Shown here piece after piece: positions 1 to 64,000 of a stretch of DNA of 64,000 bases. Origin of the DNA: Cyanidioschyzon merolae (Eukaryota); the NCBI GenBank assembly GCA_000091205.1, contig AP006501.2; one strand, 5' to 3'. How positions within the stretch are numbered: the stretch's first letter is position 1; each line of letters opens with the position of its first letter. A program made the translations under genes and the position numbers. The notes beneath the pieces are model-generated. The model was not told where the DNA came from, did not search any database, and saw only the letters and a list, made by a program, of their open reading frames with translations.

Positions 1-524
1 CCAGATCTATGACGCTGTACTGCACGACCTCATCGTAGGCCGGGTCCTCCTCGCTCGGCCGCAGAATATCGATGCGAGGACCCTCGTCCAGATACACGAG
101 GCGAACTGTCGCCGGCTCGCGCCCACATACAATCACGTACTCGCCTGCACCACCAAAAGCGACATAATTTGCCGGTACAGGGGTCCGACAGAGTACGGCG
201 AGCGTCTCTCTCGTCGATACGGAAACAAGCGACACTTGTGATGCGTCATCTGCAACCACAAGAAAGCTGCAGCAGGGCGAAAGCGCCAGCGACCATATAG
301 CGCTGACTGCACCGGGACCATTCGGTTCAGCTTCCCATACCCAGTCACACTCTTTCGTGACCGAGAGTCGATTCCCTGCGTCCGTCTTCACCGAACGTCC
401 GAGCACTCTTCCGTCTGATCCGCCTGTGAATACAAACGTTACTGGAGAAGCACCAGCGCCGGGACTCTGAGCACCAACAGCCAGCGAACAAGTGCCAGGT
501 GGGTGACAAACTATCGTTTCCATC
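1..524 (-). CDS. Partial hypothetical protein, possibly beta-propeller-like; the N-terminal ~174 aa lie in the window and the gene continues past window position 1
   Basis: Translating the minus strand by hand from the ATG at 522-524 gives a stop-free frame to position 1 (METIVCHPPGTCSLAVGAQSPGAGASPVTFVFTGGSDGRVLGR...VYLDEGPRIDILRPSEEDPAYDEVVQYSVIDL). The ORF track omits it because it is truncated at the window edge. No family assigned. Confidence 0.3.
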
Positions 525-2364
525 GTAGAAGAAAACCGGTTGACTCTAAGACGTGCGCAGATGCTCAGATACGTTGCTCAGCACACAAAGCGCATATACA
601 CAACATTTGCCATGCACTTGGATACGCTTCACACTGCCGCACGCATGCATGCACGCAATGTCAAGTCCGCTGAGAGGCGCTTCGCGCGTGCAGAGCCGTT
701 CGGAGGCGCACTCCAGATTTGGCGCGAAACGCGTGCAGTTTCGATTCCCTGAGACACGACAGCACCAAGGCGTGCGTCGGGATCGCAGCACCCGCGGAGG
801 CAGATCGGAGCAAATGAGCCGGCGGTACCTGCCTGCAGGTCCGATGCAGACCATGTTTGTGTGTGTGCGCGCGCGTTTTTTTGCTGACTCACACAAGGCG
901 ATAGGATACATGCCCCGCACATTTTGGCGAGCTTCGTGGACATGAAGCAGCATGTCAGGGCAGTATCCCTGACCAGGTGTCGAACGAACGCCGCTCTCTA
1001 TCGCGCGGATGACGTCTCGTCGTAGAACGCGATCAGGTACTACTCCTGCGGCGGAGAATTTTTTTTTACAGAAGCAGCGCCTTGCAATCCCAAGATCGCT
1101 TATAAAGCGCGTGATCTTTGAGCGTCCAGCAGAAGCATACAGAGAGTTGGATGTTCAGCAGGAACGCGCTTCGCGTGCGTGGACGCAGCCTCTACGAGCC
1201 TCTTGTTTGCGAGACCACTAACCTCAGGTTCATACATCGGAAAAGGTGTATCGGCATTGAGACAAGAATGGAAGCAAACGACCCAAAACTTTCGATTTGA
1301 TAGTTCCAGGTGCCACCATCCAGGTACACTGTGCTGGATTCGGACTTGCGATGTGTTTCCACAAACGATATGTGTCGCCTACTTTTCCAGAAGCTTTGGC
1401 AGTTACATCACGCAGCGCGGATTCAGCGTTTCTGTATCGCCTTCGCTATGCACAGCTGCATTCAGAGACCCAATGGGGGCAATCCATAATATTTTCAGTG
1501 ATATCGAATAATGCGACACCATTATCGTACACCATTTGCCGGGGAAAACAGATCATGTGTACTTAGAAGGCGCTCTTGCTTTTCTGGATTGCTGAACGGC
1601 GTCAAACCAGTTCCTGTCTCCAGGGGAAGATCTAGTGCCCTCTATCCTGGTCACTGACCATTTTCCAAGGTAAGCCTGCAGCGTTTGAGCACAATAGCCG
1701 CTCCGATTACAGAACGATTGCCTCGAATGTTCGCCCGACACGAAGCCGCTGGAAGCTCCCGAATCACAACGCATATCCGAATGTAGATCGAGGCGTTCAC
1801 GTCTTGGTAAAGATATTGTTTGCGCGCAATGCTGCTGGTGGAATCTCACACCATTGCGAACCGTTCACCCGCAATTACTCGTCATCTGAAGTTCGACCAG
1901 CTTGCATAAATGCCATCTCGTGTGTGCATCTCTTTTTCGCGCTCTTCCTCTATACCTGTTTCAGCGTGCGCTCGTGGTCATGATCCACGTATGTTGCCGT
2001 CAACGCATCCATGGGAATCGTACAGCATCGACTCCGGTACACGTTCAATGCTCTGGGCGAGGGTCAAGGATGTAGCGCCTGCGCCCAACACTCCATCCAG
2101 CGCCGTGGGCTGTCCCCAGACGACGCACCTCATCGGACCATGGCTTTTCCCACTCACGGAACAAATTCGCGAAAGCACCCTTCTTGCGTACGCAGAAACG
2201 AAACTCGTGGCGACCGCAGCGCGCACCTAAGCACTCCTAAAAAAATGATCCTCACTTGCGTTTCAATGCTCATGGACTCTCTGAATAAAATGTACAATGC
2301 AGCCCGCTTTGCTTGATGCGTGGTGCTCAGAGCGTCGAGACGAGTGCTGACGCCATCACTGCAC

Positions 2365-3904
2365 TTATCGGTATGCCTCCTGGCATCCGTCACACCGACT
2401 CCGGGTCGTAATGCTCCCTCGAAAAAACAGGTCGCATGGCATCTGCTGCTTCGAGCATCCATTATGTTGTGGCATGAAGCTTAGATCGAAATATTCCAGA
2501 TGAATATGGACAGCTAGCAGCCCTGCTTTCGGAATACCTACGATCTGTCGCTTGACGAGGAACGTCGAGGCGAGACAAGTTACGCTAGCCTTCATCGAGG
2601 GAGACGCTACAAAGCCCTTCATAACGTCCCGCATCTCGAAGTTCGCAAGATGCTCTCCGTCGATTTGTGTTCGTGCTGAGTTCACGAAAACGGTTTGAGA
2701 CGGATTCTTTCGCTCCGGCAGTTTTCCCGTTCTCGTCATCATCGTCCATTTTTGAGAAGTATCGTTCTGCTCTTGGTCTCGTACATCAATCGCCTTCTCC
2801 TTTACATCACTGAGTGGCATGAACCGGTTGCCATCCTCCAAAATCGTTTTCGATCGAGACTCAAAGGAATTGAGTGTAAGTTGGAACCGAATCTCACCTT
2901 TCCTATCAAAGCATCTGGGATTCCGCAAGCGCCGTATCAACTCATTCATGTTCGCGAGCAGACCCACGGAATGCAGCTCGCGTGTAGGTCCCGAACCCAC
3001 GCATCTGCGCACGAGCGGAGGAGTATCAGAGCAGTTCAGGGCTATTGAAAGTAGAAAACGAATTTTCCAAGGAACATTAGCTGAAGAACGGTGTCGCGGG
3101 TGCGAAAAACTCGTCTATGGAACCACGAGCATAAGAAAGGTACTTGCGAACAGCGAAAATGCTTGCGGCTGAATTGAAACCCGGGAAAAACGCTCGCACG
3201 AACAGCAGCTCAACACCGATCTCAGCTGCGTACTCCATGGTCGTGTTTGCGTGATGGAGGGCGAGTTTGCCAAGGTACAAGCTAAAAGGGTGTGGGAAGC
3301 AGAAGACCTCAATACTGCTTCGACGGAGAGTGATTTCTTGAACAACACCTGTCTGTTTGGAGATGTACGGGCGACTACATGATAGAATCGTCGCCTCGGC
3401 TAATGTTGTAAGGGTGCTCGCTTTTCCCTTCTTTGCAAACAGCGCTTTGCCGGTTACTGAACACCTGTACAAAGATCTACAATTTCTTCCGAGTGCAGCC
3501 GCATCGAGTGAGACGACCACGAATCCGTCCGGTGATAAGCGTTCGTGCTTCACGGTGGAATCGATTAAGTTTTGTTCCATACGCCATGGTCTCGCTCGGA
3601 AGCGTACCTTTGCCCTTGCCCATCGGCATACCTTCGTACCCACTCGTACCAACGGTACGAAATCTTTAGAAACTGTGGCATCTCCAATCGTTTCTCTTAG
3701 TGAACACATGGCGTGACCTTGATTGACAATGACACCTTCATGCAGAGCGTCTTTGACAAGCAATGTTTGGGGTGCACGACGTCCACTGTCTGAACTCCGC
3801 GATTGCATCGTGCATCTACCGCTTGACCGCAGGATAACTGAAATGTATCCATGAGTGTGTTTCCCGCATGCTTGCAGTCCCGGAATAAAGTCTTTCGCAG
3901 ACAT
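2365..3904 (-). CDS. Hypothetical protein in two ORF blocks (3904-3077 and 3012-2365) joined by a +1/-1 frameshift; possibly a pseudogene or a sequence error
   Basis: Block 1 ends ...PATPFFS with TAA at 3077-3079. The reading frame of block 2 (VRRCVGSGPTRE...) stays open upstream through the 65-nt gap to within 1 nt of that stop. Block 2 'starts' at a GTG. Combined length about 490 aa; no confident family. Confidence 0.35.
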
Positions 3905-5012
3905 TTCTCCAGTCTACAGGAGCAACCCCCATTGTTCGATATTTGCGCGATAAGCAACCAAAATCAAAAAGGGCGTGCTGATACAGCTGTTCTAGAATGG
4001 ACTGCTCTGGGCGCAACGAACTTGGTGCAGCTGCAGGGCCGACGTCCTAACATAGCCACAGCCAAATTCATGCCGCTTACAGCCCGAGGCCAAGCACGTA
4101 TCCAGAGCCAAGAGTGCACCCATGCAGGTTCCAGCAGACTAGACACGCTAGAGTCATCAGCGCCCTATCCGGGGGGTTTAGTCTAAAAGCGATACGAGCA
4201 CGACATGGCGCCGCAGCGCTGGAGCCCGAGTTCAGTTCTCCACATAACCGTTCCAAAACAAAGTTTCACACCTCGCGCTCCGCGATCAAGGAGCCCCTAA
4301 ACCAGCGAAGTATGTTCCATGATACCGCGGCCTATATGCAGTTCACCATTTGCCTGCGGCACCGGGCCGGAAACACACTCTTAGCTTGTCCATGCAAGCC
4401 AGCAGACGACCATGTTGTGAGAACGTTCCGGGGCCAAGACCAATGCGAGTGCGACTAGTCCCATTCCCCCGGATACGCTTCGAGTGTCGACGCGCCTCGG
4501 TTACCTAGCCTCTGGATCGTGCACCTATCCACGTTTGCAGCTTTCAATGCTTTCGTCAGTATGCTGTAACCAGTCCGGTCTAGGCGCCTTTTTCATGACA
4601 GACTTGTCGGGAAGAAGTGAACTGTCGAAGTCCCATATACAAACTGTGAAACAGACGTTCAAGCGCAGAGAAGTTACGTGCACCCTGCAAACATCAAAAC
4701 TGACCCAGAAACGATGAAGTGTTTCTCTCTCTACACATTGAAAGATTCTATCGGCGTCATTTGGCCTCAACTTTTTCGCGAACACTCGAGCCTGCTATTC
4801 CATTCACGCGAGATCTCATATCATTAACCGACACGTTGCAGCGCCTAAAGTTGTGCCAGCACGCCTCACCTGCCTCAATACTGACCACGCTCGCAATATA
4901 CCTATAGGAACAGGCTGCAGTCATACCCAATACGTCGCGCCTTGGCGCTAGTTTGTTTCCGCGCACGCTTTTCATGGTATAGAATCAGTGCAATGAACCA
5001 GTATCTACGACG

Positions 5013-8000
5013 ATGGACACAGGTTGCCGGTACTCGGGGCGTAACGCTTTCCACCTCAGCAGAAAGGTGGGCCTGCAGCGCCCCCATAACGCGCGCTCGC
5101 TCCATCGGACGCTCCTCGAGTTGGTACGCTCCGTTGCGCATCAGGGACGGCGAGACGTGCCCTGCGAGTCCGAGGCACCCGTCACCGCTATGCGTTCAAG
5201 ATGCAAACTCTCTGAGTCCCCTTGCACTTCAGTGAACCCCCCAAAAAAGCTCAAGGTACCGCAGAAGAGAACTCCGTTCTGCCGTATGGGCACCTGCGCT
5301 CCGAGAGCGCTCAGCCGAAACCCTCCGGTGCACGTCGCACGACGGCTGCTGCAACGCCGGACATCCATCGCACGGCCGCACACAAGCCGTTCGTACTGGA
5401 GCCGTCAAGGAAGCCTTTTGGCGATAATCTGCTCTCTGAGTTTCTGCAAGTGCCTTTATCCTATGGACGCTTTCATTTGCGTGAAGATACACAGTACAGC
5501 TTTGGTGAGGTCACCGGCTTGGAACCTTTCCCGTTTCGATGGCAGACACAGCTGCGTATCCGGTTGGCGACGCAGCCGCGGACGCCGTACTGCGGAAACG
5601 CTTCGACTGTTGCAGGATGAGGACGCGGTGCCTGAACCGCGGACACAGAAGCAGTCGCCCTTCTCGGGGATAGCGACTAGTGAGTCGGTGCAAAATGTAT
5701 CCAAGTATGCGGAGGTTCTGCTCCAAAAGAATAAGGCACTCCAAAAGTGGTCGGAGAAGAGTCTGGAGCGAGAAAACCCCGGGGCAGGGACGACGCTGCT
5801 CGAGGACGTGGCTCACGACGCCACCAACGAGGAAACCTCAGCGCTCAGTGCAGAAGAATCAAAATTTGCCCCCAGGGGGAAACGGGGCCGCCGTCCTCAT
5901 CGGGAACAGAGGCCCGCTGGTTACTGGAACGCCGACAACGTCGTTCGTGAGGTTCTCGAGTTCGTGCGCTCGCGCCCAAACTCCGGAAACGGACCCCAAT
6001 ACATGCCCACTTCGAACGAGCTGCGAGAGGCAAAACGCTCTGATCTCGTTCGAGCCATCATTGTTCACGGGGGCTACGCGAAGGTAGCAGAGCGCTGTGG
6101 CCTCCAGCCGCATCGACGATCGTTTGGGTACTGGCGCAAGGACTTTAAGAACCTCGAACGAGAGATTTGGAGTTTTATAAGAGAACGTGACGGCCCCGAA
6201 GCAGTTCCTCGTGAATTTAGAGGCGATTCCTCAACAAGGTCACGTAGGAAGAGCACCGCCGATGCCAGCGCTTCACAGGCGACCCCAAATGAACCAACGA
6301 CTCGGCCGCGTATGCCTACCTACAATGAGCTCGTAGCAGCAAAGAAGCGGATTCTTGCTTACGCGATTGCGGAAAACGGTGGCTTTCTCGAGGTAGCCAG
6401 AAGAATGAACCTGCAGCTCAGCAGCGATGAGACCCCCTGGCGCGATCGCGATGCACTCGTTGCGGAGCTGCTGCGTCTTTTCCCGGACTTGATGGGAAAA
6501 CAGAAACGCTTTCCGCGGCAACAGGATCTCGTTCGACTTGGTCGTTATGACCTCGACTGGGCCATTCATCGTTGGCATGGCGGTTACACACGACTAGCTG
6601 CCGAGCTTGGATACCTGCGATCTCGGCTACCGTGCAAGCCGCGAAACTTTTGGTCTGATGAACGGAATTTAGAGAATGAGTTGCGAGCGCTGCTGCAAGC
6701 GAACAATATGGGTTGGCGGATGCCGAATCGAAAGGAGCTCGAGGCTCTCGACAGGCACGACCTGATCTACGCCATTCGCAAGTTCGGCGGTTTCCTCACG
6801 GTCGCAACGAAACTGGGGCTATCGCGGGATGCGCTTACTCATACGCGGCCTCGAGGGTACTGGTCGGATTTCGAAAATCTGCGCACTGAATTGCAAGCTT
6901 TTGTTCAAGAAAATGGCTATCCCGGCATTATGCCGCGCCTCGAGCAGCTTCGTATGTACAACCGGGAGGACCTGATCAATGCAATCCATCGCCACGGCGG
7001 AGCAGCGAATGTGGCACGCCGCTTGCATCTCTTCTGGTACGGCCCGAAGACTTTCTGGCGCAAGTTCGAAAACCTCGGACAGCGACTGAGGGCATTTTTG
7101 CACAAGTCGCGCTTTTCCCATGACAAGATGCCTACACAGCAGGAACTCATAAGCGCTGGACGTGTGGATGTGGCGTACGGTGTCCATCTGCACGGCGGTG
7201 TGTATGAGGTGGCACGGCGCCTTCGACTGCAGGTTCTCGATCCTCCGCGAGCGCCGTTCTACTGGAACGATATCCAGAACGTGGAGACGGAACTCATTGC
7301 TTTTGTTAACAGTGCAGTTCACGCCGCATGGATACAGAACGGTGTCATGCCCACGAGCATGACCATCGTTCGAAGTGGGCGGCGTGATCTCGCTGCCGCT
7401 ATCCGACGTCATGGTGGATGGGATGCGTTTGCTCGCCGTTTGAACCTGCGCCCAGCCGCACCCAAGCGCCCGAAAGGCTACTGGAATACCCTGCGCAACG
7501 TGGAAGCAGAGTTGCTGCTCTACGTACAACAACGCGAACAAGTGATTGCAGAGTTCGTGCGAAACTACGCTGCGGACTTTGTACGTCGCCCAGGAGACGA
7601 CGAAGACGACCCTGACGCAGCAGGAAAAATAGCATATTCCGATGTTTCTGAAATCCTCGCTGGGAACGTCGGCAACAAGCGCTGTCGCACTGTCGTGGGT
7701 GCGATACGCAACGGTGCGTACGTACCAGTGATGCCCACCGCTGAGGAACTTCGCCTCGACGGACGTGCAGACCTTGTTTTCGCCTGTGAACGCATTCATG
7801 GCGGGCTTGCTACTGTTGCCCGCGGTCTCGGGTGGCCACTACTCGCGGAGCGACTACCCCCTGAGTCGTTGAAGAAGGATCGCAACGTTCTCGTTCAGGC
7901 GCTGATGACCATGTGGATACCGATTTACGGGACTGCAGGTGAGATGCCCACTGAGGCAGATCTGTTACGAACCGGTGGAATCGACATCCATGAGGCTATT

Positions 8001-8189
8001 GTTTGCCATGGCGGCTACGTAGAGGTTGCACGCTCCTTGAATTTACGCCATCCGGAGGATCCAGAATGGACCGATTGGTCTGCGAAACGCTTCTCAAAGC
8101 AGCGCATGTCGCGGCCTTTGCAACCGCGATCGAAGAAGGGCTCCAAAGCATCTCCAGAAACGAGCGGTGATTCTGCTGATGAGGTCTGA
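5013..8189 (+). CDS. Tandem-repeat protein of 1058 aa: low-complexity R/S-rich N-terminus, then at least 10 copies of a ~60-aa repeat with consensus W-x-[DN]-x-x-N-[LV]...EL...MP[TS]..EL...GR.DL..AI..HGG...VA..LGL; family unknown, probably a helical nucleic-acid-binding repeat
   Basis: ATG at 5013 verified. The repeat recurs visibly: MPTSNELREAKRSDLVRAIIVHGGYAKVAERCGL / MPNRKELEALDRHDLIYAIRKFGGFLTVATKLGL / MPTQQELISAGRVDVAYGVHLHGGVYEVARRLRL / MPTEADLLRTGGIDIHEAIVCHGGYVEVARSLNL, each preceded by (Y/F)W..(E/F)NL..EL. Confidence 0.6.
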   Translation: MDTGCRYSGRNAFHLSRKVGLQRPHNARSLHRTLLELVRSVAHQGRRDVPCESEAPVTAMRSRCKLSESPCTSVNPPKKLKVPQKRTPFCRMGTCAPRALSRNPPVHVARRLLQRRTSIARPHTSRSYWSRQGSLLAIICSLSFCKCLYPMDAFICVKIHSTALVRSPAWNLSRFDGRHSCVSGWRRSRGRRTAETLRLLQDEDAVPEPRTQKQSPFSGIATSESVQNVSKYAEVLLQKNKALQKWSEKSLERENPGAGTTLLEDVAHDATNEETSALSAEESKFAPRGKRGRRPHREQRPAGYWNADNVVREVLEFVRSRPNSGNGPQYMPTSNELREAKRSDLVRAIIVHGGYAKVAERCGLQPHRRSFGYWRKDFKNLEREIWSFIRERDGPEAVPREFRGDSSTRSRRKSTADASASQATPNEPTTRPRMPTYNELVAAKKRILAYAIAENGGFLEVARRMNLQLSSDETPWRDRDALVAELLRLFPDLMGKQKRFPRQQDLVRLGRYDLDWAIHRWHGGYTRLAAELGYLRSRLPCKPRNFWSDERNLENELRALLQANNMGWRMPNRKELEALDRHDLIYAIRKFGGFLTVATKLGLSRDALTHTRPRGYWSDFENLRTELQAFVQENGYPGIMPRLEQLRMYNREDLINAIHRHGGAANVARRLHLFWYGPKTFWRKFENLGQRLRAFLHKSRFSHDKMPTQQELISAGRVDVAYGVHLHGGVYEVARRLRLQVLDPPRAPFYWNDIQNVETELIAFVNSAVHAAWIQNGVMPTSMTIVRSGRRDLAAAIRRHGGWDAFARRLNLRPAAPKRPKGYWNTLRNVEAELLLYVQQREQVIAEFVRNYAADFVRRPGDDEDDPDAAGKIAYSDVSEILAGNVGNKRCRTVVGAIRNGAYVPVMPTAEELRLDGRADLVFACERIHGGLATVARGLGWPLLAERLPPESLKKDRNVLVQALMTMWIPIYGTAGEMPTEADLLRTGGIDIHEAIVCHGGYVEVARSLNLRHPEDPEWTDWSAKRFSKQRMSRPLQPRSKKGSKASPETSGDSADEV

Positions 8190-8531
8190 TTCGTGCTCTC
8201 GTTTTCCGGGGGACACGTTCACACGTGTGAAGTACTCGTATCGAGCGGCAGATTCCGGTAGGTAGTGCGATTGCGATACGCCCCAGGGCATACAGAAGGC
8301 ATCTGTTTCGAAGCGGGGAATCCTCGCAATGAACCCGTCGCCGAGCGGCTCACGCTTACGAACCGAACCGCAGTGCGCAAGGCTTTGGTTCATGCGGGTC
8401 TTCCGGCTGGTGACCCTTGTCGTAGCGTGTTCTGCAAACAGACGATAGACGGTACAATATGATTACCTGCACGGACGTCTTAGACTCGATTTCGCCGTCT
8501 GAAAGGTTTTCGGGCCCGGAAGGCAAGTACG

Positions 8532-9886
8532 ATGCGCTACACCGGATTCAGATAAACATGGAACATTGACCCATCCGCTATGTTCCTTTTCATATGATTT
8601 TTTCTGAGCGATCTTAGATGCACCATTGGCATTCGAGGTGCAGCAGTAGGTGCGTACGGATTCATACGTGGTTTCGGGGCTCCAGCTTGTCTATTCAGTG
8701 TGCCGCTATCGACTAGTTGGTGCTGGAATTTTTTAGTGCGCTGGAATCAAAACATTACGTGTTGCTATCGAATACGGGATCGCAACAGAATACATGTCAC
8801 TGACCAAATCGTATGTACAAGCGTCCGCTCTCCTCCTTTGCTACCGTTTCGTATGCTTCAGTCACACAATCTTCGTGTTTTCCATCTTTCCGTATCACAG
8901 AGGCTCGTGAGTGCGGCTACTCGTACCGCCAGATTGACGCGGATAATACCTCGACAACGCCCCGTAGCGGCCGCTTTGTAAGCGCATCCCCAACAGTCAC
9001 TGAACCTGTCACGTCAAATGATCCTGATCGATTGAACGGCAAATCCGTCTGCCTTCGTGGGCATCGACGGAACTGCATTCACGCTCAGCTTGATCCATCT
9101 CACCGGGCTATGCTGGCAGGGTCTCCCGTCTCTCCTGCTAGAATGTGAGAGCATCGTCGACTAGGGCTTGGGTTAGCGCAGCGATCGCTTCCGGGGCGGC
9201 GAGCGCCTCACCGCTTCTGACCGAGTCAGCGTCGACGCATCGAGAATGCTCGACATCGTGCACCGACCTGGACTTTGCTGCAGATACCTCTATTATCCTG
9301 GATACGATCGCGTTCCGCATACGCTCTATCGAACGGAGCAGCGTGCGCTTTCGAGTGCAGCGGACAGCGTACTTGCCAAGCGTCCGCTCAGGAGTGGAAA
9401 CAGCGGCGGGTTCCATGTCGAACCTCGTTTACTGCGAATAGCACGAACACGGGCAAAGCGTGTAGGCATCACGCGCGATAGGGCGACGCTCGGATGACGA
9501 GGGTGTTTGGCGAACACACGGGAACGACTACCGTTATCCAAGCGTCGCTGCTGCAGCGCACGAATCTATTCTGTATACGAGCAAGATGAGCGCGACGAGG
9601 GAAGCGAAGCTCGTAACGTCCGCCTGGACGTGACCTGCATTGAGCACAGCCAAAAGCAACGAGACCGACACATGAGCGCTGCACTCCATGTCCTTCGACG
9701 AAGGAGAACGCTGCTGGCGTGAGAGGAAACGGAGGCGTATGGAAACACGGAGAGAAGCGAAAGGACCGAGAGGCAGTCGCACCAGAAACCGTAAGGGCTG
9801 GTCTTGACGACGCCCGAGAACACACTTAAACTTTAGCTCGCATACCCGCATAAGAGGTGCATTTTCATACTACGCTGACATGGATG
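8532..9886. repeat. Direct repeat copy 1 (about 1.35 kb); partner at 28117-29451
   Basis: Homology starts at 'cagataaacatggaacattgaccc' (8532 / 28117) and ends at 'gcattttcatactacgct' (9886 / 29451). Embedded ORFs 8700-8981 and 28276-28557 differ at 2 of 93 residues, so the copies are about 98% identical. Confidence 0.85.
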
Positions 9887-10593
9887 TAGAGTGCACCCCG
9901 AATGGAACCATCTGAACGCGCTCCACCTTGTTCTAATTTGGGTGCAGCACACGGGCTCACCACCTGTTCGAGACAAACGTTGCGAATGATCTGCAAGTGC
10001 GGCGCCCTACCAGTGCCTCTACGCATGGAGATTTCCATAGATATTCGAGCAGTTCTTGTAGGGCGCTCTAGCGCCATTACATGGAAAACATTCTGTGCTG
10101 CACACTCGAATCGGTGCCCTGGTTGAAACCAGTCATTCAGGATGCTGGAGCAACAACCATCTCAGCGGACATGGACCGAGCATCCCCGGTTCTAAAAGAA
10201 GCAGTGTTGCAGATCGGTGATACGGCAGGCCTCTCTAGAGAGTACCCAGACAGGCATGTATGAATCTGGGGTATTTTCGAATGCTTTCAGGACGATCATG
10301 ATGATGCGTTGCTTGCTCGGAAGCATCTGCAGCGTACCTGTTTGTGTACCAGCGCACGCGGGTGTGCGCCCTGTGCACCTGCGCAGCGACGTACGTGATT
10401 GTCTACCCAGGCCTCCTTGTCTGTTGTATCGTCACCGACTACTAGACGAGTTGCTGCACATGCGCAGCAGGAGAGAGGTCTCGTCGATGTAACAAGCTGG
10501 TGTGTTGAGCCCTGGTGAGCTGTTCACTGCGTTCTGTCTGGTTTCGTCGGGACTCTTGAACGCCCGGTTCGTCGTTGCTGAGTTTAACCAGCG

Positions 10594-11535
10594 ATGACGT
10601 TGCTGCACTTTAGAGGAAGGCGTCAAGCCGAGACCAGCCGCGCAAGCACCGAGATAAACTCTGAAAACCGCTCGCACTCTTCAACTGGTGGTGCTTTGAA
10701 TCCAAGCGAGGCGAACACAGAGCACGACGAGGTGATGGCGGAGCTTCACGACCTTCTGGTTCGTGAGCTGACCGATTGCGGTCTCATTGACTTGTTTACG
10801 TCGCAAAGCTTGCCTCAGTATGCATCAGAAAAGGATACCCTGACCGATGCAGGGTCAGAGAAGCAGCACAAAGCGACCGAGCTGGGAAACGGCGCCTCGG
10901 GCGGCGTGTTTCAACACTGGACCGGACCCTCGCGGCCTGCACCAGCTGACTTGTTAACCGTAGAGTCGCCACACGGTCGCACGGAGGAGCCAAGCGGTAA
11001 CCGCGGGTCCTTTCAGCGGGACGTACCGCCACTCGAGGACCAAAATGAGCCCATTTCCAGGGCTATGCAGCGCATCCGAGCTGCACTGCGACGCTGGAAA
11101 CCGCTCCACGGCGAGGTCGACCTCGAGACCCTCGAGCGCCTCAAGAACTCGATCGTTGAGCGCTCTGCCTGGTTTTTACGCGAGCAGGCAGAACAACGAG
11201 CCCGCTGGAAGGCAATGCGTCAAAACCCTGCCTATGTCGTTGAAGACTTTACAGCGAACCAGCGAACCTTCTTCTCATGGATTCGGACCAGTTTCCGTAT
11301 GGTCCTTACGGGAGCAGCCATTGGAAAGCTCTTGCACGGAACCAGCGTCATTATTCTCGGGGTACTGTATGCTGCCCTTGGCCTAATCTGCATTGCAGCG
11401 GGCACGATGCATTTTTACCATTGGCAGCGAACATTGTACAATCATCGATATTTGCGGGATTCGCGTCCTTTCATCGTGGTGTTCCTGGGAATCACTGCGA
11501 CCAGTGTCGTCGCTCTAATGGCTTGTTGGAAATAG
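10594..11535 (+). CDS. DUF202-domain membrane protein
   Basis: ATG at 10594 verified. The C-terminus carries the DUF202 signature NQRTFFSWIRTSF followed by hydrophobic helices (MVLTGAAIGKLLHGTSVIILGVLYAALGLICIAAG). Confidence 0.45.
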   Translation: MTLLHFRGRRQAETSRASTEINSENRSHSSTGGALNPSEANTEHDEVMAELHDLLVRELTDCGLIDLFTSQSLPQYASEKDTLTDAGSEKQHKATELGNGASGGVFQHWTGPSRPAPADLLTVESPHGRTEEPSGNRGSFQRDVPPLEDQNEPISRAMQRIRAALRRWKPLHGEVDLETLERLKNSIVERSAWFLREQAEQRARWKAMRQNPAYVVEDFTANQRTFFSWIRTSFRMVLTGAAIGKLLHGTSVIILGVLYAALGLICIAAGTMHFYHWQRTLYNHRYLRDSRPFIVVFLGITATSVVALMACWK

Positions 11536-12042
11536 GTGCCAGCCCGGAGTAAGCGCCGCTGACCGTGACCCGACGCTGCACCACTGAGCGAGCGCATTCT
11601 CTTGTGCACATGCGAATGCGTCGCTATATCCGTATCGTATCGACCTGTATAATACTATCCATGACATTGCAGGCGCACCGCTGCAGCATTGGGCATCTGC
11701 TGACACCCGACTAGGCCAGGTGCGGTGTTGTCTTCAAGTGAATCTGGGTTACCACGGCGGATAAACATGCGAACCTCGACGACATTCCGGATCTGACTTG
11801 TTCCCCTCGCCCGCTCTGTCTACGGATGACGTCAACTCGACCAATGTGCAGCGCTTCTCCGCTCACAACCAGCGATGCTTCAGGCAAAGTCCTTCACCGT
11901 TATGCTCGATGCTGTGCGCATGCGGTTATTGGAAAAGGCGACCCCGATGCTGATACTCTGTTTCGTACATATCTCAGTGCATTGCGCTCTGGTCTGAATC
12001 AACGTCACTGGATATGTTCGTCGGCTTTGCCCAGAGAAACTG

Positions 12043-13326
12043 CTATGAAGCCGTTGGGCTCGACACGGGATCTTCGCTGGCGATGTCCTCGGCCTCGTCC
12101 TCGGAGTCTATTTCATCCGTCGCTGGCCAGATGCTCGGAGGCATATGCTTCATCTGGACAGAGGGAGCACCTTCTAGTTGGCGCAATTGTTCGATAACTT
12201 TGCTCTTCACCTTCTCTAGATAATCTCTCGAATTCTGGTTCTCCAGTTCACGCATTGGTTGAATATGGAGAGAATATTCTGGAGCGAAGTATTCCCAGTA
12301 ATCATTGTATGGAATCTGGGCGTCTACCGATATGCCTAGAAGCACCGAGGTCTCAAAGAGCCAGCAGCGGGCAACGTTTCGGATGTTGTAGCCACCACCG
12401 CCGAGGACCAGCATCGGGATTCGGAACGAACGAACAAAAGCCACCGCATTCGCATGTCCCTGTACCGTCAAGTTAAAGCACCCGAGTCGATCATGGGCCA
12501 GAGAATCCGCGCCACACTGCATCACGATTGCACCCGGTTGATATACTTCGATGACCTTGGTTATTATCGGCTCGAAAATGCGACTGAAACCTGCATCATC
12601 CATGCCGTCTTTCAGGGGCACGTTCACCGCGTATCCTTCACCGCGCCCGTAGCCGCGGTCCCATACATCTCCGGTTCCCGGGAAAAAGTTGTCTCCGTAT
12701 TTGTGGAAGGACACCGTGAGCACTCGATCTGTGGTGTAGAAGGCTTCTTCGACACCATCACCATGATGCACATCAATATCGATGTAGAGCACACGCGGGT
12801 AGAGACGCAGCAGTTCGAGAATTGCCAGTACGATATCGTTCACATAGCAGAAACCGCTCGCTTCACTTTTCTTGGCATGATGAAGACCACCTGCCCAGTT
12901 AATCGCAATATCACTGGTACCCGACATGAGTTTTCTGGCACCGTCGATACTACCGCCGGCAGATACGGCGCAAAAGTCCCAAAGACCGTCAAACAGCGGA
13001 CAGTCGCCGTGTTGTCGTCCGACGTTAAACCGCTGTAGCTGGTCCAAAACGTCGTCGGTTATGGTGTCCGGGGTTGTGTTTCGCAGGAACTCTATATAGT
13101 CGTGGGCGTGGAACTTTTCGCACTCCTCAGGGCTCGCTTTACGAGGCTTGTAGACGTCCATATGGCGATAGAGACCGTACGCGAGACATAGGTTGTGCGT
13201 GATGGCCATTCGGTGCGGTTTCATGGGATGATGCTGTCCATAATAGTAGCCCCCAACATCAAAGTCCATAAAATAGGCCACGCGCAAACGGTCGGTGGAA
13301 CCATACAGAGCCTGGCTCGACAGCAT
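12043..13326 (-). CDS. Class I histone deacetylase (RPD3/HDAC1-like), 427 aa, intronless
   Basis: ATG (plus-strand 'cat' at 13324-13326) verified. Classic HDAC catalytic motifs are present: [44 protein letters not shown], and an acidic C-tail. Confidence 0.9.
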
Positions 13327-13459
13327 GAGTCCAGTGAAGATCGAGACGTTCGCTAGAGCACCGAAAACAAGCGAGGAACCTGAAGCGTCCGGGTGGCTTT
13401 GTATGCACGGATGCTCGAAGCCTAGCTAGCGCACAACTTGGCTGAGGATGCGCACCCCT

Positions 13460-16005
13460 GGAAACAAACGTCTTTCAAAAGAAAAACGTTGCTGCCAGTG
13501 GTACAGTAGTGGCGGCAACCGCACCCTAGCCAAGAAGTCTCCAACTGATGTGCAGACGCCTTCCAGCTTTTTTCGACTGGCCACCCACTACTGCTTCCAA
13601 CTTTTTCCCATATAATTCCACATTCAGAGATGGTTCCATAAAGTTTTCTCTTGTCAGCTCTGGGGGTCTATTCTCCATCAACGCATATTTCCTTATATTG
13701 CTGGCAGCATTAAAGTCTCGGTTCATAAACTCCATACGTTTCGTGCCGTTGGGAGTTGTACTCACTAATGCAAGTAGTCCACGAACTTTCGCGCTCCTTT
13801 CCATTTGCTCTTCCGTCAGCGTACCGTACTTTCTTATAACCTCAGGACTCCGCTGGCACTTTTCCATCTCGACCCTCTGAAGTGTACACCCTAGCTCATG
13901 GTGTGTATAGGACGTTCGAAACTCATCTACAGGTATCGTGACGATACTCCGTGCACACTCTTTGTACGTTCTTGTCGTTGGAGCTGGCGTAGTTCCTTGC
14001 TTGGGTCTTCCGTCACCCTGCTCCGTACGCTACTACGAGTCTCTGACTTTCATCCTCCTTCAAGGCGCTCAGCAGATTGAAAAAGTTCGCGAATGCACGC
14101 TGCTTCCCACAATACAAATTCATTCGCAGTCGAACCCACCGGGGCTTGGTCTACTCTTTCCACAGCGCATACCAGTGAGCAATACGAAGTTCCATGAATT
14201 TCCGAAGAGCCTGAATGTCCGCTCGTCGGCTCGTCACCTCGCTCATAGCTTCCAGATGCTCTTTCATTCTTTCATTCCATGCAGCAATTTTCTTCCTCGC
14301 ATTCATTATACCGGATTCTCGATAGTATCTCGCTCTCGAGAACCTCAAAAGACGCATGTATTTCTGACGTAAGTTACCATCAGTACCATCTTCCGCACGC
14401 TGGGGTACTGCGATGGTTATGTTATTTGTGTTTCCGGGATCCGCGCTGACGACAAAGTCGTTATCTTGCACCTCCTGCGTCGCAGGATCCGCCTCCTTCT
14501 CATCTTCATGCATCGTCGCGCCTGCATCCTTCGTCTCGGGCGCAGCCGAGGGAGGGACTGGACGATCTGTCTTCAACCGCCGATAGTGTATACACAAGGC
14601 TACTCCATCGGTTTCGATCATCTCAGTGAATACCTTTTGTTTGCTGACTTTGAGACGTTTGAAATCGAAGATATTCTTCCAGTATGTCTGCCGGTTTTCA
14701 CCGGAGAATTCCTTCCTGCTAACATCGAAATCAGGACTGATCTCGCTCGTGATGCTGCAAAGACGCCAGAGTCGATAGTCACAAAATGTGACTTGATATT
14801 GTACATTGGAACCACGTTGAAGCGCTTCCCCATTAGGAACGCCTTCCGTCTCTCCCACTCTTCATTTTTTCCTCATTCAGCCTCATCTCTGCCGTGCGTT
14901 CGAGTTCGCGGTCCAAAAACACGAAATACCTCAAGATGAGGAGGTAGTATCTTTCCTTATCTTTTCCAACTCTGATATCTTGTCTGCTGGATTAACCAGC
15001 CCCAGTACCGCACGGTGCTCTTGTATAACCGCACGGATTACAGAAGCTTCATTCGTGCACTAATTCGACGCCTTCTTGTCAACGAACTCGATCTCATCTT
15101 CATGATGGCGATCGTTCGTGATGCAATTGATAATCGCCCATTTTCCTTCGCGAGACAGACCCGGGTGGAGTGCAACCACGGCGCGTATCATGAAACGTTC
15201 GAAGTTCGCTGTCAAATGGTTCTTCAGATTCGTGAGGTACTTCATGGCCCCGTAGCTGTAAATATCCCAGTCACCCTTGTACCGAGTACCCTCGAAGCTG
15301 TAGAAGGAATGTTTTTCGTGGAGGGCATGCACTAGCACATTTTCCCTCCGCGCTTTCTCTGTACCAAGCATCAGGTGAGGAATAAAGGTCTTGTCGAAGA
15401 ACTCGCCCGGAATCTCGACCTTTTCCATGTGCGTCCCGTCGCGATACATCTCTCTCACCAAATGCATCAGTCCTGACGACGCCTTGACAATATTCTTCGA
15501 GTACGACGCAACACGTTTTTCGATAGCTTCTCGCAACTTTTCCCTGTACGGATCCTTGATCTGTCCAAGAAGAAAGGTTTTCACCACCATCTCGTCGCAC
15601 AGTTGTCTTTCTTGCCGCTTTCGACGTAGGGCCTCCCCCGTTTTTGCGTTTTCTTCTTATCCTGCTCTTCTGGAATCGGCACTGTTTTTTGTTTTTTTTC
15701 TGGCACCCGGCGACACTGGGCCTCCAGGATCGTAGACTTGCTTTTTCATAGCTTTCCTTTTTTAGTTTTTTTTGAGAAAGAACGCTCTTTGAACTCTTCT
15801 GTTATATACTGCGAAAAAAACACTTGATTAGACTTGTTCGAAGTTTGAAACACAATTGAAATGAAAAACTGTACTTGGCTATGAAGTTAACGAAAATACA
15901 ACTTTTACATTAGATCTACATGCTAGAGATCAGGATCACGTTCCCCTTCAACAACGGCATGTGCGTAGCGTCTCATGCCTGCCTGATCTCCGAGGTGCAC
16001 TCACC
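13460..16005. repeat. Left arm of the large inverted repeat (about 2.55 kb); partner at 20268-22870
   Basis: The reverse complement of the left arm aligns with the right arm. The ORF trios 15060-15590 / 14151-14858 / 13526-13867 (-) and 20696-21226 / 21428-22192 / 22476-22658 (+) are near-identical. The inner boundary matches at 'atcgcgctcggtgagtgcacctcggagatcaggcaggcatgaga'. The outer ends are diverged but still alignable to about 13460 and 22870. Confidence 0.85.
13526..15590 (-). CDS. TnpB/Fanzor-like RuvC nuclease (OMEGA-type RNA-guided endonuclease candidate), left copy, in three ORF blocks: 15590-15060 (helical N-terminal part), 14858-14151 (RuvC-I region), 13867-13526 (RuvC-III region). 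The gaps are introns or shared frameshifts.
   Basis: ATG at 15590 verified ([19 protein letters not shown]...). Block 2 carries the RuvC-I-like ...[19 protein letters not shown], with the Asp codon at 14439-14441. Block 3 carries the diagnostic RuvC-III ...[19 protein letters not shown], with the Asp codon at 13715-13717 (D-x-NAA-x-NI as in TnpB, Fanzor and Cas12). Block 2 starts at GTG, so it is not an independent gene. The frame upstream of block 3 stays open ([22 protein letters not shown]...), suggesting a +1 frameshift or intron junction near 14013-14029. Confidence 0.6.
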
Positions 16006-16599
16006 GAGCGCGATGCAAACTAGTCACAAATTATTTATTAAAGAACAACTATCTTAAAAGCCCCATACAGCACGCGCGCCTATGGGGTCTAGTTTTTCCG
16101 AAGAAGCTCTGAAAGTGGGTTAAACCGGGGTGCTTGGGCGACGACGAAGGAAGCCCACGCCAGGGACCATGACCGCAACGAACGGAGGGGCGGAGGCAGT
16201 GGCAGCAGAAAATATTGACGAGAGTTCTGAGTAGTTATCCGCTGCTCCCGAAACAACGCTGCAGGTTCCGGCGCAAATCCTGGATCCATCCTCGAACTCG
16301 GGCTACGTTTTACCTCCCACCTTGAGCACCTACCTCAACTTTGGAAACACTCTCGGCGGATACTTCGGAAGGCGGCTATCGATATGCTCGTGGTCGAAGC
16401 TGGAATAAGCGACTTACCCGCCTATGTGTTTGGGGAACGGATACGTAACCGCTGAACGGGTGCTTTGCAGACTGTTCCCAATGGTTGAGGGTAGCTTCAC
16501 GCGTCCGGCAAGATAAAGTTCGCATTCGAATCGACCTTGACTAATGTACTTCTGATTCTACGCTAGCGCTGCGGCAGACACTCAATGAACGACTGGAAT

Positions 16600-19500
16600 G
16601 CAGGAGGCGCTGGTGGCATGTGCTCTCACACACCTTGTGGAGGGTGCATCTAAATGGACGACGCATCTCTCGAGTACCGCAGCGTTACTCCTATACCCTT
16701 ATGCGCTACGACTCGATAGGTTTCGCATCATGGAATATTTGCGGTGTGGCCTCGATACTAGACGACGAGATATCGAATTACCAGTACAGTAATGAAGAAC
16801 TGATACAAGTCGAGGACTGTACAATAGGAAAAGAGACCCAACCAGACACGGAGAAGGAGACACAGAAACCTCATGATCCACCTAGATGCAAAATAACCAG
16901 AGAAAGTAGCTCAGGAAAGAGCCCGAAGAAGAAAAAGACCAGCAAGAAATAAACAGAAGAATAGAAAAAAGAACTCCCAAATGAGCCCATCACAAGGTAT
17001 CCCCCGAGAGGGCACCCCAGCTGGAACTCAAGAAAGCCGTCGCCAAACCCAGGCACCTACTCACAGCGCTGAAGATCCGAAAAGCCGTGCATACAAATTT
17101 TTTGACCAATTGACACGCGAGTTTGTAGATGGGAATCAGAAGATTGCCAGAGAGCTGGGACTGCTTGCACCAGAACGCAACAGTTGCAAACCTCGGTACC
17201 TGAAACGACGTACCAAAACTCGGATTGATGAATGCTACCGAGTCTATAAGATCGTCAACCGCACCGCCATACACGCCAACGCCGGAGACAAAGAAGCGAA
17301 GGCAGCGCTACCGGCGCTACAGGCGCAACATGAAGAAGCTATCAAAAGAAAGAAGAAACTTTCCAGAGAAGACAAACGAGAGGATCGAAACCGCAGAATC
17401 GCCTCCCTGGCGAAATCTATGCTGGAGAGCACCAACGAAGATGAGATCTGGCGCTACATTCGATCGAGACTCGACCCACCAAAAAAGTGCTTGGGGCTCA
17501 CACCAACTCTGTATAAGGAAGAGCTGAGGACGGAGCGTGCCTCAGTGAATGAGGCCTGGACAGACCACTGGACAGAGCTGCATGAAGAAGCAACTGGACA
17601 CTGCTAAGACCCAATCTATTGGCACCAATATGCTGCAGAACTACCGCGCCTCGACCCGGTACCGGAATGGAACGACCCAATCTTCTGGCCTGAATCTGTC
17701 CGGACTCTGCTATGCTCAAGCAACCGCAAAACACCTGGCTTTGACGGTATCCCTACGGAGTGGATGAAACTGGTGATCCCAAAAGACGGGACAACAGGGA
17801 CACCATCGATACCAGATGAACCTGACAGAATCTTAGGCAAGCGCCTTCTGGAGCTCATCCAACGCATGTTCGAAGAAGCGTACATCCCAGATGTATGGAG
17901 GACTGCCGAGGTCGTATCGATCCTCAAAAAGGACTCCGAACCCCACAGACATGAATATCTACCGGACTATGCGCCTCATCCCGTCAATCATGAAGCTACT
18001 TTGCGCCAACCTCACGAACCGGACTCAGAGGGGCCTTGAGGAACGCAACTTCCTCGCCCCAGAGCAGGCTGGATTCCGGAGCCGCGAGGAGTGCATGAGC
18101 CATGACCTGACCTTCATTGAAGTGGTGCAACGTCGCTCCATTAGCTGCCAACAACCAACTTACGTATGCTTCATCGACTTTCAAAAGGCCTTTGACACGG
18201 TCCCGCACGAGGCTCCATTTCTGAAGATGGAACGTGCCAGAGTCTCCGGAAAGTGCTTAGCGTTCTTCCGTGCGCTCTATGCAGACTCGTGGATGTGCAC
18301 CCGACTGGGCGACTGCTCAAGAACCCCTTCGATAAGAATCCGCCGTGGACTGCGACAGGGCGACCGCGCATCCCCGCGCCTTTTCAACATCTTCATCAAC
18401 GATCTGCTGAACAACTGCAGACAATACGGGCTTCAGGTGTCGTGGATAGACTGTGGAGAACCCGGTGAGGAGCGCCTACATAGAAACCGCCTCGCAGGCC
18501 TTCTACTTGCGGACGATGTCGTGCTGTTGGCACCCGCCCCGGAAACGCTTGCGGCTAGCATGCAACAAGTCAGCGCCTGGGCCGATCGCTGGGTTATGAA
18601 CATAGGAGCATCGAAGTGCGGCGCCATGGTCATCCTTGGAGACTCGCAGCGCATTCGCAATCGCTCGTGGCGGTTGCAGAATCAGGAAATTCCGATCGTG
18701 GAAAAATATCGCTACCTGGGGGTCTGTCTCACGCCGACGCTCGACGAAAAGGCACAAGTCGACGAGATGATCGCCAAGATGCATAGACGTACAGAGATCG
18801 CACGTCCATTCTTATCCGACCCCTCTATCTGCATAGCAATCCGTACGAGGGCACTAAGGATGTGTATCATCCAGCCTTCGACCTGGGGTGCTGAATGGTG
18901 CGGCATGAAGCACACAAATGCCTCGCGTCTGCATACAGCCGCCAACAGGGCAATGCGACTCGTTGGTGTTGGATGCTCAGTGCAGCGCAGAGCGACCAAC
19001 CCGCTGGCACTCGGACTTGAACTCCAAATAGCCTCGATAGAAGCGATAGCAGCAGGCTGCCGGGCATGTATACGGGCCAAAGGGCCCACTATGCGCACCT
19101 CCTTGAGTCGGATTTTCATGCAGACCCCAACGCACCGCTAGAACACTTGGATGAAATCAGCGCAGATTTGGCTGAAGCGCCTCTTACGCGAAAACACGCT
19201 ACCCAATCGTTCCCCAGGAATGTAGAAGACTTCAGACGCCTCAAGCGAACGGTCCAAACAACAATATGGGAAGGTAGACACGGTACCAGTCGCGCTAGTA
19301 ACGCCGGCTTGACTCTATATCGGAACTACAACCTAGCATACACATGCAAGTACTGGTGGGAGGCGCTGGAATTCCCGGGACTTGCTCGCGGTACCCTGTG
19401 GCTTGCCAAAATCCGTGTTAGTGGCATCTGGCTACCAGCACCGGCTCTAAGCCGTACGGGAACACTGGAACCGCACTGGGAGTCACACTGTCCCTGCTAT

Positions 19501-19700
19501 CGAGACGAAATCCCCGAGACGCTGACATATTTAAGCTTACAGTGCCCGCGCTCGAAGCAGGAGCGCAGCGAGCTCCTTGAAGGACAGCAGGAGCTCGGCA
19601 TCACCGTGATAGTCGAAGGCCGGACACTCACTCTGAGTGTAGCACTGGCAACTGATGGTCCGCTAACGGAGCCTCAGCGCTCATGAGTGGCGAAGAAACT
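16600..19700 (+). mobile_element. Degenerate non-LTR (LINE-like) retrotransposon remnant at the centre of the palindrome
   Basis: RT motifs are split across frames. IPDVWRTAEVVSILKKDSEP (in ORF 17764-18039) is followed, after a frameshift, by YRTMRLIPSIMKLL...FIDFQKAFDTVPHE...RGLRQGDRASPRLFNIFINDL...LLADDVVLLA (in ORF 17891-19141). The C-terminal ORF 19066-19686 carries a Cys/His motif, HCPCYRDEIPETLTYLSLQCP. The upstream ORF 16981-17607 is K/R/E-rich. No APE endonuclease domain or poly(A) tail is seen. Confidence 0.7.
17764..19141 (+). pseudogene. Reverse transcriptase (non-LTR type), frameshifted
   Basis: RT domains 0-7 are recognisable but distributed over two overlapping frames, with the frameshift near 17900-18040. 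Confidence 0.7.
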
Positions 19701-20267
19701 CACATGCTACCTTCTAGGCAGCAGGTCCAACGAATCGGATGAGCACACGGGTTTAGTGCTCTTTGTGCCTACCCACTGTGGTGGGTGTCAAGCACAAACC
19801 CGCATTGCCAACCGACAACACATTCAATGCATGATCACGAAGGAAAGAGGCGGCTCGCACGATATATCCTAACAGCCAAGTTTCTCCAGCGTGTCGTGCA
19901 GCGAAGACAAGCCTGCATCCGCAGACTGTCCGAGCACAAACTGACGACGAGACCCGATTCTACTTCGGTTGAACCACGCCTCGAGCCGACGCGCTCTGGG
20001 GTATAGAAAAGCTGCTCTAGCTCGATGAACTATCTGCTCCAGCATTTAAGGTCCAAAGGCGGATACGGAAAGGCAGGTACTAGGCACACACGATAGGACG
20101 TATGAAACGACCAGAGTATCCGAGGTGAAGTATAGGTACTGTAGCTTGGAGGCAGGCTGTTTGATGGATACCTAACCGCGCACTGAAAAAAATAACATAA
20201 AAAAGTAAGAAAAGAAAAAGCGCACAATTGGAAAATGCTGGCACAAGTAAACGTCTTGTCCATGAAA

Positions 20268-22870
20268 AAAAGAATCGCGCTCGGTGAGTGCACCTCGGAG
20301 ATCAGGCAGGCATGAGACAAGACGCGCGTGCCGTTTTTGAAGGGAAACGCGATCCTGATCAGTAGCGTGTTGTTCTGCTGTAAAAGTCGGATTCCCGTTC
20401 AGATCATAGCAAAGTATAGTTTTCATTTCAATTGTGTTTCAAACTTCGAACAAGTCTAATCAAGTGTTTTTTTCGCAGTATATAACAGAAGAGTTCAAAG
20501 AGCGTTCTTTCTCAAAAAAACTAAAAAAGGAAAGCTATGAAAAAGCAAGTCTACGATCCTGGAGGCCCAGTGTCGCCGACTGCCAGAAAAAAAACAAAAA
20601 ACAGTGCCGATTCCAGAAGAGCAGGATAAGAAGAAAACGCAAAAACGGGGGAGGCCCTACGTCGAAAGCGGCAAGAAAGACAACTGTGCGACGAGATGGT
20701 GGTGAAAACCTTTCTTCTTGGACAGATCAAGGATCCGTACAGGGAAAAGTTGCGAGAAGCTATCGAAAAACGTGTTGCGTCGTACTCGAAGAATATTGTC
20801 AAGGCGTCGTCAGGACTGATGCATTTGGTGAGAGAGATGTATCGCGACGGGACGCACATGGAAAAGGTCGAGATTCCGGGCGAGTTCTTCGACAAGACCT
20901 TTATTCCTCACCTGATGCTTGGTACAGAGAAAGCGCGGAGGGAAAATGTGCTAGTGCATGCCCTCCACGAAAAACATTCCTTCTACAGCTTCGAGGGTAC
21001 TCGGTACAAGGGTGACTGGGATATTTACAGCTATGGGGCGATGAAGTACCTCGCGAACCTGAAGAACCATTTGACAGCGAACTTCGAACGTTTCATGATA
21101 CGCACCGTGGTTGCACTCTACCCGGGTCTGTCTCGCGAAGGAAAATGGGCGATTATCAATTGCATCACGAACGATCGCCATCATGAAGATGAGATCGAGT
21201 TCGTTGACAAGAAGGCGTCGAATTAGTGCACGAATGAAGCTTCTGTAATCCGTGCGGTTATACAAGAGCACCGTGCGGTACTGGGGCTGGTTAATCCAGC
21301 AGACAAGATATCAGAGTTGGAAAAGATAAGGAAAGATACTACCTCCTCATCTTGAGGTATTTCGTGTTTTTGGACCGCGAACTCGAACGCACGGCAGAGA
21401 TGAGGCTGAATGAGGAAAAAATGAAGAGTGGGAGAGACGGAAGGCGTTCCTAATGGGGAAGCGCTTCAACGTGGTTCCAATGTACAATATCAAGTCACAT
21501 TTTGTGACTATCGACTCTGGCGTCTTTGCAGCATCACGAGCGAGATCAGTCCTGATTTCGATGTTAGCAGGAAGGAATTCTCCGGTGAAAACCGGCAGAC
21601 ATACTGGAAGAATATCTTCGATTTCAAACGTCTCAAAGTCAGCAAACAAAAGGTATTCACTGAGATGATCGAAACCGATGGAGTAGCCTTGTGTATACAC
21701 TATCGGCGGTTGAAGACAGATCGTCCAGTCCCTCCCTCGGCTGCGCCCGAGACGAAGGATGCAGATGAGCAGAAGGCGGATCCTGAGACGCAGGAGGTGC
21801 AAGATAACGACCTTGTCGTTGGCGCGACGATGCATGAAGATGAGAAGGAGGCGGATCCTGCGACGCAGGAGGTGCAAGATAACGACTTTGTCGTCAGCGC
21901 GGATCCCGGAAACACAAATAACATAACCATCGCAGTACCCCAGCGTGCGGAAGATGGTACTGATGGTAACTTACGTCAGAAATACATGCGTCTTTTGAGG
22001 TTCTCGAGAGCGAGATACTATCGAGAATCCGGTATAATGAATGCGAGGAAGAAAATTGCTGCATGGAATGAAAGAATGAAAGAGCATCTGGAAGCTATGA
22101 GCGAGGTGACGAGCCGACGAGCGGACATTCAGGCTCTTCGGAAATTCATGGAACTTCGTATTGCTCACTGGTATGCGCTGTGGAAAGAGTAGACCAAGCC
22201 CCGGTGGGTTCGACTGCGAATGAATTTGTATTGTGGGAAGCAGCGTGCATTCGCGAACTTTTTCAATCTGCTGAGCGCCTTGAAGGAGGATGAAAGTCAG
22301 AGACTCGTAGTAGCGTACGGAGCAGGGTGACGGAAGACCCAAGCAAGGAACTACGCCAGCTCCAACGACAAGAACGTACAAAGAGTGTGCACGGAGTATC
22401 GTCACGATACCTGTAGATGAGTTTCGAACGTCCTATACACACCATGAGCTAGGGTGTACACTTCAGAGGGTCGAGATGGAAAAGTGCCAGCGGAGTCCTG
22501 AGGTTATAAGAAAGTACGGTACGCTGACGGAAGAGCAAATGGAAAGGAGCGCGAAAGTTCGTGGACTACTTGCATTAGTGAGTACAACTCCCAACGGCAC
22601 GAAACGTATGGAGTTTATGAACCGAGATTTTAATGCCCCTATCAATATAAGGAAATGAGCGGTGCTGGAGGAAAGACCCCCAGAGTAGACAATAGAAAAC
22701 CTTTTTGGACAACCTCTCAAAGTCGAACTATATGAGATAAAGTTGGAACCAGTATTAGGTGGCCGATCCAAAAAGGCTGGAAGGCGTCTGCACATCAGCT
22801 GGAGGCGTTTCGTCTAGGGCGCGTTCGCCGGCACGACTGTACACGGCCGCCGGCTGTGCGTCACGTGGAG
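20268..22870. repeat. Right arm of the large inverted repeat
   Basis: See the left arm. Relative to the left arm, the right arm carries a 57-bp in-frame tandem duplication at about 21761-21900 and indels after the RuvC-III motif. Confidence 0.85.
20696..22658 (+). CDS. TnpB/Fanzor-like RuvC nuclease, right copy, in blocks 20696-21226, 21428-22192 and 22476-22658; the C-terminus is frameshifted relative to the left copy
   Basis: ATG at 20696 verified. Block 1 differs from the left copy at 3 of 176 residues. RuvC-I Asp codon is at 21902-21904 (SADPGNTNN). RuvC-III Asp codon is at 22626-22628 ([11 protein letters not shown]). The ORF stops right after the motif, whereas the left copy continues about 50 aa; the equivalent residues ([12 protein letters not shown]) appear in another frame at about 22770-22810. 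Confidence 0.55.
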
Positions 22871-22953
22871 CCGCGAGCGGCGGGCTTCTACCAAGTGCCG
22901 CTTGTACCAAACGCACTTGCACCTCGTGTGGACACAGACGCATACCTGAGTGC

Positions 22954-25875
22954 ATGGCCGATTCTGGAGATGAAACGGAGTGGGAACTTGCTGCCGAGAA
23001 GTTTGTAGCGACTGTTGCACCGAAAGAAACTACTCCGTCTCGGGGGAGGCCCTCGAGTCGGGCGACGCGCTCGCCGTTGCGCGAGGCTCCGCCCGAGGCC
23101 GCGCCCAACGCGGGAGCCGGCACTGCAGGCCGACCTGGACGCAGTGCGGGCAGCTCGGGGCCCTCGGAACCCACCGCAGACACCACCACAGGCACCACAC
23201 GCGTCGCTCGAGGTGCCCAACCGAAACCTGCAGGCAAGCCGAGCGGCGTGGGTGGAAACAGAGGGAGCGACGTGGCTGCGGCCCCGTCTCAGGTTATTCA
23301 GGTTTTGCGTTTCAGCAGTGATGCGTCGCTCACAGCAACCGTTCGGGGGAGTCAAGCAAACCAGCAGGCGCTCTGGGATCGGGCGCGATCGGCGTTCGAG
23401 TCGGCGCTGCGTCGGAACGCAACACGACTGGAGCTCGATGCGCTGGCAGCGGCCCTGCAGACTGTAGGCGTCGACATCTCTCTTGGTCGAAACGCAGGCA
23501 CACGCGGCGGCGGACCTGCAACGAACGGGCCCACTGACGGCAGCGGTGGACGGCGTTCGGGAGCCGCTGCGGGCGGCACGGCGTCGCGAACTCCGCAGCC
23601 AGCGCTCACGCGAGGCCGCAACGCCTGGACCCCCTCGTTTCTGACCAAAACTGCGGATACGTCCGCTACAGAGGGGGAGAATCTGGTCAATTCCTCTCGA
23701 CGAAAAGCAAAAGCTATACTGAACAAACTCGTACCGGAGAAGTTCGTCACGCTAGCGCAGCAGATTCTTGATATGCCGCTCCATCATTACGACGTACTGG
23801 AAGCGGTGATTTCAGAAATCTTTGATAAAGCGCTTGCGGAGCCGTATTTTTGTGGAGTCTACGCAGATCTGTGTGAAGTTTTGAACCGCGCGCTTCCGAG
23901 CATCGCGATCGAGAGTGCTTCGGGGACCAAACAAACCAACTTTCGCAAAATGCTTCTCGCGCGCTGCCAAGCTGAGTTTGTGCAGCGCGCCCTAGCCTCG
24001 GAAGAGCGCGCAACAGACGAGCAGGAACTTGAGGTTTGCGCCCACAACCGACGCCGCACGCTAGGAAATACAATTTTCGTGGGTGAGCTCTTCAAGCGGC
24101 ATCTGCTGAGCGAAAAAATCATTCATGAGTGTGTACAGATGCTGCTGAAAGAGGGCGAGAACGAAGATAGCATCGAAACGCTTGCCAAGTTGCTCTCCGT
24201 CGCCGGCAGCAGCATGGATCGCCCTGAGGCTCGGTCCTACATGGACGCCTACTTTACCAAGATCGAAGAAATGGCAAACAACGCACAAATTCGAGCTCGT
24301 TATCGGTTTATGCTCAAGGATTGCGTTGAGCTGCGTAAGCAGAAATGGAAGCCGCGACGAGCCCAAGAACGGCCAGCGACACTGGATGAGATTCACGGGA
24401 AAAAGTCCGGCCGTGCCGCTCGGCAAGCGAGTCAGTCGCTGGCACGCAAAGCTGCTCAGCTGCGCTTCACGGGAGCTGATGCAGAGGCGCCCAAGCCGGA
24501 GGCGGAATCCACAGTTCCAGCAGGGCAAGTGTCCGCGTCTGCCACTGTCCAGGGTCGTGTTGAGAACGCCCGTAACCAGAACGTTGCCGGCGAGACGGTC
24601 ACGGACGCTGCACACGCCAAGTCGGAGTCGGGACCGGTCCCCGATCGGACTGTCGTTTGGACCGAAAACCCTGAACTATTGCGGACGTATATTCGTGGTA
24701 TCATTGAAGACTACGTGGTGAATCCGTATCCGGCAGAGGTACAGGTGGCGCTCACCGAGTCCGGACTTGCCGCACAGCCTGACCTGCTGGCTTTGGCTGG
24801 CGTTCAGGAACTCTTCTCCATGGTCTGCAGTGCGCGCGGGCATGAACGGCAGCCGCTTGTTCGATCCTTTGGAGATGCCTTCCAGCATGTACTTTCTAGG
24901 GAGAAGCTGCTCGAGGCTCTTGTATCGATTACGTCCAATTTGCTTACCTTCGAAGACGAGCTTGATATGCCTACAGCAGGCAAAGTTCTCGGCGAGTTTC
25001 TCGGGACGTTATGCACTAGCCACTGCGCTACGTTCTTACACGACGCTGCTGATATTCATACAGTACTGGCAGCGGTTCCGCCTAATAGACAGGCATCCGT
25101 GCTGCGTTCCTTCTTGGAAACGCTCTTCCGACAGTATCCTTCAGATATGCGAGAGCGCTTCGGCGCTTCCCTGCGAGCACTACGTCCGCTTTTCGTGTCG
25201 CTCCCGCAAACGGAACAGCGCGAACTCGAAGAGCTACTTGCAAAATATGAACTGCTTGAGCTCGTTCCCGAATGGCAGCTCCGACGCCAGCTCCAATACT
25301 ATCTGGAACCTGGAAAGGAGCGTATCGCAGATGCAGCAGACTGGTTGCGAAGCTTCCTGCCCAGAGTGCGGGAAACGCTACGCTCCGAGGACGCAACAGC
25401 ATCCACTGCAAAGTCCAGTCTGAACGAATGGTACGCCTTTTGTCGATTCACTGCGGACCATATCCTATCAACTTATGTCATGGAAGCGCAATCGAGTAGT
25501 ACGATGGATATCATGCGGCGACTACGCCTGATGGTGCCGCTTCTTCGTGAAACAGCCGGAAACATGCCCGCGACCGATGAAACCGACGACGACGACGACG
25601 ACAGTGACCCCGCGGAAGACAAGGAGTGGCGTCAAGCCCAAGTGGCTTTTGCAGTGCAAGCAGGTTGTTATCGTTTGGACTTTCCCACTGATCTCATAAG
25701 CGGCATGTTCCAGGTGCTGTACGACGCGGATGTGATCTCAGAGGAGGCATTCGATCGCTGGCGGGAAGATGTACACGATACGACACCAGGAAAGCTCAAG
25801 GCGCTATTTCATGTGAATGCTTTTCTGAATTGGCTCAAGGAGACTGATGAAGAACCGGAGAAATCCGATGTGTAA
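22954..25875 (+). CDS. eIF4G-like translation initiation factor (MIF4G domain plus C-terminal W2 domain)
   Basis: MIF4G core: KAKAILNKLVPEKFVTLAQQILDMP...VISEIFDKALAEPYFCGVYADLCEVL...TIFVGELFKRHLL. W2-like C-terminus: FQVLYDADVISEEAFDRWRED. The track start 22759 is a GTG inside the inverted-repeat/Fanzor tail. The first ATG, at 22954, is used here, and the true start may lie further downstream. Confidence 0.75.
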   Translation: MADSGDETEWELAAEKFVATVAPKETTPSRGRPSSRATRSPLREAPPEAAPNAGAGTAGRPGRSAGSSGPSEPTADTTTGTTRVARGAQPKPAGKPSGVGGNRGSDVAAAPSQVIQVLRFSSDASLTATVRGSQANQQALWDRARSAFESALRRNATRLELDALAAALQTVGVDISLGRNAGTRGGGPATNGPTDGSGGRRSGAAAGGTASRTPQPALTRGRNAWTPSFLTKTADTSATEGENLVNSSRRKAKAILNKLVPEKFVTLAQQILDMPLHHYDVLEAVISEIFDKALAEPYFCGVYADLCEVLNRALPSIAIESASGTKQTNFRKMLLARCQAEFVQRALASEERATDEQELEVCAHNRRRTLGNTIFVGELFKRHLLSEKIIHECVQMLLKEGENEDSIETLAKLLSVAGSSMDRPEARSYMDAYFTKIEEMANNAQIRARYRFMLKDCVELRKQKWKPRRAQERPATLDEIHGKKSGRAARQASQSLARKAAQLRFTGADAEAPKPEAESTVPAGQVSASATVQGRVENARNQNVAGETVTDAAHAKSESGPVPDRTVVWTENPELLRTYIRGIIEDYVVNPYPAEVQVALTESGLAAQPDLLALAGVQELFSMVCSARGHERQPLVRSFGDAFQHVLSREKLLEALVSITSNLLTFEDELDMPTAGKVLGEFLGTLCTSHCATFLHDAADIHTVLAAVPPNRQASVLRSFLETLFRQYPSDMRERFGASLRALRPLFVSLPQTEQRELEELLAKYELLELVPEWQLRRQLQYYLEPGKERIADAADWLRSFLPRVRETLRSEDATASTAKSSLNEWYAFCRFTADHILSTYVMEAQSSSTMDIMRRLRLMVPLLRETAGNMPATDETDDDDDDSDPAEDKEWRQAQVAFAVQAGCYRLDFPTDLISGMFQVLYDADVISEEAFDRWREDVHDTTPGKLKALFHVNAFLNWLKETDEEPEKSDV

Positions 25876-26297
25876 AAGCGACGCGATGCTAGCGCTCCAG
25901 TGCAACGTCCCGAAACTCGATGGCGCTTCGGTCCAATGCGTCCTGGATGAACGCACCCGTTCGTCGTGCCGCGGAGCCTGCTGTCCGATGGATGCGGTAT
26001 ATCGAAGATCCCGCATCACCGCGCTGCACGAGGGGTTATGCGAATATACGCTTCATTGCAGAGTCGCGAATATGGTCATTCTGAAACTTGCTGTTTGCTC
26101 CGCCACTGGGACCCGATCAACCGCAGTGCTCGGGTTTCGACGCCAGTCACAGAAGACGCCTGTTGAACATTCGCTGGATGCAGCCGGTCTGCGATGTGAA
26201 ACGACACCCATGCGTTCGCGTACGCATACATCTATAACATACCTCCCGTCCGGTCGACGCCTCGAGAGCTCGGTCGTAAGTCATGCAAACCGTACGT

Positions 26298-26890
26298 TTA
26301 TGCCGTGGATATGACCTGAGCAATAACGAGCTCGACATCGCCGTCACAGATCGCTTGCTTCACCAGTCCTCCGTACGAACGCAACAGAGGTACTTGAGCG
26401 TCGCTTTTCCCGTCGATCGTATCCCGCCACGGGCGATCATCGAGGATACTCAAGACCCAGTTAAGTTCTGCTGTCATCGCAGGCCCATCACGCTGACTAT
26501 CGTAACAACCCTGCAGACTCTCGATGAGGAAAGCTTCACCAGCGGCGAAAAGCTCCTCTTCAGCCGATGCTGCCTTTGCTGCTGTCTCGTTGTTCGCGTG
26601 ATAGGCATAGCGCTGAAAGCGGATCCCGCGCAAGTGACCGGAGCAGCCCAAGACCACTGCTGCGTCAAGCTGTCGACCTGTAAGAATCTTCCGCACAGCA
26701 GTCATGAGCTCGGATCCCGAGCGTACCCGTGAAACGTACATGCGGCTGTTGCTCTGATCGTCTGGAACGGCCATTCCGAAAGCTACACGAATACCGGGTA
26801 CTGCGACTTGCGTCCCGTGATCTAACAAGCCTACTTGCACGGCGTGCGCTTCGAGTTCGTCTACAACAGGTCCATCGTTTGGCGCTGAAC

Positions 26891-26936
<46 letters not shown>

Positions 26937-27599
26937 TTCGGCGCTGGACGGCATCCGGTCCGGCTGCGTTTCTCCTGGTTCCTCGGCGGCCGCTGCCTTA
27001 CTGCCTCGCGTGTGTGTTCCTTCTTCGCTGATGCTCCTTCGTTCAGGACGGAGATGTCCACTGGCAAACAGGAAGAAACGATCTCCAAGAGACCGTCGTC
27101 GACCACCCTGAATGTAGGACACAACAACCGGTTGTTGATAGCGGCTGCCGTGCGCTGTGCACCAGTCTGCTGCCTCGATAACAAACGGCTGGAATGCGTT
27201 TGCTCCTTCTAAAGTGAACGCAAGCCGATTCTGTTCTTGAGATGGGTGGGCGCGTTCTGCTTCCCATGCCTTCCACTGGGACTCGCCAACCACGTGCTCG
27301 AGACGCTGGGGCGCGTCATAGGTTCGGCACTCCTGCTGAATACCAAGGCGCTGATGGAACTCATCCAGGATGGCCTCTGGCGTCTCTGGACGCGGCTCGA
27401 GCGGTTTCCGAACTCGACCGCACGTCACCACGCCGTAGCTTGACACCGTAAACGCCATAGGGAGTGAAGCGGAGTTCATAAACTCCACGAGGCCGTTGAG
27501 CAAGTCGACACCAGGCTCCAACACGCAAAATAGAATGCGCAACGGGAGTGAACTCGGAGGGCGTACCGAGACGCGCGCTTTTGATGTTGGTGCGTCCAT
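26298..27599 (-). CDS. Hypothetical protein with two PPC/DUF296-like modules and an internal poly-Ala tract
   Basis: ATG at 27599 verified. Two similar blocks (RILFCVLEPGVDLLNGLVEFMNSASLPMAFTVSSYGVVTCGRV and RMYVSRVRSGSELMTAVRKILTGRQLDAAVVLGCSGHLRGIRF) resemble the PPC domain pattern. The poly-Ala tract is encoded by (GCT/GCA)n at about 26886-26935. Confidence 0.4.
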
Positions 27600-28116
27600 G
27601 TTTGCAGGCTAGCACCAGTGTGTCCCTGGGTCGCTCGAAACGAGAACCAACGCACCGTGCGTGTGTTCGTCGAACGAGCAGTCTCTGGTGGTAGCGACGA
27701 GTGAATGCGGAGTGTTCAAGAGAGTTCCTCACGATCAGCAGAGTGACTCGAGAGGCACGTACCAAAGAATAGAGTTAATCGGTTCCCTGGCCTGTCTACG
27801 AGGGGACGCAAAGGCGTCCTTGGGGTTGTTCTACGAAAACGACTCGTTCCACCTGCGCAGCGCACTTGAATGGACTCCACCAGTGGTGAAACTTTGACAC
27901 CTGTAAACCAACCTGGGTCCAACGGGCCTCTCTTCGCGCTATCACCGTACCCATCGAAAAGCAACGCTCAACAGTGGTGCGCAGTACATTGCAAGTGGCT
28001 GTCAGTCGAATGCTCTGGAGAGAAACATCTCCTCGTTCCGTCGGGATTGTGCGGTGCGGTGCGGTGCGGTGCGCGTGGAGCGGCGTCACGATAGCAGGAA
28101 GGAGGATTATGTTGAC

Positions 28117-29451
28117 GTTTAGCTCAGATAAACATGGAACATTGACCCATCCGCTATGTTCCTTTTCATATGATTTTTTCTGAGCGATCTTAGATGCACC
28201 ATTGGCATTCGAGGTGCAGCAGTAGGTGCGTACGGATTCATACGTGGTTTCGGGGCTCCAGCTTGTCTATTCAGTGTGCCGCTATCGACTAGTTGGTGCT
28301 GGAATTTTTTAGTGCGCTGGAATCAAAACATTACGTGTTGCTATCGAATACGGGATCGCAACAGAATACATGTCACTGACCAAATCGTATGTACAAGCGT
28401 CCGCTCTCCTCCTTTGCTACCGTTTCGTATGCTTCAGTCACGCAATCTTCGTGTTTTCCATTTTTCCGTATCACAGAGGCTCGTGAGTGCGGCTACTCGT
28501 ACCGCCAGATTGACGCGGATAATACCTCGACAACGCCCCGTAGCGGCCGCTTTGTAAGCGCATCCCCAACAGTCACTGAACCTGTCACGTCAAATGATCC
28601 TGATCGATTGAACGGCAAATCCGTCTGCCTTCGTGGGCATCGACGGAACTGCATTCACGCTCAGCTTGATCCATCTCACCGGGCTATGCTGGCAGGGTCT
28701 CCCGTCTCTCCTGCTAGAATGTGAGAGCATCGTCGACTAGGGCTTGGGTTAGCGCAGCGATCGCTTCCGGGGCGGCGAGCGCCTCACCGCTTCTGACCGA
28801 GTCAGCGTCGACGGATCGAGAATGCTCGACATTGTGCACCGACCTGGACTTTGCTGCAGATACCTCTATTATCCTGGATACGATCGCGTTCCGCATACGC
28901 TCTATCGAACGGAGCAGCGTGCGCTTTCGAGTGCAGCGGACAGCGTACTTGCCAAGCGTCCGCTCAGGAGTGGAAACAGCGGCGGGTTCCATGTCGAACC
29001 TCGTTTACTGCGAATAGCACGTACACGGGCAAAGCGTGTAGGCATCACGCGCGATAGGGCGACGCTCGGATGACGAGGGTGTTTGGCGAACACACGGGAA
29101 CGACTACCGTTATCCAAGCGTCGCTGCTGCAGCGCACGAATCTATTCTGTATATGAGCAAGATGAGCGCGACGAGGGAAGCGAAGCTCGTAACGTCCGCC
29201 TGTACGTGACCTGCAGTGAGCACAGCCAAAAGCAACGAGACCGACACATGAGCGCTGCACTCCATGTCCTTCGACGAAGGAGAACGCGGCTGGCGTGAGA
29301 GGAAACGGAGGCATATGGAAACACGGAGAGAAGCGAAAGGACCGAGAGGCAGTCGCACCAGAAACCGTAAGGGCTGGTCTTGACGACGCCCGAGAACACA
29401 CTTAAACTTTAGCTCGCATACCCGCATAAGAGGTGCATTTTCATACTACGC
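28117..29451. repeat. Direct repeat copy 2
   Basis: Near-identical to 8532-9886. Confidence 0.85.
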
Positions 29452-29904
29452 TAAAACGGGACTACTCATGCGCATACGGAGGTACAGATGTCGTGCACCG
29501 ATAGCGTTCCAAGCGCATCCACTTCGGAGTATCGATTCCCGAACCGCTCTCTTCAGTCTATATATGGTGACGCCTCATCGCCCTTGTGCCCTTCTTACCG
29601 TGTACGAAAGTAACTCGGGCCGCACGAAACACGTCATCAAAGTAGTGCTGCCTGCGGCGGCTGGCCCTCGAGCCTCCACTGTCACGCGGAACGTTTTCGT
29701 TGCGACGTCGACGGCGAGGACGCGCTTGGGGTCGCTTTGACGAGAGGCACTCACGTTTACGTCACTGGACCAGTAAAGGCGCTGGTTTCACGCGAAAGTT
29801 ACCAGTTCATCTTTCGCGACACGTCTGACGTTGTTTGTGAAGAACGCCCTGTCGAGGCCGTCAACAACGAAAACGCCCCTGTGTCCCATGCAGTTGTTAC
29901 CCAA

Positions 29905-30738
29905 ATGCAAGTTGTTCGCTGGCAACCCCGTCTTCCAGACACTTTCGTCGAGGAGCGGTTTTCGACGATTAGTGTGAGCGAGAGAAAAACAACACTCGTC
30001 GACACCGAAGATGCCGAGGACAGCACCACACTCTACCGACGAGCTGGCGAAACACCGGGCCTTCGACCGCAGTCCGTCGATACCGAGTCCGGTTTCTGGC
30101 TCTGGGAAGGTGCCCTGGACCTCGTTCACTACCTTAGTCAACTTGGCGAATCATGCTGCTGTAAGCAGATAGGTGTTCGTCATGGAGCGCTCGAAATACT
30201 CGAGATCGGTTGTGGTCACGCTCTACCCGCAATCTACTTGGCCCGCCAAGGGCACTGCGTCCGCGTCGACTTCCAGGATCATAGCTGTCAAGTTTTAGAG
30301 ACGATTACGCAGCCAAACGTATGGCGTAACGGTATCTGGAAACAACTGCACCATGAACCGCAGTTTTACGCTGGCTCGTGGCAGTCCTGGCTCGAAGATG
30401 CGTCTATGGATCGGCGTTACGACTTGATTCTGGCCAGCGAGACAGTCTACAGCAGAGCGTCTACAAGATTATGCCTGCAGGTATGTCGGAAGCTTCTGAA
30501 ACCGCACGGGATGGCTCTTTTTTCCGGAAAAACCGTGTACTTTGGTTTAGATGGTGGAATGGTTGAGTTGGTGGATATCTTGCACGAAATCGGTGGCCAG
30601 TCGCATTTGCTCTGGTGCACGAGTCAGCAGATAGCTGCGACTCGACGAGAGATTCGATCCGTAGCGTTTGATATTGGTGCAAGACCGACTCCAGCGAATC
30701 CCGCTTGCCCTATTTCCGCTGCTCCCAGCGGGGGATAA
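29905..30738 (+). CDS. Methyltransf_16-family (METTL21/METTL18-like) putative protein N-methyltransferase
   Basis: Motifs: ESGFWLWEGALDLVHYL, the SAM-binding LEIGCGHALPAIYLA, and YDLILASETVY. The track start 29737 is a TTG; the first in-frame ATG is at 29905. Confidence 0.5.
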   Translation: MQVVRWQPRLPDTFVEERFSTISVSERKTTLVDTEDAEDSTTLYRRAGETPGLRPQSVDTESGFWLWEGALDLVHYLSQLGESCCCKQIGVRHGALEILEIGCGHALPAIYLARQGHCVRVDFQDHSCQVLETITQPNVWRNGIWKQLHHEPQFYAGSWQSWLEDASMDRRYDLILASETVYSRASTRLCLQVCRKLLKPHGMALFSGKTVYFGLDGGMVELVDILHEIGGQSHLLWCTSQQIAATRREIRSVAFDIGARPTPANPACPISAAPSGG

Positions 30739-31070
30739 GGCTTCTGCGCATCGTCTCTGCGAAACGTGCTGAACGAAATGCATTTTGTACCGAACCGATG
30801 CGCTCTCCTGACCGGGATGAAAAATGAGCTCGTCAAAGTCCAAAAATTGCTCCGTGTAAAGAGAAATGTGATTGGTGGAAGCTGGCGTTCATGTTGAACC
30901 ACCACGAAGTCGCTTTTGGCGTTGATGGGGTCGCAGGAACTGCGGCGGCAGCAGCGCGCAGCGTACGGTACTGCTGGCTTCAAAAGTAGAAAAGAAACAA
31001 TGTATAGAGCTATAGCGCTCATCGTGCGAATAAATCCAGGTTTGCAGATGAAATGCTCACTGCTTATAAC

Positions 31071-31098
31071 CATGTGTGTGTGTGTGTGTGCGTGTGTG
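31071..31098. repeat. (TG)n microsatellite
   Basis: 'tgtgtgtgtgtgtgtgtgcgtgtgtg'. Confidence 0.8.
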
Positions 31099-31743
31099 AG
31101 GTCGCGCTGTGCACCTCGTGGACCCGCTGGTGTATCAGCATCCGTCAAGTACTGCTTTCAAACTCCTGAACACGTTCATGAGATGACTAAAGAGCGTTCC
31201 CCATGAAACATACGTCATAAACGGGAGCATCTCCCAGTGCTAGCCAGGAGGAGTCCGTCCTCGACAGCCTTTCTATAATGTAGCTCCGAATGCGGGCGCG
31301 AAACAAGAGCCGCCCTCCGCCGCTGGGGACGCAGCACGAGTCTACCGGAGGAGCTTTTCCGGGCACATGCCCCGTTGTGGCTGCTTTCTGCGCACTCGAC
31401 GCTCTGGCTCCGAACACCGCATCGTTGTTGTTCGCAGCAGTCAATTTTGCATCCGACGGAATCGTTTTTAGATCAAGGATTGGTGCATGATGCCCGGAAA
31501 ATCGTATCAAAGCTTCTCAGCGTGTCGATCATACTCCATTGAACACACAGGGCGAAGATGCTCGCGCTCCTGAGCATACAAAGCCGCAGGTTTCGACACG
31601 GTGGTAATGCATCTGCCTCAGATCGGACGCTACGTTGTTCTGGCCTCGTATGGTAGGCTGGATGCCTGCAACGCTGCCAAATACTCGACACCAGAGGCTG
31701 CTCTGAACACGCACATGTTCTTTTCGATGCGTCTCCAGGCAGT

Positions 31744-33444
31744 TCATCGTCGCGGCGGCGGTCGCCATGTTGGAATCAACGAGCAAACAAAAGCGATAAT
31801 CACCAGATAGAGGCCTCGCAGGAAGCGCAGCACTCTGGTAGACAGCGGTTCCTGCCTTGAAGTCGCCGCCGCTTCGAAGGATGCGTCTCGTCCAGAGGCG
31901 GATGAGGAATTCCTGGGCACCGGTCGCGCTCCACTTTCACCAGTTGCTGGAACAAGCGTTTGCATCTGCATTCGAGCCCAGAGTTGGCTCGATAGCGACT
32001 CGACATAGCGTCGAAGCGGACCCAGCGCACCCGTTTGAAAGAGGTAGATCAGGACCGCCAACCCAATAAGGAGCAACAGGCGATCTCGTCCACCATCCTG
32101 GCTAAGGAGAATCACCATAAACGTCAGTTTGGAGACCAGTGCCCAGTCAAGTGCCGGCATCCGAACACGAATGGCAATCATCCGAACGGGTATCGCTCCA
32201 GCTGCACCAGCACGGAGCATATTTCCCGGAAGCTGGTGACGTTCAGCAGCTTCCAAAGCGCTCCTCGATATCGATGAGCGTGCCGCAGCGCCCGTCCCAT
32301 GGCCGCTGGAGGCAGAAAGACCACTCGATTGGCTGTGATTCGCCAGCAGATACGACGGCGGTACCCCGCCTGCCTCATGCGTCGCGTAATACTCTGTTAA
32401 GCACCGGTTGTACTCCTCGTATGCTCGAAGCATTCGCGCATATGCCTGTACTAGCTGGAGTGTCTGCTCATCAAGCCGCACATGCAGGCTCGCCTGCTCC
32501 GCGTTCGTCGACGCCCTTGCAGCGTCGAGCCTATGCTGCAGATTCCGCGAGTGCTCAGTCCCGTTGTGCTGTTCTTCAGAAGGTTGTCTGGTCTCCTGCT
32601 CAGCAGTGGCGTTCGACAGAGCGCGCCACGCTGTCGCTGGAGTTGTTGCGGAGTCTGCATCGAGCGCGCGTTGCTGCTGCGACTGAGGTTGCGACTGACC
32701 CTCGTCCAAGGCCCAAGCTTCGTCGAAGAGCGCCGCATCCGAGGATCCCTCCTGTCTACCAGCAGCTACAGCGGAAAGCGCCGGTGAGCGCTCCGCATCA
32801 GAAACAGAACCCAGGCGTTCGCGACTAGCGTCGCTAAATGTTAAGACTTCACCAGAGTTTGTGCTTGGCGCAGAATTCACCTCGATGCTAGCAAGGCTCT
32901 CCAGCTGTTGCCCGCTAACGACTGCATCCCGCGTTATCCCTGTGGAGCGCTCGGCTGACGTTAGCCCGCGCTCACTAGTCACCACGAGATGAAATACCGC
33001 GAACAGCGGGGGCGAGGCGCTTTCACCGGTCTCCGTACCGTTGCTCCCTACGCAAGAAGATGCTCGGGCGTCGTCGCCAAGCTCCCCGACAACTGCTCGT
33101 GACATACCGACTATTTCTCGAATACACTCTCCGTCCTGCAATAGACGACCTCCGTAAACGAGTCTCTGCTGCTCTGGTGCAGGATGAAAAGGATGCTCCA
33201 GGTGCACTCGACGCTTCAGGTCCCCGACAGTTGACTCGGGCTCAACCGACAATACATAGGAGCGCCCCGCTGCGTCAGATACGATGTTGGGTGTCTTGAG
33301 CAGAACGCGAACTGCACCAGCAGTGCCGTGTGATGCGCTCCGAGCAGTCGAGGAGCACGCTCCGGGTCCCGGTGAGCCTGGTGGTCGCTCCTGATCAGCG
33401 TCGCTCGACTCGGGAGTCCCGCGGGGTACGTCCATCTGGTTCAT
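31744..33444 (-). CDS. Ubiquitin-like-domain protein with C-terminal transmembrane segments (Herp/HERPUD-like)
   Basis: N-terminal UBL: SYVLSVEPESTVGDLKRRVHLEHPF...QQRLVYGGRLLQDGECIREIV. Hydrophobic C-terminus: LTFMVILLSQDGGRDRLLLLIGLAVLIYLF...LYLVIIAFVCSLIP. The track start is a TTG; the first ATG is at 33444 (MNQMDVP), verified. Confidence 0.5.
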   Translation of the reverse strand: MNQMDVPRGTPESSDADQERPPGSPGPGACSSTARSASHGTAGAVRVLLKTPNIVSDAAGRSYVLSVEPESTVGDLKRRVHLEHPFHPAPEQQRLVYGGRLLQDGECIREIVGMSRAVVGELGDDARASSCVGSNGTETGESASPPLFAVFHLVVTSERGLTSAERSTGITRDAVVSGQQLESLASIEVNSAPSTNSGEVLTFSDASRERLGSVSDAERSPALSAVAAGRQEGSSDAALFDEAWALDEGQSQPQSQQQRALDADSATTPATAWRALSNATAEQETRQPSEEQHNGTEHSRNLQHRLDAARASTNAEQASLHVRLDEQTLQLVQAYARMLRAYEEYNRCLTEYYATHEAGGVPPSYLLANHSQSSGLSASSGHGTGAAARSSISRSALEAAERHQLPGNMLRAGAAGAIPVRMIAIRVRMPALDWALVSKLTFMVILLSQDGGRDRLLLLIGLAVLIYLFQTGALGPLRRYVESLSSQLWARMQMQTLVPATGESGARPVPRNSSSASGRDASFEAAATSRQEPLSTRVLRFLRGLYLVIIAFVCSLIPTWRPPPRR

Positions 33445-34167
33445 CTTATTTGTCAGCGCACAGACGTCGCGCTGTTGCAACTGAAGCTGGTACAGCGGCT
33501 ACTGCTTCCAGGTTCCAGATGCGGTCGTCGCCTCAACTCGGGGGCCAGTGTCTTCTGCCGAAGAGACCTCCCCTTGAACCTGCAGTGCCCTGTTCACAGA
33601 ACTTCTTCACGCAAAGCAGTGTCCAGCAAGTGCCCTTATATAGCCCCGAATGGAAACCTTGATCTGTTTCCGTTGTCGTGCTGGTTGTCCTAGGCGTACA
33701 CCCAGCAAGCTCGAGGCTTCGACTCCAACGCGTCGCAAACAACCGACCGCGTGAGGTGCTGCGGCGTCGATACGCCTGCGAACCGGCTCGCAGTTAGCCT
33801 AGAACGCTGCCGGTTTTCCTGCAGCAGAAACGAGCAGCGCAGGCGCCTTGTAGCGACCAGAGCAGTGGGCATCATCTCTGGATGCCTATTGAAGCTAACG
33901 CTGAGCAAGATTTCAAGACCAGACCAATAGCAGCGTCACTTGGACGGAACGCTTTCGAGTGGTCGTCCAGAGCGGCAGCGCGTGTCCGTACCTGCAGCCG
34001 TTTGCCACAACTGCGTCTGTGCGATCCTCTTTTATACCCAATATAAGGAAGAGGAAAGCGTTTGTGAACGTGGCACCTGCGACCCGTGAGAGCGGTGTGA
34101 GCGCTAAGTTGCAACCCGGTAGCGCTGAGCGTTTTGGAGGCGCACACACGCTTTCCGTTACGGCCTC

Positions 34168-35358
34168 ATGGCTGAGCAGCAGGCGTCCTCTGGATCACAC
34201 AGCGATGAAACCTGGACTCTGGTGGAGCGACGGAAACCTTCCCGACAAGCGGGGACGCGTTTCCCGTTGCTCGCTGGGCACCTGCGCACGAGGCTCGACG
34301 TGGCCTGTGCTGATCAAGAACTCGAGAGCTTCTGGCACTTGTTTACTGCCAAACTGGACCAAGTCACGCAGTTTTCCCGCAAAACCTTTCAAAATTTCAC
34401 GTGCTATAACTTTGAACGCTTTATTGGACTGGGCATCGGGGCCTTTACCAGCGACTGGCGAGCTCAGTGGCAGTTGGCTTGGCTGGTAGCTCTCCAGCGG
34501 TACCTGAAACAGTACACACGAACGGCTGGAGTCGCGAGCGACTGGGTGCTCGTTGAGCCGCAGCTGACAAGTCTGGAAGTAACCTTGGCGAAGAGGCTGG
34601 GGTTTAGGGTTTTTCGTGCCGATCCCAATGCACCCGTGCGTTGTCGTCATTGTCGTCGATCACAGAGCGACGCTGCAGCGCAAGCTGGTGCGCATACCGA
34701 CAGGGTTCCCGCGTCGTCTCGACTCGGTCGATCACAACTACCGCACAGCACCCGTTTCCATGATTATATTAGACCGGACGCGGTGCGAAGACAAAGCAAA
34801 GATTCAGGGAGCGGCTACACCCTGCTATTCATGCCACACTGTGGAATCGGTCTCATAGAACTCGTTTTACAACTTTACTGGGACCAGGATGCACTGAGTC
34901 GACTTCATTTTGTGAGTAGCGATCTTGTCGAGCTGATAACGAGCCACGAACAGCGCTCTGTCGCATTAGCCGCCGAGCGAACGTCATCTGTGCACGGGCG
35001 TGGAAACGCGCTGGTTTCGTGCTCCGACCGGCAACTGCCGCTCGCGAAGGACGCCTCAGGGTCTACGTGCGAAACCAAGGCAGCAGTAGCATCGGCAACT
35101 CAGGAATTACCTTCACTCACTGAACCTTGCTGTATGCTCGCGCTTGCTTCCCAGCACTGTATCCGATGGATCGCTCCAGTAGACCCTGAAGGCTTTAGAA
35201 ATTCCAATGTGCGGCAGGCCGCGTTTCATGGACTCGGGTGGCAATGTATTGAGGATCCGACGACGGCTGCACTGGAAGCGATCCGGCCTGGTGACTGCTC
35301 CACCGATCGTGCGGATCCAGCACAACTCGCGGCCGCGATGCATTACATACCACTTTAG
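34168..35358 (+). CDS. SRR1-like domain protein
   Basis: ATG verified. SRR1 hallmarks: CYNFERFIGLGIGAFTSDWRAQWQLAWLVAL and LLFMPHCGIGLIELVLQLYW. Confidence 0.55.
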   Translation: MAEQQASSGSHSDETWTLVERRKPSRQAGTRFPLLAGHLRTRLDVACADQELESFWHLFTAKLDQVTQFSRKTFQNFTCYNFERFIGLGIGAFTSDWRAQWQLAWLVALQRYLKQYTRTAGVASDWVLVEPQLTSLEVTLAKRLGFRVFRADPNAPVRCRHCRRSQSDAAAQAGAHTDRVPASSRLGRSQLPHSTRFHDYIRPDAVRRQSKDSGSGYTLLFMPHCGIGLIELVLQLYWDQDALSRLHFVSSDLVELITSHEQRSVALAAERTSSVHGRGNALVSCSDRQLPLAKDASGSTCETKAAVASATQELPSLTEPCCMLALASQHCIRWIAPVDPEGFRNSNVRQAAFHGLGWQCIEDPTTAALEAIRPGDCSTDRADPAQLAAAMHYIPL

Positions 35359-38126
35359 GTGCGAAACGATAGATCAATGGAATTCGTTGTCCATGAAAAG
35401 TACGCTGTCGTGCGTGCGGGGTATACGGCGGCGCTGGAGCGTCGTATGATGCGACACGGTCAACTCGATAGGCAGCATCATTGGGCCGCTTCTCTGGCCG
35501 CTTTACGGAAGCTTTGCTCATGACGCATCGTTTTCGTATGAATGGTGAAAGGAATATGCGGTTATTTCCTTACGATGACGACTCGAGATTTTCAATGAGT
35601 CCACAATCGTGCATGAAAGAATGTCATGTTGGTGCTGGAATGGAGGCTATGACCGGTGCTGTCGGCGTATCGCGGGTTGATAGACTTGGGAATCCGCAAG
35701 AACACCACCGCTGCTGCACAGGGATATTCAGAATGAATGAGATGTAGATGATGGAGGATGTGCTTGTCTCCATGCAGTCATGCATGCGAATTTCATGCGT
35801 GACATGGGAAACAAGGCACGCTTTACTCGGCACGCTCCTGATACCAAGCACATATTTCAGCGCCTCTTCTGGGATACACTGCATGATGAGGACTTGAACC
35901 TTGAGGGATTCCCTTTACCAGCTCGCAGTGAGTCTACATGCAGTTTCGTAGAGCAATCGAATCCGAAACATGACCCAGGGGCGTCTCCCACGTACCTGGA
36001 ATGCCCACGCCCCTGTATCCCATGCTCCATACCAAATTCAGTGTTCTTTCGTGAGCGCGTGCCTGAGACCCGATTATTCTGGTGAAACACGCGCGTTCTC
36101 AAGGGCATTGCACGGTCCATTGACCTTCGAACAATGCTGTCTGGGTCGAGCGACACACGCAGTCTCTAGTGGGGTACGATCTTCACTGCCACCCGAGTGT
36201 TATCCGAACAACGCGTTGGCATCCTCTCGTGCTTATAGTCTTGTGACTCAGTTTCGTTTCGACTCCGCTGCGGCGTACAGCAGGAGACCGAAAGCACGAT
36301 ACCATGTACTGTATAGATTTTAGAAGCATTGCCTGTAGGATATATTGTTTACAAAGCAGCAGAAGGAAGACTGCATTTTCGCTTCAGACAAGTCATACCA
36401 TACTACTCCGATGGTTGAGTAACACTGAAAGAGACATGTAGATGCGTTCCGAGCCAAAAACCGATATTCTCAAGGAATGGTTGCGGTCAATAGTAGAAAG
36501 CGACCCATCGATTACCTTACGTAAACCAAAAGCGACAGCAGTAGCCGCAAGGGGCGTCACTGTTTCTCACCAGCTTATTCTTGCGGTCCTGAAAACACCG
36601 GTATGCGGTCGCAAAAAAACAGCCTTGCTTCACGCATAGTCATCTCGCACCGATATCGAAGCTACGACAGCGTTTCTGGAAAGTCACAATCGGTATGAAG
36701 CACAAGGACGTCGGCTTGTCCTTTTCCAGCCGATGCGACGTCATTCGGACGAAACGGTCGGAGCGTAGAGGGGTATTCGGCGAGCAGGGACTCAGTAGTA
36801 CGTCCGTCCGAACTCGAAGAGAACTGGGATATCAGCATTTGTTCTAGCTGCAGTGGATGCATTTGGCGGCCTCGGTTTGGCTCGAAGATACAGAAACGGA
36901 AGTCGGGGATCCTCGCAAGCTCGGTGCCGCCTGGTGCTGGAGAAAGACGAAAAATCCTCTTCTTCCCGATCATTTAGCGAAGAAGAGCAAGTAACGAAGA
37001 AGAAACAGATGAGGGGAGATGATCGAGAAGAGGTTTTCGCTCGAAAGGACGGTAACGAGACCTTCATGGCACAGCGGGCGTGAATTCAAGGAATCTTGGC
37101 GTTAATGAGTTCAACCAGAGCCAATCAACGCAGCCATCAACATAAGACGATGTCTGGTGCTGCAGACAAGACCCACAGAGCTGACGAGAGCCAGTTTCGT
37201 GTGACAGCCTATCAGCCACGAAAGCTTCTAGGACAAACTAAAACCGATGGCAGACGGTCAGTTAAAAAATGGCTGGGAGGCGTCTGCGAGTGGATAGGTA
37301 TATTTCCCGTCCATGATCATAGGACATTTTGTGATTCTCTGATCGCATATCTTGACAGAGTAGTGCAATAGTCGGCTGGAGTGAGGCGGCTCCTTTTCGC
37401 TCGAGAACCTGCTATGTGCCGGGAGCCGGTTACACTTCAATGATGTAGACACATGCAGCCTGGTACGTTGGGCTGCTTTCTCGAGCCGCGAAATACCCAG
37501 GCACGTTCTGCTGCTTTCGAGCACTGGCGGCAGCGCGGAGAAGCAATCGACATCGCGAAACTGCATTGCGTAGCGGGCCCGAGATGCAAACTGGTCATCT
37601 TCATGGACGACGCTTGTGCGCGATCGGCTCGTCTTGGCATCGAGTCCGTTTACGGCAGACGCTCTTCCGCAGATTTCTGGTCTGGCCTTCATGGCGGGCG
37701 CGCGGTCAAGCCAGTGCTCTGCTTTCGTCTATCAGTGATGCTGCATGAGGCCTGAACGCAGTCACGATTTCGACGGAACTATTTTAATCGCTCAGATGGA
37801 GTCGTGTTCCACATCTCAACCGGGCAGTACATTTGCTTCATCTTGTCAGGTTTGAAACCAGATCACCAACGCGTCTGGTGAAACAGGTCACTAGAGCGTT
37901 CCCCAGCTGTCCCGGATGCAGGCTTGGCGCCACGTGAAAAGCATCCAGCACCAAAGGCTCTGCGATGAGCGGCAAGCACCTGATGATTGCGCATGTGGCT
38001 CGTGATTCCCATAGATACCGATCTGAGGCGTTCGTTGCCCCGCCGGTACGATGCCAGTCGTCAGTGCCGACCATCACATCTCCATGTACCTCGTTGGGGT
38101 CAGGATTCGCAATCTTTGGGATATGC

Positions 38127-39872
38127 TTACGAGAGGCCGTACGTCTCGAGCGGGTGCCGCACTCGGTCAAAGTCGTAGACACGACGTGGATCCGTGATAT
38201 GCCCTGTGATGGCACTAGCAGCGGCAGTATAGGGCGAGGCGAGGAAGACCGCACTCGATTTGTCGCCCATTCGGCCTGGAAAATTCCGATTTGTGGTGCT
38301 CACAACGACCTCGGGCCCGTTCGCACGCCCAAAGGTGTCCTTCGGACCTCCCAGACACGCTGCGCAACTCGGGGCACCCGGCGGAAGGCATCCCGCGTCC
38401 TTGAAAATCTGCATCAGAGTCTTGCCGTTAAGTTTTCTGGTTTCCAGGTCTTCATAGATGCGGCGTGTGGCCGGAACAAGAAACGTAGGAACACGTACCT
38501 GACGCCCGTCGAGAATCCGCGCTGCGGCAACAAAGTCCTCCGTCTTGCCGCCAGTGCAAGAGCCAATGTACACTCGCGTAATCTTCACGTCCTCGCAATT
38601 GCGGGCAAGATCTAAATTATCGGGGCTGTGTGGTTTCGCTACCGCAGGCTCCAGTTTGGATAAGTCGTACTGTCGGTCCGTGTAGAATGAGGCATTCGAG
38701 TCGGTGTGGAACACATCAAACGGCTTCGTTGTTCGTGCTCGGACGTAAGCACACGTAATTTCATCCGGAGGAAAGATGCCGTTCTTACCACCAGCCTCAA
38801 TCGCCATATTACAAAGTGTCATGCGATCGGCAATAGAAAACTGCTCCATCCGATCACTGACAAACTCCATCGCCCGGTAGGTAGCGCCAGCGACACCAAT
38901 ATCGCCTATGATTTGGAGAATGATATCCTTGGCCATGATGTAATCAGGCAGGGTTCCATTCAAGGCAAAGCGCATTGTTGCGGGCACTTTGATGAGGAGC
39001 TTACCGGTGCCCATTATAAAACCTGCATCAGTGTTCCCGATGCCAGTCGCGAACTCGCCGAAAGCTCCTGCAGTACACGTGTGAGAATCTGTCCCGAAAA
39101 GCACCTCACCAGGACGGCAGTGCCCTTCCTGCGCCAGTGCTATGTGGCAGACCCCTTTGTATTCAGGGTTCGCCCGAAAGTCGCTCCGATCGGTGATATC
39201 GTAGAAGTAACGGATGCCTTGTTCGCGAGCAAAATCCCGAATAATATCCACGTTCCTATTCGCTTTCTCATCCGCAGTGAAGATGTAGTGATCGGGGATA
39301 ATGACAATCTTTTCAGGGTCCCAGACAGGTGCATCCGAACCGAACTCGCGTTTGAAGACTGCGATCGTCCCCGGACCACAGACGTCGTGTGTCATGAGCA
39401 CATCAACGTCAACAAAGAGATTCTCTCCTGGTTTCACGAAGCTCCTTCCAGCGGCTTTGGCTATGATCTTCTCTGTTATCGTCTGCGGCGCCTTCACGGC
39501 TACACTCGGAGCTGCCTTCGTTGAGGTCGGCGCAGAGATACCAGACTTTAATTCAGCCAGGGGATTTTTGGGGCCAATTCGTACCCGTCGCTGCTCCTGA
39601 CTGACTCCAGTTCTGGCACTGCAACCTTGTGCTCGGCTATGAAGTGTCACTGGAGAAACGAACATGATATTGTAAACGAGGGAAGACGCACCCGGTATAG
39701 CGTAACTGCTCCAAAGCCTGAAATCATGCGATGGTTCGCGCGCGTTCGTCGCGTGCAGCGTCGCGAGTGCCCTCCGTCGGCATAAAGAGAAATACATCCT
39801 ACTGGATATAAGTGGATACAACGGACACATCCCAGGGGGCGCCCGGGCTGCATCCGGCTTCAATCTAGACAT
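38127..39872 (-). CDS. leuC: 3-isopropylmalate dehydratase / homoaconitase large subunit (aconitase family, standalone LeuC type) with an ~140-aa S/T/R-rich N-terminal extension, possibly an organellar presequence
   Basis: Aconitase-family motifs: VDVLMTHDVCGP, GTDSHTCTAGAFGEFATGIG, IGSCTGGKTEDF, NRNFPGRMG. ATG at 39872 verified; the true start may be an internal ATG. Confidence 0.85.
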   Translation of the reverse strand: MSRLKPDAARAPPGMCPLYPLISSRMYFSLCRRRALATLHATNAREPSHDFRLWSSYAIPGASSLVYNIMFVSPVTLHSRAQGCSARTGVSQEQRRVRIGPKNPLAELKSGISAPTSTKAAPSVAVKAPQTITEKIIAKAAGRSFVKPGENLFVDVDVLMTHDVCGPGTIAVFKREFGSDAPVWDPEKIVIIPDHYIFTADEKANRNVDIIRDFAREQGIRYFYDITDRSDFRANPEYKGVCHIALAQEGHCRPGEVLFGTDSHTCTAGAFGEFATGIGNTDAGFIMGTGKLLIKVPATMRFALNGTLPDYIMAKDIILQIIGDIGVAGATYRAMEFVSDRMEQFSIADRMTLCNMAIEAGGKNGIFPPDEITCAYVRARTTKPFDVFHTDSNASFYTDRQYDLSKLEPAVAKPHSPDNLDLARNCEDVKITRVYIGSCTGGKTEDFVAAARILDGRQVRVPTFLVPATRRIYEDLETRKLNGKTLMQIFKDAGCLPPGAPSCAACLGGPKDTFGRANGPEVVVSTTNRNFPGRMGDKSSAVFLASPYTAAASAITGHITDPRRVYDFDRVRHPLETYGLS

Positions 39873-39903
39873 TTCTATATTATTAGGTATTTAAATGTAA
39901 TAT
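39873..39903. promoter_or_regulatory. AT-rich 31-bp divergent intergenic region between the LeuC-type gene (-) and ORF 39904 (+); candidate bidirectional core promoter
   Basis: 'atttctatattattaggtatttaaatgtaatat' lies between two divergently oriented ATGs and is unusually AT-rich for this 55% GC window. Confidence 0.3.
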
Positions 39904-40575
39904 ATGGACACACCATGGGGAACGCCCTTGCCAGCAGCCTGGTCGGTTTTCAGCCAAAATCTGAGCAGCGCTCGTCTCTGCTACAGGGAGGCACTTTTGG
40001 CAAACTGCTTCTGTCACAGGCACCAGCTCAGCCCCGGTTGTGGGCACCGGAAACGGTGCATGCCACTTGGCGCCGCTGATAACGATGATCTGGTACCAGC
40101 CGACGCGCCAAGTCGGCAATATCAGGAACACTTGCTGTGGTTGCGCCTCATAAACGCACTCTACGAGTGGTGTGAGGGTGGTGTCGGTGGTGGCTACGAA
40201 AGCGGCACAGAGCCGGAAACGTTCGCGCGCACGCTGGACGGCTCCACACACAAGTCGCTGTCTGCGACAGAGGAGCTCTGGTGCAATTTTCGTTTATGGA
40301 GTGACGATCGGCAACGCGAGAGCCTCACAGGGCAGCGGGATGTGCGGGCACAGGGCGCACTTGAAGAGCGCTGCGCCGCCGTGCTCCGTTGCATGACGAA
40401 CCCGCTTGTATTCGACCTGGGGAAGGATGAGCCCGAACTTTGTCCGAGGCCTCGCCGAGGTTCATCAGCTGATATAGAGGTCAATGCGGATGGTATTGTT
40501 GTGCAGAGTTTTGCGGACAGGCTCCCTGTCAGGTACAGAGATACACGCAAGCTCACAGCGATTCCACCCATGTAA
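39904..40575 (+). CDS. Hypothetical protein (223 aa)
   Basis: ATG verified; no recognisable domain. A 54-aa ORF in another frame, MGNALASS... (from 39914), overlaps its start. Confidence 0.25.
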   Translation: MDTPWGTPLPAAWSVFSQNLSSARLCYREALLANCFCHRHQLSPGCGHRKRCMPLGAADNDDLVPADAPSRQYQEHLLWLRLINALYEWCEGGVGGGYESGTEPETFARTLDGSTHKSLSATEELWCNFRLWSDDRQRESLTGQRDVRAQGALEERCAAVLRCMTNPLVFDLGKDEPELCPRPRRGSSADIEVNADGIVVQSFADRLPVRYRDTRKLTAIPPM

Positions 40576-42915
40576 GACTAGAATAATACGGCCGCACCAA
40601 ACTAAGTCTTGCGTGCATGCCGCATTTCGGGTCTTTTCCTGCTGCCATCAAGACAAGCCTTTGCAGGATTTTATCTGACAGCTTCCTCTAGATCTCTCTT
40701 ATCTGCGGATCTAAAACGCTGTTCTCTCCTTCCTCTACACCTCCGTTATAAGCAGTCGAATGGTACTCATGGTAGCGGTCAAGTCCCACTTGAGCTGCTT
40801 CCGGTTGTTATCAACTAATTTCGTGTCGAGACAACGGTTGCGATCCGCGATTCGCTTGCCATTTCATCTCGTTTTGGTTACGGCCTTGGTCCATCCTTTG
40901 GCGGCGGTGACACTCGACTGCGGTCAGGCGTTCCCAAACGTCCACCACAGATCCTCGTACGTGCGCGGTCTTTTAGCGCGTGAGCGATTGCTTCACTGCT
41001 CACTGGATGCCCTTGACGTGCACCGGAGGCTCCCTTCGATGTCTGTCCCAGGTTCTGCACCCGGCGCCATAACCCAGGATCACGGGCTTTTTCCGGTCGA
41101 TTCCCTCGTCGAGTACTTTACCTGCCGCACACGCCAGCGTACGCTGTCCCGTTCGACAGAGGAATTGTCGAACGCGATGCTTTCAATGAAGATGCACATG
41201 AAGAAGGAGTCCGGGGACGATATCGGGTTTCCCTCGTCGTTAATCAAGTGGCGCGAATGGCTACGCCCATGAGTTGCACAGGAACAGCATGATTGAAAAC
41301 ATGAAAAATGCAAGATTTGAGCATGCCACCCGTAAGGAACGAGGAAGGGCGGAGGCAAGCACGTATGAACTGGAAAATACGAATATCGCTCATCTTACGA
41401 ATCCCTGGGTGCGGACGTCGCGGGTTGTTTCGATCCTAGTGACGTGACGAATTCCAGCGGCAGTTAGTCATAGAAGCCACACCGAAAAGATGACCGAAAA
41501 TCCTAAAACTACATGTGAACCCGTAGGACCTACTTGCTGCACCTTGAATGTCGGAGATGAATATCTAAACAAGTTCAGAAAAAATCGCAATCCAGGAATA
41601 AAGCGAGCAGGTCAGTGTTCCATTTTAATATGACACTGCGAAAACGATCGCCGTCGCTAGCATTGATCCAGCGGTTCCACCGAACGACGCCATTGGTCGT
41701 CCACAGAAACCAGCGCCGCTTCCGGAGGCGGCCCCGGGAACCTATCCAGTGTGCTAATTACCACCAAGACGCGTCCATTTCCTACGGACAGGGCGCTCTG
41801 ACCCCTGTACACGGAGTCTAGACTCTCGACGCTCTATTCGCGTCGCCAACACCGTCATGAACGTCGGACTACACCATGCAGCACGCACACGACACCATGG
41901 ATCCGCCATGGGGGAGAACCTCGAGCGGCAGCTTCGACGAACGCTGCACAGCAATTATTTTCAGACGCACGCCCTCGTTGGCAGCGGGAAACGCATGCGT
42001 CCGACGTTTGCGTAAAGATCCCGGACACACTTCGAGCGCTTTCTCGTATGACAGGTCACTCAGTTAAACAAGTGATGGGCCCAAACGATTTTTGTGCGAA
42101 ACAGTCACCTGAGCATTCAGTGCGTCTGTTCGCTCTGCTGCGTACATGTGTAAATCTCCTGTTCAGTACGGCGAGCGGGAGCGCAACGGCTTTGTTTCGT
42201 ACGCACAGCTCCGGAGACGCATGGGAACCTGCGATAGGTTTTGAATGTGCTTGCATTATCCAGCGATGAATAAACGCGGCCCTGGAATCCGTGTCCAGGC
42301 ACACCAGTCGGTATTGCGGATCGCGGCGCGCTTGTGGGATTCGCTTTTTAAGAACAGGTCAGATGTAGAACCACATCACATTATCGCGTTATAACAAATC
42401 ACAACTGGGCTTGAATACCGACGTTGAATGCAATCATGGTGATTAATCGACAGCGTGCACCATGCATAGCATCACCGTCGACGTCGCAGCGGAGACCCGC
42501 GCTGTATGCAGCCTGTGTTTGGCCTCGGTGCTGCTCATTGGTCAACACAGCTTCTCGACCGGTGCACAGCTTGGATGTCGGGTCACACTGCGCCAGCTGG
42601 TGCCAGTCCTCGAAGTTTCCTCAGTTCGTAAGAATCCGAGGGCAGCTCGCATTTGCGCACACGCACCGGCTCATAACTGCGAAGCTTGAGGGCAGTGACA
42701 AGGTCTCGCGGGTTCCCCTCGGTTCGCGAGCGTCTGATGACAGTTCGCATTAGCGTACAAGCATCGACTCACAACCGCGAAGCCAGCAGGCGGTACCACC
42801 GCTGTCTCGAGACAACTATGTCGTCTCAGCTGGTCCGTCGCTGTCTTTCGATGCGACGCTCTACAGCGTGGTCCCTGTGGCAACTCGTCTCGATCCAGGC
42901 GAAACGCTACATAGC

Positions 42916-43650
42916 TCAGATGGCATTTTTGCCGTCGCGTGCACGCTCTGGAGGCTCAGCGCGCCTTTGGGACGCTTTGCTCGCGGAGCTCGCTCCCTCG
43001 GTACCGCTCGCGGAGTCGTCTGTGTCAGAATCGAGCGACTGTTGTCGGTAGAGTCGAATCATGCGGTACTCGTTGCTGTACAGACTCCTTCGTTTTTCTT
43101 CGAATTCTTCATGCGACAAACGGCGCCCACTCGTATGAGAACTCGAAGAATCTGTCGACGAGCTTCGAGAGAGAAACGTCATGCCAGCACCGTTGATTTG
43201 GGGAGCATGACGGCCGTCCGCAGATCCGCATTGGGAAGCATGCGTCTGAATGAAACATCCTCGGCCGATGTACTCGGACTCGGATCCTTCGCTTGCGGAA
43301 AGCGAACCCAGCCCTGTATGCGACTCTGCAAACGGTTCGTGATACGGTGTTTTCGGCTCGTCGATGAGCATTCGCTCCACACGCAACCGCTCCGCCTCGT
43401 TTTCCTGCAAGTTGCCCTCGTCGAAGTGGATGTGCTTCCGGTTTCGCGGTTCCCTGTGAGCCTCAGGGTCAGCGTCCGCCTCCACTGGTAAAGGCGCAGT
43501 AGCTAACTCTACCCTGCCACCGATGACGTTATCAACTTCAGCGTCATTCTCATGGTCTGTACTGCACGACACGCAGCTCTTGGAGTCTTTCAGGATCGGT
43601 CTCAGGGACTGCTCACGTTTCACTCCACCGTGCGACTGTACTGCAGGCAT
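42916..43650 (-). CDS. Protein phosphatase 1 inhibitor-2 (IPP-2) family
   Basis: Motifs: RPILKD (compare KGILKN), KHIHFDEGNL, LIDEPKTPYH (compare IDEPSTPYH), EFEEKRRSLYSNEY. The track start is a GTG; the first ATG is at 43650, verified. Confidence 0.7.
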   Translation of the reverse strand: MPAVQSHGGVKREQSLRPILKDSKSCVSCSTDHENDAEVDNVIGGRVELATAPLPVEADADPEAHREPRNRKHIHFDEGNLQENEAERLRVERMLIDEPKTPYHEPFAESHTGLGSLSASEGSESEYIGRGCFIQTHASQCGSADGRHAPQINGAGMTFLSRSSSTDSSSSHTSGRRLSHEEFEEKRRSLYSNEYRMIRLYRQQSLDSDTDDSASGTEGASSASKASQRRAEPPERARDGKNAI

Positions 43651-44148
43651 CAGCACAGGAGAGCCCCTTGCTACTATTCGAACACTTGACGACCAACTCG
43701 ATCAAGCAGGAGATTCCCTGCCACCAGATGCCGTAGACGGCCCGTTCAGTACCCAGTAAATACCTGACTGAAGCTGCCTTGCGTCGTAAACGGATTTCAC
43801 TGAACCAGCGGCAGTTCGGTGCACGAGTTCCGGACGAGATCGCCCGCAGGGCACGGCAGCGGTGACGTTGCCCTGAAAGGATAATCTGGATACATGAGGA
43901 TATAAATGGACATGTCTGTACGCAATTGTAGCGCTTCGCCGCGCCGACGGCGCACCAGCGCACATCATCGGATGCGCGGCAGTAGCCGCGACGCTTATAC
44001 GTCTGAACACCGCGCTCATACTGGCCCGTACTCAGTAACCTAGCCGCTTGGCGGAACCTGCACGCATTAGCAGGAAGACCTGTAGCAGCTTTGTAGGGTG
44101 ATCCGTAGCTATTCTCGCGATACGATTCCGAGGCGAAAGCTGGTAAGA

Positions 44149-44544
44149 ATGCCAACGAAGGTCAAGAAAAACGTGTCTGCGAAGAAAGCAACAACCCGCC
44201 GGTTTGTACTCGACTGCAGTGCACCAGTTGGAGACGCTATCCTTGACACGGCGTCCTTAGAAAAGTTTCTACAGGATCGCATCAAAGTCAATGGAAAGAC
44301 CGGCCAGCTGGGTGATTTTGTTGCTGTGTCCCGCGACGGACGAACGCGAATCGCGGTGGTTACACGAGTGCCGTTCTCGAAGCGATACCTCAAGTACCTC
44401 GCGAAAAAGTACCTGAAAAAGCAGCAGCTCAGAGACTTTCTTCGTGTCGTCGCAACTGGACCTGACACATACGAGTTGAGGTACTTTAGTATTCATGATG
44501 AGGACGTCGAGAAAGATGAGGAGGATATGGAGGAAGATGAGTAA
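44149..44544 (+). CDS. RPL22: 60S ribosomal protein L22e
   Basis: MPTKVKKN...[39 protein letters not shown]...[38 protein letters not shown] is the L22e signature, with an acidic tail. ATG at 44149 verified; the track begins at an upstream alternative start. Confidence 0.85.
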
Positions 44545-47500
44545 GTCATAACTCGCATCATCTGACGCACACGGTAGGTTTGCGAGATGGACCCGTCATC
44601 TGCACCGCATCAGCATTGAGTTTCGCGATCTCTTGAGTGATTGGGGCTTGGCGCGAACCGGGCGAAGCCCCGTTGGCAGCGCCCTGCGGACAGATAACGA
44701 GAAACGTTCGACTGCGGCCGCAAGACCCAGAATAGCTGCGTGTTTTCTGCCTAACGCTCGTGGTGCAGTGCGCTCAGAGCGCACTGGACGTGCGCATCGT
44801 GGGAGATGTGTGGTGTGCATTTGGCACCTGGGACGATGTGCCAGAGCCAGGTCGGTTCGCGACGAGAGGATTTGAGGCATTTGCAACGGTTGCGCGATTC
44901 CAAGCAGAAGACAAGTGTGACGGGGTTCAAGTCGTGGCCGCCTGGGAAACTCTTTCTCCATGTGCATCATTTTCAGTATCGATCACATAAGCCGATCATA
45001 CTTGCAAGTTGAGCAGTCCAGTGCGGACCGTCCTCAGGCAACAAATCGGCGCCACAGCTGTCTGCCCGCGAGCCACGCTACCCAGTTCTTGTGGCGCCAG
45101 GCGCTATGCACTCGGCAAGCCTGGGGCCCTCTCTGGCATACCTGAGCGTAGTGGACGTTTTGCGCCCCGAACGAATCGACCCAGAGAGCGAGCGAACGAT
45201 TTACACTTCGCTGGTCATTGTGCAACAGACCGCCGATCGAAAGTGCATGGCAGCAGAGGCGGCAAATGAGTACCCGACGCAAGCGAATCGCCCGTCCAGA
45301 GGATGTAGCGCTGGATGTTGTCGTTTCAGCTGGTCGGGCACGCGCTGGGCAGTCGAGTCCCGAAGCGCTTGGAAACGGTGCTTGGTGCTCGCGAGCGGCA
45401 CGGCGAAAGGGTGCGTTGCTCGGAACCGGTGCGTTCTGGTACCCAACGAATACATCAAGCCTTGGCGGATTGCAGGACACTGACCGATGCCATGCGGATA
45501 AAATCATGCCAGATATCCGAGCCGGCTGCCGATGGCACCCAATTCACTATCCCTGCGCGTCCCGAACTAGTGCACATGCAGTGCGCGCATTCTCCCTGAG
45601 TTGACGAAGAATCACCAAGTGACTTACACCAAATCTACCACGCCTTGCGTTTCTCAAAGACTCCTCCGCTCAAAAAGAACCGCTACCAGAAGAAGTAGTC
45701 TCGGTTGAGTTCACGAACACCAGCAGCGCATGCGCGCTGACGTTCGCTCTGCGCATTACACTGACACGCGTCGATAGCGCACAGCGCCTAACCCGACAAG
45801 CGTGCCCTGCCCGATCCCAGGGGATGCGGCGGCATCTCGGCGAGCGCGCGCGCTTCCACGCACGCACCCATCGACGCGATCTACGACGCGCAGCTGGGGG
45901 CGCGTACGCATCCTCTCGCGGGGCGCTGATGGTAGATGGTACCGCGGAGCGCGCAGGCTATACGCCGCAAACGCTGCCGCGAGCGCCGAACAACCAGGCC
46001 CGATGCCGGACGATACAGGGAACACACACCCGCAGGGGTGCGCTGTTCCACTGTGTCCGTATCCGCCTCCCGATTTTCTCGTGAGCAGGCCGCGACGCTT
46101 CGTGTGTGCATCGCAGGTGCATTCGCACTCGCGCCCCGGGCGGCGAGCATTGATGAATGCAAGCCGCCCGGCGCCGCTCGTTGACACTGCCGAGAGCTTC
46201 CCCGCGCCCACGCAAAGGACCGACAGGCATGCCGAAGCCGCCCGTTGGCCCGAAAGTACTGGCGCGATACGCGCAGCTTTCCGGTAGCGATTCCGCGATT
46301 CAGGAACTGAGTGGCGAATTCGGGGCCGCGTACGCGCCTGTGGTCGTGACGCATGCGTCGATCTGTGACAAGCGATACCTATACGGGCTATATGAAGAAC
46401 ATATGCCGCCGGCCTTGATGCCCGTGTGGGTACTTTGCCGCGGAACCGGCGACACGCATCCATCGGCATATGTGCGCGTACGGAGAGGCTTCGAAACCTG
46501 AACCCGCTCAGCAGCCTTCGCTAATGTATCGCCGGTATGCGTACAGTATATAAAGTCCAGCTTTGCAGATCAGACGATGTCCACAATATACATTTATAGA
46601 CAGTATTGGACAGAGAAGATGTATGCTTTTGCGCAGCGCACTACGCGCCAACAACAATTGCAGCGCTTCCATCCGTGCGAAATGAACTCAGAACAATGAA
46701 CTGCTCACGCAGTTCCTGCTGTTCGACTATGTTCAAAAGTATTTAAAGATATACAGCCTCGACTCGCGATGTTCAGGAATACGGGCATACGGATCGGTAC
46801 CGGTTTAAGGATTCTCGGTCATCTATACGAGGTGGCTCCTCCGACGAGTTGCTGCCGAAATTCGTTACGTCACCAGGATTAAGGTGATTGGTGGCGTCTC
46901 CGAAATAGCGTCCATAGAAAAACGGGTATCGTCATCAGGTTCGTATGTACAAGCATCGATTCTACTCCGTGCCTTGCAGATGGAATGCTCAAATCACAGG
47001 TACTTAGTGTGGTCGATCTGTTTCGTGCAAGGCACATCATCGGCGTCCTTTGGAGACTTGCTACCAGTCTCATTCAAAAAAATTAACTTCACTGGACTCG
47101 TCACGTCAAATACTCTTATCCAGTTTAAAGATAAATCCAGATCTCTTTGTGTTCATCCACGAAACGGCACTCGACCACAGCGTGATGCTGCTTCCGGGAC
47201 ACACTCCTAGAGGCCCTGGTCTCTTCTGCCTGCACCTCAACGGTCCCAGACTCGGATTCAAATCATCATGTGAGTCATCATTTTTAGCAGAGTGACACTC
47301 GTCGCTCTGCGCGAGCCGAGCGTAGATGGATGGATACGGCACCGGGCGCGTAAACGCATGGCATCGAGGTCAGACACGCTCGCCTATGTAGACGTCTTGT
47401 CGATTAAAAAAATCGAGCTCAGACCACTGCACCCGTCCAGAGCATGTTTCGAGCGATGAAGCGAGTGTTTACGGGCCGATGGGCGAAACTCGGTGGAGTT

Positions 47501-48460
47501 TTTTCGGATATATCCGAACAACCAGCCGAATCCAAATTTCAGAGCTGCAGAGCGCCCAGCGATGCTGTGTACAAAGAAAATGAAAACGGCGAGCGAAGCG
47601 CAGATCGCAACTTCCGCCTCTTCATGAAAAGCATCGATAGGAGCCGGACGCTGCGAAATCGGCATTTTAACGCGACCACAGACGTCGTTTGCCAGTTGGC
47701 AACGAAGCTAGAAGAACACGAGAGACCGGCGTATTGAAAGCCGTAAATTAGAGAGATGAAAAAAACAAGTCGAAGAAACACCCGCATGGGCTCGAAGCGA
47801 GTACAATGGGTGCAGCAACGAACCAAGCCTCATCCCTTGAAACTTACCAGAAATTCATTAACGAGCCTAGCAGCCTGTTTTCAGTCTGCCTATAACAACG
47901 CAAGAAACAAAATGATCTCCGCTTGCCGTGGCTTTCCTTCCCGCCAAGTCGTTGGGCTCGTTAGTATTCACTTTCCAAGCCAGATATACCTGCATCTATC
48001 TATCGATCTATCTATCATGAGTTTTGAACCGATTCCTGGTTACCAACAAGCCCAAAAGCCCCGACGCTCCATTGCGAGCTATGCCGGTTGACTCGAATGA
48101 GGTCCCGAAACGCTCTGTCGGGTAGCGCAAGCAGGCCCCGTGGATGCATCGCATCTATGGACCAGCCAGCGATCACGGAAACTATCACTGTCGCTGCGAT
48201 GTATAGAGCACGAACTGTGCAGCAACGAAGCAGCAACTTTTCTTGCTCAAGCGAAGATTCTATCCTGTTTCTCATTTTTCCTCGGATCGAACAGAACAGG
48301 TCTGCAGGAAAGCGAGTCATCCCGAATGAGCGCGAATCGAGGATCGTCCCCACAATACCGCCTCAGACTCGCGTGCTGGCCGGTTTGGAACGCGCAAGCC
48401 GGCTGGCGCTCGAATACCGTCGCTCTTGGCTGGGTCTCGCGTGACCTAGAGACATAGCGA

Positions 48461-48832
48461 TCACCTCGATGAGCCAGGAGTCTCTGTTCTATTGTGTCGT
48501 GTTCGGTCATTGGGTCCTTCAAGACCCGTTGGAGGTGACGAGGCGGCGTTTGGAGCGAAGAGCTTCCACTCACGTTTGTGGGCACCACGAATTTCCCGCT
48601 CCTTCTCTTCGGTCACACCTCGCCAGGTGAACCGCCCGTAAGCCTTGAGGCGTGTACCCTCCTTGCGCGCAATAATTCGTGTCAACATCCAGAACGAGTC
48701 GTCACCGTGTCCGTTACGAATCCAGGTCTTTCGTGTAAAACGCTGACCGTAACCATAGTTCGGTAACTTTCGAGCAACTTCAAAGAGTTTCAGACCACGC
48801 GCGGCGAGCAGCACCGAGGTGCTGTGCAGCAT
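48461..48832 (-). CDS. Small basic protein, possibly a mitochondrial ribosomal protein (MRPL31/mL60-like)
   Basis: Weak resemblance (DSFWMLTRIIARKEGTRLKAYGRFTW...HKREWKLF) to my recollection of the fungal MRPL31 C-terminal region. The first ATG is at 48832; the track start is a GTG. Confidence 0.25.
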   Translation of the reverse strand: MLHSTSVLLAARGLKLFEVARKLPNYGYGQRFTRKTWIRNGHGDDSFWMLTRIIARKEGTRLKAYGRFTWRGVTEEKEREIRGAHKREWKLFAPNAASSPPTGLEGPNDRTRHNRTETPGSSR

Positions 48833-49134
48833 GGTGCACGAACAGTGCCCAAACGCCACCGCCCGGTCGAGTCCTAAAGTTTGTTTCACTGGCCGAGGCT
48901 TGCCTTTTGCACTAGCGGAGGCGTATAGAACCAGTTCAGGTACAATGTACAGCGCGGAGTCGTTTGTAACGAGTTTGGTGGCAGTCTCGTGGTGCTCACA
49001 AGCGCCACTTCGTACTCAGAGGCGAACGCAACGCGCAATTCTGCGCACAGCGCACGAGAGGCCGCGGACAGCAGTTCTGCTGCATAGACGCTTTGCTCGA
49101 CGCTATCCGCGTGCTGGAGCTGGAATCGCGGTCT

Positions 49135-49400
49135 CTCAGATGGCAAGATACTGCAGAGGATCTCCAAATCGACTGCTAGCATGCGATATGGGGCGCAGCG
49201 CATCCTCACAGAAGCTAGGATACGGGCCTGGAGCTCTGCATCGGCAACAAGAGTGCGATGCGGGGTCCAGTGCGTCTTCGCAGATGGCGAGATACCGCAG
49301 AGGATGTCCATCTCAGGTGCTAGGATACGATGCAGAAAGCAATGCATCGTCATCGACTATAGGAAAGCGGTGAGGATCTCTGTATCAGTCGCTAGAGAAT
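49135..49400. repeat. Tandem repeat, about 120-bp unit x 2.3
   Basis: The unit 'gatggcaagatactgcagaggatctccaaatcgactgctagcatgcgatatggggcgcagcgcatcctcacagaagctaggatacgggcctggagctctgcatcggcaacaagagtgcgatgcggggtccagtgcgtcttcgca' repeats; ORF 48819-49373 shows the duplicated QMARYCRGSPNRLL / QMARYRRGCPSQVL peptides. Confidence 0.6.
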
Positions 49401-49744
49401 GATGCAAAACGAAATTTATCCAGGGCCTCTGGTGCACCGCCGCTTGGCCCGCTGAAGCGCTTCACCTCAGCGTTCTCGGCGCTTGCTTCGGTGGGCGTTT
49501 ATGGTGCAGCAATCATCAACGCTTGCTTCTTGAATGACGAAATCGTTTCCGAAGAACTTGCTGAAGGAAAACGAAATCGTCGCTCAGTATCGATGGGTAC
49601 CAAACGCCGCTGCACAGCTTGACATAACCGTTTCATAGGGCTTTTCTTTGCCGCAACTGGGCACCGTTGCCGTGTATTGAACAGGGAGCATCCAATGCCG
49701 GCTTGCATTGTGGACAAGAATATCCAGGGACATCAGGCTCTGAA

Positions 49745-51529
49745 TCAGCTGGCCCGACGTGACCGATCAGTGTCAGTAAGTTTCCCTGGCAGAACCTGAA
49801 TCACACCGCAGCGTAGTACATGCCGCATTCCTTTGAAAGCCGGCTGGTGCTCGTTTGCAATGATCAGACGTTCGATGCGAAGACCGCTTAGACTATACGC
49901 GAAGGGTGCAAAAATCAGATCCGCATGGGTCACGGATATAGATTCCCCGAAAGGCACACCATCAGCATGCAGGACGCTTTCCATGTGAGCTACTCGAACG
50001 GTATCCAGCTTCGCAATGCTCCAGCTCAGGCACAAAGATGACACATCCCACGATACCGAACCGATATTACTGTACAATTGATGTGATGCCGGTGCTCTGA
50101 ATGATGAACCGCGCCTTGCGCTCGCAGTGGGCGTCAGCATTCGCAGGTAGACGCGCAACTGCAGATGCTCCAGCGTGACCGAACCCAACATGTGCAGCTT
50201 TATAGAGGCCACGACCCGAATAAAACATCCCTGTTCGGATGTCTGGGTGCCGCCTCGGAGGATCACCTCCAGCGGAAACACACTGCTTGAATCGTTCACC
50301 GCCACATGTGTACCTGAATGCGGGATCAAGCGCCAGAGCCAGTATGACGCTAGCCGAAAGGATCCATCCGGCGGGATGAACGACATGGTCAGCGCAGACC
50401 CCGAGGTGTTTCGCTCCGACCGAAGGGCGCACTCGTGAAACGCCATTTCACGCTCGCCAACCTGGTGGCACTGTAGTTGCATCTCAAGCTGCGGACAACC
50501 CGACAACCGGGACTGGCACTCGAGGGCACCGCGCACCGCCCATTCTACAGGAGTCCCCTGCTCGCCAGACACAGTTGCGGACAGGGTCTCGACAATATCC
50601 ACAAGAAACTCTTCGGTTGCGTGCTGAACTCGAGTAGGTCGCCAGGGAGCCCGCGGTTCGCACTGAGGTGCAATGCCTCGGCGAGTATCCAGCACCGAAG
50701 CATGACCTGCAACGGTATTGGCGCTTTGGCGTTGCGCAGCGGAAGCGCTGCTCTGGATAGCGACAGCATCCGAATGCGTCCCGGAAACTCGCTCGAAGGG
50801 CCTTGGTAGGGAGCGTCTCGCAGAGCTGGTTGTTCGGTATAGATTTTGCCATAGCGTTGACGCTGCCGATGCCATGATCCCAGTCGGACCGGGGCGCTCC
50901 GTTGGCACTGATCGAACCTGCGAAGCGACTGCGCCTCGTAGCGATATAGAATGGTTCATGGACGTCCAGCGATCCAGACCAAGGCGAGTATCCAGGGCGC
51001 CAGCAACGTTCACCATGATCTGTTCGAGGGAACTGGGAAAAGTCACCAGCTGGAGCAATACACTGGGTTCCGTGACTAGCGGCAGACCTCGTGGATGCAT
51101 CTCCTCCAGCAGTTCGTATACTGCGACAAAGTGTTCGCGAAGCCACTGCGCACTCAGATGACCCCTGCTGCACTCCTTGAGGAGCGGAAGGAGGTGGCGA
51201 TCGAGCGAATCCAGAACAAGCGCAGCAGAGAGCCACTCTCGCGCTGAGACCGGAGGGTACTCATCGACACCTGCGAGAAACCACAGGCCGTTGACCTCTC
51301 GGTAGCAGAAGAAACCGCTCGCCCTGCTGCCTGCTTCTCTGAAACCTTTTCGCTCTGACCACGGGAGAGTGCCGGCGGCATCAGAACGCCGCTGGGGTTG
51401 CTCTTGGATGAGCTCCCAGAACTCCTGGATCACGTCGCGAGAGGAACCATTCCACTCGTAAAGAGCACTCCAGCGCTTCTCTACTAACGGAGCTCCCAGC
51501 TCGTTCAAGATGCATAGGTAGCGGAGCAT
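49745..51529 (-). CDS. Divergent adaptor-complex medium (mu) subunit-like protein, possibly AP-5 mu-like
   Basis: The N-terminal longin-like region parallels AP mu subunits: HFVAVYELLEEMHPRGLPLVTEPSVLLQLVTF (compare NFVLIYELLDEILDFGYPQ...LKTFIT). At 594 aa it is longer than canonical mu. The track start is a GTG; ATG at 51529 (MLRYLCILNELG) verified. Confidence 0.4.
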   Translation of the reverse strand: MLRYLCILNELGAPLVEKRWSALYEWNGSSRDVIQEFWELIQEQPQRRSDAAGTLPWSERKGFREAGSRASGFFCYREVNGLWFLAGVDEYPPVSAREWLSAALVLDSLDRHLLPLLKECSRGHLSAQWLREHFVAVYELLEEMHPRGLPLVTEPSVLLQLVTFPSSLEQIMVNVAGALDTRLGLDRWTSMNHSISLRGAVASQVRSVPTERPGPTGIMASAASTLWQNLYRTTSSARRSLPRPFERVSGTHSDAVAIQSSASAAQRQSANTVAGHASVLDTRRGIAPQCEPRAPWRPTRVQHATEEFLVDIVETLSATVSGEQGTPVEWAVRGALECQSRLSGCPQLEMQLQCHQVGEREMAFHECALRSERNTSGSALTMSFIPPDGSFRLASYWLWRLIPHSGTHVAVNDSSSVFPLEVILRGGTQTSEQGCFIRVVASIKLHMLGSVTLEHLQLRVYLRMLTPTASARRGSSFRAPASHQLYSNIGSVSWDVSSLCLSWSIAKLDTVRVAHMESVLHADGVPFGESISVTHADLIFAPFAYSLSGLRIERLIIANEHQPAFKGMRHVLRCGVIQVLPGKLTDTDRSRRAS

Positions 51530-51794
51530 GTAACTGAGCAAACAGAGAAACGTGCTTTCGCTGCTGGACGCTATCCCGCACGCCAGCGGATAAAGGCTCC
51601 AGCACCACCGAAAGTCCACTCTGCGACGAACTTTTAGCCCCCAGGCGCGTTATCGAAAAGGCTACAACAAGCCTGACGCTCCCCCAGTTCGCTCCAACTA
51701 CCCGCCGGTGTCCACGAGGCCCTGCAGTAAAGCCCTTGAAAGCATAATCCATGGAATTGGCGACCTCGATGGTGCAGCAATTTTGGACACACCC

Positions 51795-52070
51795 TGATCG
51801 GCAACGAAAGCTTCTCTCATCAGCCGGTGCATCGTTGATGCTCAATGAGTGTCAGTAGACGCTCCGAGATACAAAGTTCGGACACGTTCTATCCAGCACT
51901 AACAGCCTCTGTCATCAGCCGGTACATCCTTGATGCTCCATGAGTCTCAATAGACACTCCGAGATACAAAGTTCGGATACGTTCTATCCAGCTATACCAG
52001 CTTCTTTCACCAGCCGGTGCATCCTTGATGCTCCATGAGTCTCAGCAGACGGTCCGAGATACAAGGGCGC
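51795..52070. repeat. Tandem repeat, about 96-bp unit x 2.7
   Basis: 'ccggtgcatc(g/c)ttgatgctc(a/c)atgagt(g/c)tca(g/a)tagac(g/a)ctccgagatacaaagttcgga(c/t)acgttctatccagc...' recurs three times just upstream of the AP-mu-like gene's 5' end. Confidence 0.7.
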
Positions 52071-53870
52071 CTGCGAATATCCAGCCAATTTTCCTTTGTC
52101 TCCTGCGGACGACTCCCTATGAAAATGTCTGCAGTACGGAATTCCCTATTGGAATCGATGTTTCATGGATCTGGTACTCCACAAGGCAGCCGAGCTAGCC
52201 GCGCCCAGTTGCCTCGGGTCTCGGCGCGTTTCCGCCAACTATCTGTTGAACGGTCGCTTAGACCCTGTCCAGGGTAGCTGGATAGCGGACAAGAGACGCT
52301 GGCGCTCGCTTTGAATCCCTCTCCGGCGTGCGGACGTTCGGCAGGTGCGGAACATCCGTCTCTACGTTGTAGTCAACAGGCGTACGACAGCGTAGCGGTT
52401 CAGAAGAAGTCGAGTCGCATCCGGTATGTTTGGCTCATGCTCGTGCAGGCCCGAAACCTGCTTCGTGCCTCTTGGCCGTTGGACAGGATCTCTCGGGGCA
52501 ATTAATGTCTAGAGGATGCATTCGTGATTTAGGATTCTCGATCGTCTTTCCGGAACGGCTTCTATGACGCTCTGCCGCTTGAATTCGTAACGTCACCGGA
52601 ATCAAGACGACTCGAGACGCTCCGGAAAAAAAGGTTGCGTACAAGAACGGATATTATTAGTCTTCAATCCATGAATGCAACCCGTCGCTCTTTTTCCCTT
52701 ACGGGTTCCAAGCTGAAATCGTGTATTCTTCAAGTATCTGCTTTTTCTGCTCCGTGACAACTCGTGGGCGGAGCAATTCTTGCCGTTAGACTAACGAGGA
52801 AAAATAGCAAGGCCGTCCCTTGATGACTTGCTGACGACCACATTCCGAAAGTTCACAGAGCTTGTCACGTCAAAACCTCGATTCCGATCAAATGAAAAAT
52901 CTTGATCTCTTCCTGGCCATCGAAGAAACAGTGTGCCACAGCAGTATGACATTTCTCAGGGCATACGCTCCCGGAGGCTCCCGTCTCTTCTGCTTACATG
53001 AAAAGGAGGCTTGGATGCGGATTCGAGTCATCGCAGCGATCACGTCCAGTGGAGATAGTGTCGATCTTTTGCACGAAGGGAGCGAAGGCGCATCGAACTT
53101 TTTTGTTTTCTTCTCCAGCCCGAATTCTCGTTCCGGCACTGGATTTACCATGGATAAGTTCGCGTTTCACAAATCCCGTGTCAAATGGGACAGCTTGCGC
53201 TCGCAAGAGAAGCGGACAGGGTACTCGTGGATGGTGTCGCTTAGATGAAGCCCGTCATCCTTCGGTATAGCAGGGGGCGCGGACGCGGAGGGAGGCATCT
53301 AAGAGAGCCTCCTGTACCCCTCAAGGGTATCCACCGAGCGCTGAAGCCAGCGTTCATGTGCCACAGGGCACCAACCAGACGACATGTGGTGGATCGATGC
53401 GAACGCCTGACTCTACTACATTGTCACTGCTTCAAACGGTACACCCAGGCTATTTACAGAAAAGATGCAACAGGCAAGCGAAGCAAACACCGCAACGACG
53501 GTCTATGCATGAAATTCGTCACGAACAATCGGAAGCAACGAAATCCCGACCTCAACGCCGGAAGCGACATCGTTCGAACGCTGCCTCCGGGGCTAGAGGG
53601 ACATGAGCAATCAGCCTACAGAATACCGGAGATACGACAGAGTGAAAGAAAGCTGTCACAGAAAAGCCCGCAAAAGCTAGTATTCATGATAACTGCAAGA
53701 GACTCGGGCTTTAGTTTGTGCAACAGCGTTGATTCGGTGGAAACCGTTCCTTTTCATTCTCGTGCGAATGTACCAAACTCTACCGCACGTGTGCGTGCTG
53801 CTCGGAATCAGCATGACAAGCTTCATACCACTGCAGACGCTGCCATATTTCACCAGCTCAAAAAAACAGG

Positions 53871-55532
53871 ATGTCTCTCGGGCACAGTGGCTCTCCTCGG
53901 GAATCGAGTGTAGCCCTGTACTCAATGGATACTACAGAATACGCGGGAATCGGGCAGCGCAGCTACAATTTGTACAATGCTGTTTCAGTTGCCAAGGCAG
54001 CTGCGCTCTACGTGTATCCGGACGTGTTCCGCGGGCAACCTTCAGGGATTCTTTACGTTCCTCGTATTCGCGCTATAGAGATGACGAGCCCAGCGCGGGG
54101 AGCAGTTAGGAAGCGACTTCGACGTGCCACAGCACCAGATGAAGCACTGATCGCTCCAAACGACAGTGATCCCCGCGAAGCTGGTACCGAAGCAGTGGCA
54201 AACGCCTGCAGCGATCCGGAGGTTCACGCAAACCAAGTTTGGAAACTTAAGTTTGTCCTAAACGAAGAGGACAACGCTGTGAACGGCGCTTTCTATCAGC
54301 CTTCGTTCACTCATCAAATCTTTCCGAACGAGCGCATCAGGGGCTACCTCGAGCCCAACCTGTACCAGGTCTATGACGCGGTCACGTTGCACTGTTATCT
54401 GAATTTCAAGTACACAGCAGTTGTGAACCCTAGCAAAGAGGTCACACCCGTTATGTCCACGCTTCAATCGCTGCTCGATGAGTGCGGTGGCTACACAACG
54501 GACTACGAGGCGTTTCGACAATGCAGTCGCAATGCGAATGAACCGCTCGAAACAGCTCTGAAAACCATTAGCACGTACGACCTTCACAACGAAACGTTTA
54601 TCATCTCCGAGGGCGTTCTATGTTCAGAAAACAAGTCTCCCGCACAGGCGGCTCTTCGTGCGCTGCATCGCCGTCTGCAGTTCCTAACACTACTCTACAT
54701 CGAAGCTGCCTCGTTCATTGACGATGAGGATCCGCGGTGGATGATTTACCTTTGTCGCTCCAGACGCGATCAGCGGCTTGTAGGGTTTGCGACAGTCTAC
54801 CGCTTCCCCGCAATCGAGAAGCTACAAGAATTTGATCCCCACCGCGAGAAATGGAGACTCGCTCAACTGCTGATTCTGCCGCCCTATCAGAGAGCGGGGC
54901 ACGGTACGCGTTTCTTGCATGCGCTTTACGAACGAGCTCGTTGCGTCTCTGAACAGACCGGTCGCTGCGTTCTCGAAATCAGCATCGAAGATCCAGCGCC
55001 AGCCCTTTGTTGTGTAAGAGATCTGGTGGACTTGGAAAAGCTGCTTACAAGCGATGATGCTTCTCGACAGTGGGCGCAGTCGATTAACGCATCTAGCCCA
55101 GTCCCGAGTCGCTCCGAGCTGAAGACGCTAGCCCAGCGTCTGCGTATTACTGCGGCGCAGGTGCGGCGACTCTATGAAATCCTTCGTTTGCATGCAATGG
55201 TGAGTGCCAGTGCCGCATCTGGAGACGTCGACCCCGAATTGGAGCGGGAATACCGTCTAGTTGTCAAACGGCGTCTATTTCGCGAAAATGAGGAATGTTT
55301 TGGCTTGAAAAACGATGATGAACGAAAGCAAATGCTCGCAGAGATGTATACTTCGCTGATGCAGGAAAGCTACCACCCAGTCATTGCTGCTGCGATGCGC
55401 AGAGGGCTAATTGCACCAACAAGGCTTGAAAGGCGCACGGGTTCCGAATCCGAACTGCATGTACTGGTTTCAGGCTCCAAGGAACTACTACTGCGCAATT
55501 CTGCACAAGTATCAGAGAGCGGCTCTACCTGA
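53871..55532 (+). CDS. HAT1: Histone acetyltransferase type B catalytic subunit (HAT1)
   Basis: ATG verified. Hat1 N-domain: GAFYQPSFTHQIFPNERIRGYLEPNLYQV. GNAT core: RLAQLLILPPYQRAGHGTRFLHALYERA. Confidence 0.75.
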   Translation: MSLGHSGSPRESSVALYSMDTTEYAGIGQRSYNLYNAVSVAKAAALYVYPDVFRGQPSGILYVPRIRAIEMTSPARGAVRKRLRRATAPDEALIAPNDSDPREAGTEAVANACSDPEVHANQVWKLKFVLNEEDNAVNGAFYQPSFTHQIFPNERIRGYLEPNLYQVYDAVTLHCYLNFKYTAVVNPSKEVTPVMSTLQSLLDECGGYTTDYEAFRQCSRNANEPLETALKTISTYDLHNETFIISEGVLCSENKSPAQAALRALHRRLQFLTLLYIEAASFIDDEDPRWMIYLCRSRRDQRLVGFATVYRFPAIEKLQEFDPHREKWRLAQLLILPPYQRAGHGTRFLHALYERARCVSEQTGRCVLEISIEDPAPALCCVRDLVDLEKLLTSDDASRQWAQSINASSPVPSRSELKTLAQRLRITAAQVRRLYEILRLHAMVSASAASGDVDPELEREYRLVVKRRLFRENEECFGLKNDDERKQMLAEMYTSLMQESYHPVIAAAMRRGLIAPTRLERRTGSESELHVLVSGSKELLLRNSAQVSESGST

Positions 55533-55759
55533 TTTGGGCATCGATCCCTAGCCTCTAAACGGAAGCAACGAGTCCCGAGTCTGCGCGATTCGCAAATATC
55601 TGTTCTACGTGATAACAACACAGATGTCGCATCTCTAATCGGCAGCAAGGATGCGTCGTGAACACAGCCTCAGGCGATCGGGAGAGGAAACGCGTTCTGA
55701 TCAGCGCCATGTGCTTGGGCGGAAACCTCGTCGCCCGTGCTCCTGAAACAGCACGACAA

Positions 55760-57013
55760 TCACAAGGGTGACGGATCGTTCGCACGTATGACTGCAGCCA
55801 ACATTTCCGACCAGAACCATTCGGTATCTACCGCAAGTGCGACATACACATTCCGCGGCCGTTGCGTATGACCCCAGACGTCGACCACAATTTTACCGTA
55901 ACAGAGCGTGCCTTCGTGCAACTCAACATCCACCCGATGATGCTCTATCGCAAACTTACCCATTGCTGCACCGTACACCGCTGCGACAGCAAGCGGATCG
56001 TGCAACGGAGGGGCCTCGAACCCGAAAGCTCGTCGATACCGCTCACCATAATAGTTCAGCAATCCAGTCATGAGTCTGCCAAACGGAGACCGAACGCTTT
56101 GTAGCGCGCGCATAACGTGTTCTCCGGCGAGAACGCTGTGGGTGACCTCTAGTGGAATCAGCACGACATGCTGAATACCCGCCGTGGCCACTACATGGAA
56201 CGCTTCTGGATCATGTCGAATATTGAACTCTGCAACAGGTGAAACATTACCCGCGGCAAGCAGCGCTCCACCGAGTACAACGACATCAATTAGCGGAATG
56301 AGCTCCCGATATAACGATACCAGTAGGGCCACGTTTGTTAAAGGGCCACAAGTCACTACTTTTATCCGCCTTCTTATCGAGCATGCATCCTTAGTACCGT
56401 CTGTTTCGCTGGTTGTACCGGAAATAGCACCAGCGGCACACCCTGACTTCAGCGTTTGGACTGTTTGGTTCCGAGTGAGCGGTGCGCTCGGATTCAAGCG
56501 GGCATACTCGTTCCAGATAGCTTCCGCCATGGCCGGTACAGCGGGCTTATGACTCACAAGTTCGTTTCCAAAGCTCCTATCTGGCCAGATTCCATCGGAA
56601 TCGGCAAGTTCCATTCCAGAAGCACCATGAATGTGCTCCGGATGCGGTGCTGGTGCCGAGGATGCCGCTTCGTCTCCACTCGATGGACAGTCATAGTACT
56701 GCTGTCGTCGCAGAAGCGGCCCTGCAGCTCCAGCGTGGACCTGAACACCCAGAACGCCCGCAGCTTTGAGGATGCGGGCTGCGTTCTGAGTTGTATTTTC
56801 TACGCTCCCGTTTCCGTCTACTGTGGATACACCAAGGAGACGCAGGCGAGGGTGATGCGCCCCCAGCACCAGCGCAAACGCGTCATCATGTCCGGGGTCA
56901 CAGTCGATCCACAGCGGAATGGGTTCGTCACGACCAAAACCACTGGAAAGAGCGTCCCAAGCACTGAGATGAACGTGGCGACTATCCCACTGTGCTAACG
57001 CGGGCAGTGGCAT
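55760..57013 (-). CDS. Inosine-uridine preferring nucleoside hydrolase
   Basis: IU-NH aspartate signature PLWIDCDPGHDDAFALVLG; later VVTCGPLTNVALL and HDPLAVAAV. The track start is a TTG; ATG at 57011-57013 (MPLPALAQW) verified. Confidence 0.8.
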   Translation of the reverse strand: MPLPALAQWDSRHVHLSAWDALSSGFGRDEPIPLWIDCDPGHDDAFALVLGAHHPRLRLLGVSTVDGNGSVENTTQNAARILKAAGVLGVQVHAGAAGPLLRRQQYYDCPSSGDEAASSAPAPHPEHIHGASGMELADSDGIWPDRSFGNELVSHKPAVPAMAEAIWNEYARLNPSAPLTRNQTVQTLKSGCAAGAISGTTSETDGTKDACSIRRRIKVVTCGPLTNVALLVSLYRELIPLIDVVVLGGALLAAGNVSPVAEFNIRHDPEAFHVVATAGIQHVVLIPLEVTHSVLAGEHVMRALQSVRSPFGRLMTGLLNYYGERYRRAFGFEAPPLHDPLAVAAVYGAAMGKFAIEHHRVDVELHEGTLCYGKIVVDVWGHTQRPRNVYVALAVDTEWFWSEMLAAVIRANDPSPL

Positions 57014-58029
57014 GCGCTTCCCTCGAAGAACCCTGTCGGAAGCAGCACTGCAGCTCTCGGGCACTGCACAGCGCAGCGCTGGAGCATCGTCGGCCACCGG
57101 TGCCTCAAGTGACGCGCTCGATGCGGTCAATGCGAATTCTGCTATCTGCGAACTTTATCAGGAAATAAGCAATGTGTTTGGGATGCTGCTTATGAAAGAG
57201 GAAGCAAGGCAAAGCGAGCGGTTCAGGTAGTCGGAGTGGCGTCAGGCGCGTTATTGTGAACGGCGTCGCAGGCACCATACGTTACGTCCTGTGTACAAGC
57301 TGTGACGCCCAGAGCTCGGGTATTCGGGAGCGCGTCCTGGAAATCGCAACCTATCACAAAAATAGATTGTGCAACGTGCGATCACAAATGAACAGCTGCA
57401 CTTTCGGGGCTGCTCCAGGGCTTGCTGCGCAAAGTGGAGAAGCAAGGTTGGCAGCGTTGCAAAAGCAGCCGCCTGCTGTGTGGCTACAGTGGACAAGCGG
57501 AATGCATCAACTGTTTCTGCAACGATATTCGCTATGTTTTCATTAATCAAAAATTACGCATTCCTTCTTCCGATATCGGTGGAGAAGACTTTTGAAGCAG
57601 CGGAGACGGCATGTAGCGTGCACATGAGCACAGCGCATGGTTGCGGTTTACCTTCAGAGAAAACCTTAAAGGCAGGTCGTCACATTTCTGTGCAGGCAGG
57701 GAATAGCAGGGAAGCACGCGAGACGCTTATTCTGGATGCCGCCGTGCCTTTTTCGTTCCGATACTCTCCATGGTAAACGTAAGTACATTCGGCTTCAATT
57801 CTGAATCTGCTTGACGAAAAGGCTCGTTCTGTGAAAGCAAGCGGCGGACGCGCAGGTACCTGCAATAAGAGACCCCGATACCTCGATAGGTTGCACGTTG
57901 GGTTCACGTGAACCGAACTGGACCCCGTTCCCTGCAAGACTCGCTTTTACAGCCGAATGTGTCGGAGCGGCACTCGACACGCGCGCTACTGAGTTGAACC
58001 TGATGCACGCGCTTCCTATGCCAGCGCTA

Positions 58030-58265
58030 GTGCGTACTGTCCCACGAGGAGCACTGGGAAACTCGAGTTAGAGGTAAGCTACACTCAAGTAGTCACAACG
58101 ATTAACAGGGAACCAAAAGGCTGCCCCGAAACGTCCAGTAGGTGCTTAATGCTCCACCAGGAGCACTGGGGAACTCAAGTTGGAGGTAAGCTACACTCAT
58201 GTAGTCACAGCGATCGGCAGGGAAAACACTGGTTTTGCCTCAAACGTCAGCTCGGACCAACTGTC
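58030..58265. repeat. Tandem repeat, about 115-bp unit x 2
   Basis: '...cacgaggagcactgggaaactcgagttagaggtaagctacactcaagtagtcacaacgat...' followed by '...caccaggagcactggggaactcaagttggaggtaagctacactcatgtagtcacagcgat...'; lies upstream of the GT32 gene. Confidence 0.65.
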
Positions 58266-58731
58266 CGCCCCCGCACTCCCGAATACCTTTCCGCAAAAAC
58301 TCAATCCCTGCCTGTTCCGTTCCAAGCCGTTCGGTAACGTCCACGCCAGCTCATACGTGTCCCGGACGCTGTTCCTTCTCCCCAGAGCGTTGCATGTCCA
58401 CCTGTCGATGGGCAACAGGCAGGCGCGGGCAACTCGACTGGGACAGGTGGCGGCTGCAGCGCTCCAGAGGCATTGCCTGATTTTCAAAATTGGATTGATT
58501 TTCAGAACGCCGGCAGGCAGAGGTTTGCGACGGCTACCAGCGCCAGTCCAGTTACTGGTGCTTGACTCGAGCAGCTTTCAAAGAAACTGAACTTTTGAAC
58601 CTGTTCTTCTTTATCATCGGTATCAGATACGAGACTTTGGGCAGTTTCGTTGGTTCCTGGGCTTGGCTCAGAACGGGACTAGACGCCGGAGCCTGGCACG
58701 ACTGTGAAGGAGCGGGACCCCAGGTGACTCC

Positions 58732-59940
58732 ATGCGACGTGAGTCCGACTTTAGCCGCATTCCCAAGCTTCTTCCTTTACTAGGGCTACACAACAGCAGA
58801 CAATTGAAGTTCATGTTGCCGACAGTTCTTCAGGAGTCTTCGACTGGTCATTCACTGCTGCGTGGTTGGTTTCGCAAATACCACCGGATGTCGACTGGTA
58901 ACTGGAAAGGGATGCGTCTCTGGCTGCTTGTTCTGGCGATGCTCGTCGCACTGTTTTGCGTGTTGCGCATTCCGCCGCAGGTACTTCTCCCCGACTACTG
59001 GAAACCGGAGTGGTTTTACGCGCCGTTGAACTTTAGCTACGAGGTGGAGCTCGCGTCCGCCGTGCCGGTGCAGGAGCCGCCAACCGTCATCCCGAATATT
59101 GTCCACTTTATTCATGGCCTGACGCCAGACTTTGGAAAACGACCTTTTGGGCTCGTCGAATATCTGGCGGTCAAGGCCGCGCATGAGGTGATCAAGCCGA
59201 GATCGATTTACCTCCACTACATGTACAGACCTGAAGGTTATTGGTTTGAAAGAGCCCTTCCCTACGTAACGCTCTCTCCGATAACGGAGCTCCATCCATT
59301 GCCGAATGTGAGCATGCAGCACTTTGCGCATCTAGCCGATGTGCTACGTTTGCTCATCCTTATCCAGCACGGAGGTATCTATCTGGATATGGATGTGCTG
59401 GTACTACGTGATTTCACACCACTGCGGACCCAGTACAAGGTGACGCTCGGACGAGAGCAGGTGCGGAATACCCCATCGGTGCGCTGGCCAGACCCGGGCG
59501 GTGTTGCCAACGCCGTCATTGTTGCTCCCGTTAATGCATCGTTTCTTCATCGCTGGCTTGCTACCTATGCCACATTTCAAGAGAAGGACTGGGCAACCCA
59601 TAGCGTCACCATACCGTACGTGTTGGCTCGTACACACCGTTTCGATGCGGAGCTTCACGTCGAAGGCCCGCGTTCCTTCTACTATCCGACCTGGGCGCCA
59701 GACGATCCAGTGCACGGTCTCCCGCGTCTCTACGCGAGGGCACACCGGCGAGGAGCACGCGAGGCGTATCGTTTCGATGAAGGAAACTATGCGGTCCACT
59801 TGTGGCGAACCAAAGCTGCCGAGGTGTATCCCTCACGTGACCTGTTCTCCGTTGCGCATATCTGTAATCACCGAAATGATCCAGAGTACGCGTTGTCGAC
59901 GTTTCAGCGAGTTGCGCGTGCTATTTACGGCGAGTGCTAG
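58732..59940 (+). CDS. Type II membrane glycosyltransferase, GT32-like (DXD-containing sugar-binding region)
   Basis: ATG verified. Signal anchor MRLWLLVLAMLVALFCVL. Gly_transf_sug-like LLILIQHGGIYLDMDVLVLRDF. Confidence 0.6.
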   Translation: MRRESDFSRIPKLLPLLGLHNSRQLKFMLPTVLQESSTGHSLLRGWFRKYHRMSTGNWKGMRLWLLVLAMLVALFCVLRIPPQVLLPDYWKPEWFYAPLNFSYEVELASAVPVQEPPTVIPNIVHFIHGLTPDFGKRPFGLVEYLAVKAAHEVIKPRSIYLHYMYRPEGYWFERALPYVTLSPITELHPLPNVSMQHFAHLADVLRLLILIQHGGIYLDMDVLVLRDFTPLRTQYKVTLGREQVRNTPSVRWPDPGGVANAVIVAPVNASFLHRWLATYATFQEKDWATHSVTIPYVLARTHRFDAELHVEGPRSFYYPTWAPDDPVHGLPRLYARAHRRGAREAYRFDEGNYAVHLWRTKAAEVYPSRDLFSVAHICNHRNDPEYALSTFQRVARAIYGEC

Positions 59941-61965
59941 CAATCCTCTGTGCAGCAGCATGAATGCTGGAGCGCGTTTCACTTTTGCAAACCCGTGGTA
60001 CCTCGTCAACAGGCTATGCATTAACGTAAACGTGAGTTTCGAGTGTCAGCGGTGATGGCGACAGCGACACCGCGGATCAGCAACTCGTCTCTGTTCAGTT
60101 GAGCGCTGGTGTTGACCATTGAAGACGTGGAATAGCGCCATTGCCTGGGCTCGGGGGAGGACCACTCGAAACACTCGGAAGCGTTGCTGGGAGCGCATCC
60201 CTGGGCCCAGACCGCACATTTGTCTGAGTGGATGCGGATCGCACACTCAGCAGGTGGCGTTCGAGTTCACGCGGAGGCCGTTCTTCAACTGGATAAGCCG
60301 GGTGGATTCCGGCCCCGCCGTCCTTGTTTCTGCAGCGGCGCAGGGGCCCGACGTCCGCTCTCGCTGCGTGCGATAAAAGCGAATCCTGGGATTAAGAGCC
60401 TCTCTACACGCATACGCCAGTTTCGCATGAGGGGCGCTCATGGCATACATGCGCTTCAGTTGAAAGTATGCTGCCGATAAAACGCGAAGCAGGATGCTTC
60501 GCTAGGCTACTGCGCTCAGCAGGGCAGTCAGATTTCAATAAGTCCCAACAGAACAAGGCTCTTCTCTCAAACGTTGATGGAGGAGTCGCTCTGGAATGCC
60601 ACGAATGTCGGTGCACTGCAGCGCGGTCGCAGATACGTCATAGTACACTGTGCGAGGCGCCATCTCTCGCTCGCAAATACAATGTCCACGGTTTGACAAG
60701 GCGAGTCGCGAGGCCGCTGGCGACCAGTTGTCGTAGAACTCATCTGGCGGGTCGTGGAAGTCGTTCTCGGGAAACGATGCACCAGATCAACACGTATGCC
60801 TAAGTGTCTCCACTTCCTTAATTTGTCCCAAGAATAGAAACAACCAACTTGTTCTTCGCACACGTGACTTGTCTCCGCAAAGCTGTGACCCCGCGTGGAT
60901 GCTCGAATCAGTCGTGAGCATCTTTCCCTGTCGAAGGCATCTCGTAGAAAGGTGCCGTTCCTGACAAAGGTTTCACTCTATTGCCCCCGGCCGCTTCACA
61001 TTTGACAAATGCTGCATGCGTGTGCAAATGCCCCGGTTATCCATCACCGAAGCGCTGTGCTTGCCTTCCTGGTGTCCGGAGCTGTCATGCAGCAGCTGTG
61101 CGTGACGAAATGCGTAGGGCGAGTCCCACTCGAGAGCCAGCGCACCCTTCCCTGGTAAGCAATTCGCTAAAAATCTTGCATTTCATGCACAGAACTGAAT
61201 TCCATACCTGGAATGCAAGTCTCGTTACTGCTTCTAATAGCAGCGCAGTCAAAGAGAACCTGCGTTGACTCTCACGACATTGAATATCTACCGAGCCAAT
61301 GGGGTCAGAAACTCATCTCTGAGTAATACTTGAACGTATACGAGATCCTTGAACATCCAAGCATTTGCACTGGCGAAGGCGCGTGCTCTCCGGAGTTCGT
61401 CAACAGCCTCGTCAAAGTGCAACCACGGGCAATGCCCTGCGCACTGGTAGCGATGCATAGCTACCAGTCCTGATACTCAGAAATAAACCACCTCAGCAAC
61501 ATACATGCATGCTCAATCACTGTTCAAACTACCAAGAAGGCAATGGTTCCGGGAAAGGTGCCACGATTCCCCACGCGTTAGCGTAGCGCGAGGCACCGGG
61601 TGATACGCATCTACCATCGCTGCACCAAGTCAAGCTTCAAGGCTCTCGCATCGAGCCCACGCGTTATATGAGTTTCCTTGACCCTGCTCCCAAACAAGGT
61701 CTCTGATCAACATATCTTCACAAGCAAGCCGGCAAACGAACTACTCCTACTGCAATGAGCGCGGCATCAGCGCTTTTCAGAAGCCAAGAATTCCACGCGC
61801 GTACTTTGCCGCGCGCAAAGCATCTGCGTTGCGACGCCCGCCGGTGCTGGACGCACACGTCACCGCAGCCGGCAAGTGTAGCGCAAAGCTCGTAGAGGGT
61901 CCACTCCAGTCACTAGGGAGCGTTGTCGACGGTGCAAGGTCGTATAGGAACTCGTCAGCGGACGG

Positions 61966-63273
61966 ATGGCACTGCTGTCCCCGAAAATCTTCCTCGCTAC
62001 CTTACACCGGAAAGGACGAGGCCTTGGTTTCGTGTTTCCGTGGAGTTCATCGTTCGCGGGCCGCGCTCCCTGCATCGAATACCCGCGTGGCGGGACACAG
62101 GCGTCAGCGTCTGGGTGCTGGCGGCACGCTGAACGAAGTTTTTCCCAGACGTCGTGGTCTCGACTCCGACGACTCGTCGTTCAGAGTGCGGCTCCAGCGA
62201 ACCAGCGGCGACGTTCATCAAAGCGAGGTGTGCTGTCTGCTGAGCGCGCCGCGGCCTTGTACCGCAGCCTGCAGAGTTTCAGCGCAATGACGTCGCGATC
62301 CATTGGAACACATTCTGGAACTTTTCACTGTGATGAAGCGCTTGCCTGTTACATGCTACGTTTGCTACCTGAGTTTCGTGACGCAAGCATCATCAGAACG
62401 AGGGATCCGGCGCTCCTGGCTACACTGGACTGCGTGGTTGACGTTGGAGCGGAGTATGATCCCGAGCGCTTGCGGTTCGATCACCACCAACGCTCGTTTT
62501 CGGATACGTTCTCGACATCCAAGAAAACCAGGCTTTCTTCGGCAGGCCTGGTCTACAAACACTTTGGAAGGGAGCTGATTCGGCAGATCACCGGCACGAG
62601 TGATGAGAACGTGCTCGAATTGTTGTATACGCGCGTCTACGATGGGTTCATCGAGGCTATCGACGGAAACGACAATGGCATCGATGCAACGAACGAGCGT
62701 CCGCGCTATGTCGACAACACCACCTTACCGATGCGAATTTCAAGACTGAATACTCCGTGGAACGTCGATGAGAGCGAACAGGAGCAGCTTGTACGCTTCG
62801 AACAGGCCATGGAAATGGCGGGTACGGAGTTCGTGGCGTACGTGCGTGGACTCTACGGGCAGTGGTTACCGGCCCGAGCAGTGGTACTCGAGGCGTTCCA
62901 CAAACGCTTTGAGACTCACGCGTCGGGGCGCATGATTTACCTGGAGCGGTGGTGTCCGTGGAAAACGCACCTCTACGATATAGAATCGGAAAATTCAGCG
63001 CTTGGAGAGATATATTTTGTGCTTTACAGGGATCATAGCGGGATGTGGCGCGTTCAAGCAGTGAACAAGCCGGACTCCTTCGAGAACCGAATTTCCCTGC
63101 CGATTGAGTGGCGTGGATTGCAGGACGCTGCGCTTGAAAAGGTTACCGGGATCCGGGGCTGCACTTTTGTGCATGCGTCTGGTTTCATTGGCGGCAACGA
63201 GACGTATGAAGGCGCATTGGCTATGGCTTGTTTGGCCTTGTCGATGAACACAGCTCCCGTGATGCCCACCTAG
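61966..63273 (+). CDS. MYG1: MYG1 / UPF0160 family protein (metal-dependent hydrolase); the conserved core begins at the ATG at 62287, and an optional 107-aa N-terminal extension may be an organellar presequence
   Basis: Strong match to the MYG1 core: IGTHSGTFHCDEALACYMLRLLPEFRDASIIRTRDPALLATLDCVVDVGAEYDPERLRFDHHQRSF...KTRLSSAGLVYKHFG...VDNTTLPMRISRLNTPWN. Both ATGs (61966 and 62287) were verified. Confidence 0.85.
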   Translation: MALLSPKIFLATLHRKGRGLGFVFPWSSSFAGRAPCIEYPRGGTQASASGCWRHAERSFSQTSWSRLRRLVVQSAAPANQRRRSSKRGVLSAERAAALYRSLQSFSAMTSRSIGTHSGTFHCDEALACYMLRLLPEFRDASIIRTRDPALLATLDCVVDVGAEYDPERLRFDHHQRSFSDTFSTSKKTRLSSAGLVYKHFGRELIRQITGTSDENVLELLYTRVYDGFIEAIDGNDNGIDATNERPRYVDNTTLPMRISRLNTPWNVDESEQEQLVRFEQAMEMAGTEFVAYVRGLYGQWLPARAVVLEAFHKRFETHASGRMIYLERWCPWKTHLYDIESENSALGEIYFVLYRDHSGMWRVQAVNKPDSFENRISLPIEWRGLQDAALEKVTGIRGCTFVHASGFIGGNETYEGALAMACLALSMNTAPVMPT

Positions 63274-64000
63274 TCGGAGGCTGCGCGCGACGGACCCACA
63301 AGAGCGGAGTTTCTGCGAACACACACGCAGACACGAAGTGTGACACCGACTGAGCCACTGACACTCTCCCCCGTGGTTTTGATGTCTCGCGCGATGTTAT
63401 GCGCCGGTTCTCCCGAGAACGTACCGCTGTCAACGATCTGGAGCGTCACTACGCAGGCCTGCACATCGATACGTTGTCGTGTGGTGCCCCCAGATTCAGT
63501 GGGCAGCGCTGCTAGAAAAGCGCACGGCATGTCTTCTTCTGCTGATTCGAGAGACACCAGACGCAGTCAATGGCGATCCAACCCACCCCATCCGTGTTGT
63601 AGACGTGAATATCCCGGATACCCGGAATCCAAGAGCAACAGCGTCTGCGTGCCGCTCGCCAGCGTTGCAACAGTGCGCATTCGATAACCGCGGTCCGCCG
63701 CAGCTAGCGTTCGATGCATGCTCAACATCCGCAGTATCGCTGGATCGACGTAGCTTCAAACCATGGGGAACGCTCTGCTCTTGTGTTTTCGGTATGCCGA
63801 AGCGTCTCTCGAGGGGCCGAAACGCCATCCCAGTCCTCCGGTCGCATTTGCGCATCGGGGAGAAACATTGCTTGGACGCATCCTCATCGCCTCGTGAGCA
63901 TATTGAGAGCCTCGCGCAGGTGTCGGCAGCGTCAGCTCCCGGTAGGCAAGCGATTCCCATGCACCTGCTGGCTGCCCCGAGCTGACGTCTTCAGTGGTAC

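Follow-up and report, generated by a model that had tools for sequence, protein, structure and literature searches.

A pair of near-identical 1.33-kb non-coding repeats and three diverged relatives on chromosome 19 of Cyanidioschyzon merolae

Cyanidioschyzon merolae 10D has been described as almost transposon-free (0.7%), with one interspersed repeat family. The described repeats that come closest to those considered here are TE-N2_CMe and CMe-1A, two unclassified interspersed C. merolae repeats reported by Bao and Jurka in 2013 (PMC3627910). The first 635 bp of CMe-1A match the whole of TE-N2_CMe at 95% identity, and copies of CMe-1A share about 80% identity with their own consensus; the same study provides the precedent for C. 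merolae repeats that have neither terminal inverted repeats (TIRs) nor a classification (PMC3627910). An identity of about 80% to the consensus means that two CMe-1A copies would be about 65% identical to each other, which is comparable to the 52-69% among members of the family described below.

This family, R, is a second one in 10D; it is cryptic, non-coding and highly diverged, and comparison with the consensus sets it apart from CMe-1A. It occupies five intergenic spacers within 45 kb and was missed at ordinary BLAST stringency. R resembles CMe-1A and TE-N2_CMe in that all are discrete, intergenic repeats of the same genome, with old copies, no TIRs and target-site duplications (TSDs) that are not determinable. 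Like TE-N2_CMe, R is short and non-coding, whereas CMe-1A carries a Fanzor ORF and R carries none. When R and its family profile were compared with the 3169-bp CMe-1A consensus (Additional file 2 of PMC3627910), first 635 bp included, blastn and nhmmer returned a trivial match and no meaningful similarity. A 9-mer, ACATTGACC, is common to R and CMe-1A near their 5' ends, but this likeness is weak, non-significant and not robust (p about 0.03). A relationship by sequence to CMe-1A or TE-N2_CMe was rejected, as the termini are similar at the 5' end only (p=0.03) and there is no match to the consensus. Our verdict is that R is an ordinary unclassified non-autonomous repeat, like the TE-N and CMe-1A repeats of C. 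merolae.

The repeat pair and its diverged relatives

The window, that is, the whole 64-kb stretch of DNA that was analysed, encodes proteins that exactly match the 10D chromosome 19 entries BAM82708-82723. R is present as two co-oriented copies 19.6 kb apart (Table 1). The initial annotation had placed them at 8532-9886 and 28117-29451 with about 98% identity; self-blastn confirms that the near-identical pair is real and adjusts both limits and identity. The copies have 10 mismatches and no gaps (99.25% identity over 1329 bp, window-versus-window blastn), and in the boundary alignment identity drops to random within one base at both ends.

It had also been proposed that a dispersed repeat family was recruited on both sides, and this was borne out by three more diverged members (C3, C4 and C5). 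An nhmmer profile of the family recovers exactly five copies in the window. They are collinear in a MAFFT alignment (A1), and their blastn matches score 77-119 bits, whereas none of 100 dinucleotide shuffles exceeds 32.6 bits. Conservation among them is diffuse, without sharply conserved blocks. In the alignment the 5' end of C3 (41633) falls on base 1 of R, the exact start of the family homology; at the other end, homology in the old copies stops 50-75 nt short of the R 3' end and in no case runs past it. All five members are intergenic and fixed in every strain sampled, C3 having been seen in 10 strain loci.

Only two young copies were found, as ORF look-ups and a 25-mer scan of metagenomes led to no contexts other than those of copy 1 and copy 2, and both copies are fixed in all sampled strains. 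No exact matches to 23-25-mers of R occur in IMG/VR viral contigs, prokaryote genomes, plasmids or phages. A phmmer search with a 118-codon ORF of R against 1.8 billion representatives, which would detect only copies carrying called ORFs, gave zero matches. The family profile matched neither the 42 kb of Cyanidiococcus DNA nor the syntenic loci of two other relatives, the protein identity of the relatives being 43-52%, a divergence at which non-coding homology to the R family is not expected.

Table 1. Positions of the R family and of neighbouring features in the window
Feature	Position	Strand	Remarks and evidence
R copy 1	8548-9876	+	1329 bp; spacer between large ORF (5013-8189) and DUF202 gene; self-blastn, boundary alignment
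CYME_CMS065C, hypothetical protein	9138-9416	-	92-codon ORF in copy 1; exact match to BAM82709.1 (strain 10D)
Bracketed interval	9877-28123		18.2 kb: DUF202, HDAC, CMe-1A palindrome with reverse-transcriptase remnant, eIF4G, CMS074C
DUF202 gene	10594-11535	+	Pfam
HDAC gene	12043-13326	-	Pfam
Palindrome arm A, CMe-1A Fanzor1 element	13469-16012 (inverted repeat 13501-16014)	-	85% to CMe-1A consensus positions 648-3169
Reverse-transcriptase remnant	16015-20273		
Palindrome arm B, CMe-1A portion inverted	20276-22854 (inverted repeat 20274-22842)	+	83% to CMe-1A consensus
eIF4G-like gene	22954-25875	+	Pfam
CMS074C, PCC-domain gene	26298-27599	-	Pfam
R copy 2	28124-29452	+	1329 bp; divergent spacer between CMS074C (minus strand) and methyltransferase gene; self-blastn, boundary alignment
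Methyltransferase gene	ATG at 29905	+	452 bp after copy 2
C3, old family member	40546-41650	-	About 300-bp internal deletion relative to R; sensitive blastn E=6e-28, MAFFT, nhmmer
C4, old family member	46661-47871	+	Sensitive blastn, MAFFT alignment A1, nhmmer
C5, old family member	52386-53778	+	93 bp upstream of HAT1 gene; blastn E=8e-29, MAFFT, nhmmer

Class and origin of the repeats

The ends of R are 5' TCAGAT and 3' CTACGCT, flanked by T and G at copy 1 and by C and A at copy 2. As had been annotated, there is no terminal-repeat structure: a TIR scan with boundary slack was negative, the best terminal inverted match being 7 nt with a mismatch. Nor was a consistent TSD found at either copy, where +/-6 nt of slack yielded only chance 3-4-mers at inconsistent offsets. 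R has no poly(A) or A-rich 3' tail, no associated transposase was found, no motif is common to the left and right flanks of its copies, and sensitive blastn detects no similarity to the reverse-transcriptase remnant. At the 5' end GGAACAT/ATGTTCC could pair as a hairpin, but without significance (z -1.75) and without conservation in C3; at the 3' end no hairpin forms, the last 80 nt folding no better than shuffles (z +1.5).

Several known classes of element were compared with R. The copies resemble an LTR pair or solo LTRs in being kilobase-sized, co-oriented, direct and without ORFs; this class was rejected because there are no TG...CA termini, no 4-6-bp TSD and no gag/pol, and the interior consists of host genes in ancestral order. 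Non-autonomous Helitrons share with R the lack of TIRs and TSDs, the non-coding content and the kilobase size; in addition, R and C3 start with 5'-TC (C4 and C5 less clearly), and C3 and C4 have CTAG near the 3' end. However, the R 3' end is CTACGCT and that of Helitrons CTRR, there is no GC-rich 3' hairpin, and the flanking bases are not A and T, so this class was rejected as well; we know of no RepHel partner in C. merolae. The same applies to TIR DNA transposons and MITEs (no TIR, no fixed-length TSD), to SINEs and LINE-mobilised retroposons (no poly(A), no similarity to the reverse-transcriptase remnant, no TSD) and to IS200/IS605- or IS607-like elements (no significant subterminal hairpins, no target motif beside either end).

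R is probably an unclassified interspersed repeat, a discrete unit of 1.33 kb that is non-coding and non-autonomous, with two separate, gene-converting insertions around pre-existing genes. Two copies of one R subfamily lie in two different intergenic spacers, the interior genes having been in place before either insertion, and three much older relatives occupy three further spacers downstream. Because the ends of R coincide with the ends of the family, it would be transposition of a defined unit, and not random duplication, that spread R. Since no transposition hallmark was found, we infer mobility solely from the discrete common ends and the dispersed copies.

Counting against mobility is that the two young copies are close together on one chromosome, a pattern which also fits local copying without a transposon. 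According to this explanation, which we consider unlikely, an old, dead family member was copied to a spacer 19.6 kb away by double-strand-break repair or template switching. The co-orientation of the only two young copies on the same chromosome arm would agree with this, as would the lack of a TSD or TIR and the great age of the other members (52-60% global identity), which makes the family look long inactive. The CMe-1A palindrome is a precedent for local secondary duplication, its arms being 94.7% identical to each other and 83-85% identical to the consensus. However, the copied segment starts exactly where the family homology starts, C3 aligning from R base 1, and ends within 50-75 nt of the point at which homology fades; none of the flanking DNA was duplicated along with it. 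Random copying during repair would seldom yield a segment that matches both ends of an element.

Yeast Ty LTRs and duplicated genes are known cases in which dispersed direct repeats evolve in concert through ectopic gene conversion. The R pair is similar in that two 1.3-kb repeats on one chromosome both carry strain-specific alleles, and because these alleles are common to both copies, gene conversion appears to transfer sequence between them. At sites 8683, 8732 and 9077 the two 10D copies agree in one allele and the two copies of the 33000503xx assemblies in the other, contig L018 being the exception at site 8732; the agreement of both copies within a strain group at these three sites is independent of phasing. 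A rare three-site haplotype (9782, 9821 and 9823) occurs at copy 1 in L004/L005 and at copy 2 in L019, but SNP phasing across a 1.3-kb repeat is unreliable in short-read assemblies and this mosaic pattern may in part be assembly chimerism. The divergence of 0.75% between the copies also fits a duplication shortly before the 10D/Yellowstone split, with no conversion involved. The R pair differs from the yeast case in that its crossover product is represented by a single, possibly chimeric contig and the data are short reads, not phased long reads.

If the two insertions exchange sequence by non-crossover gene conversion, their identity would be held at about 99%, and the similarity of the copies would therefore not date the duplication. 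With a crossover between the copies, HDAC and eIF4G would be lost; deletion products would therefore be removed by selection, and the repeat pair would persist. Direct-repeat recombination with pop-out has been shown experimentally in C. merolae 10D, which has efficient homologous recombination (PMC13353863). The earlier suggestion that the pair is a substrate for recombination is supported indirectly, by the shared strain-specific alleles, by this precedent and by one contig (L021) with the predicted deletion junction, although that contig may be chimeric. A look-up of the methyltransferase returned only contigs that break at the R edge. As a natural 1.3-kb direct-repeat pair around HDAC and eIF4G, the locus could be used to study ectopic gene conversion versus lethal pop-out.

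The palindrome is a 2.5-kb inverted repeat around the reverse-transcriptase remnant, which is a separate insertion inside it. Its arms begin exactly at a module boundary, CMe-1A consensus position 648, arm A being without the 5' 635-bp TE-N2_CMe module and showing Fanzor RuvC and zinc-finger motifs in the frame-shifted ORFs. It is highly doubtful, in our opinion, that the R family, TE-N2_CMe and the CMe-1A Fanzor module are modules of one uncharacterised class of eukaryotic mobile DNA, free of TIRs and TSDs and possibly serviced by Fanzor1, of which the R pair would be the most recent movement, kept as a gene-converting pair by the essential genes between its copies.

Function, gene order and assembly

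It is very improbable that R is a functional cis element or RNA gene (a promoter, leader, boundary or CMS065C transcript) that was duplicated for its usefulness. A co-oriented gene start does follow three of the five members, at 717 bp (copy 1, DUF202), 452 bp (copy 2, methyltransferase) and 93 bp (C5); the 10D annotation lists one ORF of copy 1 as a gene; and all five copies are fixed in each sampled strain. However, the genes that come after C3 and C4 are convergent and present their 3' ends, not their starts, the family lacks sharply conserved blocks, and relatives manage with spacers of 480-627 bp that lack R. Between strains, R1 diverges by 0.7-1.35%, like the flanking spacers, and C3-C5 diverge by 0.4-0.7%, like other spacers. 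The promoter activity that had been suggested for R is thus not supported, as the units evolve like neutral intergenic DNA.

The statement that the repeats contain no recognisable ORF needs to be qualified, because copy 1 has the annotated ORF CMS065C, but this ORF behaves as non-coding DNA. All three of its polymorphisms are nonsynonymous and none is at a third codon position; polymorphisms in R are mostly nonsynonymous, without third-position bias. The equivalent ORF in copy 2 carries no annotation. Six-frame tblastn across the family found no frame-specific conservation, the six frames scoring alike, and R was rejected as coding sequence on this basis. CMS065C is probably a spurious annotation rather than a real gene, and we flag it as such. 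R was also rejected as a structured RNA: Rfam at E<=1 over positions 8000-30500 gave no match inside R and one chance match outside it, and a column-shuffle z-scan of alignment A1 gave consensus energies near zero, albeit with the limited power of four diverged sequences. A tRNA scan found none.

Pfam confirms the genes between the repeats as earlier described. In Cyanidiococcus yangmingshanensis the order is identical (large ORF, DUF202, HDAC, eIF4G, PCC, methyltransferase, ubiquitin-domain gene), and the spacers at the two R positions are 480 and 627 bp and lack R, compared with 2.4 and 2.3 kb in C. merolae. The gene order in a second relative (L027) agrees with that in Cyanidiococcus (L026). 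Because Cyanidiococcus keeps this order with short spacers lacking R, the 18-kb block is ancestral syntenic chromosome, which was neither moved nor duplicated and is not cargo; the lineage-specific additions are only the two 1.33-kb R units. The recent segmental event that had been envisaged was therefore not borne out. The R copies are direct and near-identical and the interior carries genes, as would be expected if they were LTR-like terminal repeats of an 18-21-kb unit moved or duplicated whole. This is extremely improbable, however, as the interior genes and both outside neighbours have the same order in both relatives, there is no TSD between the copy 1 left flank and the copy 2 right flank, the termini are not TG...CA, and LTR elements are not known in the C. 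merolae genome (PMC1955436). Exact-protein look-ups of the PCC protein, DUF202 and HAT1 gave no matches.

There is practically no chance that the pair arose in assembly, for instance from contig ends that were collapsed or duplicated, a concern of the initial annotation that is now settled. Short-read assemblies do break at or inside R and leave stand-alone contigs of 1315 and 1329 bp (L013-L016 and L025), but the copies can be told apart at 10 positions, the 10D assembly is finished and runs from telomere to telomere (PMC1955436), and all four R/flank junctions recur across hot-spring metagenome assemblies in more than 30 independent contigs from different samples, both junctions of copy 1 in many independent assemblies and those of copy 2 in contigs L010, L017-L019, L032, L033 and L035.

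R reveals no new mechanism, and its practical value lies in annotation and strain-genome assembly. At the pair, short-read assemblies break and chimeric joins can arise, and caution is advised in designing homologous-recombination constructs close to the R locus.

The direct repeat and the genes around it

When the window is compared with itself by blastn, there is a single long direct repeat, R, and its two copies are 99.25% identical over 1329 bp (10 mismatches and no gaps). Viewed base by base, both ends of the pair are sharp, with the identity falling to random within one base. The initial annotation was right that the pair exists; its coordinates were 7-16 nt off, except for the last end (29451 versus 29452), and its identity estimate was slightly low. 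It had also considered that the repeat might be an assembly artefact, which is contradicted by independent assemblies. R is contained in dozens of contigs from hot-spring metagenomes and Logan, which are 98.6-99.6% identical to the window, and all four junctions between R and its flanks were found repeatedly in independent contigs. Therefore, R is real and both sites are fixed among all of the strains sampled. The C. merolae 10D genome itself is finished telomere to telomere (PMC1955436). Short-read assemblies are frequently broken at R, which then forms a contig of its own of 1329 or 1315 bp; the shorter form results from a SNP (G to A) that some Yellowstone strains have at base 14 of copy 2. 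A (GTGCG)5 array is present at 28049-28073, 50 bp upstream of copy 2.

The gene content between the copies is as the initial annotation described it. Six proteins match 10D GenBank entries letter for letter, the HDAC, the eIF4G, CMS074C, the methyltransferase, an AP-3 mu-like protein and CMS065C. The large ORF has a shorter 10D gene model (BAM82708.1) in a common 90% cluster, and the accessions of all seven proteins lie within BAM82708-BAM82723.

Repeat copies, genes and palindrome arms in the window
Feature	Position	Strand	Basis	Remark
R copy 1	8548-9876		self-blastn	
CYME_CMS065C, hypothetical protein	9138-9416	-	10D annotation	92 codons, wholly inside copy 1
DUF202 protein	10594-11535	+	Pfam	
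HDAC	12043-13326	-	Pfam	
Palindrome arm A, CMe-1A Fanzor1	13469-16012	-		85% to consensus
2.5-kb inverted repeat around reverse-transcriptase remnant	13501-16014 / 20274-22842		self-blastn	
Palindrome arm B, CMe-1A Fanzor1	20276-22854	+		83% to consensus
eIF4G-like protein	22954-25875	+	Pfam	MIF4G and W2 domains
PCC-domain protein	26298-27599	-	Pfam	
R copy 2	28124-29452		self-blastn	
Methyltransferase	start 29905	+	Pfam	directly past copy 2
C3	40546-41650	-	sensitive blastn	diverged R relative
C4	46661-47871	+	sensitive blastn	diverged R relative
C5	52386-53778	+	sensitive blastn	diverged R relative

Ancestry of the bracketed block and its palindrome

Among named relatives, Cyanidiococcus yangmingshanensis is the closest that has a contiguous genome, and its DUF202 protein is 50% identical to that of the window. 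A Cyanidioschyzon lineage placed between 10D and Cyanidiococcus also exists, represented by an HDAC of 90% identity (P0008). Its locus (L026) has the same gene order as the window, i.e., the large ORF, DUF202, HDAC (minus strand), eIF4G, PCC (minus), the methyltransferase and a ubiquitin-domain gene (minus), and so does the locus of a second relative (L027). The spacers differ in size: the one holding copy 1 is 480 bp in Cyanidiococcus versus 2405 bp in the window, the one holding copy 2 is 627 bp versus about 2300 bp, and the HDAC-eIF4G spacer is 1.1 kb versus 9.4 kb. Because both relatives keep the gene order and the spacers are shorter in Cyanidiococcus, the 18-kb block is ancestral, with no segmental move or duplication of the block, and the recent segmental event proposed initially is wrong. 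Instead, a conserved gene row took three spacer insertions, R, the palindrome and R again. That the R pair might be the LTRs of one large element is excluded by the conserved row with its separate insertions.

The palindrome arms contain frame-shifted ORFs with TnpB/Fanzor RuvC and zinc-finger motifs, the Fanzor ORF being split over three frames. Compared with the CMe-1A Fanzor1 consensus (Additional file 2 of PMC3627910), the arms cover positions 648-3169 and both begin at position 648. This is the boundary of a separately mobile 5' module of 635 bp, which both arms lack and which is a separate repeat, TE-N2_CMe, according to Bao and Jurka (PMC3627910). The arms match each other at 94.7% identity and the consensus at only 85% and 83%, so they stem from one old copy that was duplicated locally in inverted orientation, not from two insertions. 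In a Yellowstone contig (L002, positions 1-1502, corresponding to window 13501-15019), the HDAC-side arm is far more diverged than its surroundings, being 96.8% identical to 10D overall with many indels where the flanks are about 99% identical; the strains may differ in palindrome structure. A 75-bp duplication (21751-21901) is present in arm B only.

Two other pieces of these repeats are present. A TE-N2_CMe-like fragment (19708-20168, minus strand; CMe-1A consensus 70-534, 63% identity) lies just inside arm B, is oriented as arm A and adjoins the A-rich 3' end of the reverse-transcriptase remnant (16015-20273). In the SRR1-aconitase spacer, 36885-37287 is an internally deleted CMe-1A relic (consensus 901-969 and 2904-3084), which shows weak similarity to the palindrome arm ends as well.

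The R family and its nature

At ordinary stringency, R matches only its partner copy in the window. Sensitive blastn (+1/-1 scoring, word size 7) reveals three further collinear relatives, C3, C4 and C5, with scores of 77-119 bits, compared with 32.6 bits for the best of 100 dinucleotide-shuffled versions of R. The old copies match each other with up to 206 bits. All five copies align over their whole length (MAFFT alignment A1), with global identities of 52-60% and local segments of up to 58-69%, and all are intergenic. An nhmmer profile of the family finds exactly these five copies in the window and none in 5.4 kb of extra flanking sequence. The same sensitive self-comparison gives zero matches in 42 kb of Cyanidiococcus DNA, and so the matches are not a mere composition signal. 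The initial annotation had offered a dispersed repeat family as its other reading, and this was correct. Tandem repeats occur directly upstream of C5 (51779-52085, about three copies of a 95-bp unit) and at 58030-58248 (two copies of a 112-bp unit).

The R pair could also have originated as a random segmental copy. The main argument against this is that the duplicated piece is confined to the family unit: the 5' end of C3 aligns to base 1 of R, the sequence upstream of C3 is unrelated, and on the 3' side the homology of the old copies fades 50-75 nt short of the last base of R and never extends beyond it. Therefore, the young duplication took the family unit and nothing more, which is the behavior of a mobile element.

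R is more difficult to assign to a known class. Some Helitron-like features are present, namely a TC start in R and C3 and a CTAG close to the 3' end of C3 and C4. However, R cannot be counted as a Helitron, since it ends in CTACGCT, has no 3' hairpin and does not sit between an A and a T. The initial annotation had noted no terminal-repeat structure, and indeed neither TIRs nor target-site duplications were found at the ends of R, even with a boundary slack of +/-6 nt. Its ends have no TG...CA, poly(A) tail or significant terminal hairpin, and its flanks have no common target motif. An exogenous origin was rejected, since R matches nothing among viral contigs, the genomes of prokaryotes, plasmids and phages. 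So was a known or structured RNA, as R contains no Rfam match or tRNA and the family consensus folds with energies near zero.

We also rejected a protein-coding function. The similarity between family members is equally weak in all six reading frames, and the 31 polymorphic sites in R show third-position bias in no ORF. The repeats had been described as containing no recognizable ORF; R does look non-coding, although copy 1 holds the annotated CMS065C. All three polymorphisms in CMS065C are nonsynonymous and its copy-2 counterpart has no annotation, and most likely it is a spurious gene model.

The idea that the repeat carries promoter activity has no support. Co-oriented genes start 717, 452 and 93 bp downstream of R copy 1, R copy 2 and C5, respectively, whereas C3 and C4 are followed by the 3' ends of convergent genes, and the family evolves in a neutral-looking way. 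Thus, a promoter role is unsupported, though conceivable for the two young copies. The divergence between 10D and the Yellowstone strains is 0.7-1.35% in R copy 1, 0.3-1.25% in its flanking spacers and 0.1-0.6% in the neighboring coding regions. C3-C5 are present in all 10 strain loci examined and differ by 0.41-0.68%, within the range of the other spacers (0.28-0.94%). Nothing in these values suggests purifying selection on any member of the family.

CMe-1A and TE-N2_CMe lack TIRs, have undeterminable TSDs and are unclassified, and CMe-1A copies are about 80% identical to their own consensus (PMC3627910). The latter value implies about 65% pairwise identity, which is close to the divergence of the R family. 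R thus resembles the TE-N repeats in being old, unclassified, non-autonomous and interspersed, but by sequence it does not belong to those families. As it has no sequence similarity to CMe-1A, R is best described as another such repeat of C. merolae, ordinary but previously cryptic.

Probable exchange between the two copies

The two R copies of 10D differ by 0.75%, which is not above the difference between orthologues from different strains, and the duplication is older than the strain split. At sites 8683, 8732 and 9077, 10D and the older Yellowstone assemblies have one allele in both copies, and the 33000503xx assemblies have the other allele in both copies; one copy-2 contig of the latter group (L018) retains the 10D allele at 8732. 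A rare haplotype at 9782/9821/9823 is present in copy 1 of two contigs (L004 and L005) and in copy 2 of another (L019). Such strain-specific alleles in both paralogues are what ectopic gene conversion leaves behind, and we infer conversion here; where both copies agree within a strain group, this does not depend on short-read phasing. The remaining mosaic pattern could partly be assembly chimerism. Because of the conversion signature, the 99% identity does not date the duplication.

The initial annotation had predicted that crossover between the repeats would delete or circularize the block, and the support for this is indirect. The conversion signature is consistent with it, and since experiments in C. 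merolae 10D have shown that direct repeats can pop out by homologous recombination (PMC13353863), the R pair is a plausible recombination substrate. One contig (L021; JGI 3300057245, Ga0506609_001143) joins window 5406-9876 to 29453-30993, so that a single R lies between the left-hand flank of copy 1 and the right-hand flank of copy 2, with SNPs that change from copy-1-like to copy-2-like inside R. This is the exact deletion product predicted, but only this one of the 11 contigs running through R into both flanks shows it, and 1.3 kb is more than its short-read assembly can bridge. A true deletion allele carried in a diploid population is possible; a chimeric join in the assembly is at least equally probable. 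None of the contigs had a circle junction. A crossover deletion would take out the HDAC and eIF4G genes; presumably such crossovers are purged by selection in haploids, which would also account for the uncollapsed pair.

Another contig (L034; JGI24721J44947_10058632, corresponding to window 8548-11652) has the copy-2-specific A at R base 14 followed by the right flank of copy 1, a mosaic that could come from gene conversion or from mixed graph paths. Finally, Yellowstone populations differ from the Italian 10D by 0.0-0.9% over 20 kb including all of the spacers (34149-54544, L042-L051), which is strikingly low for isolates from different continents.

Follow-up and report, generated by a model that had tools for sequence, protein, structure and literature searches.

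A conserved 3' fold and gene-proximal placement of the right end of the Fanzor1 element CMe-1A in Cyanidioschyzon merolae and its hot-spring relatives

Fanzors are eukaryotic RNA-guided nucleases. Their omegaRNAs are encoded towards the 3' end of the transposon and in some cases overlap the final codons of the ORF (Saito et al., 2023; PMC10432273), and among the Fanzor1 systems SpuFz1, GtFz1 and PpFz1 the scaffolds vary widely between species in length and stems (PMC10432273; Cell 2024, PMC11423790). Cyanidioschyzon merolae combines a tiny, nearly intron-free genome and efficient homologous recombination with ~250 copies of one Fanzor family. This Fanzor1 element, CMe-1A, was described with ~150 copies, without terminal inverted repeats (TIRs) and without a transposase (Bao & Jurka, 2013; PMC3627910). 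It corresponds to a transcribed interspersed repeat of 3.2 kb with a WSV486-like ORF (Nozaki et al., 2007; PMC1955436), whose 253 copies amount to ~5% of the genome. The published work left the ends and target duplications of CMe-1A undetermined, and one paper describes the copies as "randomly distributed", whereas the present analysis delimits the right end, describes a 3' fold and finds the copies placed far from randomly with respect to genes. CMe-1A itself is not new; the fold, a candidate omegaRNA, and the strong bias towards co-oriented housekeeping genes appear undescribed in the literature searched, where no gene-proximal bias is mentioned.

The window analysed here, 64,000 nt of C. 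merolae contig AP006501.2 (assembly GCA_000091205.1), contains an inverted repeat (arms 13501-16014 and 20274-22842), and both of its arms are copies of CMe-1A. They agree with the published element in organism, protein family, lack of TIRs, copies ~80% alike and mostly broken ORFs; the ~2.55-kb unit of the window, added to a ~690-nt 5' extension present in the family, is close to the reported 3-3.2 kb. The whole left body (13464-16014, minus strand) measures ~2.55 kb. The right body (20274-22878, plus strand) shares the pseudogene lesions of the left arm and adds extra stops and a 75-nt tandem duplication at 21748-21897.

The initial annotation had called the genes in these arms Fanzor-like, and this was correct. 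RuvC motifs SADPGN, VDEFRTS and NRDFNAA are recognizable in the translations of both arms, and the D-E-D triad of a split RuvC nuclease (D of SADPGN, E of VDEFRTS, D of NRDFNAA) is invariant in 15 family members. A family profile matched SpuFz1 (8GKH) over the RuvC region (E=9.4e-9) and, weakly, GtFz1. Detection of this homology required the profile, not a single sequence; Pfam searches with single ORF fragments gave no significant Fanzor match, and a phmmer search of the PDB with one intact family protein gave nothing significant. Both window copies are pseudogenes. By comparison with an intact relative, two in-frame stops and four frameshifts are common to both arms. In the left remnant (13526-15656, minus strand) the stops lie at 15060-15062 and 14151-14153 and the frame changes at ~14964, ~14868, ~14762 and ~14017; the right arm has additional stops from 22656 onward. 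A related strain encodes an uninterrupted ORF of 752 aa (P0006), the stop of which is probably premature.

Comparison with other copies, all of them from hot-spring metagenome relatives and none from strain 10D itself, demonstrated that the element extends beyond the edge of the palindrome. Metagenome contigs yielded 438 confirmed CMe-1A stretches with ~45 distinct flanks. About 45 independent copies are alike through ...CCGCCACTACTGTACAC..hairpin..GGCGTT(T)G and divergent beyond, and mean pairwise identity drops at the end of the covariance model, from 0.71-0.81 to 0.29. These copies and the model place the ends of the window elements at ~13464 (possibly 13455) and ~22878. Positions 13463-13455 (the TTTGTTTCCAGGGG tail) may still be element; copy L052, at another locus, has sequence in common up to CCAGGGG and differs beyond. 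No empty HDAC or eIF4G site was found among the metagenome contigs with these proteins, all of which contain the element or break inside it; the precise position of the end, and of any target duplication, is therefore known to +/- ~10 nt. The inverted repeat claimed by the initial annotation was confirmed between the arms, but the alignable ends that it extended past 13501 and 22842 were not: 13460-13500 has no alignable similarity to 22843-22870, although both stretches are part of their respective elements. Many copies are 5'-truncated at varied points and have an intact 3' end. No TIR was found between the true left end (GGTTAGGC...) and the right end, no transposase, including TnpA (HUH), was found with the element, and no target duplications were seen. 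A composite with long Tc1/mariner-type TIRs, a TA duplication and CAGT termini at 13502-13507/22837-22842 was rejected, because these bases are internal to the element, in a loop box that every copy conserves, and no inverted repeat joins the true ends.

The last ~140 nt of the element share a conserved predicted fold, which stops at the transposon boundary. In ~45 metagenome copies it consists of a 13-bp long-range helix (P1), inner hairpins and a terminal 10-bp hairpin in which pairing is kept while sequence and register vary. Such free variation would be unusual for a protein-bound scaffold. A covariance model of the fold gave 53 matches from 51 sources, the window included. The left element carries a full-length match at 13464-13604 (minus strand; 124.7 bits), in which P1 pairs 13594-13581 with 13515-13503 and is followed in order by the inner hairpins, the conserved loop box CTACTGTAC and the terminal hairpin H2 (13490-13467). 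Its minimum free energy is -62.2 kcal/mol (z=-4.15), and the predicted fold is the family consensus. The match in the right element (22739-22878, plus strand; 102.8 bits) has P1 and the inner stems as on the left and an unrelated, GC-rich terminal hairpin (CCGCCGGCT...AGCCG..CGGCGG). The terminal 36 nt of this module reach -17.6 kcal/mol; the right module as a whole is no more stable than its shuffles (z=+0.66, not significant).

The initial annotation had proposed a covariance analysis once more copies were in hand, and this analysis, run on the further copies, spoke strongly for the terminal hairpin and weakly for the long-range helix and inner stems. Cells expected to pair do so in 87% of cases, as opposed to 32-52% when the partners are slid, and the observed covariation score was reached by none of 500 shuffles. 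Compensatory changes occur at all nine pairs of the terminal hairpin, and the terminal 36 nt have a median energy of -11.0 kcal/mol versus -5.6 in control windows, ranking in the top 5% in 21 of 44 copies. RNAalifold gave a consensus of -20.5 kcal/mol for a class-specific alignment and only -8.45 kcal/mol for a mixed alignment of 32 copies, the latter because the registers of the terminal hairpin differ between subfamilies. On an alignment unfitted to the structure, pairing reached 90% in the long-range helix and the inner stems, with double changes in four pairs, and 110 of 500 shuffles had covariation as high; these stems are predicted only from folding energy and from complementarity that the copies preserve. 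G-U pairs are conserved at many positions, which points to the sense strand. In the copy with the 752-aa ORF the module lies entirely past the stop, starting 27 nt after it, so that coding constraint there does not explain the conservation. Rfam had no match in 13200-23100. An extra helix between the CACC that follows the loop box and the G/T-rich bases past the terminal hairpin was tried and discarded (matched 5.15, mismatched 5.12; p=0.49). A conserved TATA-like box, TTATAT (13615-13610), lies ~20 nt upstream of the fold. It was set aside as evidence; the same bases encode a conserved L-Y-E of the protein tail.

Like the Fanzor1 omegaRNAs, this candidate, predicted from sequence, lies at the 3' end of its element, with a scaffold followed by a guide that flanking DNA would template. 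It differs from those systems in that CMe-1A has no 3' inverted repeat or TIR and in that the sequence of the guide-proximal hairpin varies among members of one family; no counterpart of the conserved 7-bp SL1 of Fanzor1 omegaRNAs was identified in the module. The IS200/IS605 elements, which encode the TnpB omegaRNA (reRNA), are likewise without TIRs and have a right-end subterminal hairpin overlapping the guide-RNA scaffold, as the candidate does here; unlike them, CMe-1A has no TnpA-like transposase and a eukaryotic host. Position and comparison lend partial support to an omegaRNA at the right end. The initial annotation had expected one exactly within its interval of interest, 13327-13525: a conserved structured module is present at the right end, but only its 3' half falls inside that interval.

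The genes next to these right ends are a histone deacetylase (HDAC; 12043-13326, minus strand; 427 aa, Hist_deacetyl E=1e-89), whose ORF product matches C. merolae BAM82711.1 exactly, and an eIF4G-like gene (22954-25875, plus strand; 973 aa, MIF4G and W2 domains) with its first ATG at 22954. The Fanzor stops at 13526 and 22658 leave intervals of 199 and 295 nt to the host ATGs, and both genes are co-oriented with their Fanzor neighbors, as first annotated. The stop at 22658 is correctly placed and is not the native gene end; it is premature and specific to the right copy, and the arm alignment puts the counterpart of the left stop (13526) at 22815-22817. The interval 13327-13525 consists of ~62-71 nt of element and 128-137 nt of host DNA, and the right spacer, up to 22953, of ~220 nt of element and ~75 nt of host DNA. 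Family identity is random just past the model end in the left host spacer (13327-13463, minus strand), which is identical across all HDAC-linked metagenome contigs and could hold a core promoter for HDAC in its 128-137 nt. The right host spacer (22879-22953, plus strand; ~75 nt) has the same arrangement in the independent contig L086.

This geometry is widespread in the family. Among downstream ORFs of at least 150 aa, the nearest one runs in the same direction as the element in 32 copies and in the opposite direction in eight (p=9e-5), and a co-oriented ATG lies within 200 nt of the right end in 24 of 43 distinct copies, against 7.4% under a null derived from the window (p=1.5e-16), which rules out chance proximity in a compact genome. 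The distance from end to ATG is often 1-60 nt. The downstream ORFs are unrelated housekeeping genes (e.g., MCM5, FtsZ, kinesin and BRF1), and their Pfam domains begin at residues 1-32, indicating that the first ATG is near the true start. Copies close to the consensus are not gene-adjacent, and gene-adjacent copies are more diverged (p=0.019, 31 copies), which suggests retention. This placement across the family gives indirect support to the proposal of the initial annotation that such ends may double as host promoters, a role that is a candidate one for the ends at HDAC and the eIF4G-like gene.

With modest confidence, we favor reading the right-end fold as the scaffold of a CMe-1A omegaRNA, taken as a whole with outward transcription and an explanation of the placement by gene retention. 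Transcription in the Fanzor sense would run outward over the right end and copy a 3' guide from the adjacent host DNA. The left guide would be templated by the HDAC upstream region (first ~20 nt, 13463-13444) and the right one by the eIF4G-like upstream region; since both local Fanzor genes are dead, such RNAs would be usable only in trans, by intact paralogues. A copy whose right end points into a nearby gene may keep that gene expressed, join its promoter or 5' leader and so be retained, and copies that do not would be lost; outward transcription would then explain the co-oriented placement throughout the family.

Transposon ends are known to serve as outward promoters or 5' leaders, as in the outward promoters of insertion sequences, solo LTRs and promoter-targeting Tf1 or mPing. 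CMe-1A resembles these cases in that the element end lies directly 5' of host genes and the copies near genes seem to have been kept; it differs in that the candidate outward transcript is its guide-RNA unit, and the promoter activity is inferred from geometry only. That CMe-1A copies are portable promoter/leader modules, in which the guide-RNA unit drives or is required for the downstream host gene, is a tentative and somewhat doubtful extension. If it holds, about half of the ~250 copies would be kept with housekeeping genes (HDAC, eIF4G-like and others) dependent on the right end, and each omegaRNA guide would match the upstream region of its own downstream gene. Guide-RNA transcription would be linked to host gene expression, which would account for the persistence of dead Fanzor copies, 5% of the DNA, in a streamlined genome.

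Other explanations bear on the fold and on the placement separately. The fold may be a cis-acting mobility signal rather than a guide-RNA scaffold, either a subterminal hairpin of single-stranded DNA, as at the IS200/IS605 right end, or a 3' stem-loop for RNA-mediated copying. Shape recognition would fit a hairpin whose pairing is kept despite changes of sequence and register, with a third, GC-rich version in the right arm, in a family without TIRs or transposase; 5' truncation with an intact 3' end is typical of 3'-primed copying, and DNA hairpins also tolerate G-T wobbles. However, the element has no poly-A tail and no tail in common with the local LINE, no target duplications were seen, and truncation could equally come from deletion with a useful 3' end retained. 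The position, length and partial ORF overlap of the fold are those of known Fanzor and TnpB omegaRNAs, and in IS605 elements both roles coexist, which makes a mobility signal compatible with the omegaRNA reading. As a replacement for that reading we think it rather unlikely. We judge it similarly improbable that placement at gene starts reflects insertion preference or tolerance, the host genes using promoters in their own spacers and the transposon end contributing nothing. Promoter regions are the target of many transposons, 128-137 nt (HDAC) and ~75 nt (eIF4G) of host DNA do lie upstream, and short upstream regions are tolerated here, as in a divergent ORF pair only 31 nt apart (39872/39903). 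Open-chromatin targeting alone would nevertheless not be expected to give a 32:8 orientation bias or to leave near-consensus copies away from genes, and of the 31 distinct copies whose end is well defined, 11 have the ATG 1-54 nt away, too close for a promoter to fit outside the element.

The arrangement could also be a recent inverted duplication or an assembly artefact that brought the elements near HDAC and eIF4G by coincidence. Apart from the 75-nt indel, the middle of the arms is 98-100% identical and every disabling mutation is common to both. Identity drops to 87-88% in the first 200 nt and to 90/78/68% over the last 300 nt, the terminal hairpins are wholly different, and this profile rules out a recent duplication of whole arms. 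Both outer junctions and the left inner junction recur in independent metagenome contigs, and coincidence is rejected at the family level; we consider this explanation extremely improbable. The palindrome had been described as derived from a mobile element, which holds for its Fanzor arms; from their alignment, the arms look rather like two old copies, homogenised in the middle by gene conversion and flanking a non-LTR retrotransposon. The two ends would be old, independently anchored insertions in a former divergent HDAC/eIF4G promoter region of ~210 nt, with conversion between the arms later homogenising the interiors and the LINE placed between the left ends.

The retrotransposon occupies 16015-20273 (plus strand; RVT_1 E=2.7e-22), with a reverse-transcriptase ORF at 17891-19141 and an A-rich 3' end that abuts 20274. 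Neither window copy has the canonical ~690-nt 5' extension; both adjoin this LINE instead. In the family, the 5' extension contains a GGACACGTGTCC palindrome. A 40%-identical relative from other metagenomes lies beside a DDE_3 gene with ~30-nt TIRs.

Two host genes flank an inverted repeat in the window. The 427-aa ORF at 12043-13326 (minus strand) is a histone deacetylase (HDAC; Pfam E=1e-89) identical to BAM82711.1 of C. merolae strain 10D, and the ORF starting at 22954 encodes MIF4G and W2 domains (eIF4G-like). The arms of the repeat, 13501-16014 and 20274-22842, had been described as Fanzor-like in the initial annotation, and this is borne out by RuvC motifs of the TnpB/Fanzor type (SADPGN, VDEFRTS, NRDFNAA) in three-frame translation and by a profile match to Spizellomyces Fanzor1 (8GKH). 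Single family sequences returned no significant match in Pfam or PDB; a profile of 15 members matched 8GKH over the RuvC region (E=9.4e-9). A search with the repaired window protein retrieved 62 relatives, including one with a 752-aa uninterrupted ORF (P0006). The element is CMe-1A, one Fanzor1 family listed for C. merolae, with ~150 copies of ~3 kb that lack terminal inverted repeats (TIRs) and have the 5' 635 bp in common with TE-N2_CMe; the target duplications were left undetermined there (Bao & Jurka, 2013; PMC3627910). A transcribed 3.2-kb interspersed repeat of 253 copies (~5% of the C. merolae genome), with a truncated ORF resembling WSSV WSV486, was reported earlier (Nozaki et al., 2007; PMC1955436). 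The element itself and the general concept of a Fanzor omegaRNA are thus already known.

Both window copies are pseudogenes and, compared with P0006, carry the same two in-frame stops and the same four frame changes. The left Fanzor stop at 13526 and its 199-nt interval to the HDAC ATG were confirmed in the sequence. The right stop at 22658, 295 nt from the eIF4G-like ATG, is also where it had been placed, but the right copy carries further stops and this one is therefore premature; the homologue of the left-copy stop is at 22815-22817. A 75-nt tandem duplication (21748-21897, 87% identical), present in the right arm only, falls within the stretch of the Fanzor ORF that encodes acidic repeats; other family members have 1-5 such units.

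Scanning metagenome contigs from hot-spring samples with a C-terminal protein alignment yielded 80 loci, representing ~45 distinct insertions. Every copy extends beyond the palindrome edge, through a conserved box (CCGCCACTACTGTACAC), a variable linker and a hairpin, to an end at ...GGCGTT(T)G, past which the flanks of different copies are unrelated. Pairwise identity averages 0.82-0.87 across the coding part and 0.71-0.81 over the final 200 nt, then falls to 0.29 directly past the end. The right-end boundary is defined to within ~10 nt. The left copy ends at ~13464, or at 13455 if an extra TTTGTTTCCAGGGG common to a subgroup of copies at other loci is included; the right-copy tail past 22842 has no sequence alignment, and its end was placed near 22878 by a covariance model. 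The host DNA left between element and start codon is therefore 128-137 nt long for HDAC and ~75 nt for the eIF4G-like gene. In one copy, a tandem duplication of precisely the last 49 nt of the element (loop box to GGCGTTT; L013:702-800) helps mark the boundary. The first 10-20 nt past GGCGTT are G/T-rich and loosely alike between loci (TTTGTTGGAGGYGG or TTTGTTTCCAGGGG; flanks of ~25 copies, window 13463-13450), and could be a frayed element end or a target-site preference. Many copies (L028, L042, L052, L055, L057, L084 and others) are 5'-truncated at differing positions with the 3' end always intact, which could reflect 3'-primed copying, or deletion while the 3' end was retained.

The last ~140 nt form a conserved, stable multi-stem module with a conserved terminal hairpin. 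The RNAalifold consensus of 17 copies of one subclass (-20.5 kcal/mol) contains a 13-bp long-range helix pairing GCAGTAGTAGGTGG with CCGCCACTACTGT, two inner stem regions, and a terminal hairpin of ~10 bp. A covariance model derived from this consensus found 53 matches in 51 sources, window included, among them the left-copy (13604-13464, minus strand; 124.7 bits) and right-copy (22739-22878, plus strand; 102.8 bits) modules. In the model-fitted alignment, 87.3% of paired cells were complementary versus 32-52% with partners slid, and the covariation score was reached by 0 of 500 shuffles. The terminal hairpin, with both-sided changes in 9/9 pairs in that alignment, is the best-supported part of the fold. 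It occurs in at least three sequence versions: CGTCGTTCGA-CTT-TCGAACGGCG, the register-shifted AACGTTTTTC-TTTT-GAAAGRCGTT, and GC-rich forms such as that of the right arm. The terminal 36 nt have a median energy of -11.0 kcal/mol, compared with -5.6 for control windows, and rank within the top 5% in 21 of 44 copies. In an alignment made by MAFFT alone, the inner stems and the long-range helix were 90% paired but covaried little (four double-change pairs, equalled or exceeded by 110/500 shuffles); the case for these stems is accordingly their conserved complementarity and energy. The left-copy module folds to the consensus (-62.2 kcal/mol, z=-4.15); the right-copy module is not outstanding in folding stability (z=+0.66). 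Conserved G-U pairs are frequent, which points to folding of the Fanzor-sense strand. The module starts 27 nt past the stop codon in the copy with the 752-aa ORF, and in most copies the ORF runs ~28 codons into it. A third, heavily decayed Fanzor relic (37066-37332, plus strand; last ~45 codons by tblastn) has a weak match to the fold model (37234-37332; 17.5 bits, E=0.02); it has no co-oriented downstream gene, and the ORF it points toward (38126-39872, minus strand) presents its 3' end.

Fanzor omegaRNAs derive from the 3' end region, sometimes overlapping the ORF, with a 3'-terminal guide and scaffold stems that differ between species (PMC10432273; PMC11423790). The CMe-1A module agrees with them in position and layout. 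By this analogy, the candidate omegaRNA of the initial annotation would correspond to the module as a scaffold, and its predicted guide would be templated by HDAC and eIF4G upstream DNA. The same conserved fold might instead be a cis-acting mobility signal, which we consider less likely. An Rfam search gave no match for the module, and the fold appears undescribed for CMe-1A in the literature searched.

Across the family, right ends are strongly biased toward the starts of co-oriented genes. Of 43 distinct copies, 32 have a nearest downstream ORF (at least 150 aa) in the same orientation as the element, 8 have one in the opposite orientation and 3 have none (32:8, p=9e-5). In 24 copies a co-oriented start codon follows the element end by no more than 200 nt, versus 7.4% for random intergenic positions and orientations in the window (p=1.5e-16). 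The downstream ORFs are unrelated host genes, among them kinesin, MCM5, FtsZ, carboxyltransferase, metallopeptidase, BRF1, SPX, PPR and WD40 proteins, TPT transporter, PTH2 and Rrp15; with Pfam domains starting at residues 1-32, the first ATG of each is near the true start. The literature searched does not mention this placement, and the single statement found on distribution is that the repeat is "distributed randomly" (PMC1955436).

Of the 31 distinct copies whose end is well defined, 11 have the ATG 1-54 nt from it, too close for a promoter to fit outside the element. Extending the earlier proposal that the ends double as host promoters, we infer that outward transcription from the module would support downstream gene expression and explain copy retention. 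Simple promoter-proximal tolerance could also produce gene-proximal placement. The copies nearest the family consensus, that with the 752-aa ORF included, are not gene-adjacent, and gene-adjacent copies are more diverged from it (p=0.019, n=31), which favors differential retention over insertion preference. Elsewhere in the window, divergent ORFs of 581 aa (minus strand) and 223 aa (plus strand) have start codons only 31 nt apart (39872/39903), and such short upstream regions are thus nothing unusual in this genome.

The arms are 87-88% identical in their first 200 nt and, a 75-nt indel excepted, 98-100% identical through the middle ~2 kb; across the last 300 nt the values are 90, 78 and 68%, and the terminal hairpins are unrelated. 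This fits a palindrome made of two old copies, one anchored upstream of HDAC and the other upstream of the eIF4G-like gene, with interiors homogenized by gene conversion. Both arms are without the canonical ~690-nt 5' extension and adjoin a non-LTR retrotransposon (LINE; 16015-20273, RVT_1 E=2.7e-22) instead. At other loci, LINE sequences meet this same junction nucleotide in three configurations. Arm starts (GC/ATCGCGCTCGG, slash marking the junction) recur at window 16014/16015 and 20273/20274 and in L007, L053, L074, L081, L064, L022 and L032; upstream of this junction most copies have the ~690-nt TE-N2-like extension, and others have LINE sequence: its 5' end in opposite orientation, its A-rich 3' end in the same orientation, or LINE position ~19000. 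Such a pattern points to a LINE with site specificity, or to a single LINE that bridges two head-to-head targets whose intervening segment was deleted.

Both outer junctions, as well as the inner junction on the left, recur in independent contigs, and the contigs searched contained no empty site. One sample joins the HDAC flank to a different, 5'-truncated copy of ~560 nt (L001:2307-3027), 99.5% identical to a copy at another locus (L052:2981-3545) up to ...CCAGGGG, either a gene-conversion replacement in that strain or a chimeric assembly. A 1.3-kb direct repeat (8548-9876 and 28124-29452, 99.2% identical), with no further copies in the loci examined, brackets a DUF202 gene, HDAC, the palindrome, and the eIF4G-like gene and neighbors. 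Other metagenomes (L090:853-4493 and L091) contain a Fanzor1 relative, 40% identical, immediately downstream of a gene for a DDE_3 (Tc1/mariner-type) transposase; ~30-nt imperfect TIRs enclose the pair, whereas the C. merolae family is TIR-less.

Follow-up and report, generated by a model that had tools for sequence, protein, structure and literature searches.

The element CMe-1A of Cyanidioschyzon merolae and its protein, CMe-1, are already known, both consensus sequences having been published in 2013 (Bao and Jurka 2013, Mobile DNA 4:12, PMC3627910). The CMe-1A consensus is 3169 bp long and represents about 150 copies with ~80% identity to it. The element has no terminal inverted repeats and encodes a single-exon protein of 734 aa, which was placed in Fanzor1 though it is without the C4 (CCCC) zinc finger that is part of the motif of Bao and Jurka (PMC3627910). 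The RNA-guided nuclease activity of Fanzor proteins was demonstrated in 2023 (Saito et al., PMC10432273), and the characterised members of Fanzor1 are SpuFz1, GtFz1 and PpFz1 (Saito et al. 2023, PMC10432273; Xu et al. 2024, PMC11423790; PDB 8GKH, 9CER, 9CF0). CMe-1 is only 12-15% identical to these proteins. It has in common with them the DPG motif of RuvC-I (a Fanzor1 signature defined by Yoon et al.), a shifted RuvC-II glutamate followed by T-S, the NRD motif of RuvC-III, the domain order REC/WED/RuvC/NUC, residence in a multi-copy transposable element and a structured 3' end. It differs from them in that its NUC domain is devoid of the CCCC zinc finger, and CMe-1A differs from Spu-1 in that the latter has 30-nt inverted repeats. 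The TnpB proteins of IS200/IS605 and IS607, the paradigm of 3'-end omegaRNA, have the same split RuvC fold (ISDra2 TnpB, PDB 8H1J; Foldseek E = 0.06, probability 0.99) but possess a canonical RuvC-II glutamate, the CCCC finger, a much shorter protein and a TnpA partner. In its intact form, CMe-1A carries one intron-less gene for a 734-aa Fanzor1 protein; besides a K/R-rich stretch at the N-terminus, this protein has REC and WED domains and a RuvC domain that is split and bears the DPG aspartate, a C-terminally shifted glutamate and the NRD aspartate. By homology with the characterised Fanzor1 enzymes, we infer that CMe-1 would bind an omegaRNA derived from the 3' end of the element and cut DNA matching the flanking guide.

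The window analysed here, a stretch of 64,000 nucleotides, comes from C. merolae 10D, since its HDAC open reading frame (12043-13326) is an exact match to the C. merolae 10D protein BAM82711.1 / XP_005538747.1. The preliminary description of this window spoke of a palindrome with two head-to-head TnpB/Fanzor-like copies around a LINE remnant, and this layout was confirmed: two inverted arms of ~2.5 kb each lie on either side of a 4.26-kb centre, and both Fanzor copies read outward from it. The segments 14489-15772 and 20514-21797 are 98% complementary, 13501-14522 and 21821-22842 are 96% complementary, and the inverted repeat continues in shorter stretches out to 16014/20274. The left arm (13454-16014, minus strand) aligns to positions 648-3169 of the published CMe-1A consensus, the Fanzor1 'body', with 85.2% identity over 2549 nt (blastn), and it extends ~15 nt past the published 3' end, as judged from the tails common to other loci. 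The right arm (20274-22854, plus strand) aligns to consensus positions 648-3147 with 84.5-88.6% identity (blastn) and, according to the 3' end alignment, is without the terminal hairpin. The organism and the family are therefore those of the published element, with arms 85-89% identical to consensus positions 648-3169, and the divergence (~80% being typical) and mostly broken reading frames fit the published description (PMC3627910), so that the supposedly uncharacterised Fanzor lineage of the preliminary description turns out to be CMe-1A with its protein CMe-1. Unlike the consensus, the window copies are dead, stand head-to-head and have a homogenised core, and the 5' 647 nt of the consensus, the region of the 635-bp TE-N2_CMe part, are missing from both arms (blastn). 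The 2013 paper is silent on this locus, on the missing zinc finger and on the 3'-terminal hairpin (PMC3627910).

The centre is occupied by a degenerate, non-LTR-like reverse transcriptase (RT) element (16015-19950, plus strand; the right-hand limit is approximate). Its RVT_1 open reading frame at 17891-19141 (E = 2.7e-22) has R2 and LINE-1 ORF2 proteins as best solved relatives. The RT element is multi-copy in metagenomes, and no long direct repeats were found flanking it. An inverted TE-N2_CMe-like fragment (19953-20243, minus strand) immediately precedes the right arm. Misassembly is a familiar hazard with inverted repeats, and the arrangement could in principle be a collapsed or mis-joined repeat. 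However, L005, a metagenome contig of independent origin, runs collinear with the window from 20728 to 9750 at 98-99% identity, through the whole left arm and the centre and 455 nt into the right arm. The edges of the two arms also differ from each other, as do their unique flanks. The arrangement is thus not an artefact of the AP006501.2 record, an explanation to which we give almost no credence.

All three catalytic positions of a Fanzor1 RuvC domain can be located in the arms. The RuvC-I aspartate codon (14439-14441, minus strand; right-arm partner 21902-21904) lies in 'SADPGN' (14430-14447 and 21896-21913), co-aligns with SpuFz1 D383 and is invariant in alignment A1. The RuvC-III aspartate codon (13715-13717, minus strand; right-arm partner 22626-22628) lies in '[10 protein letters not shown]', within 'NRDFNA', and co-aligns with D606 in the SpuFz1 motif 'NRDMLSTCNM'. 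Both codons are where the preliminary description had put them, and the co-alignment bears out its assignment of the genes to the TnpB/Fanzor-like RuvC nucleases; its reading of RuvC-III as NAASNI in both arms held for the left arm, the right arm having NAPINI followed by a stop. At the canonical RuvC-II position the strand reads 'VVAYGAG' and is not acidic. The shifted RuvC-II glutamate codon (13922-13924, minus strand; right-arm partner 22419-22421) is found instead in 'VDEFRTS' (13910-13930 and 22413-22433), which aligns with SpuFz1 'LDEYKTS' and places this residue opposite E541, so that the candidate proposed earlier in the frame upstream of the third block was well chosen.

Profile and fold searches, which the preliminary description had suggested, point the same way. 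The family profile matches SpuFz1 (8GKH) with E = 7e-11, PpFz1 with 8e-10 and GtFz1 with 4e-4. In a Foldseek search with the AlphaFold model of an intact homologue, P0001 (pLDDT 69.6), the top seven PDB matches were all SpuFz, PpFz or GtFz structures (E = 7e-13 to 8e-10), with Fanzor2, TnpB and Cas12 ranking next; the global TM-scores are only 0.27-0.41, and the fold evidence is therefore one of ranking and not of tight superposition. The Pfam OrfB/TNB models stay below significance here (best E = 0.15-0.23), PF07282 reaching only 12-13 bits against a cut-off of 26.3, with an alignment confined to the RuvC-III end of the model; the precomputed label is PF26935 (DUF8286). As far as profiles and a predicted fold can place it, the CMe-1 family belongs with Fanzor1. 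The CCCC zinc finger, present between RuvC-II and RuvC-III in SpuFz1 and ISDra2 TnpB, is lost across the whole CMe-1 clade: neither the window copies nor the CMe-1 consensus has a CxxC, and it is missing from 119 of the 124 close cluster representatives, as the earlier guess of a zinc-finger-less lineage had anticipated.

Both copies are pseudogenes. The left one extends from a remnant ATG to a remnant stop (13526-15749, minus strand; tblastn with CMe-1, residues 1-731) and the right one lies at 20537-22817 (plus strand); the arms match the 734-aa CMe-1 end to end, residues 1-734, including [30 protein letters not shown]. Six frameshifting indels of 1-2 nt, at consensus positions 953, 1014, 1686, 1783, 1892 and 2637, are common to both arms and lie inside contiguous homologous sequence, and both arms contain at least three in-frame stops (TAG/TGA). 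A further stop, private to the right arm, follows [12 protein letters not shown] directly past RuvC-III, and the acidic linker region of this arm contains a tandem 75-nt duplication (21748-21897, plus strand) that keeps the frame.

These lesions decide against a functional Fanzor pair in which splicing or programmed frameshifting would unite the three coding blocks. Such a reading could appeal to the catalytic D, E and D codons, all retained in the left arm, and to the existence of intact family members elsewhere, both among our own loci and in the work of Bao and Jurka. However, the consensus gene is a single exon, and the 200-nt and 284-nt gaps that had been taken for introns are coding sequence which, read in other frames, gives CMe-1 residues. 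C. merolae is very poor in introns. The blocks are thus pieces of one broken exon and not exons, the protein they derive from has 734 residues and not the 540-600 estimated at first, and we regard a functional pair as hardly conceivable. Given six common frameshifts and at least three in-frame stops against a single-exon consensus, neither copy is, on its reading frames, able to encode a nuclease, and the 'decayed copy' that the preliminary description had offered as an alternative is correct. An open frame of at least 650 aa is kept in only 2 of 80 related metagenome loci.

How did two dead copies come to form a palindrome? Between left-arm positions 13716-15867 and their right-arm partners 20420-22627, a core of ~2.15 kb that we read as a gene-conversion tract, the arms are about 99.5-100% identical, with ~10 differing positions and one 57-nt indel. 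At the edges outside the core the identity is lower (inner edge, 84%; outer edge, ~78%), although both still align to the CMe-1A consensus, the right one in places more closely than the left. The arms adjoin different repeated 5' modules, which recur at non-orthologous loci. Because of the near-identical core, the diverged edges and the different 5' modules, the palindrome is most likely a pair of old CMe-1A copies that gene conversion has homogenised: a ~2.15-kb stretch from one copy would have been written over its counterpart in the other, giving the 96-98% palindrome, while in each arm the original, ~20%-diverged sequence would remain at both edges. Conversion probably ran from the right copy as donor to the left copy as acceptor. 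In L006, a contig from another strain, the flank matches the window at 99-100% and the outer edge at 95%, whereas the core of the orthologous copy has only 79% identity to the left arm, and L001 is a third haplotype; these are short-read metagenome contigs, in which chimeras are possible inside repeats. Conversion between arms is known from genomic palindromes and dispersed repeats, e.g., the palindromes of the human Y chromosome. The likeness extends to near-identical inverted arms, which conversion either created or has kept alike, and to sharp identity boundaries; unlike those of the Y type, the arms here are two dead transposon copies of 2.5 kb and the tract measures only ~2.15 kb.

A single recent inverted duplication of one dead copy, with no conversion between older copies, would account for the disabling mutations that the arms have in common and for the start of both arms at consensus position ~648, and head-to-head pairs do recur in the CMe-1 family. 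It predicts, however, a uniform identity of the arms, whereas the observed identity drops from ~100% to 78-84% within the edges of the element, where the sequence still matches the consensus; neither the right edge being in places the closer to the consensus nor the different modules just inside the two arms are expected from it, and we consider it improbable. The edges differ from each other as much as any two members of the family do, so that independent insertion and an ancient inverted duplication with a later homogenised core would leave the same pattern. Taken as a whole, the locus is very probably a head-to-head pair of old, independently decayed CMe-1A copies around a degenerate RT element, with a homogenised core and two dead genes.

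Alternatively, the Fanzor(-)/RT element/Fanzor(+) unit, or head-to-head dimers in general, may be a product of the transposition mechanism, for example of snap-back synthesis, of RT-mediated mobilisation via the 3' hairpin or of site-specific insertion at the Fanzor 5' end; the CMe-1 family would then have the palindrome as one of its structural classes, and it would be no accident. The junctions are met again at non-orthologous loci: the left one in L088 and the right one in L068 and L082, with the same end of the RT element next to the Fanzor 5' end in L061/63. At no fewer than three other loci, CMe-1 3' portions cut off near consensus position 2100 stand head-to-head as inverted pairs. Some copies are truncated at the 5' end but intact at the 3' end, the 3' hairpin is specific to one strand, and CMe-1A was given no class by Bao and Jurka 2013 (PMC3627910). 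Against this, neither a poly(A) nor a clear microsatellite tail was found and no target-site duplications could be defined, position ~647 has many other 5' neighbours as well, and nesting of transposable elements in a genome poor in them can yield recurrent neighbours. We think it unlikely that transposition itself built the unit. No sign of selection for the head-to-head arrangement was seen at this locus, and the palindrome is best explained by two old copies and gene conversion, not by a special Fanzor architecture.

The CMe-1 family has a conserved 3'-terminal hairpin of 45-50 nt, found in two sequence versions and specific to the sense strand, which is the more stable one in 33 of 38 copies. 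In alignment A3, 81.8% of the cells pair, compared with 34-53% in slid controls, and no Rfam match was found for the hairpin. The left copy of the window has retained it (13454-13503, minus strand; ~23 bp with 4 G-U pairs) 128 nt upstream of the HDAC start codon, with a dG of -28.1 kcal/mol versus -18.0 for the antisense strand and z = -5.1. The right copy has lost it, its 3' end folding no better than shuffled sequence (z = 0.04). The published consensus apparently ends 12-15 nt before the end of the hairpin, which is a candidate for the last stem of an omegaRNA scaffold or for a transposition signal. In the papers on CMe-1 and Fanzor1 that we consulted, the missing zinc finger and the strand-specific 3'-terminal hairpin of this clade are not discussed.

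As a discovery the locus carries little weight, because the family, the host and the consensus were published in 2013 and both copies are dead. The motif-level call made from sequence alone was right and the gene model from the same reading was wrong. The locus does provide a small, clean example of gene conversion turning two diverged transposon copies into a near-perfect palindrome. A broader reading, which we advance only tentatively and consider rather doubtful, is that the CMe-1 clade contains active RNA-guided nucleases devoid of zinc and that the pairs, the RT junctions and the 3' hairpin represent the mobility mode of CMe-1A. The clade comprises more than 5,000 clusters at 50% identity (E <= 1e-3) and keeps the D/E/D triad and rare intact genes without the CCCC zinc finger. 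If this is true, its members could be RNA-guided nucleases with a zinc-free NUC domain, and those of the CMe-1 branch, which comes from a thermo-acidophilic host, would be candidates for heat-stable enzymes, if active; CMe-1A may then move via, e.g., its 3' stem-loop, which head-to-head pairs and RT junctions would reflect. The window copies would be fossils of that system and not its working parts, and the loss of the zinc finger and the 3' hairpin may serve as leads for biochemical work on the CMe-1 clade.

The locus consists of two decayed copies of a Fanzor1 transposon that is already known, and their look of a designed palindrome is probably due to gene conversion. The inverted repeat is genuine and far beyond chance: a repeat search of the window paired 14489-15772 with 20514-21797 (1284 nt, 98% complementary) and 13501-14522 with 21821-22842 (1022 nt, 96% complementary), with shorter matching stretches carrying the repeat inward as far as 16014/20274. 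The right arm (20274-22854, plus strand) has an additional 75-nt tandem unit at 21748-21897. An artefact of assembly was rejected on the evidence of L005, an independent 11-kb metagenome contig that is collinear with window positions 20728-9750 at 98-99% identity and covers the left arm (13454-16014, minus strand), the centre and the beginning of the right arm. The label of LINE remnant that the preliminary description attached to the centre is a fair one, since the degenerate element found there contains a reverse-transcriptase (RT) ORF at 17891-19141 (Pfam RVT_1, E = 2.7e-22), the closest solved relatives of which are R2 and LINE-1 ORF2 proteins, and the repeat search of the window detected no long direct repeats on either side of the element.

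The arms had been proposed to encode a TnpB/Fanzor-like RuvC nuclease on the basis of sequence motifs and Asp codons, all of which are located in the sequence exactly as described. Profile and fold searches bear the proposal out by pointing to solved Fanzor1 proteins. A family profile built from seven full-length members matched SpuFz1 (8GKH) with E = 7e-11 over 375 residues, PpFz1 with E = 8e-10 and GtFz1 with E = 4e-4, with no other noteworthy match. The Asp of the family GxDPG motif, the Glu of VDEFRT and the Asp of NRD are placed opposite 8GKH chain residues 777, 935 and 1000, which are numbered according to the MBP fusion and correspond to SpuFz1 D383, E541 and D606, the metal-binding residues of that enzyme (Saito et al., PMC10432273); the putative RuvC-I and RuvC-III blocks thus co-align with D383 and D606 of a true Fanzor. 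Fanzors are defined by the DPG motif together with a C-terminally shifted RuvC-II glutamate (Yoon et al.). For P0001, an intact homologue, AlphaFold2 gave a model with a mean pLDDT of 69.6, and the best seven Foldseek matches of this model in the PDB are all SpuFz, PpFz and GtFz structures (E = 7e-13 to 8e-10), followed by mimivirus Fanzor2, ISDra2 TnpB, Cas-phi and Cas12f. Since the global TM-scores are low (0.27-0.41), the fold argument rests on the Foldseek ranking and not on superposition. A Pfam search with the separate blocks and the intact homologues gave no significant family and only a sub-threshold TNB match; that the Pfam TnpB models stay below threshold is a limitation of these models and not counter-evidence. 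The CMe-1 family is truly a Fanzor family. Its clade is large: an exhaustive profile search collected 5202 cluster representatives at E <= 1e-3, 688 of them at E <= 1e-30.

The preliminary description treated the pair as an uncharacterised lineage, a claim that must be given up. In C. merolae, Bao and Jurka 2013 (PMC3627910) described a single Fanzor1 family residing on the element CMe-1A, for which they gave a 3169-bp consensus and some 150 copies that are each ~80% identical to it. CMe-1A is without TIRs, its target-site duplications are given by the authors as undetermined and its class as unknown, and over its 5'-terminal 635 bp it shares 95% identity with a different repeat, TE-N2_CMe (PMC3627910). 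When the CMe-1A consensus DNA and the CMe-1 protein from the supplements of that paper are taken as the reference, the left arm (16012-13469) matches consensus positions 648-3169 with 85.2% identity, the right arm (20276-22854) matches positions 648-3147 with 84.5-88.6% identity, and the protein aligns through residues 1-731 on the left arm and 1-734 on the right. The arms are therefore a rediscovery of the published element. A protein search with the conceptual left-arm translation returned 56 relatives, nearly all from hot-spring metagenomes, including intact proteins of 610-750 aa (P0001, P0048, P0050, P0051, P0054 and P0055) and one Haematococcus protein. A second, word-indexed search started from the alignment brought up close relatives almost exclusively and did not broaden the set. 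Among the metagenome loci of the family, an open frame of at least 650 aa is kept in only 2 of 80, and copies begin at consensus position ~1 or ~647. Open frames of 722 and 747 aa running from ATG to stop are present in L016 and L070, respectively.

Both Fanzor copies in the window are pseudogenes. Alignment to the CMe-1A consensus reveals six frameshifting indels shared by both arms, at consensus positions 953 (+1), 1014 (+2), 1686 (-1), 1783 (-1), 1892 (-1) and 2637 (+1). The three coding blocks were previously read as exons separated by gaps of 200 and 284 nt; these gaps translate to CMe-1 residues in other frames, which, together with the six indels, rules out splicing. In-frame stops are found in 'KKASN*', where the consensus has KKTSRR, in 'WKE*TKPRW', where it has WEEYTKPRW, and within the N-terminal K/R-rich region, and the right arm has an additional private stop, directly behind RuvC-III, beyond those common to both arms. 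With such frameshifts and stops, the function implied for the two copies is not upheld. In the consensus, the K/R-rich stretch itself, about the frame of which doubt had been expressed, belongs to the reading frame and forms the N-terminus of the protein.

The two arms could owe their likeness to a recent inverted duplication of a single dead copy. Such a duplication predicts even identity between the arms, whereas a core (left-arm positions 15867-13716) that is ~99.5% identical, with about 10 differing positions and one 57-nt indel, is flanked by an inner edge (16014-15868) of 84% and an outer edge (13715-13500) of ~78% arm-to-arm identity, making this origin quite improbable. Both edges can still be aligned to the CMe-1A consensus, with the right edge in places nearer to it than the left. 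We propose instead that a 2.15-kb tract was converted between two old, roughly 20%-diverged CMe-1A copies, with the right copy as the probable donor in the 10D lineage; such a conversion would make every disabling mutation of the tract common to both arms. Conversion between separate copies fits the different repeats that lie directly inside the two arms: the left arm borders on the RT-element 5' end, and the right arm on an inverted TE-N2-like piece and the RT-element 3' part. It also fits the presence of three versions of the left copy beside a unique flank that is 99-100% identical to that of the window. The metagenome locus L006 shares 95% identity with the window in the outer edge but only 79% in the core, and L001 has retained no more than the final 556 nt of the element. 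Because short-read metagenome contigs can be chimeric within repeats, the three versions can also be products of chimeric assembly. Taken as conversion, the comparison of L001 and L006 with positions 13500-15000 suggests that ectopic exchange at the site of the left copy is repeated or frequent in natural Cyanidioschyzon populations.

Head-to-head pairs of CMe-1 3' portions were observed at three other loci, L071 (1492-3543), L065/L067 and L073, with arms that end near consensus position 2100 and are 74-81% alike. Inverted pairs are thus not unique to the window, in which it is the high arm-to-arm identity that stands out. The junctions recur as well: that of the left arm with the RT-element 5' end is found in L088, the same RT-element end adjoins the Fanzor 5' end in L061/63, and the right-arm junction is found in L068 and L082. 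Orthology of the loci sharing these junctions was rejected, as all of them, within the flank length covered, are devoid of both the HDAC and the putative eIF4G-like gene that flank the pair in the window. At consensus position ~647, the Fanzor body is adjoined by TE-N2_CMe in either orientation, by either end of the RT element or by another shared module (window 16015 and 20273; L088, L061/63, L068, L082, L016 and L040), the same junctions turning up in loci that are not orthologous. Two readings are offered: ~647 marks the real 5' boundary of an element that nests in other transposable elements, or composite units are propagated. A search for a TAM-like motif beside this 5' end yielded nothing convincing.

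The flanking 427-aa ORF on the minus strand, at 12043-13326, is identical to the C. merolae 10D histone deacetylase (HDAC) BAM82711.1/XP_005538747.1. The 1038-aa ORF beside the right arm (22759-25875, plus strand), which by a guess from its translation read by eye may be eIF4G-like, has its GTG start within the CMe-1A 3' end, and its first ~30 codons are transposon sequence; the true start of the gene is probably further downstream. A short stretch at 37124-37267 (plus strand) matching CMe-1 residues 673-720 with 54% identity is probably a further decayed Fanzor 3' end. Metagenome contigs collinear with the left flank (~9043-9876, likely reaching further left) also match 28124-29452 at ~99% over 834-1329 nt, a sign that the window contains another dispersed repeat or duplication, near-identical in its copies, that has no relation to the Fanzor arms.

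The 3' ends of 80 metagenomic family loci are of two sequence types, ...CCACTGGCAGCAACGTTTTTC-TTTT-GAAAGACGTTTGTTTCCAGGGG and ...CACCGTTGGCGTCGTTCGA-CTT-TCGAACGGCGTTGATGGTG, each of which folds into a terminal hairpin of ~19-23 bp and 45-50 nt (loci L013-L092) that appears to reach 12-15 nt beyond the end of the published consensus. This long hairpin of the single-sequence folds replaced a first hand-drawn stem, CGCC/GGCG. In 33 of 38 non-redundant copies the sense strand gives a more stable fold than the antisense (mean -21.2 vs -15.4 kcal/mol), and the folds contain 1-7 G-U pairs, at least three in all but four copies; the hairpin is therefore strand-specific. In the 38-sequence alignment, the four proposed stems are 81.8% paired, vs 34-53% with partners slid, and there are 28 double-change cells vs 17.3 in shuffles, a modest and partly circular support because the stems were drawn from the same sequences. 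RNAalifold yielded almost nothing on broad 3' alignments, in which the two tail types do not line up with each other and truncated copies are numerous, and Rfam gave no match for 13000-23500 at E <= 1. An excellent hairpin is preserved in the left arm at 13454-13503 (minus strand; dG -28.1, z = -5.1), and the right arm no longer has one (z = 0.04). The hairpin could be part of an omegaRNA or, just as well, a signal used by the transposition machinery.

The NUC domain of SpuFz1 has a CCCC zinc finger that is described as conserved in ISDra2 TnpB (Saito et al., PMC10432273) and that is part of the "strictly conserved" Fanzor motif (Bao and Jurka, PMC3627910). In CMe-1, in both copies of the window and in 119 of 124 close 50%-identity representatives, the stretch that separates the RuvC-II Glu from the RuvC-III Asp (in the window 13706-13930, minus strand, and 22413-22637, plus strand) is free of CxxC pairs, and the finger is missing. 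The whole CMe-1 clade is without it. Volvox VCa-2 and Haematococcus proteins also belong to the zinc-finger-less clade. No discussion of this absence was found in the literature searched. It is the CMe-1 clade as a whole, rather than the locus in the window, that is worth following, with its zinc-free NUC domain, its 3' hairpin and the movement of CMe-1A.

Follow-up and report, generated by a model that had tools for sequence, protein, structure and literature searches.

The window, a 64,000-nt stretch of Cyanidioschyzon merolae 10D (contig AP006501.2, one strand), carries the same interrupted Fanzor-like reading frame on two arms in inverted orientation (13501-16014, minus strand; 20274-22842, plus strand). 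A repeat search of the window paired 14489-15772 with 20514-21797 (98%) and 13501-14522 with 21821-22842 (96%), together with two inner extensions, and pairwise alignment of the left and right arms gave 97% identity overall. The HDAC protein of a neighboring gene is identical to BAM82711.1 of C. merolae 10D, a strain whose genome is reported to be 100% complete (PMC1955436). The features of the locus are as follows.

13466-16014, minus strand: left-arm copy of the Fanzor1 repeat (CMe-1A type); arm-arm homology stops at 13501, and homology to other family copies runs to about 13466.
13468-13489, minus strand: conserved 3'-terminal hairpin of the Fanzor element, ACGTTTTTC-TTTT-GAAAGACGT variant, in the left arm only.
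15060-15590, minus strand: left block 1 (176 aa), ending at the same TAG as the right one (here 15062-15060).
16015-20273, plus strand: degenerate non-LTR-type reverse-transcriptase (RT) element, exactly spanning the interval between the two Fanzor 5' ends.
17891-19141, plus strand: RVT_1 ORF of this central element (Pfam E 2.7e-22).
20274-22852, plus strand: right-arm copy of the Fanzor1 repeat, with a 3' end that lacks the terminal hairpin.
20442-22627, plus strand: inverted-repeat core, putatively homogenized, with about 99.6% identity to 13716-15846 and all seven common lesions.
20696-21226, plus strand: right block 1, a 176-aa N-terminal ORF from ATG 20696 to a nonsense TAG at 21224-21226.
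21764-21820, plus strand: in-frame 57-nt acidic-linker repeat unit, in the right arm only (left-arm junction between 14522 and 14523).

The label Fanzor-like, given in the preliminary description, was borne out by profile and fold matches to Fanzor1. Pfam returned sub-threshold matches only, both for the three blocks and for intact homologues (Cas12f1-like_TNB, E 0.0083-0.23, under the cut-off), and the family was therefore assigned by a profile search of the PDB and a fold search. A profile of 8 family members matched PpFz1 (E 3.9e-15), GtFz1 (2.4e-9) and SpuFz1 (2.5e-9), with nothing else in the PDB below E 0.2. P0001, a 752-aa metagenomic homologue encoded by a single ORF (L005:6001-8259; 66% protein identity, 95% coverage), was modeled with AlphaFold2 at an overall pLDDT of 69.9. 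The seven best Foldseek matches of this model in the PDB were all Fanzor1 proteins (SpuFz, PpFz and GtFz; E 2.6e-13 to 2.2e-11, probability 1.00), and Cas12 proteins followed only at E above 1e-3. The RuvC D-E-D triad is present in the conceptual translation, in which NRDFNAA(S/I)NIRK and other motifs align with DPGR, DEFRTS and NRD of PpFz1; in the window the three RuvC motifs are divided between two frames, downstream of several stops. The 3' 230 nt of the element, where an omega RNA would be encoded, are conserved and end in a hairpin, of which there are two variants, each self-complementary (z about -3). With 45 aligned 3' ends (230 nt), a region that is also coding and in which the hairpin variants are out of register, RNAalifold gave no consensus structure, and an Rfam scan of 13000-23500 gave no match.

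P0001 was used as the intact reference; it comes from an uncultured relative and has only about 83% DNA identity to the window copies. The majority of family members are broken themselves, and the intact state of the family is based on the P0001 cluster (five 752-aa members) and the partial ORFs P0002-P0006. Nucleotide alignment to P0001 located seven lesions common to both arms: three nonsense mutations (TAG, TAG and TGA), three 1-nt deletions and one 1-nt insertion. These are listed below by right-arm position, with codon numbers of P0001, followed by two stops found in the right arm only.

21224-21226 (left 15062-15060), plus strand: nonsense TAG, codon 207; GTG or GAG in homologues.
Between 21319 and 21320 (left, between 14966 and 14967), plus strand: 1-nt deletion, codon 239.
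Between 21418 and 21419 (left, between 14867 and 14868), plus strand: 1-nt deletion in an A-run, codon 272.
Between 21523 and 21524 (left, between 14762 and 14763), plus strand: 1-nt deletion, codon 307.
22190-22192 (left 14151-14153), plus strand: nonsense TAG for TAT, codon 580, absent from the preliminary description.
22328-22330 (left 14013-14015), plus strand: nonsense TGA for CGA, codon 626.
22344 (left 13999), plus strand: 1-nt insertion, codon 631, which shifts the RuvC-II/III part to the +1 frame.
22656-22658 and 22686-22688, plus strand: right-arm-only stops, TGA for TGT and TAG for TCG, in the non-homogenized outer segment.

The left arm thus totals seven lesions and the right arm nine. 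The proposal that both copies share the same interruptions holds for the seven common lesions but not for the whole of the arms, which are not structurally identical throughout because the two 3'-end stops occur only on the right. Compared with P0001, the acidic linker is also shorter by 150 nt (two units) in both arms. As read from the DNA, nothing longer than the 176-aa N-terminal fragment is translatable, and a RuvC-domain product would be impossible from this locus.

Orthologous copies differ in which of these lesions they carry. All seven are present in L002 and L006 (99% identity), L003 (97%) lacks the TGA, and L004 (93%) has none of the seven and its own frameshifts instead. L087, an orthologue of the right arm, has four of the common lesions and is without TAG-580 and TGA-626, keeping TAT and CGA at these codons. 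TAG-207, the codon-307 deletion, TAG-580 and TGA-626 were found in none of more than 70 paralogues. Judged by these comparisons, the lesions are private to the locus and polymorphic among orthologous copies of related strains.

The identity between the arms is not uniform. Right and left arms are about 84% identical over 20274-20441 and about 80% over 22628-22842, flanking the core at 99.6%, and the edges between these segments are sharp. L087 is identical to 10D across the outer 215 nt and the flank and differs from it in the core. Since L087 has TAT and CGA where 10D has TAG and TGA, at least two of the common lesions probably passed from one arm to the other by gene conversion, although the L087 core could itself have been converted from another paralogue. 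A simpler history without gene conversion, in which a single inverted duplication followed after all seven lesions had built up in one copy, accounts for the seven common lesions and the long 100%-identical stretches, and is also favored by the finding of four common lesions in L087, the right-arm orthologue. We nevertheless regard it as unlikely, as it leaves unexplained why identity falls to 80-84% only at the arm ends with sharp transitions, why the 3' terminus of the right arm differs (no hairpin), and why L087 has TAT and CGA despite its identity to 10D in the outer segment and flank. The earlier claim that the lesions predate the duplication is therefore supported in part: the seven shared lesions agree with it, and the mosaic arms (core versus 80-84% ends) and the L087 codons do not. 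The identical lesions are best explained by gene conversion, and not only by one late duplication.

The preliminary description left the choice between a spliced gene and a pseudogene. For the former, removal of an intron of about 200 nt (21227-21427 / 14859-15059) and of a short intron or slip (22314-22330 / 14013-14029) would yield an active Fanzor, an account that we consider very improbable. The ORF layout on which it was built is largely correct: block 1 ends at TAG 21224 (left 15060), five in-frame stops precede a restart at GTG (21428 / 14858), and the +1 frame is open back to 22314. Block 2, however, does not run on to the stop after LVVAYGAG, as it contains an internal TAG at 22190-22192 / 14151-14153. 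A related copy, P0001, has a continuous 752-aa ORF across both proposed introns, an outcome that the preliminary description had itself named as refuting; the intron alternative is thereby refuted, and the pseudogene alternative is right. The longer of the two proved to be homologous coding sequence bearing three deletions; it aligns base for base with the P0001 ORF and with the P0002-P0006 proteins, and at about 86% identity it matches the P0001 coding sequence at the same level as the adjoining blocks (differences at 41/297 in the gap, and at 77/528 and 111/669 in the neighboring blocks). It also encodes conserved, structured residues: P292, D304 and L308 are encoded inside the gap and are invariant in 8 homologues with identities down to 23%, and residues 209-310 of the P0001 model, the gap-encoded part, have pLDDT values of 74-89. 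Three frame changes are located between the start of the 200-nt gap and a point ~95 nt into block 2, so the GTG-started text of block 2 is out of frame; the three deletions sum to -3, and block 2 therefore seems to continue the reading frame of block 1. At the proposed short intron, which at 17 nt is below spliceosomal intron size, the P0001 ORF is continuous and the window copies carry TGA-626, with the 1-nt insertion farther on, at 22344.

Splice signals were also evaluated. An ACTAACC branch point has been reported for every known C. merolae intron, of which there are 26-27 (PMC2483917), whereas the seven ACTAAC sites in the window all lie outside 13466-16014 and 20274-22852, so that neither arm, and neither gap, contains one. 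GT and AG dinucleotides do occur near the gaps, and with any of 20 GT-AG pairs the frame would be open over 20696-22189, but none of these pairs contains ACTAAC and none removes the downstream TAG or TGA; TAG 22190 and TGA 22328 would thus stay in the mRNA. Frame-restoring GT-AG pairs alone are not discriminating, and other splice signals are lacking. Chlamydomonas Fanzor1 genes with 5-10 exons (PMC3627910) provide a precedent for splicing, but the strain-to-strain variation of the lesions argues against it here. We infer that nothing is spliced at this locus.

Programmed recoding, in which stop read-through and ribosomal frameshifts would give the full protein, could draw on the A-runs at two frameshift sites but is scarcely credible, since a ribosome would have to read through three stops and shift frame four times, both forward and backward, the sites are unconserved (at these positions sense codons and an unshifted frame are found in orthologues and in more than 70 paralogues), and host genes of the window use standard stops. 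It is equally implausible that the frameshifts are sequencing or assembly errors copied into both arms: two indels do lie in homopolymer runs, but the 10D assembly is finished, the independent metagenome contigs L002 and L006 reproduce all seven common lesions, nonsense substitutions are unlike homopolymer errors, and the ORFs of neighboring genes are long and intact. We also rejected an alternative genetic code, because the host genes in the window are long standard ORFs.

Taken together, we conclude that the two arms are very probably defunct copies of the C. merolae Fanzor1 repeat, unspliced, with a core homogenized by gene conversion. The ancestral gene coded for a TnpB-like RuvC nuclease in one open frame of about 750 aa, without interruption, and at this locus it has gained three nonsense mutations and four single-base frameshifts. 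The arms probably started as separate, diverged copies placed head to head around the RT element, with gene conversion later homogenizing their central 2.2 kb and so bringing the same lesions into both. The latest conversion in the 10D lineage probably carried left-arm sequence into the right arm, its direction and the number of events being drawn from single contigs of different samples. The exon-like pattern in this intron-poor genome is thus ordinary pseudogene decay. It carries the caution that three 1-nt deletions summing to -3 imitate an in-frame intron; likewise, finding identical lesions in two copies is not enough to date a duplication, since they can spread from one inverted repeat to the other by gene conversion.

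The RT element between the arms has an A-rich 3' end (...CATGAAAAAAAG). Its homologues in C. merolae 10D carry the annotation "retroelement, alive", and all 26 RT elements of C. merolae have been classed as non-LTR (Nozaki et al., PMC1955436). Pfam and PDB searches with the C-terminal ORF and with the ∼320 aa preceding the RT gave no match to an endonuclease domain (APE or REL), a weak negative because this copy is degenerate. Many isolated RT 3' fragments (170-420 nt), which are 5'-truncated copies, occur in other loci, ending at element positions 4256-4257. By a tally of the listed matches, the exact 5' or 3' terminus of an RT element adjoins a Fanzor 5' terminus at ∼12 of ∼34 distinct loci (∼1/3), and none of ∼50 Fanzor 3' ends is so joined. 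RT pieces of graded length, from 200 and 860 nt through at least 1.0 kb and at least 1.7 kb to the full 4.26 kb, stand in tandem before a Fanzor element. Where a contig takes in both ends of a Fanzor copy, the copy is full length in 36 cases and 5'-truncated in 15; 3' truncation was seen in none of them. No target-site duplications (TSDs) were detected around four RT-plus-Fanzor composites.

Because of the RT adjacency, the graded RT pieces, the 5' truncation, the lack of TIRs and TSDs, the 3' hairpin and the lack of an RT-element endonuclease, we raise tentatively, as possible though doubtful, that CMe-1A may be no DNA transposon and may be copied by reverse transcription with or by the non-LTR RT element. 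In a bolder version, the RNA-guided nuclease would provide the DNA break for the endonuclease-less RT element. The RT linkage and LINE-like 5' truncation could bear on the mobility of TIR-less Fanzor elements, and are the sole part of the analysis with wider interest.

Compared with the structurally characterized proteins SpuFz1 (8GKH), GtFz1 (9CER) and PpFz1 (9CF0), the C. merolae family shares the whole-length fold and a profile match over DPGR, DEFRTS and NRDxNAAxNI. It differs in its identity of only ∼13% and in its zinc-finger cysteines: no canonical CxxC pairs were seen between RuvC-II and RuvC-III in the family sequence, which has two Cys and two His instead of an evident CxxC...CxxC. 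The window copies, in addition, are inactivated. Chlamydomonas CRe-1/2/3 (PMC3627910) are likewise eukaryotic Fanzor1 genes on transposable elements, but their exons are EST-supported and their host is intron-rich, whereas the C. merolae host has ∼27 introns and the gaps are coding in relatives.

The closest counterpart is CMe-1A, the Fanzor1 element family of C. merolae itself (Bao & Jurka 2013, PMC3627910), described as old, ∼80% identical to the consensus and without TIRs. The window arms agree with it in host, length (∼2.7-3 kb), absence of TIRs and of detectable TSDs, ∼80% likeness among copies and a single-ORF Fanzor1 protein. There is no difference in kind; that paper states that some copies are intact, which implies that most are not, and the arms are two decayed members. 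The head-to-head pairing around an RT element and the homogenized core, both seen here, are not in that paper. The window arms also resemble, in size class and truncated ORFs, the 3.2-kb novel interspersed repetitive element of 253 copies reported in C. merolae (Nozaki et al. 2007, PMC1955436), in which the ORF is truncated in all copies and similar to WSSV WSV486. The relationship to TnpB/Fanzor was unrecognized there; the white spot syndrome virus protein was itself listed as Fanzor1 by Bao & Jurka (PMC3627910), and CMe-1A and the 253-copy element are probably one repeat. As these elements are reported to be transcribed (PMC1955436), a dead copy may have a role at the RNA level. The arms are two more decayed members of an already known repeat family, described in 2007 and 2013.

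The two Fanzor-like copies were delimited by repeat search and pairwise alignment as the arms of an inverted repeat, and a reverse-transcriptase (RT) element of the non-LTR type fills the space between them exactly, giving the arrangement Fanzor(inverted)-RT-Fanzor.

12043-13326, minus: 427-aa histone deacetylase (HDAC) gene, outside the left arm
13468-13489, minus: 3'-terminal hairpin, left arm only
13501-16014: left arm, gene on the minus strand
16015-20273 (4.26 kb): RT element with RVT_1 ORF; junctions 16014/16015 and 20273/20274
20274-22842: right arm, gene on the plus strand
22954, plus: ATG of an eIF4G-like gene (MIF4G and W2), outside the right arm

The HDAC protein matches that of Cyanidioschyzon merolae 10D (BAM82711.1) at every residue. 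The HDAC and eIF4G-like start codons lie about 100-140 nt downstream of the ends of the left and right Fanzor relics, respectively, on the same strand (13326-13466; 22852-22954), and transcripts crossing either relic would continue into the adjoining host gene. A gap-free direct repeat of 1329 nt (8548-9876 / 28124-29452, 99.2% identity) flanks an 18-kb segment holding a DUF202 gene, the deacetylase, the Fanzor-RT-Fanzor block, the eIF4G-like gene, and further ORFs.

Of the 55 relatives retrieved with the conceptually joined protein, almost all come from metagenomes of acidic hot springs. P0001, the best match (752 aa, 66% identity, 95% of the query covered), belongs to a 90% cluster with five members of 752 aa. 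Lesions were called by nucleotide alignment of its continuous ORF against both arms; paired coordinates are right / left, and codons follow P0001.

21224-21226 / 15062-15060: TAG for GTG/GAG, codon 207, both arms
between 21319 and 21320 / 14967 and 14966: 1-nt deletion, both arms
between 21418 and 21419 / 14868 and 14867: 1-nt deletion, both arms
between 21523 and 21524 / 14763 and 14762: 1-nt deletion (codon 307), both arms
22190-22192 / 14153-14151: TAG for TAT, codon 580, both arms
22328-22330 / 14015-14013: TGA for CGA, codon 626, both arms
22344 / 13999: 1-nt insertion, both arms
22656-22658: TGA stop, right arm only
22686-22688: TAG stop, right arm only
21748-21902; 14441-14523; L005:7146-7449: in-frame tandem repeat of 57-75 nt, acidic linker just before the RuvC-I motif

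The three open blocks of the preliminary description were reproduced: in three-frame translations and the ORF list, a 176-aa ORF stops at TAG 21224-21226 / 15062-15060, five in-frame stops precede an ORF from GTG 21428 / 14858, and the C-terminal part uses the +1 frame, which in the right arm stays open from position 22314 onward. Block 2, however, is itself broken by the TAG at 22190-22192 / 14151-14153, which had been overlooked. The two copies were said to share the same interruptions; seven lesions are common, but the right arm alone has two extra stops. Because the three 1-nt deletions total -3, the frame of block 1 appears to "resume" about 200 nt on. The 57/75-nt acidic repeat differs in copy number, in frame, between the arms and the P0001 ORF. 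Its copy number also differs among arms, strains, and paralogues, and it is modeled by AlphaFold with pLDDT <30. A short piece of a further Fanzor copy survives at 37066-37201 (plus), matching P0001 residues ~696-751 in two frames.

Sequencing error was ruled out, since the lesions recur in independent assemblies. The proposal that the gaps are introns was examined against the homologues. P0001 runs uninterrupted across them in a single ORF (L005:6001-8259), and the supposed ~200-nt gap runs through all three frames, its corrected reading matching P0001-P0006 residue for residue. The "intron" resembles the intact ORF as closely as its flanks do (41/297 differences vs 77/528 and 111/669 in the flanking blocks). 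It encodes P292, D304, and L308, which are invariant among eight aligned homologues with identity down to 23%, and the matching P0001 residues 209-310 are helices in the AlphaFold2 model (pLDDT 74-89). Only ~0.5% of genes reportedly carry introns in the 10D genome, which is described as 100% complete (PMC1955436), and all 26-27 known introns carry an ACTAAC(C) branch-point motif (PMC2483917). ACTAAC is absent from both arms, its seven sites in the window all being elsewhere. Although 20 GT...AG pairs would restore an open frame over the first gap, each lacks a branch point and all would remove conserved residues. Splicing also could not be a full cure, as neither the TAG at 22190 nor the TGA at 22328 could be spliced out. 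We conclude that the intron interpretation of both interruptions is refuted.

The pseudogene alternative gained support from orthologous copies, among which the lesions vary, most being private to the locus. Left-arm orthologues on metagenome contigs adjoin the same deacetylase gene and 3' flank: L002/L006 (99% identical to the left arm) contain all seven lesions, L003 (97%) has CGA in place of TGA, and L004 (93%) has 0/7 but carries other frameshifts. The right-arm orthologue L087, adjoining an identical eIF4G-like gene, contains the three deletions and the insertion and retains TAT and CGA. TAG-207, the codon-307 deletion, TAG-580, and TGA-626 are all absent from the paralogues at 71 further loci of the same metagenomes, where sporadic indels of independent origin affect only the two A-run sites. 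With the exception of one partial copy, all matches from that search contain in-frame stops, at positions that vary from copy to copy.

Arm-versus-arm identity in 50-nt windows is ~84% over the inner 170 nt (20274-20441), ~99.6% over the core (20442-22627), and ~80% over the outer 215 nt (22628-22842), with sharp borders and random identity beyond. Differences between the arms in the core amount to nine substitutions and two indels, one of 1 nt and one of a repeat unit; the core contains all seven common lesions, and the right-arm-only stops fall in the outer segment. As judged from the alignment, the 84% / 99.6% / 80% mosaic is a putative gene-conversion signature between inverted repeats 4.3 kb apart. 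L087 and the 10D right arm agree fully over the outer segment and flank; the L087 core differs, missing two common stops. The simplest reading is probably that two old, diverged copies had their middle homogenized by gene conversion, the left arm having been the donor in the latest event, in the 10D lineage. The suggestion that the lesions predate a duplication is only partly supported: they are common to both arms, but L087 keeps TAT and CGA, and gene conversion probably carried at least two of them from one arm to the other.

Most family copies end 3' in the conserved hairpin followed by GTT (alignment A3, columns 219-243), which the left arm kept and the right arm is missing. Two self-complementary variants occur, CGTTCGA-CTT-TCGAACG and ACGTTTTTC-TTTT-GAAAGRCGT. 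The hairpin may serve as a signal for transposition or for RT recognition, or may belong to an omega RNA.

The RT element meets the left Fanzor 5' terminus with its 5' end and the right one with its A-rich 3' end. The junction falls on the identical Fanzor base at the unrelated locus L005, where a 5'-truncated, inverted piece of this RT element is joined to the Fanzor 5' terminus (L005:4401-5673). RT at this terminus (ATCGCG...) was recorded in the window and at L005, L017, L021/22, L027, L029/30, L033, L036, L044, L050/61, and L060. By our tally of metagenome loci, RT sequence lies within 100 nt of ~12 of ~34 distinct Fanzor 5' ends, in either orientation, and beside 0 of ~50 3' ends. Other head-to-head inverted Fanzor pairs occur at unrelated loci (L069:1449-7092, also L066; L070/L072), so palindromic arrangements are recurrent in the family; the spacer of one includes a 170-nt RT-3'UTR-like piece. 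An RT-3'UTR-like piece also occurs in another 5' module. Among copies with both ends within the contig (L016-L086), full-length copies number 36 and 5'-truncated copies that keep their 3' end number 15, but no copy with an intact 5' end is 3'-truncated, a LINE-like asymmetry not expected of a DNA transposon. A search around four RT-Fanzor composites found no target-site duplications, and Pfam and PDB searches found no endonuclease domain in the RT element. Together with the RT adjacency and 5' truncation, these results suggest that the family may move by reverse transcription together with the RT element.

Pfam is near-blank on the gene (TNB, E 0.0083, under the cut-off), and canonical zinc-finger cysteines are not evident in the protein. 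An eight-member family profile matches the solved Fanzor1 proteins PpFz1, GtFz1, and SpuFz1 (E 3.9e-15 to 2.5e-9), with which the DPGR, DEFRTS, and NRDxNAAxNI segments align; the top seven Foldseek matches of the P0001 model in the PDB are all Fanzor1 (E ~1e-13), and the D-E-D residues are found in both arms' conceptual translation. Decayed Fanzor1 repeat copies are already known: C. merolae has one listed Fanzor1 family, CMe-1A (Bao and Jurka, PMC3627910), whose still-intact copies are without introns. We infer that both arms belong to this known, mostly dead family (Bao and Jurka's CMe-1A; Nozaki et al.).
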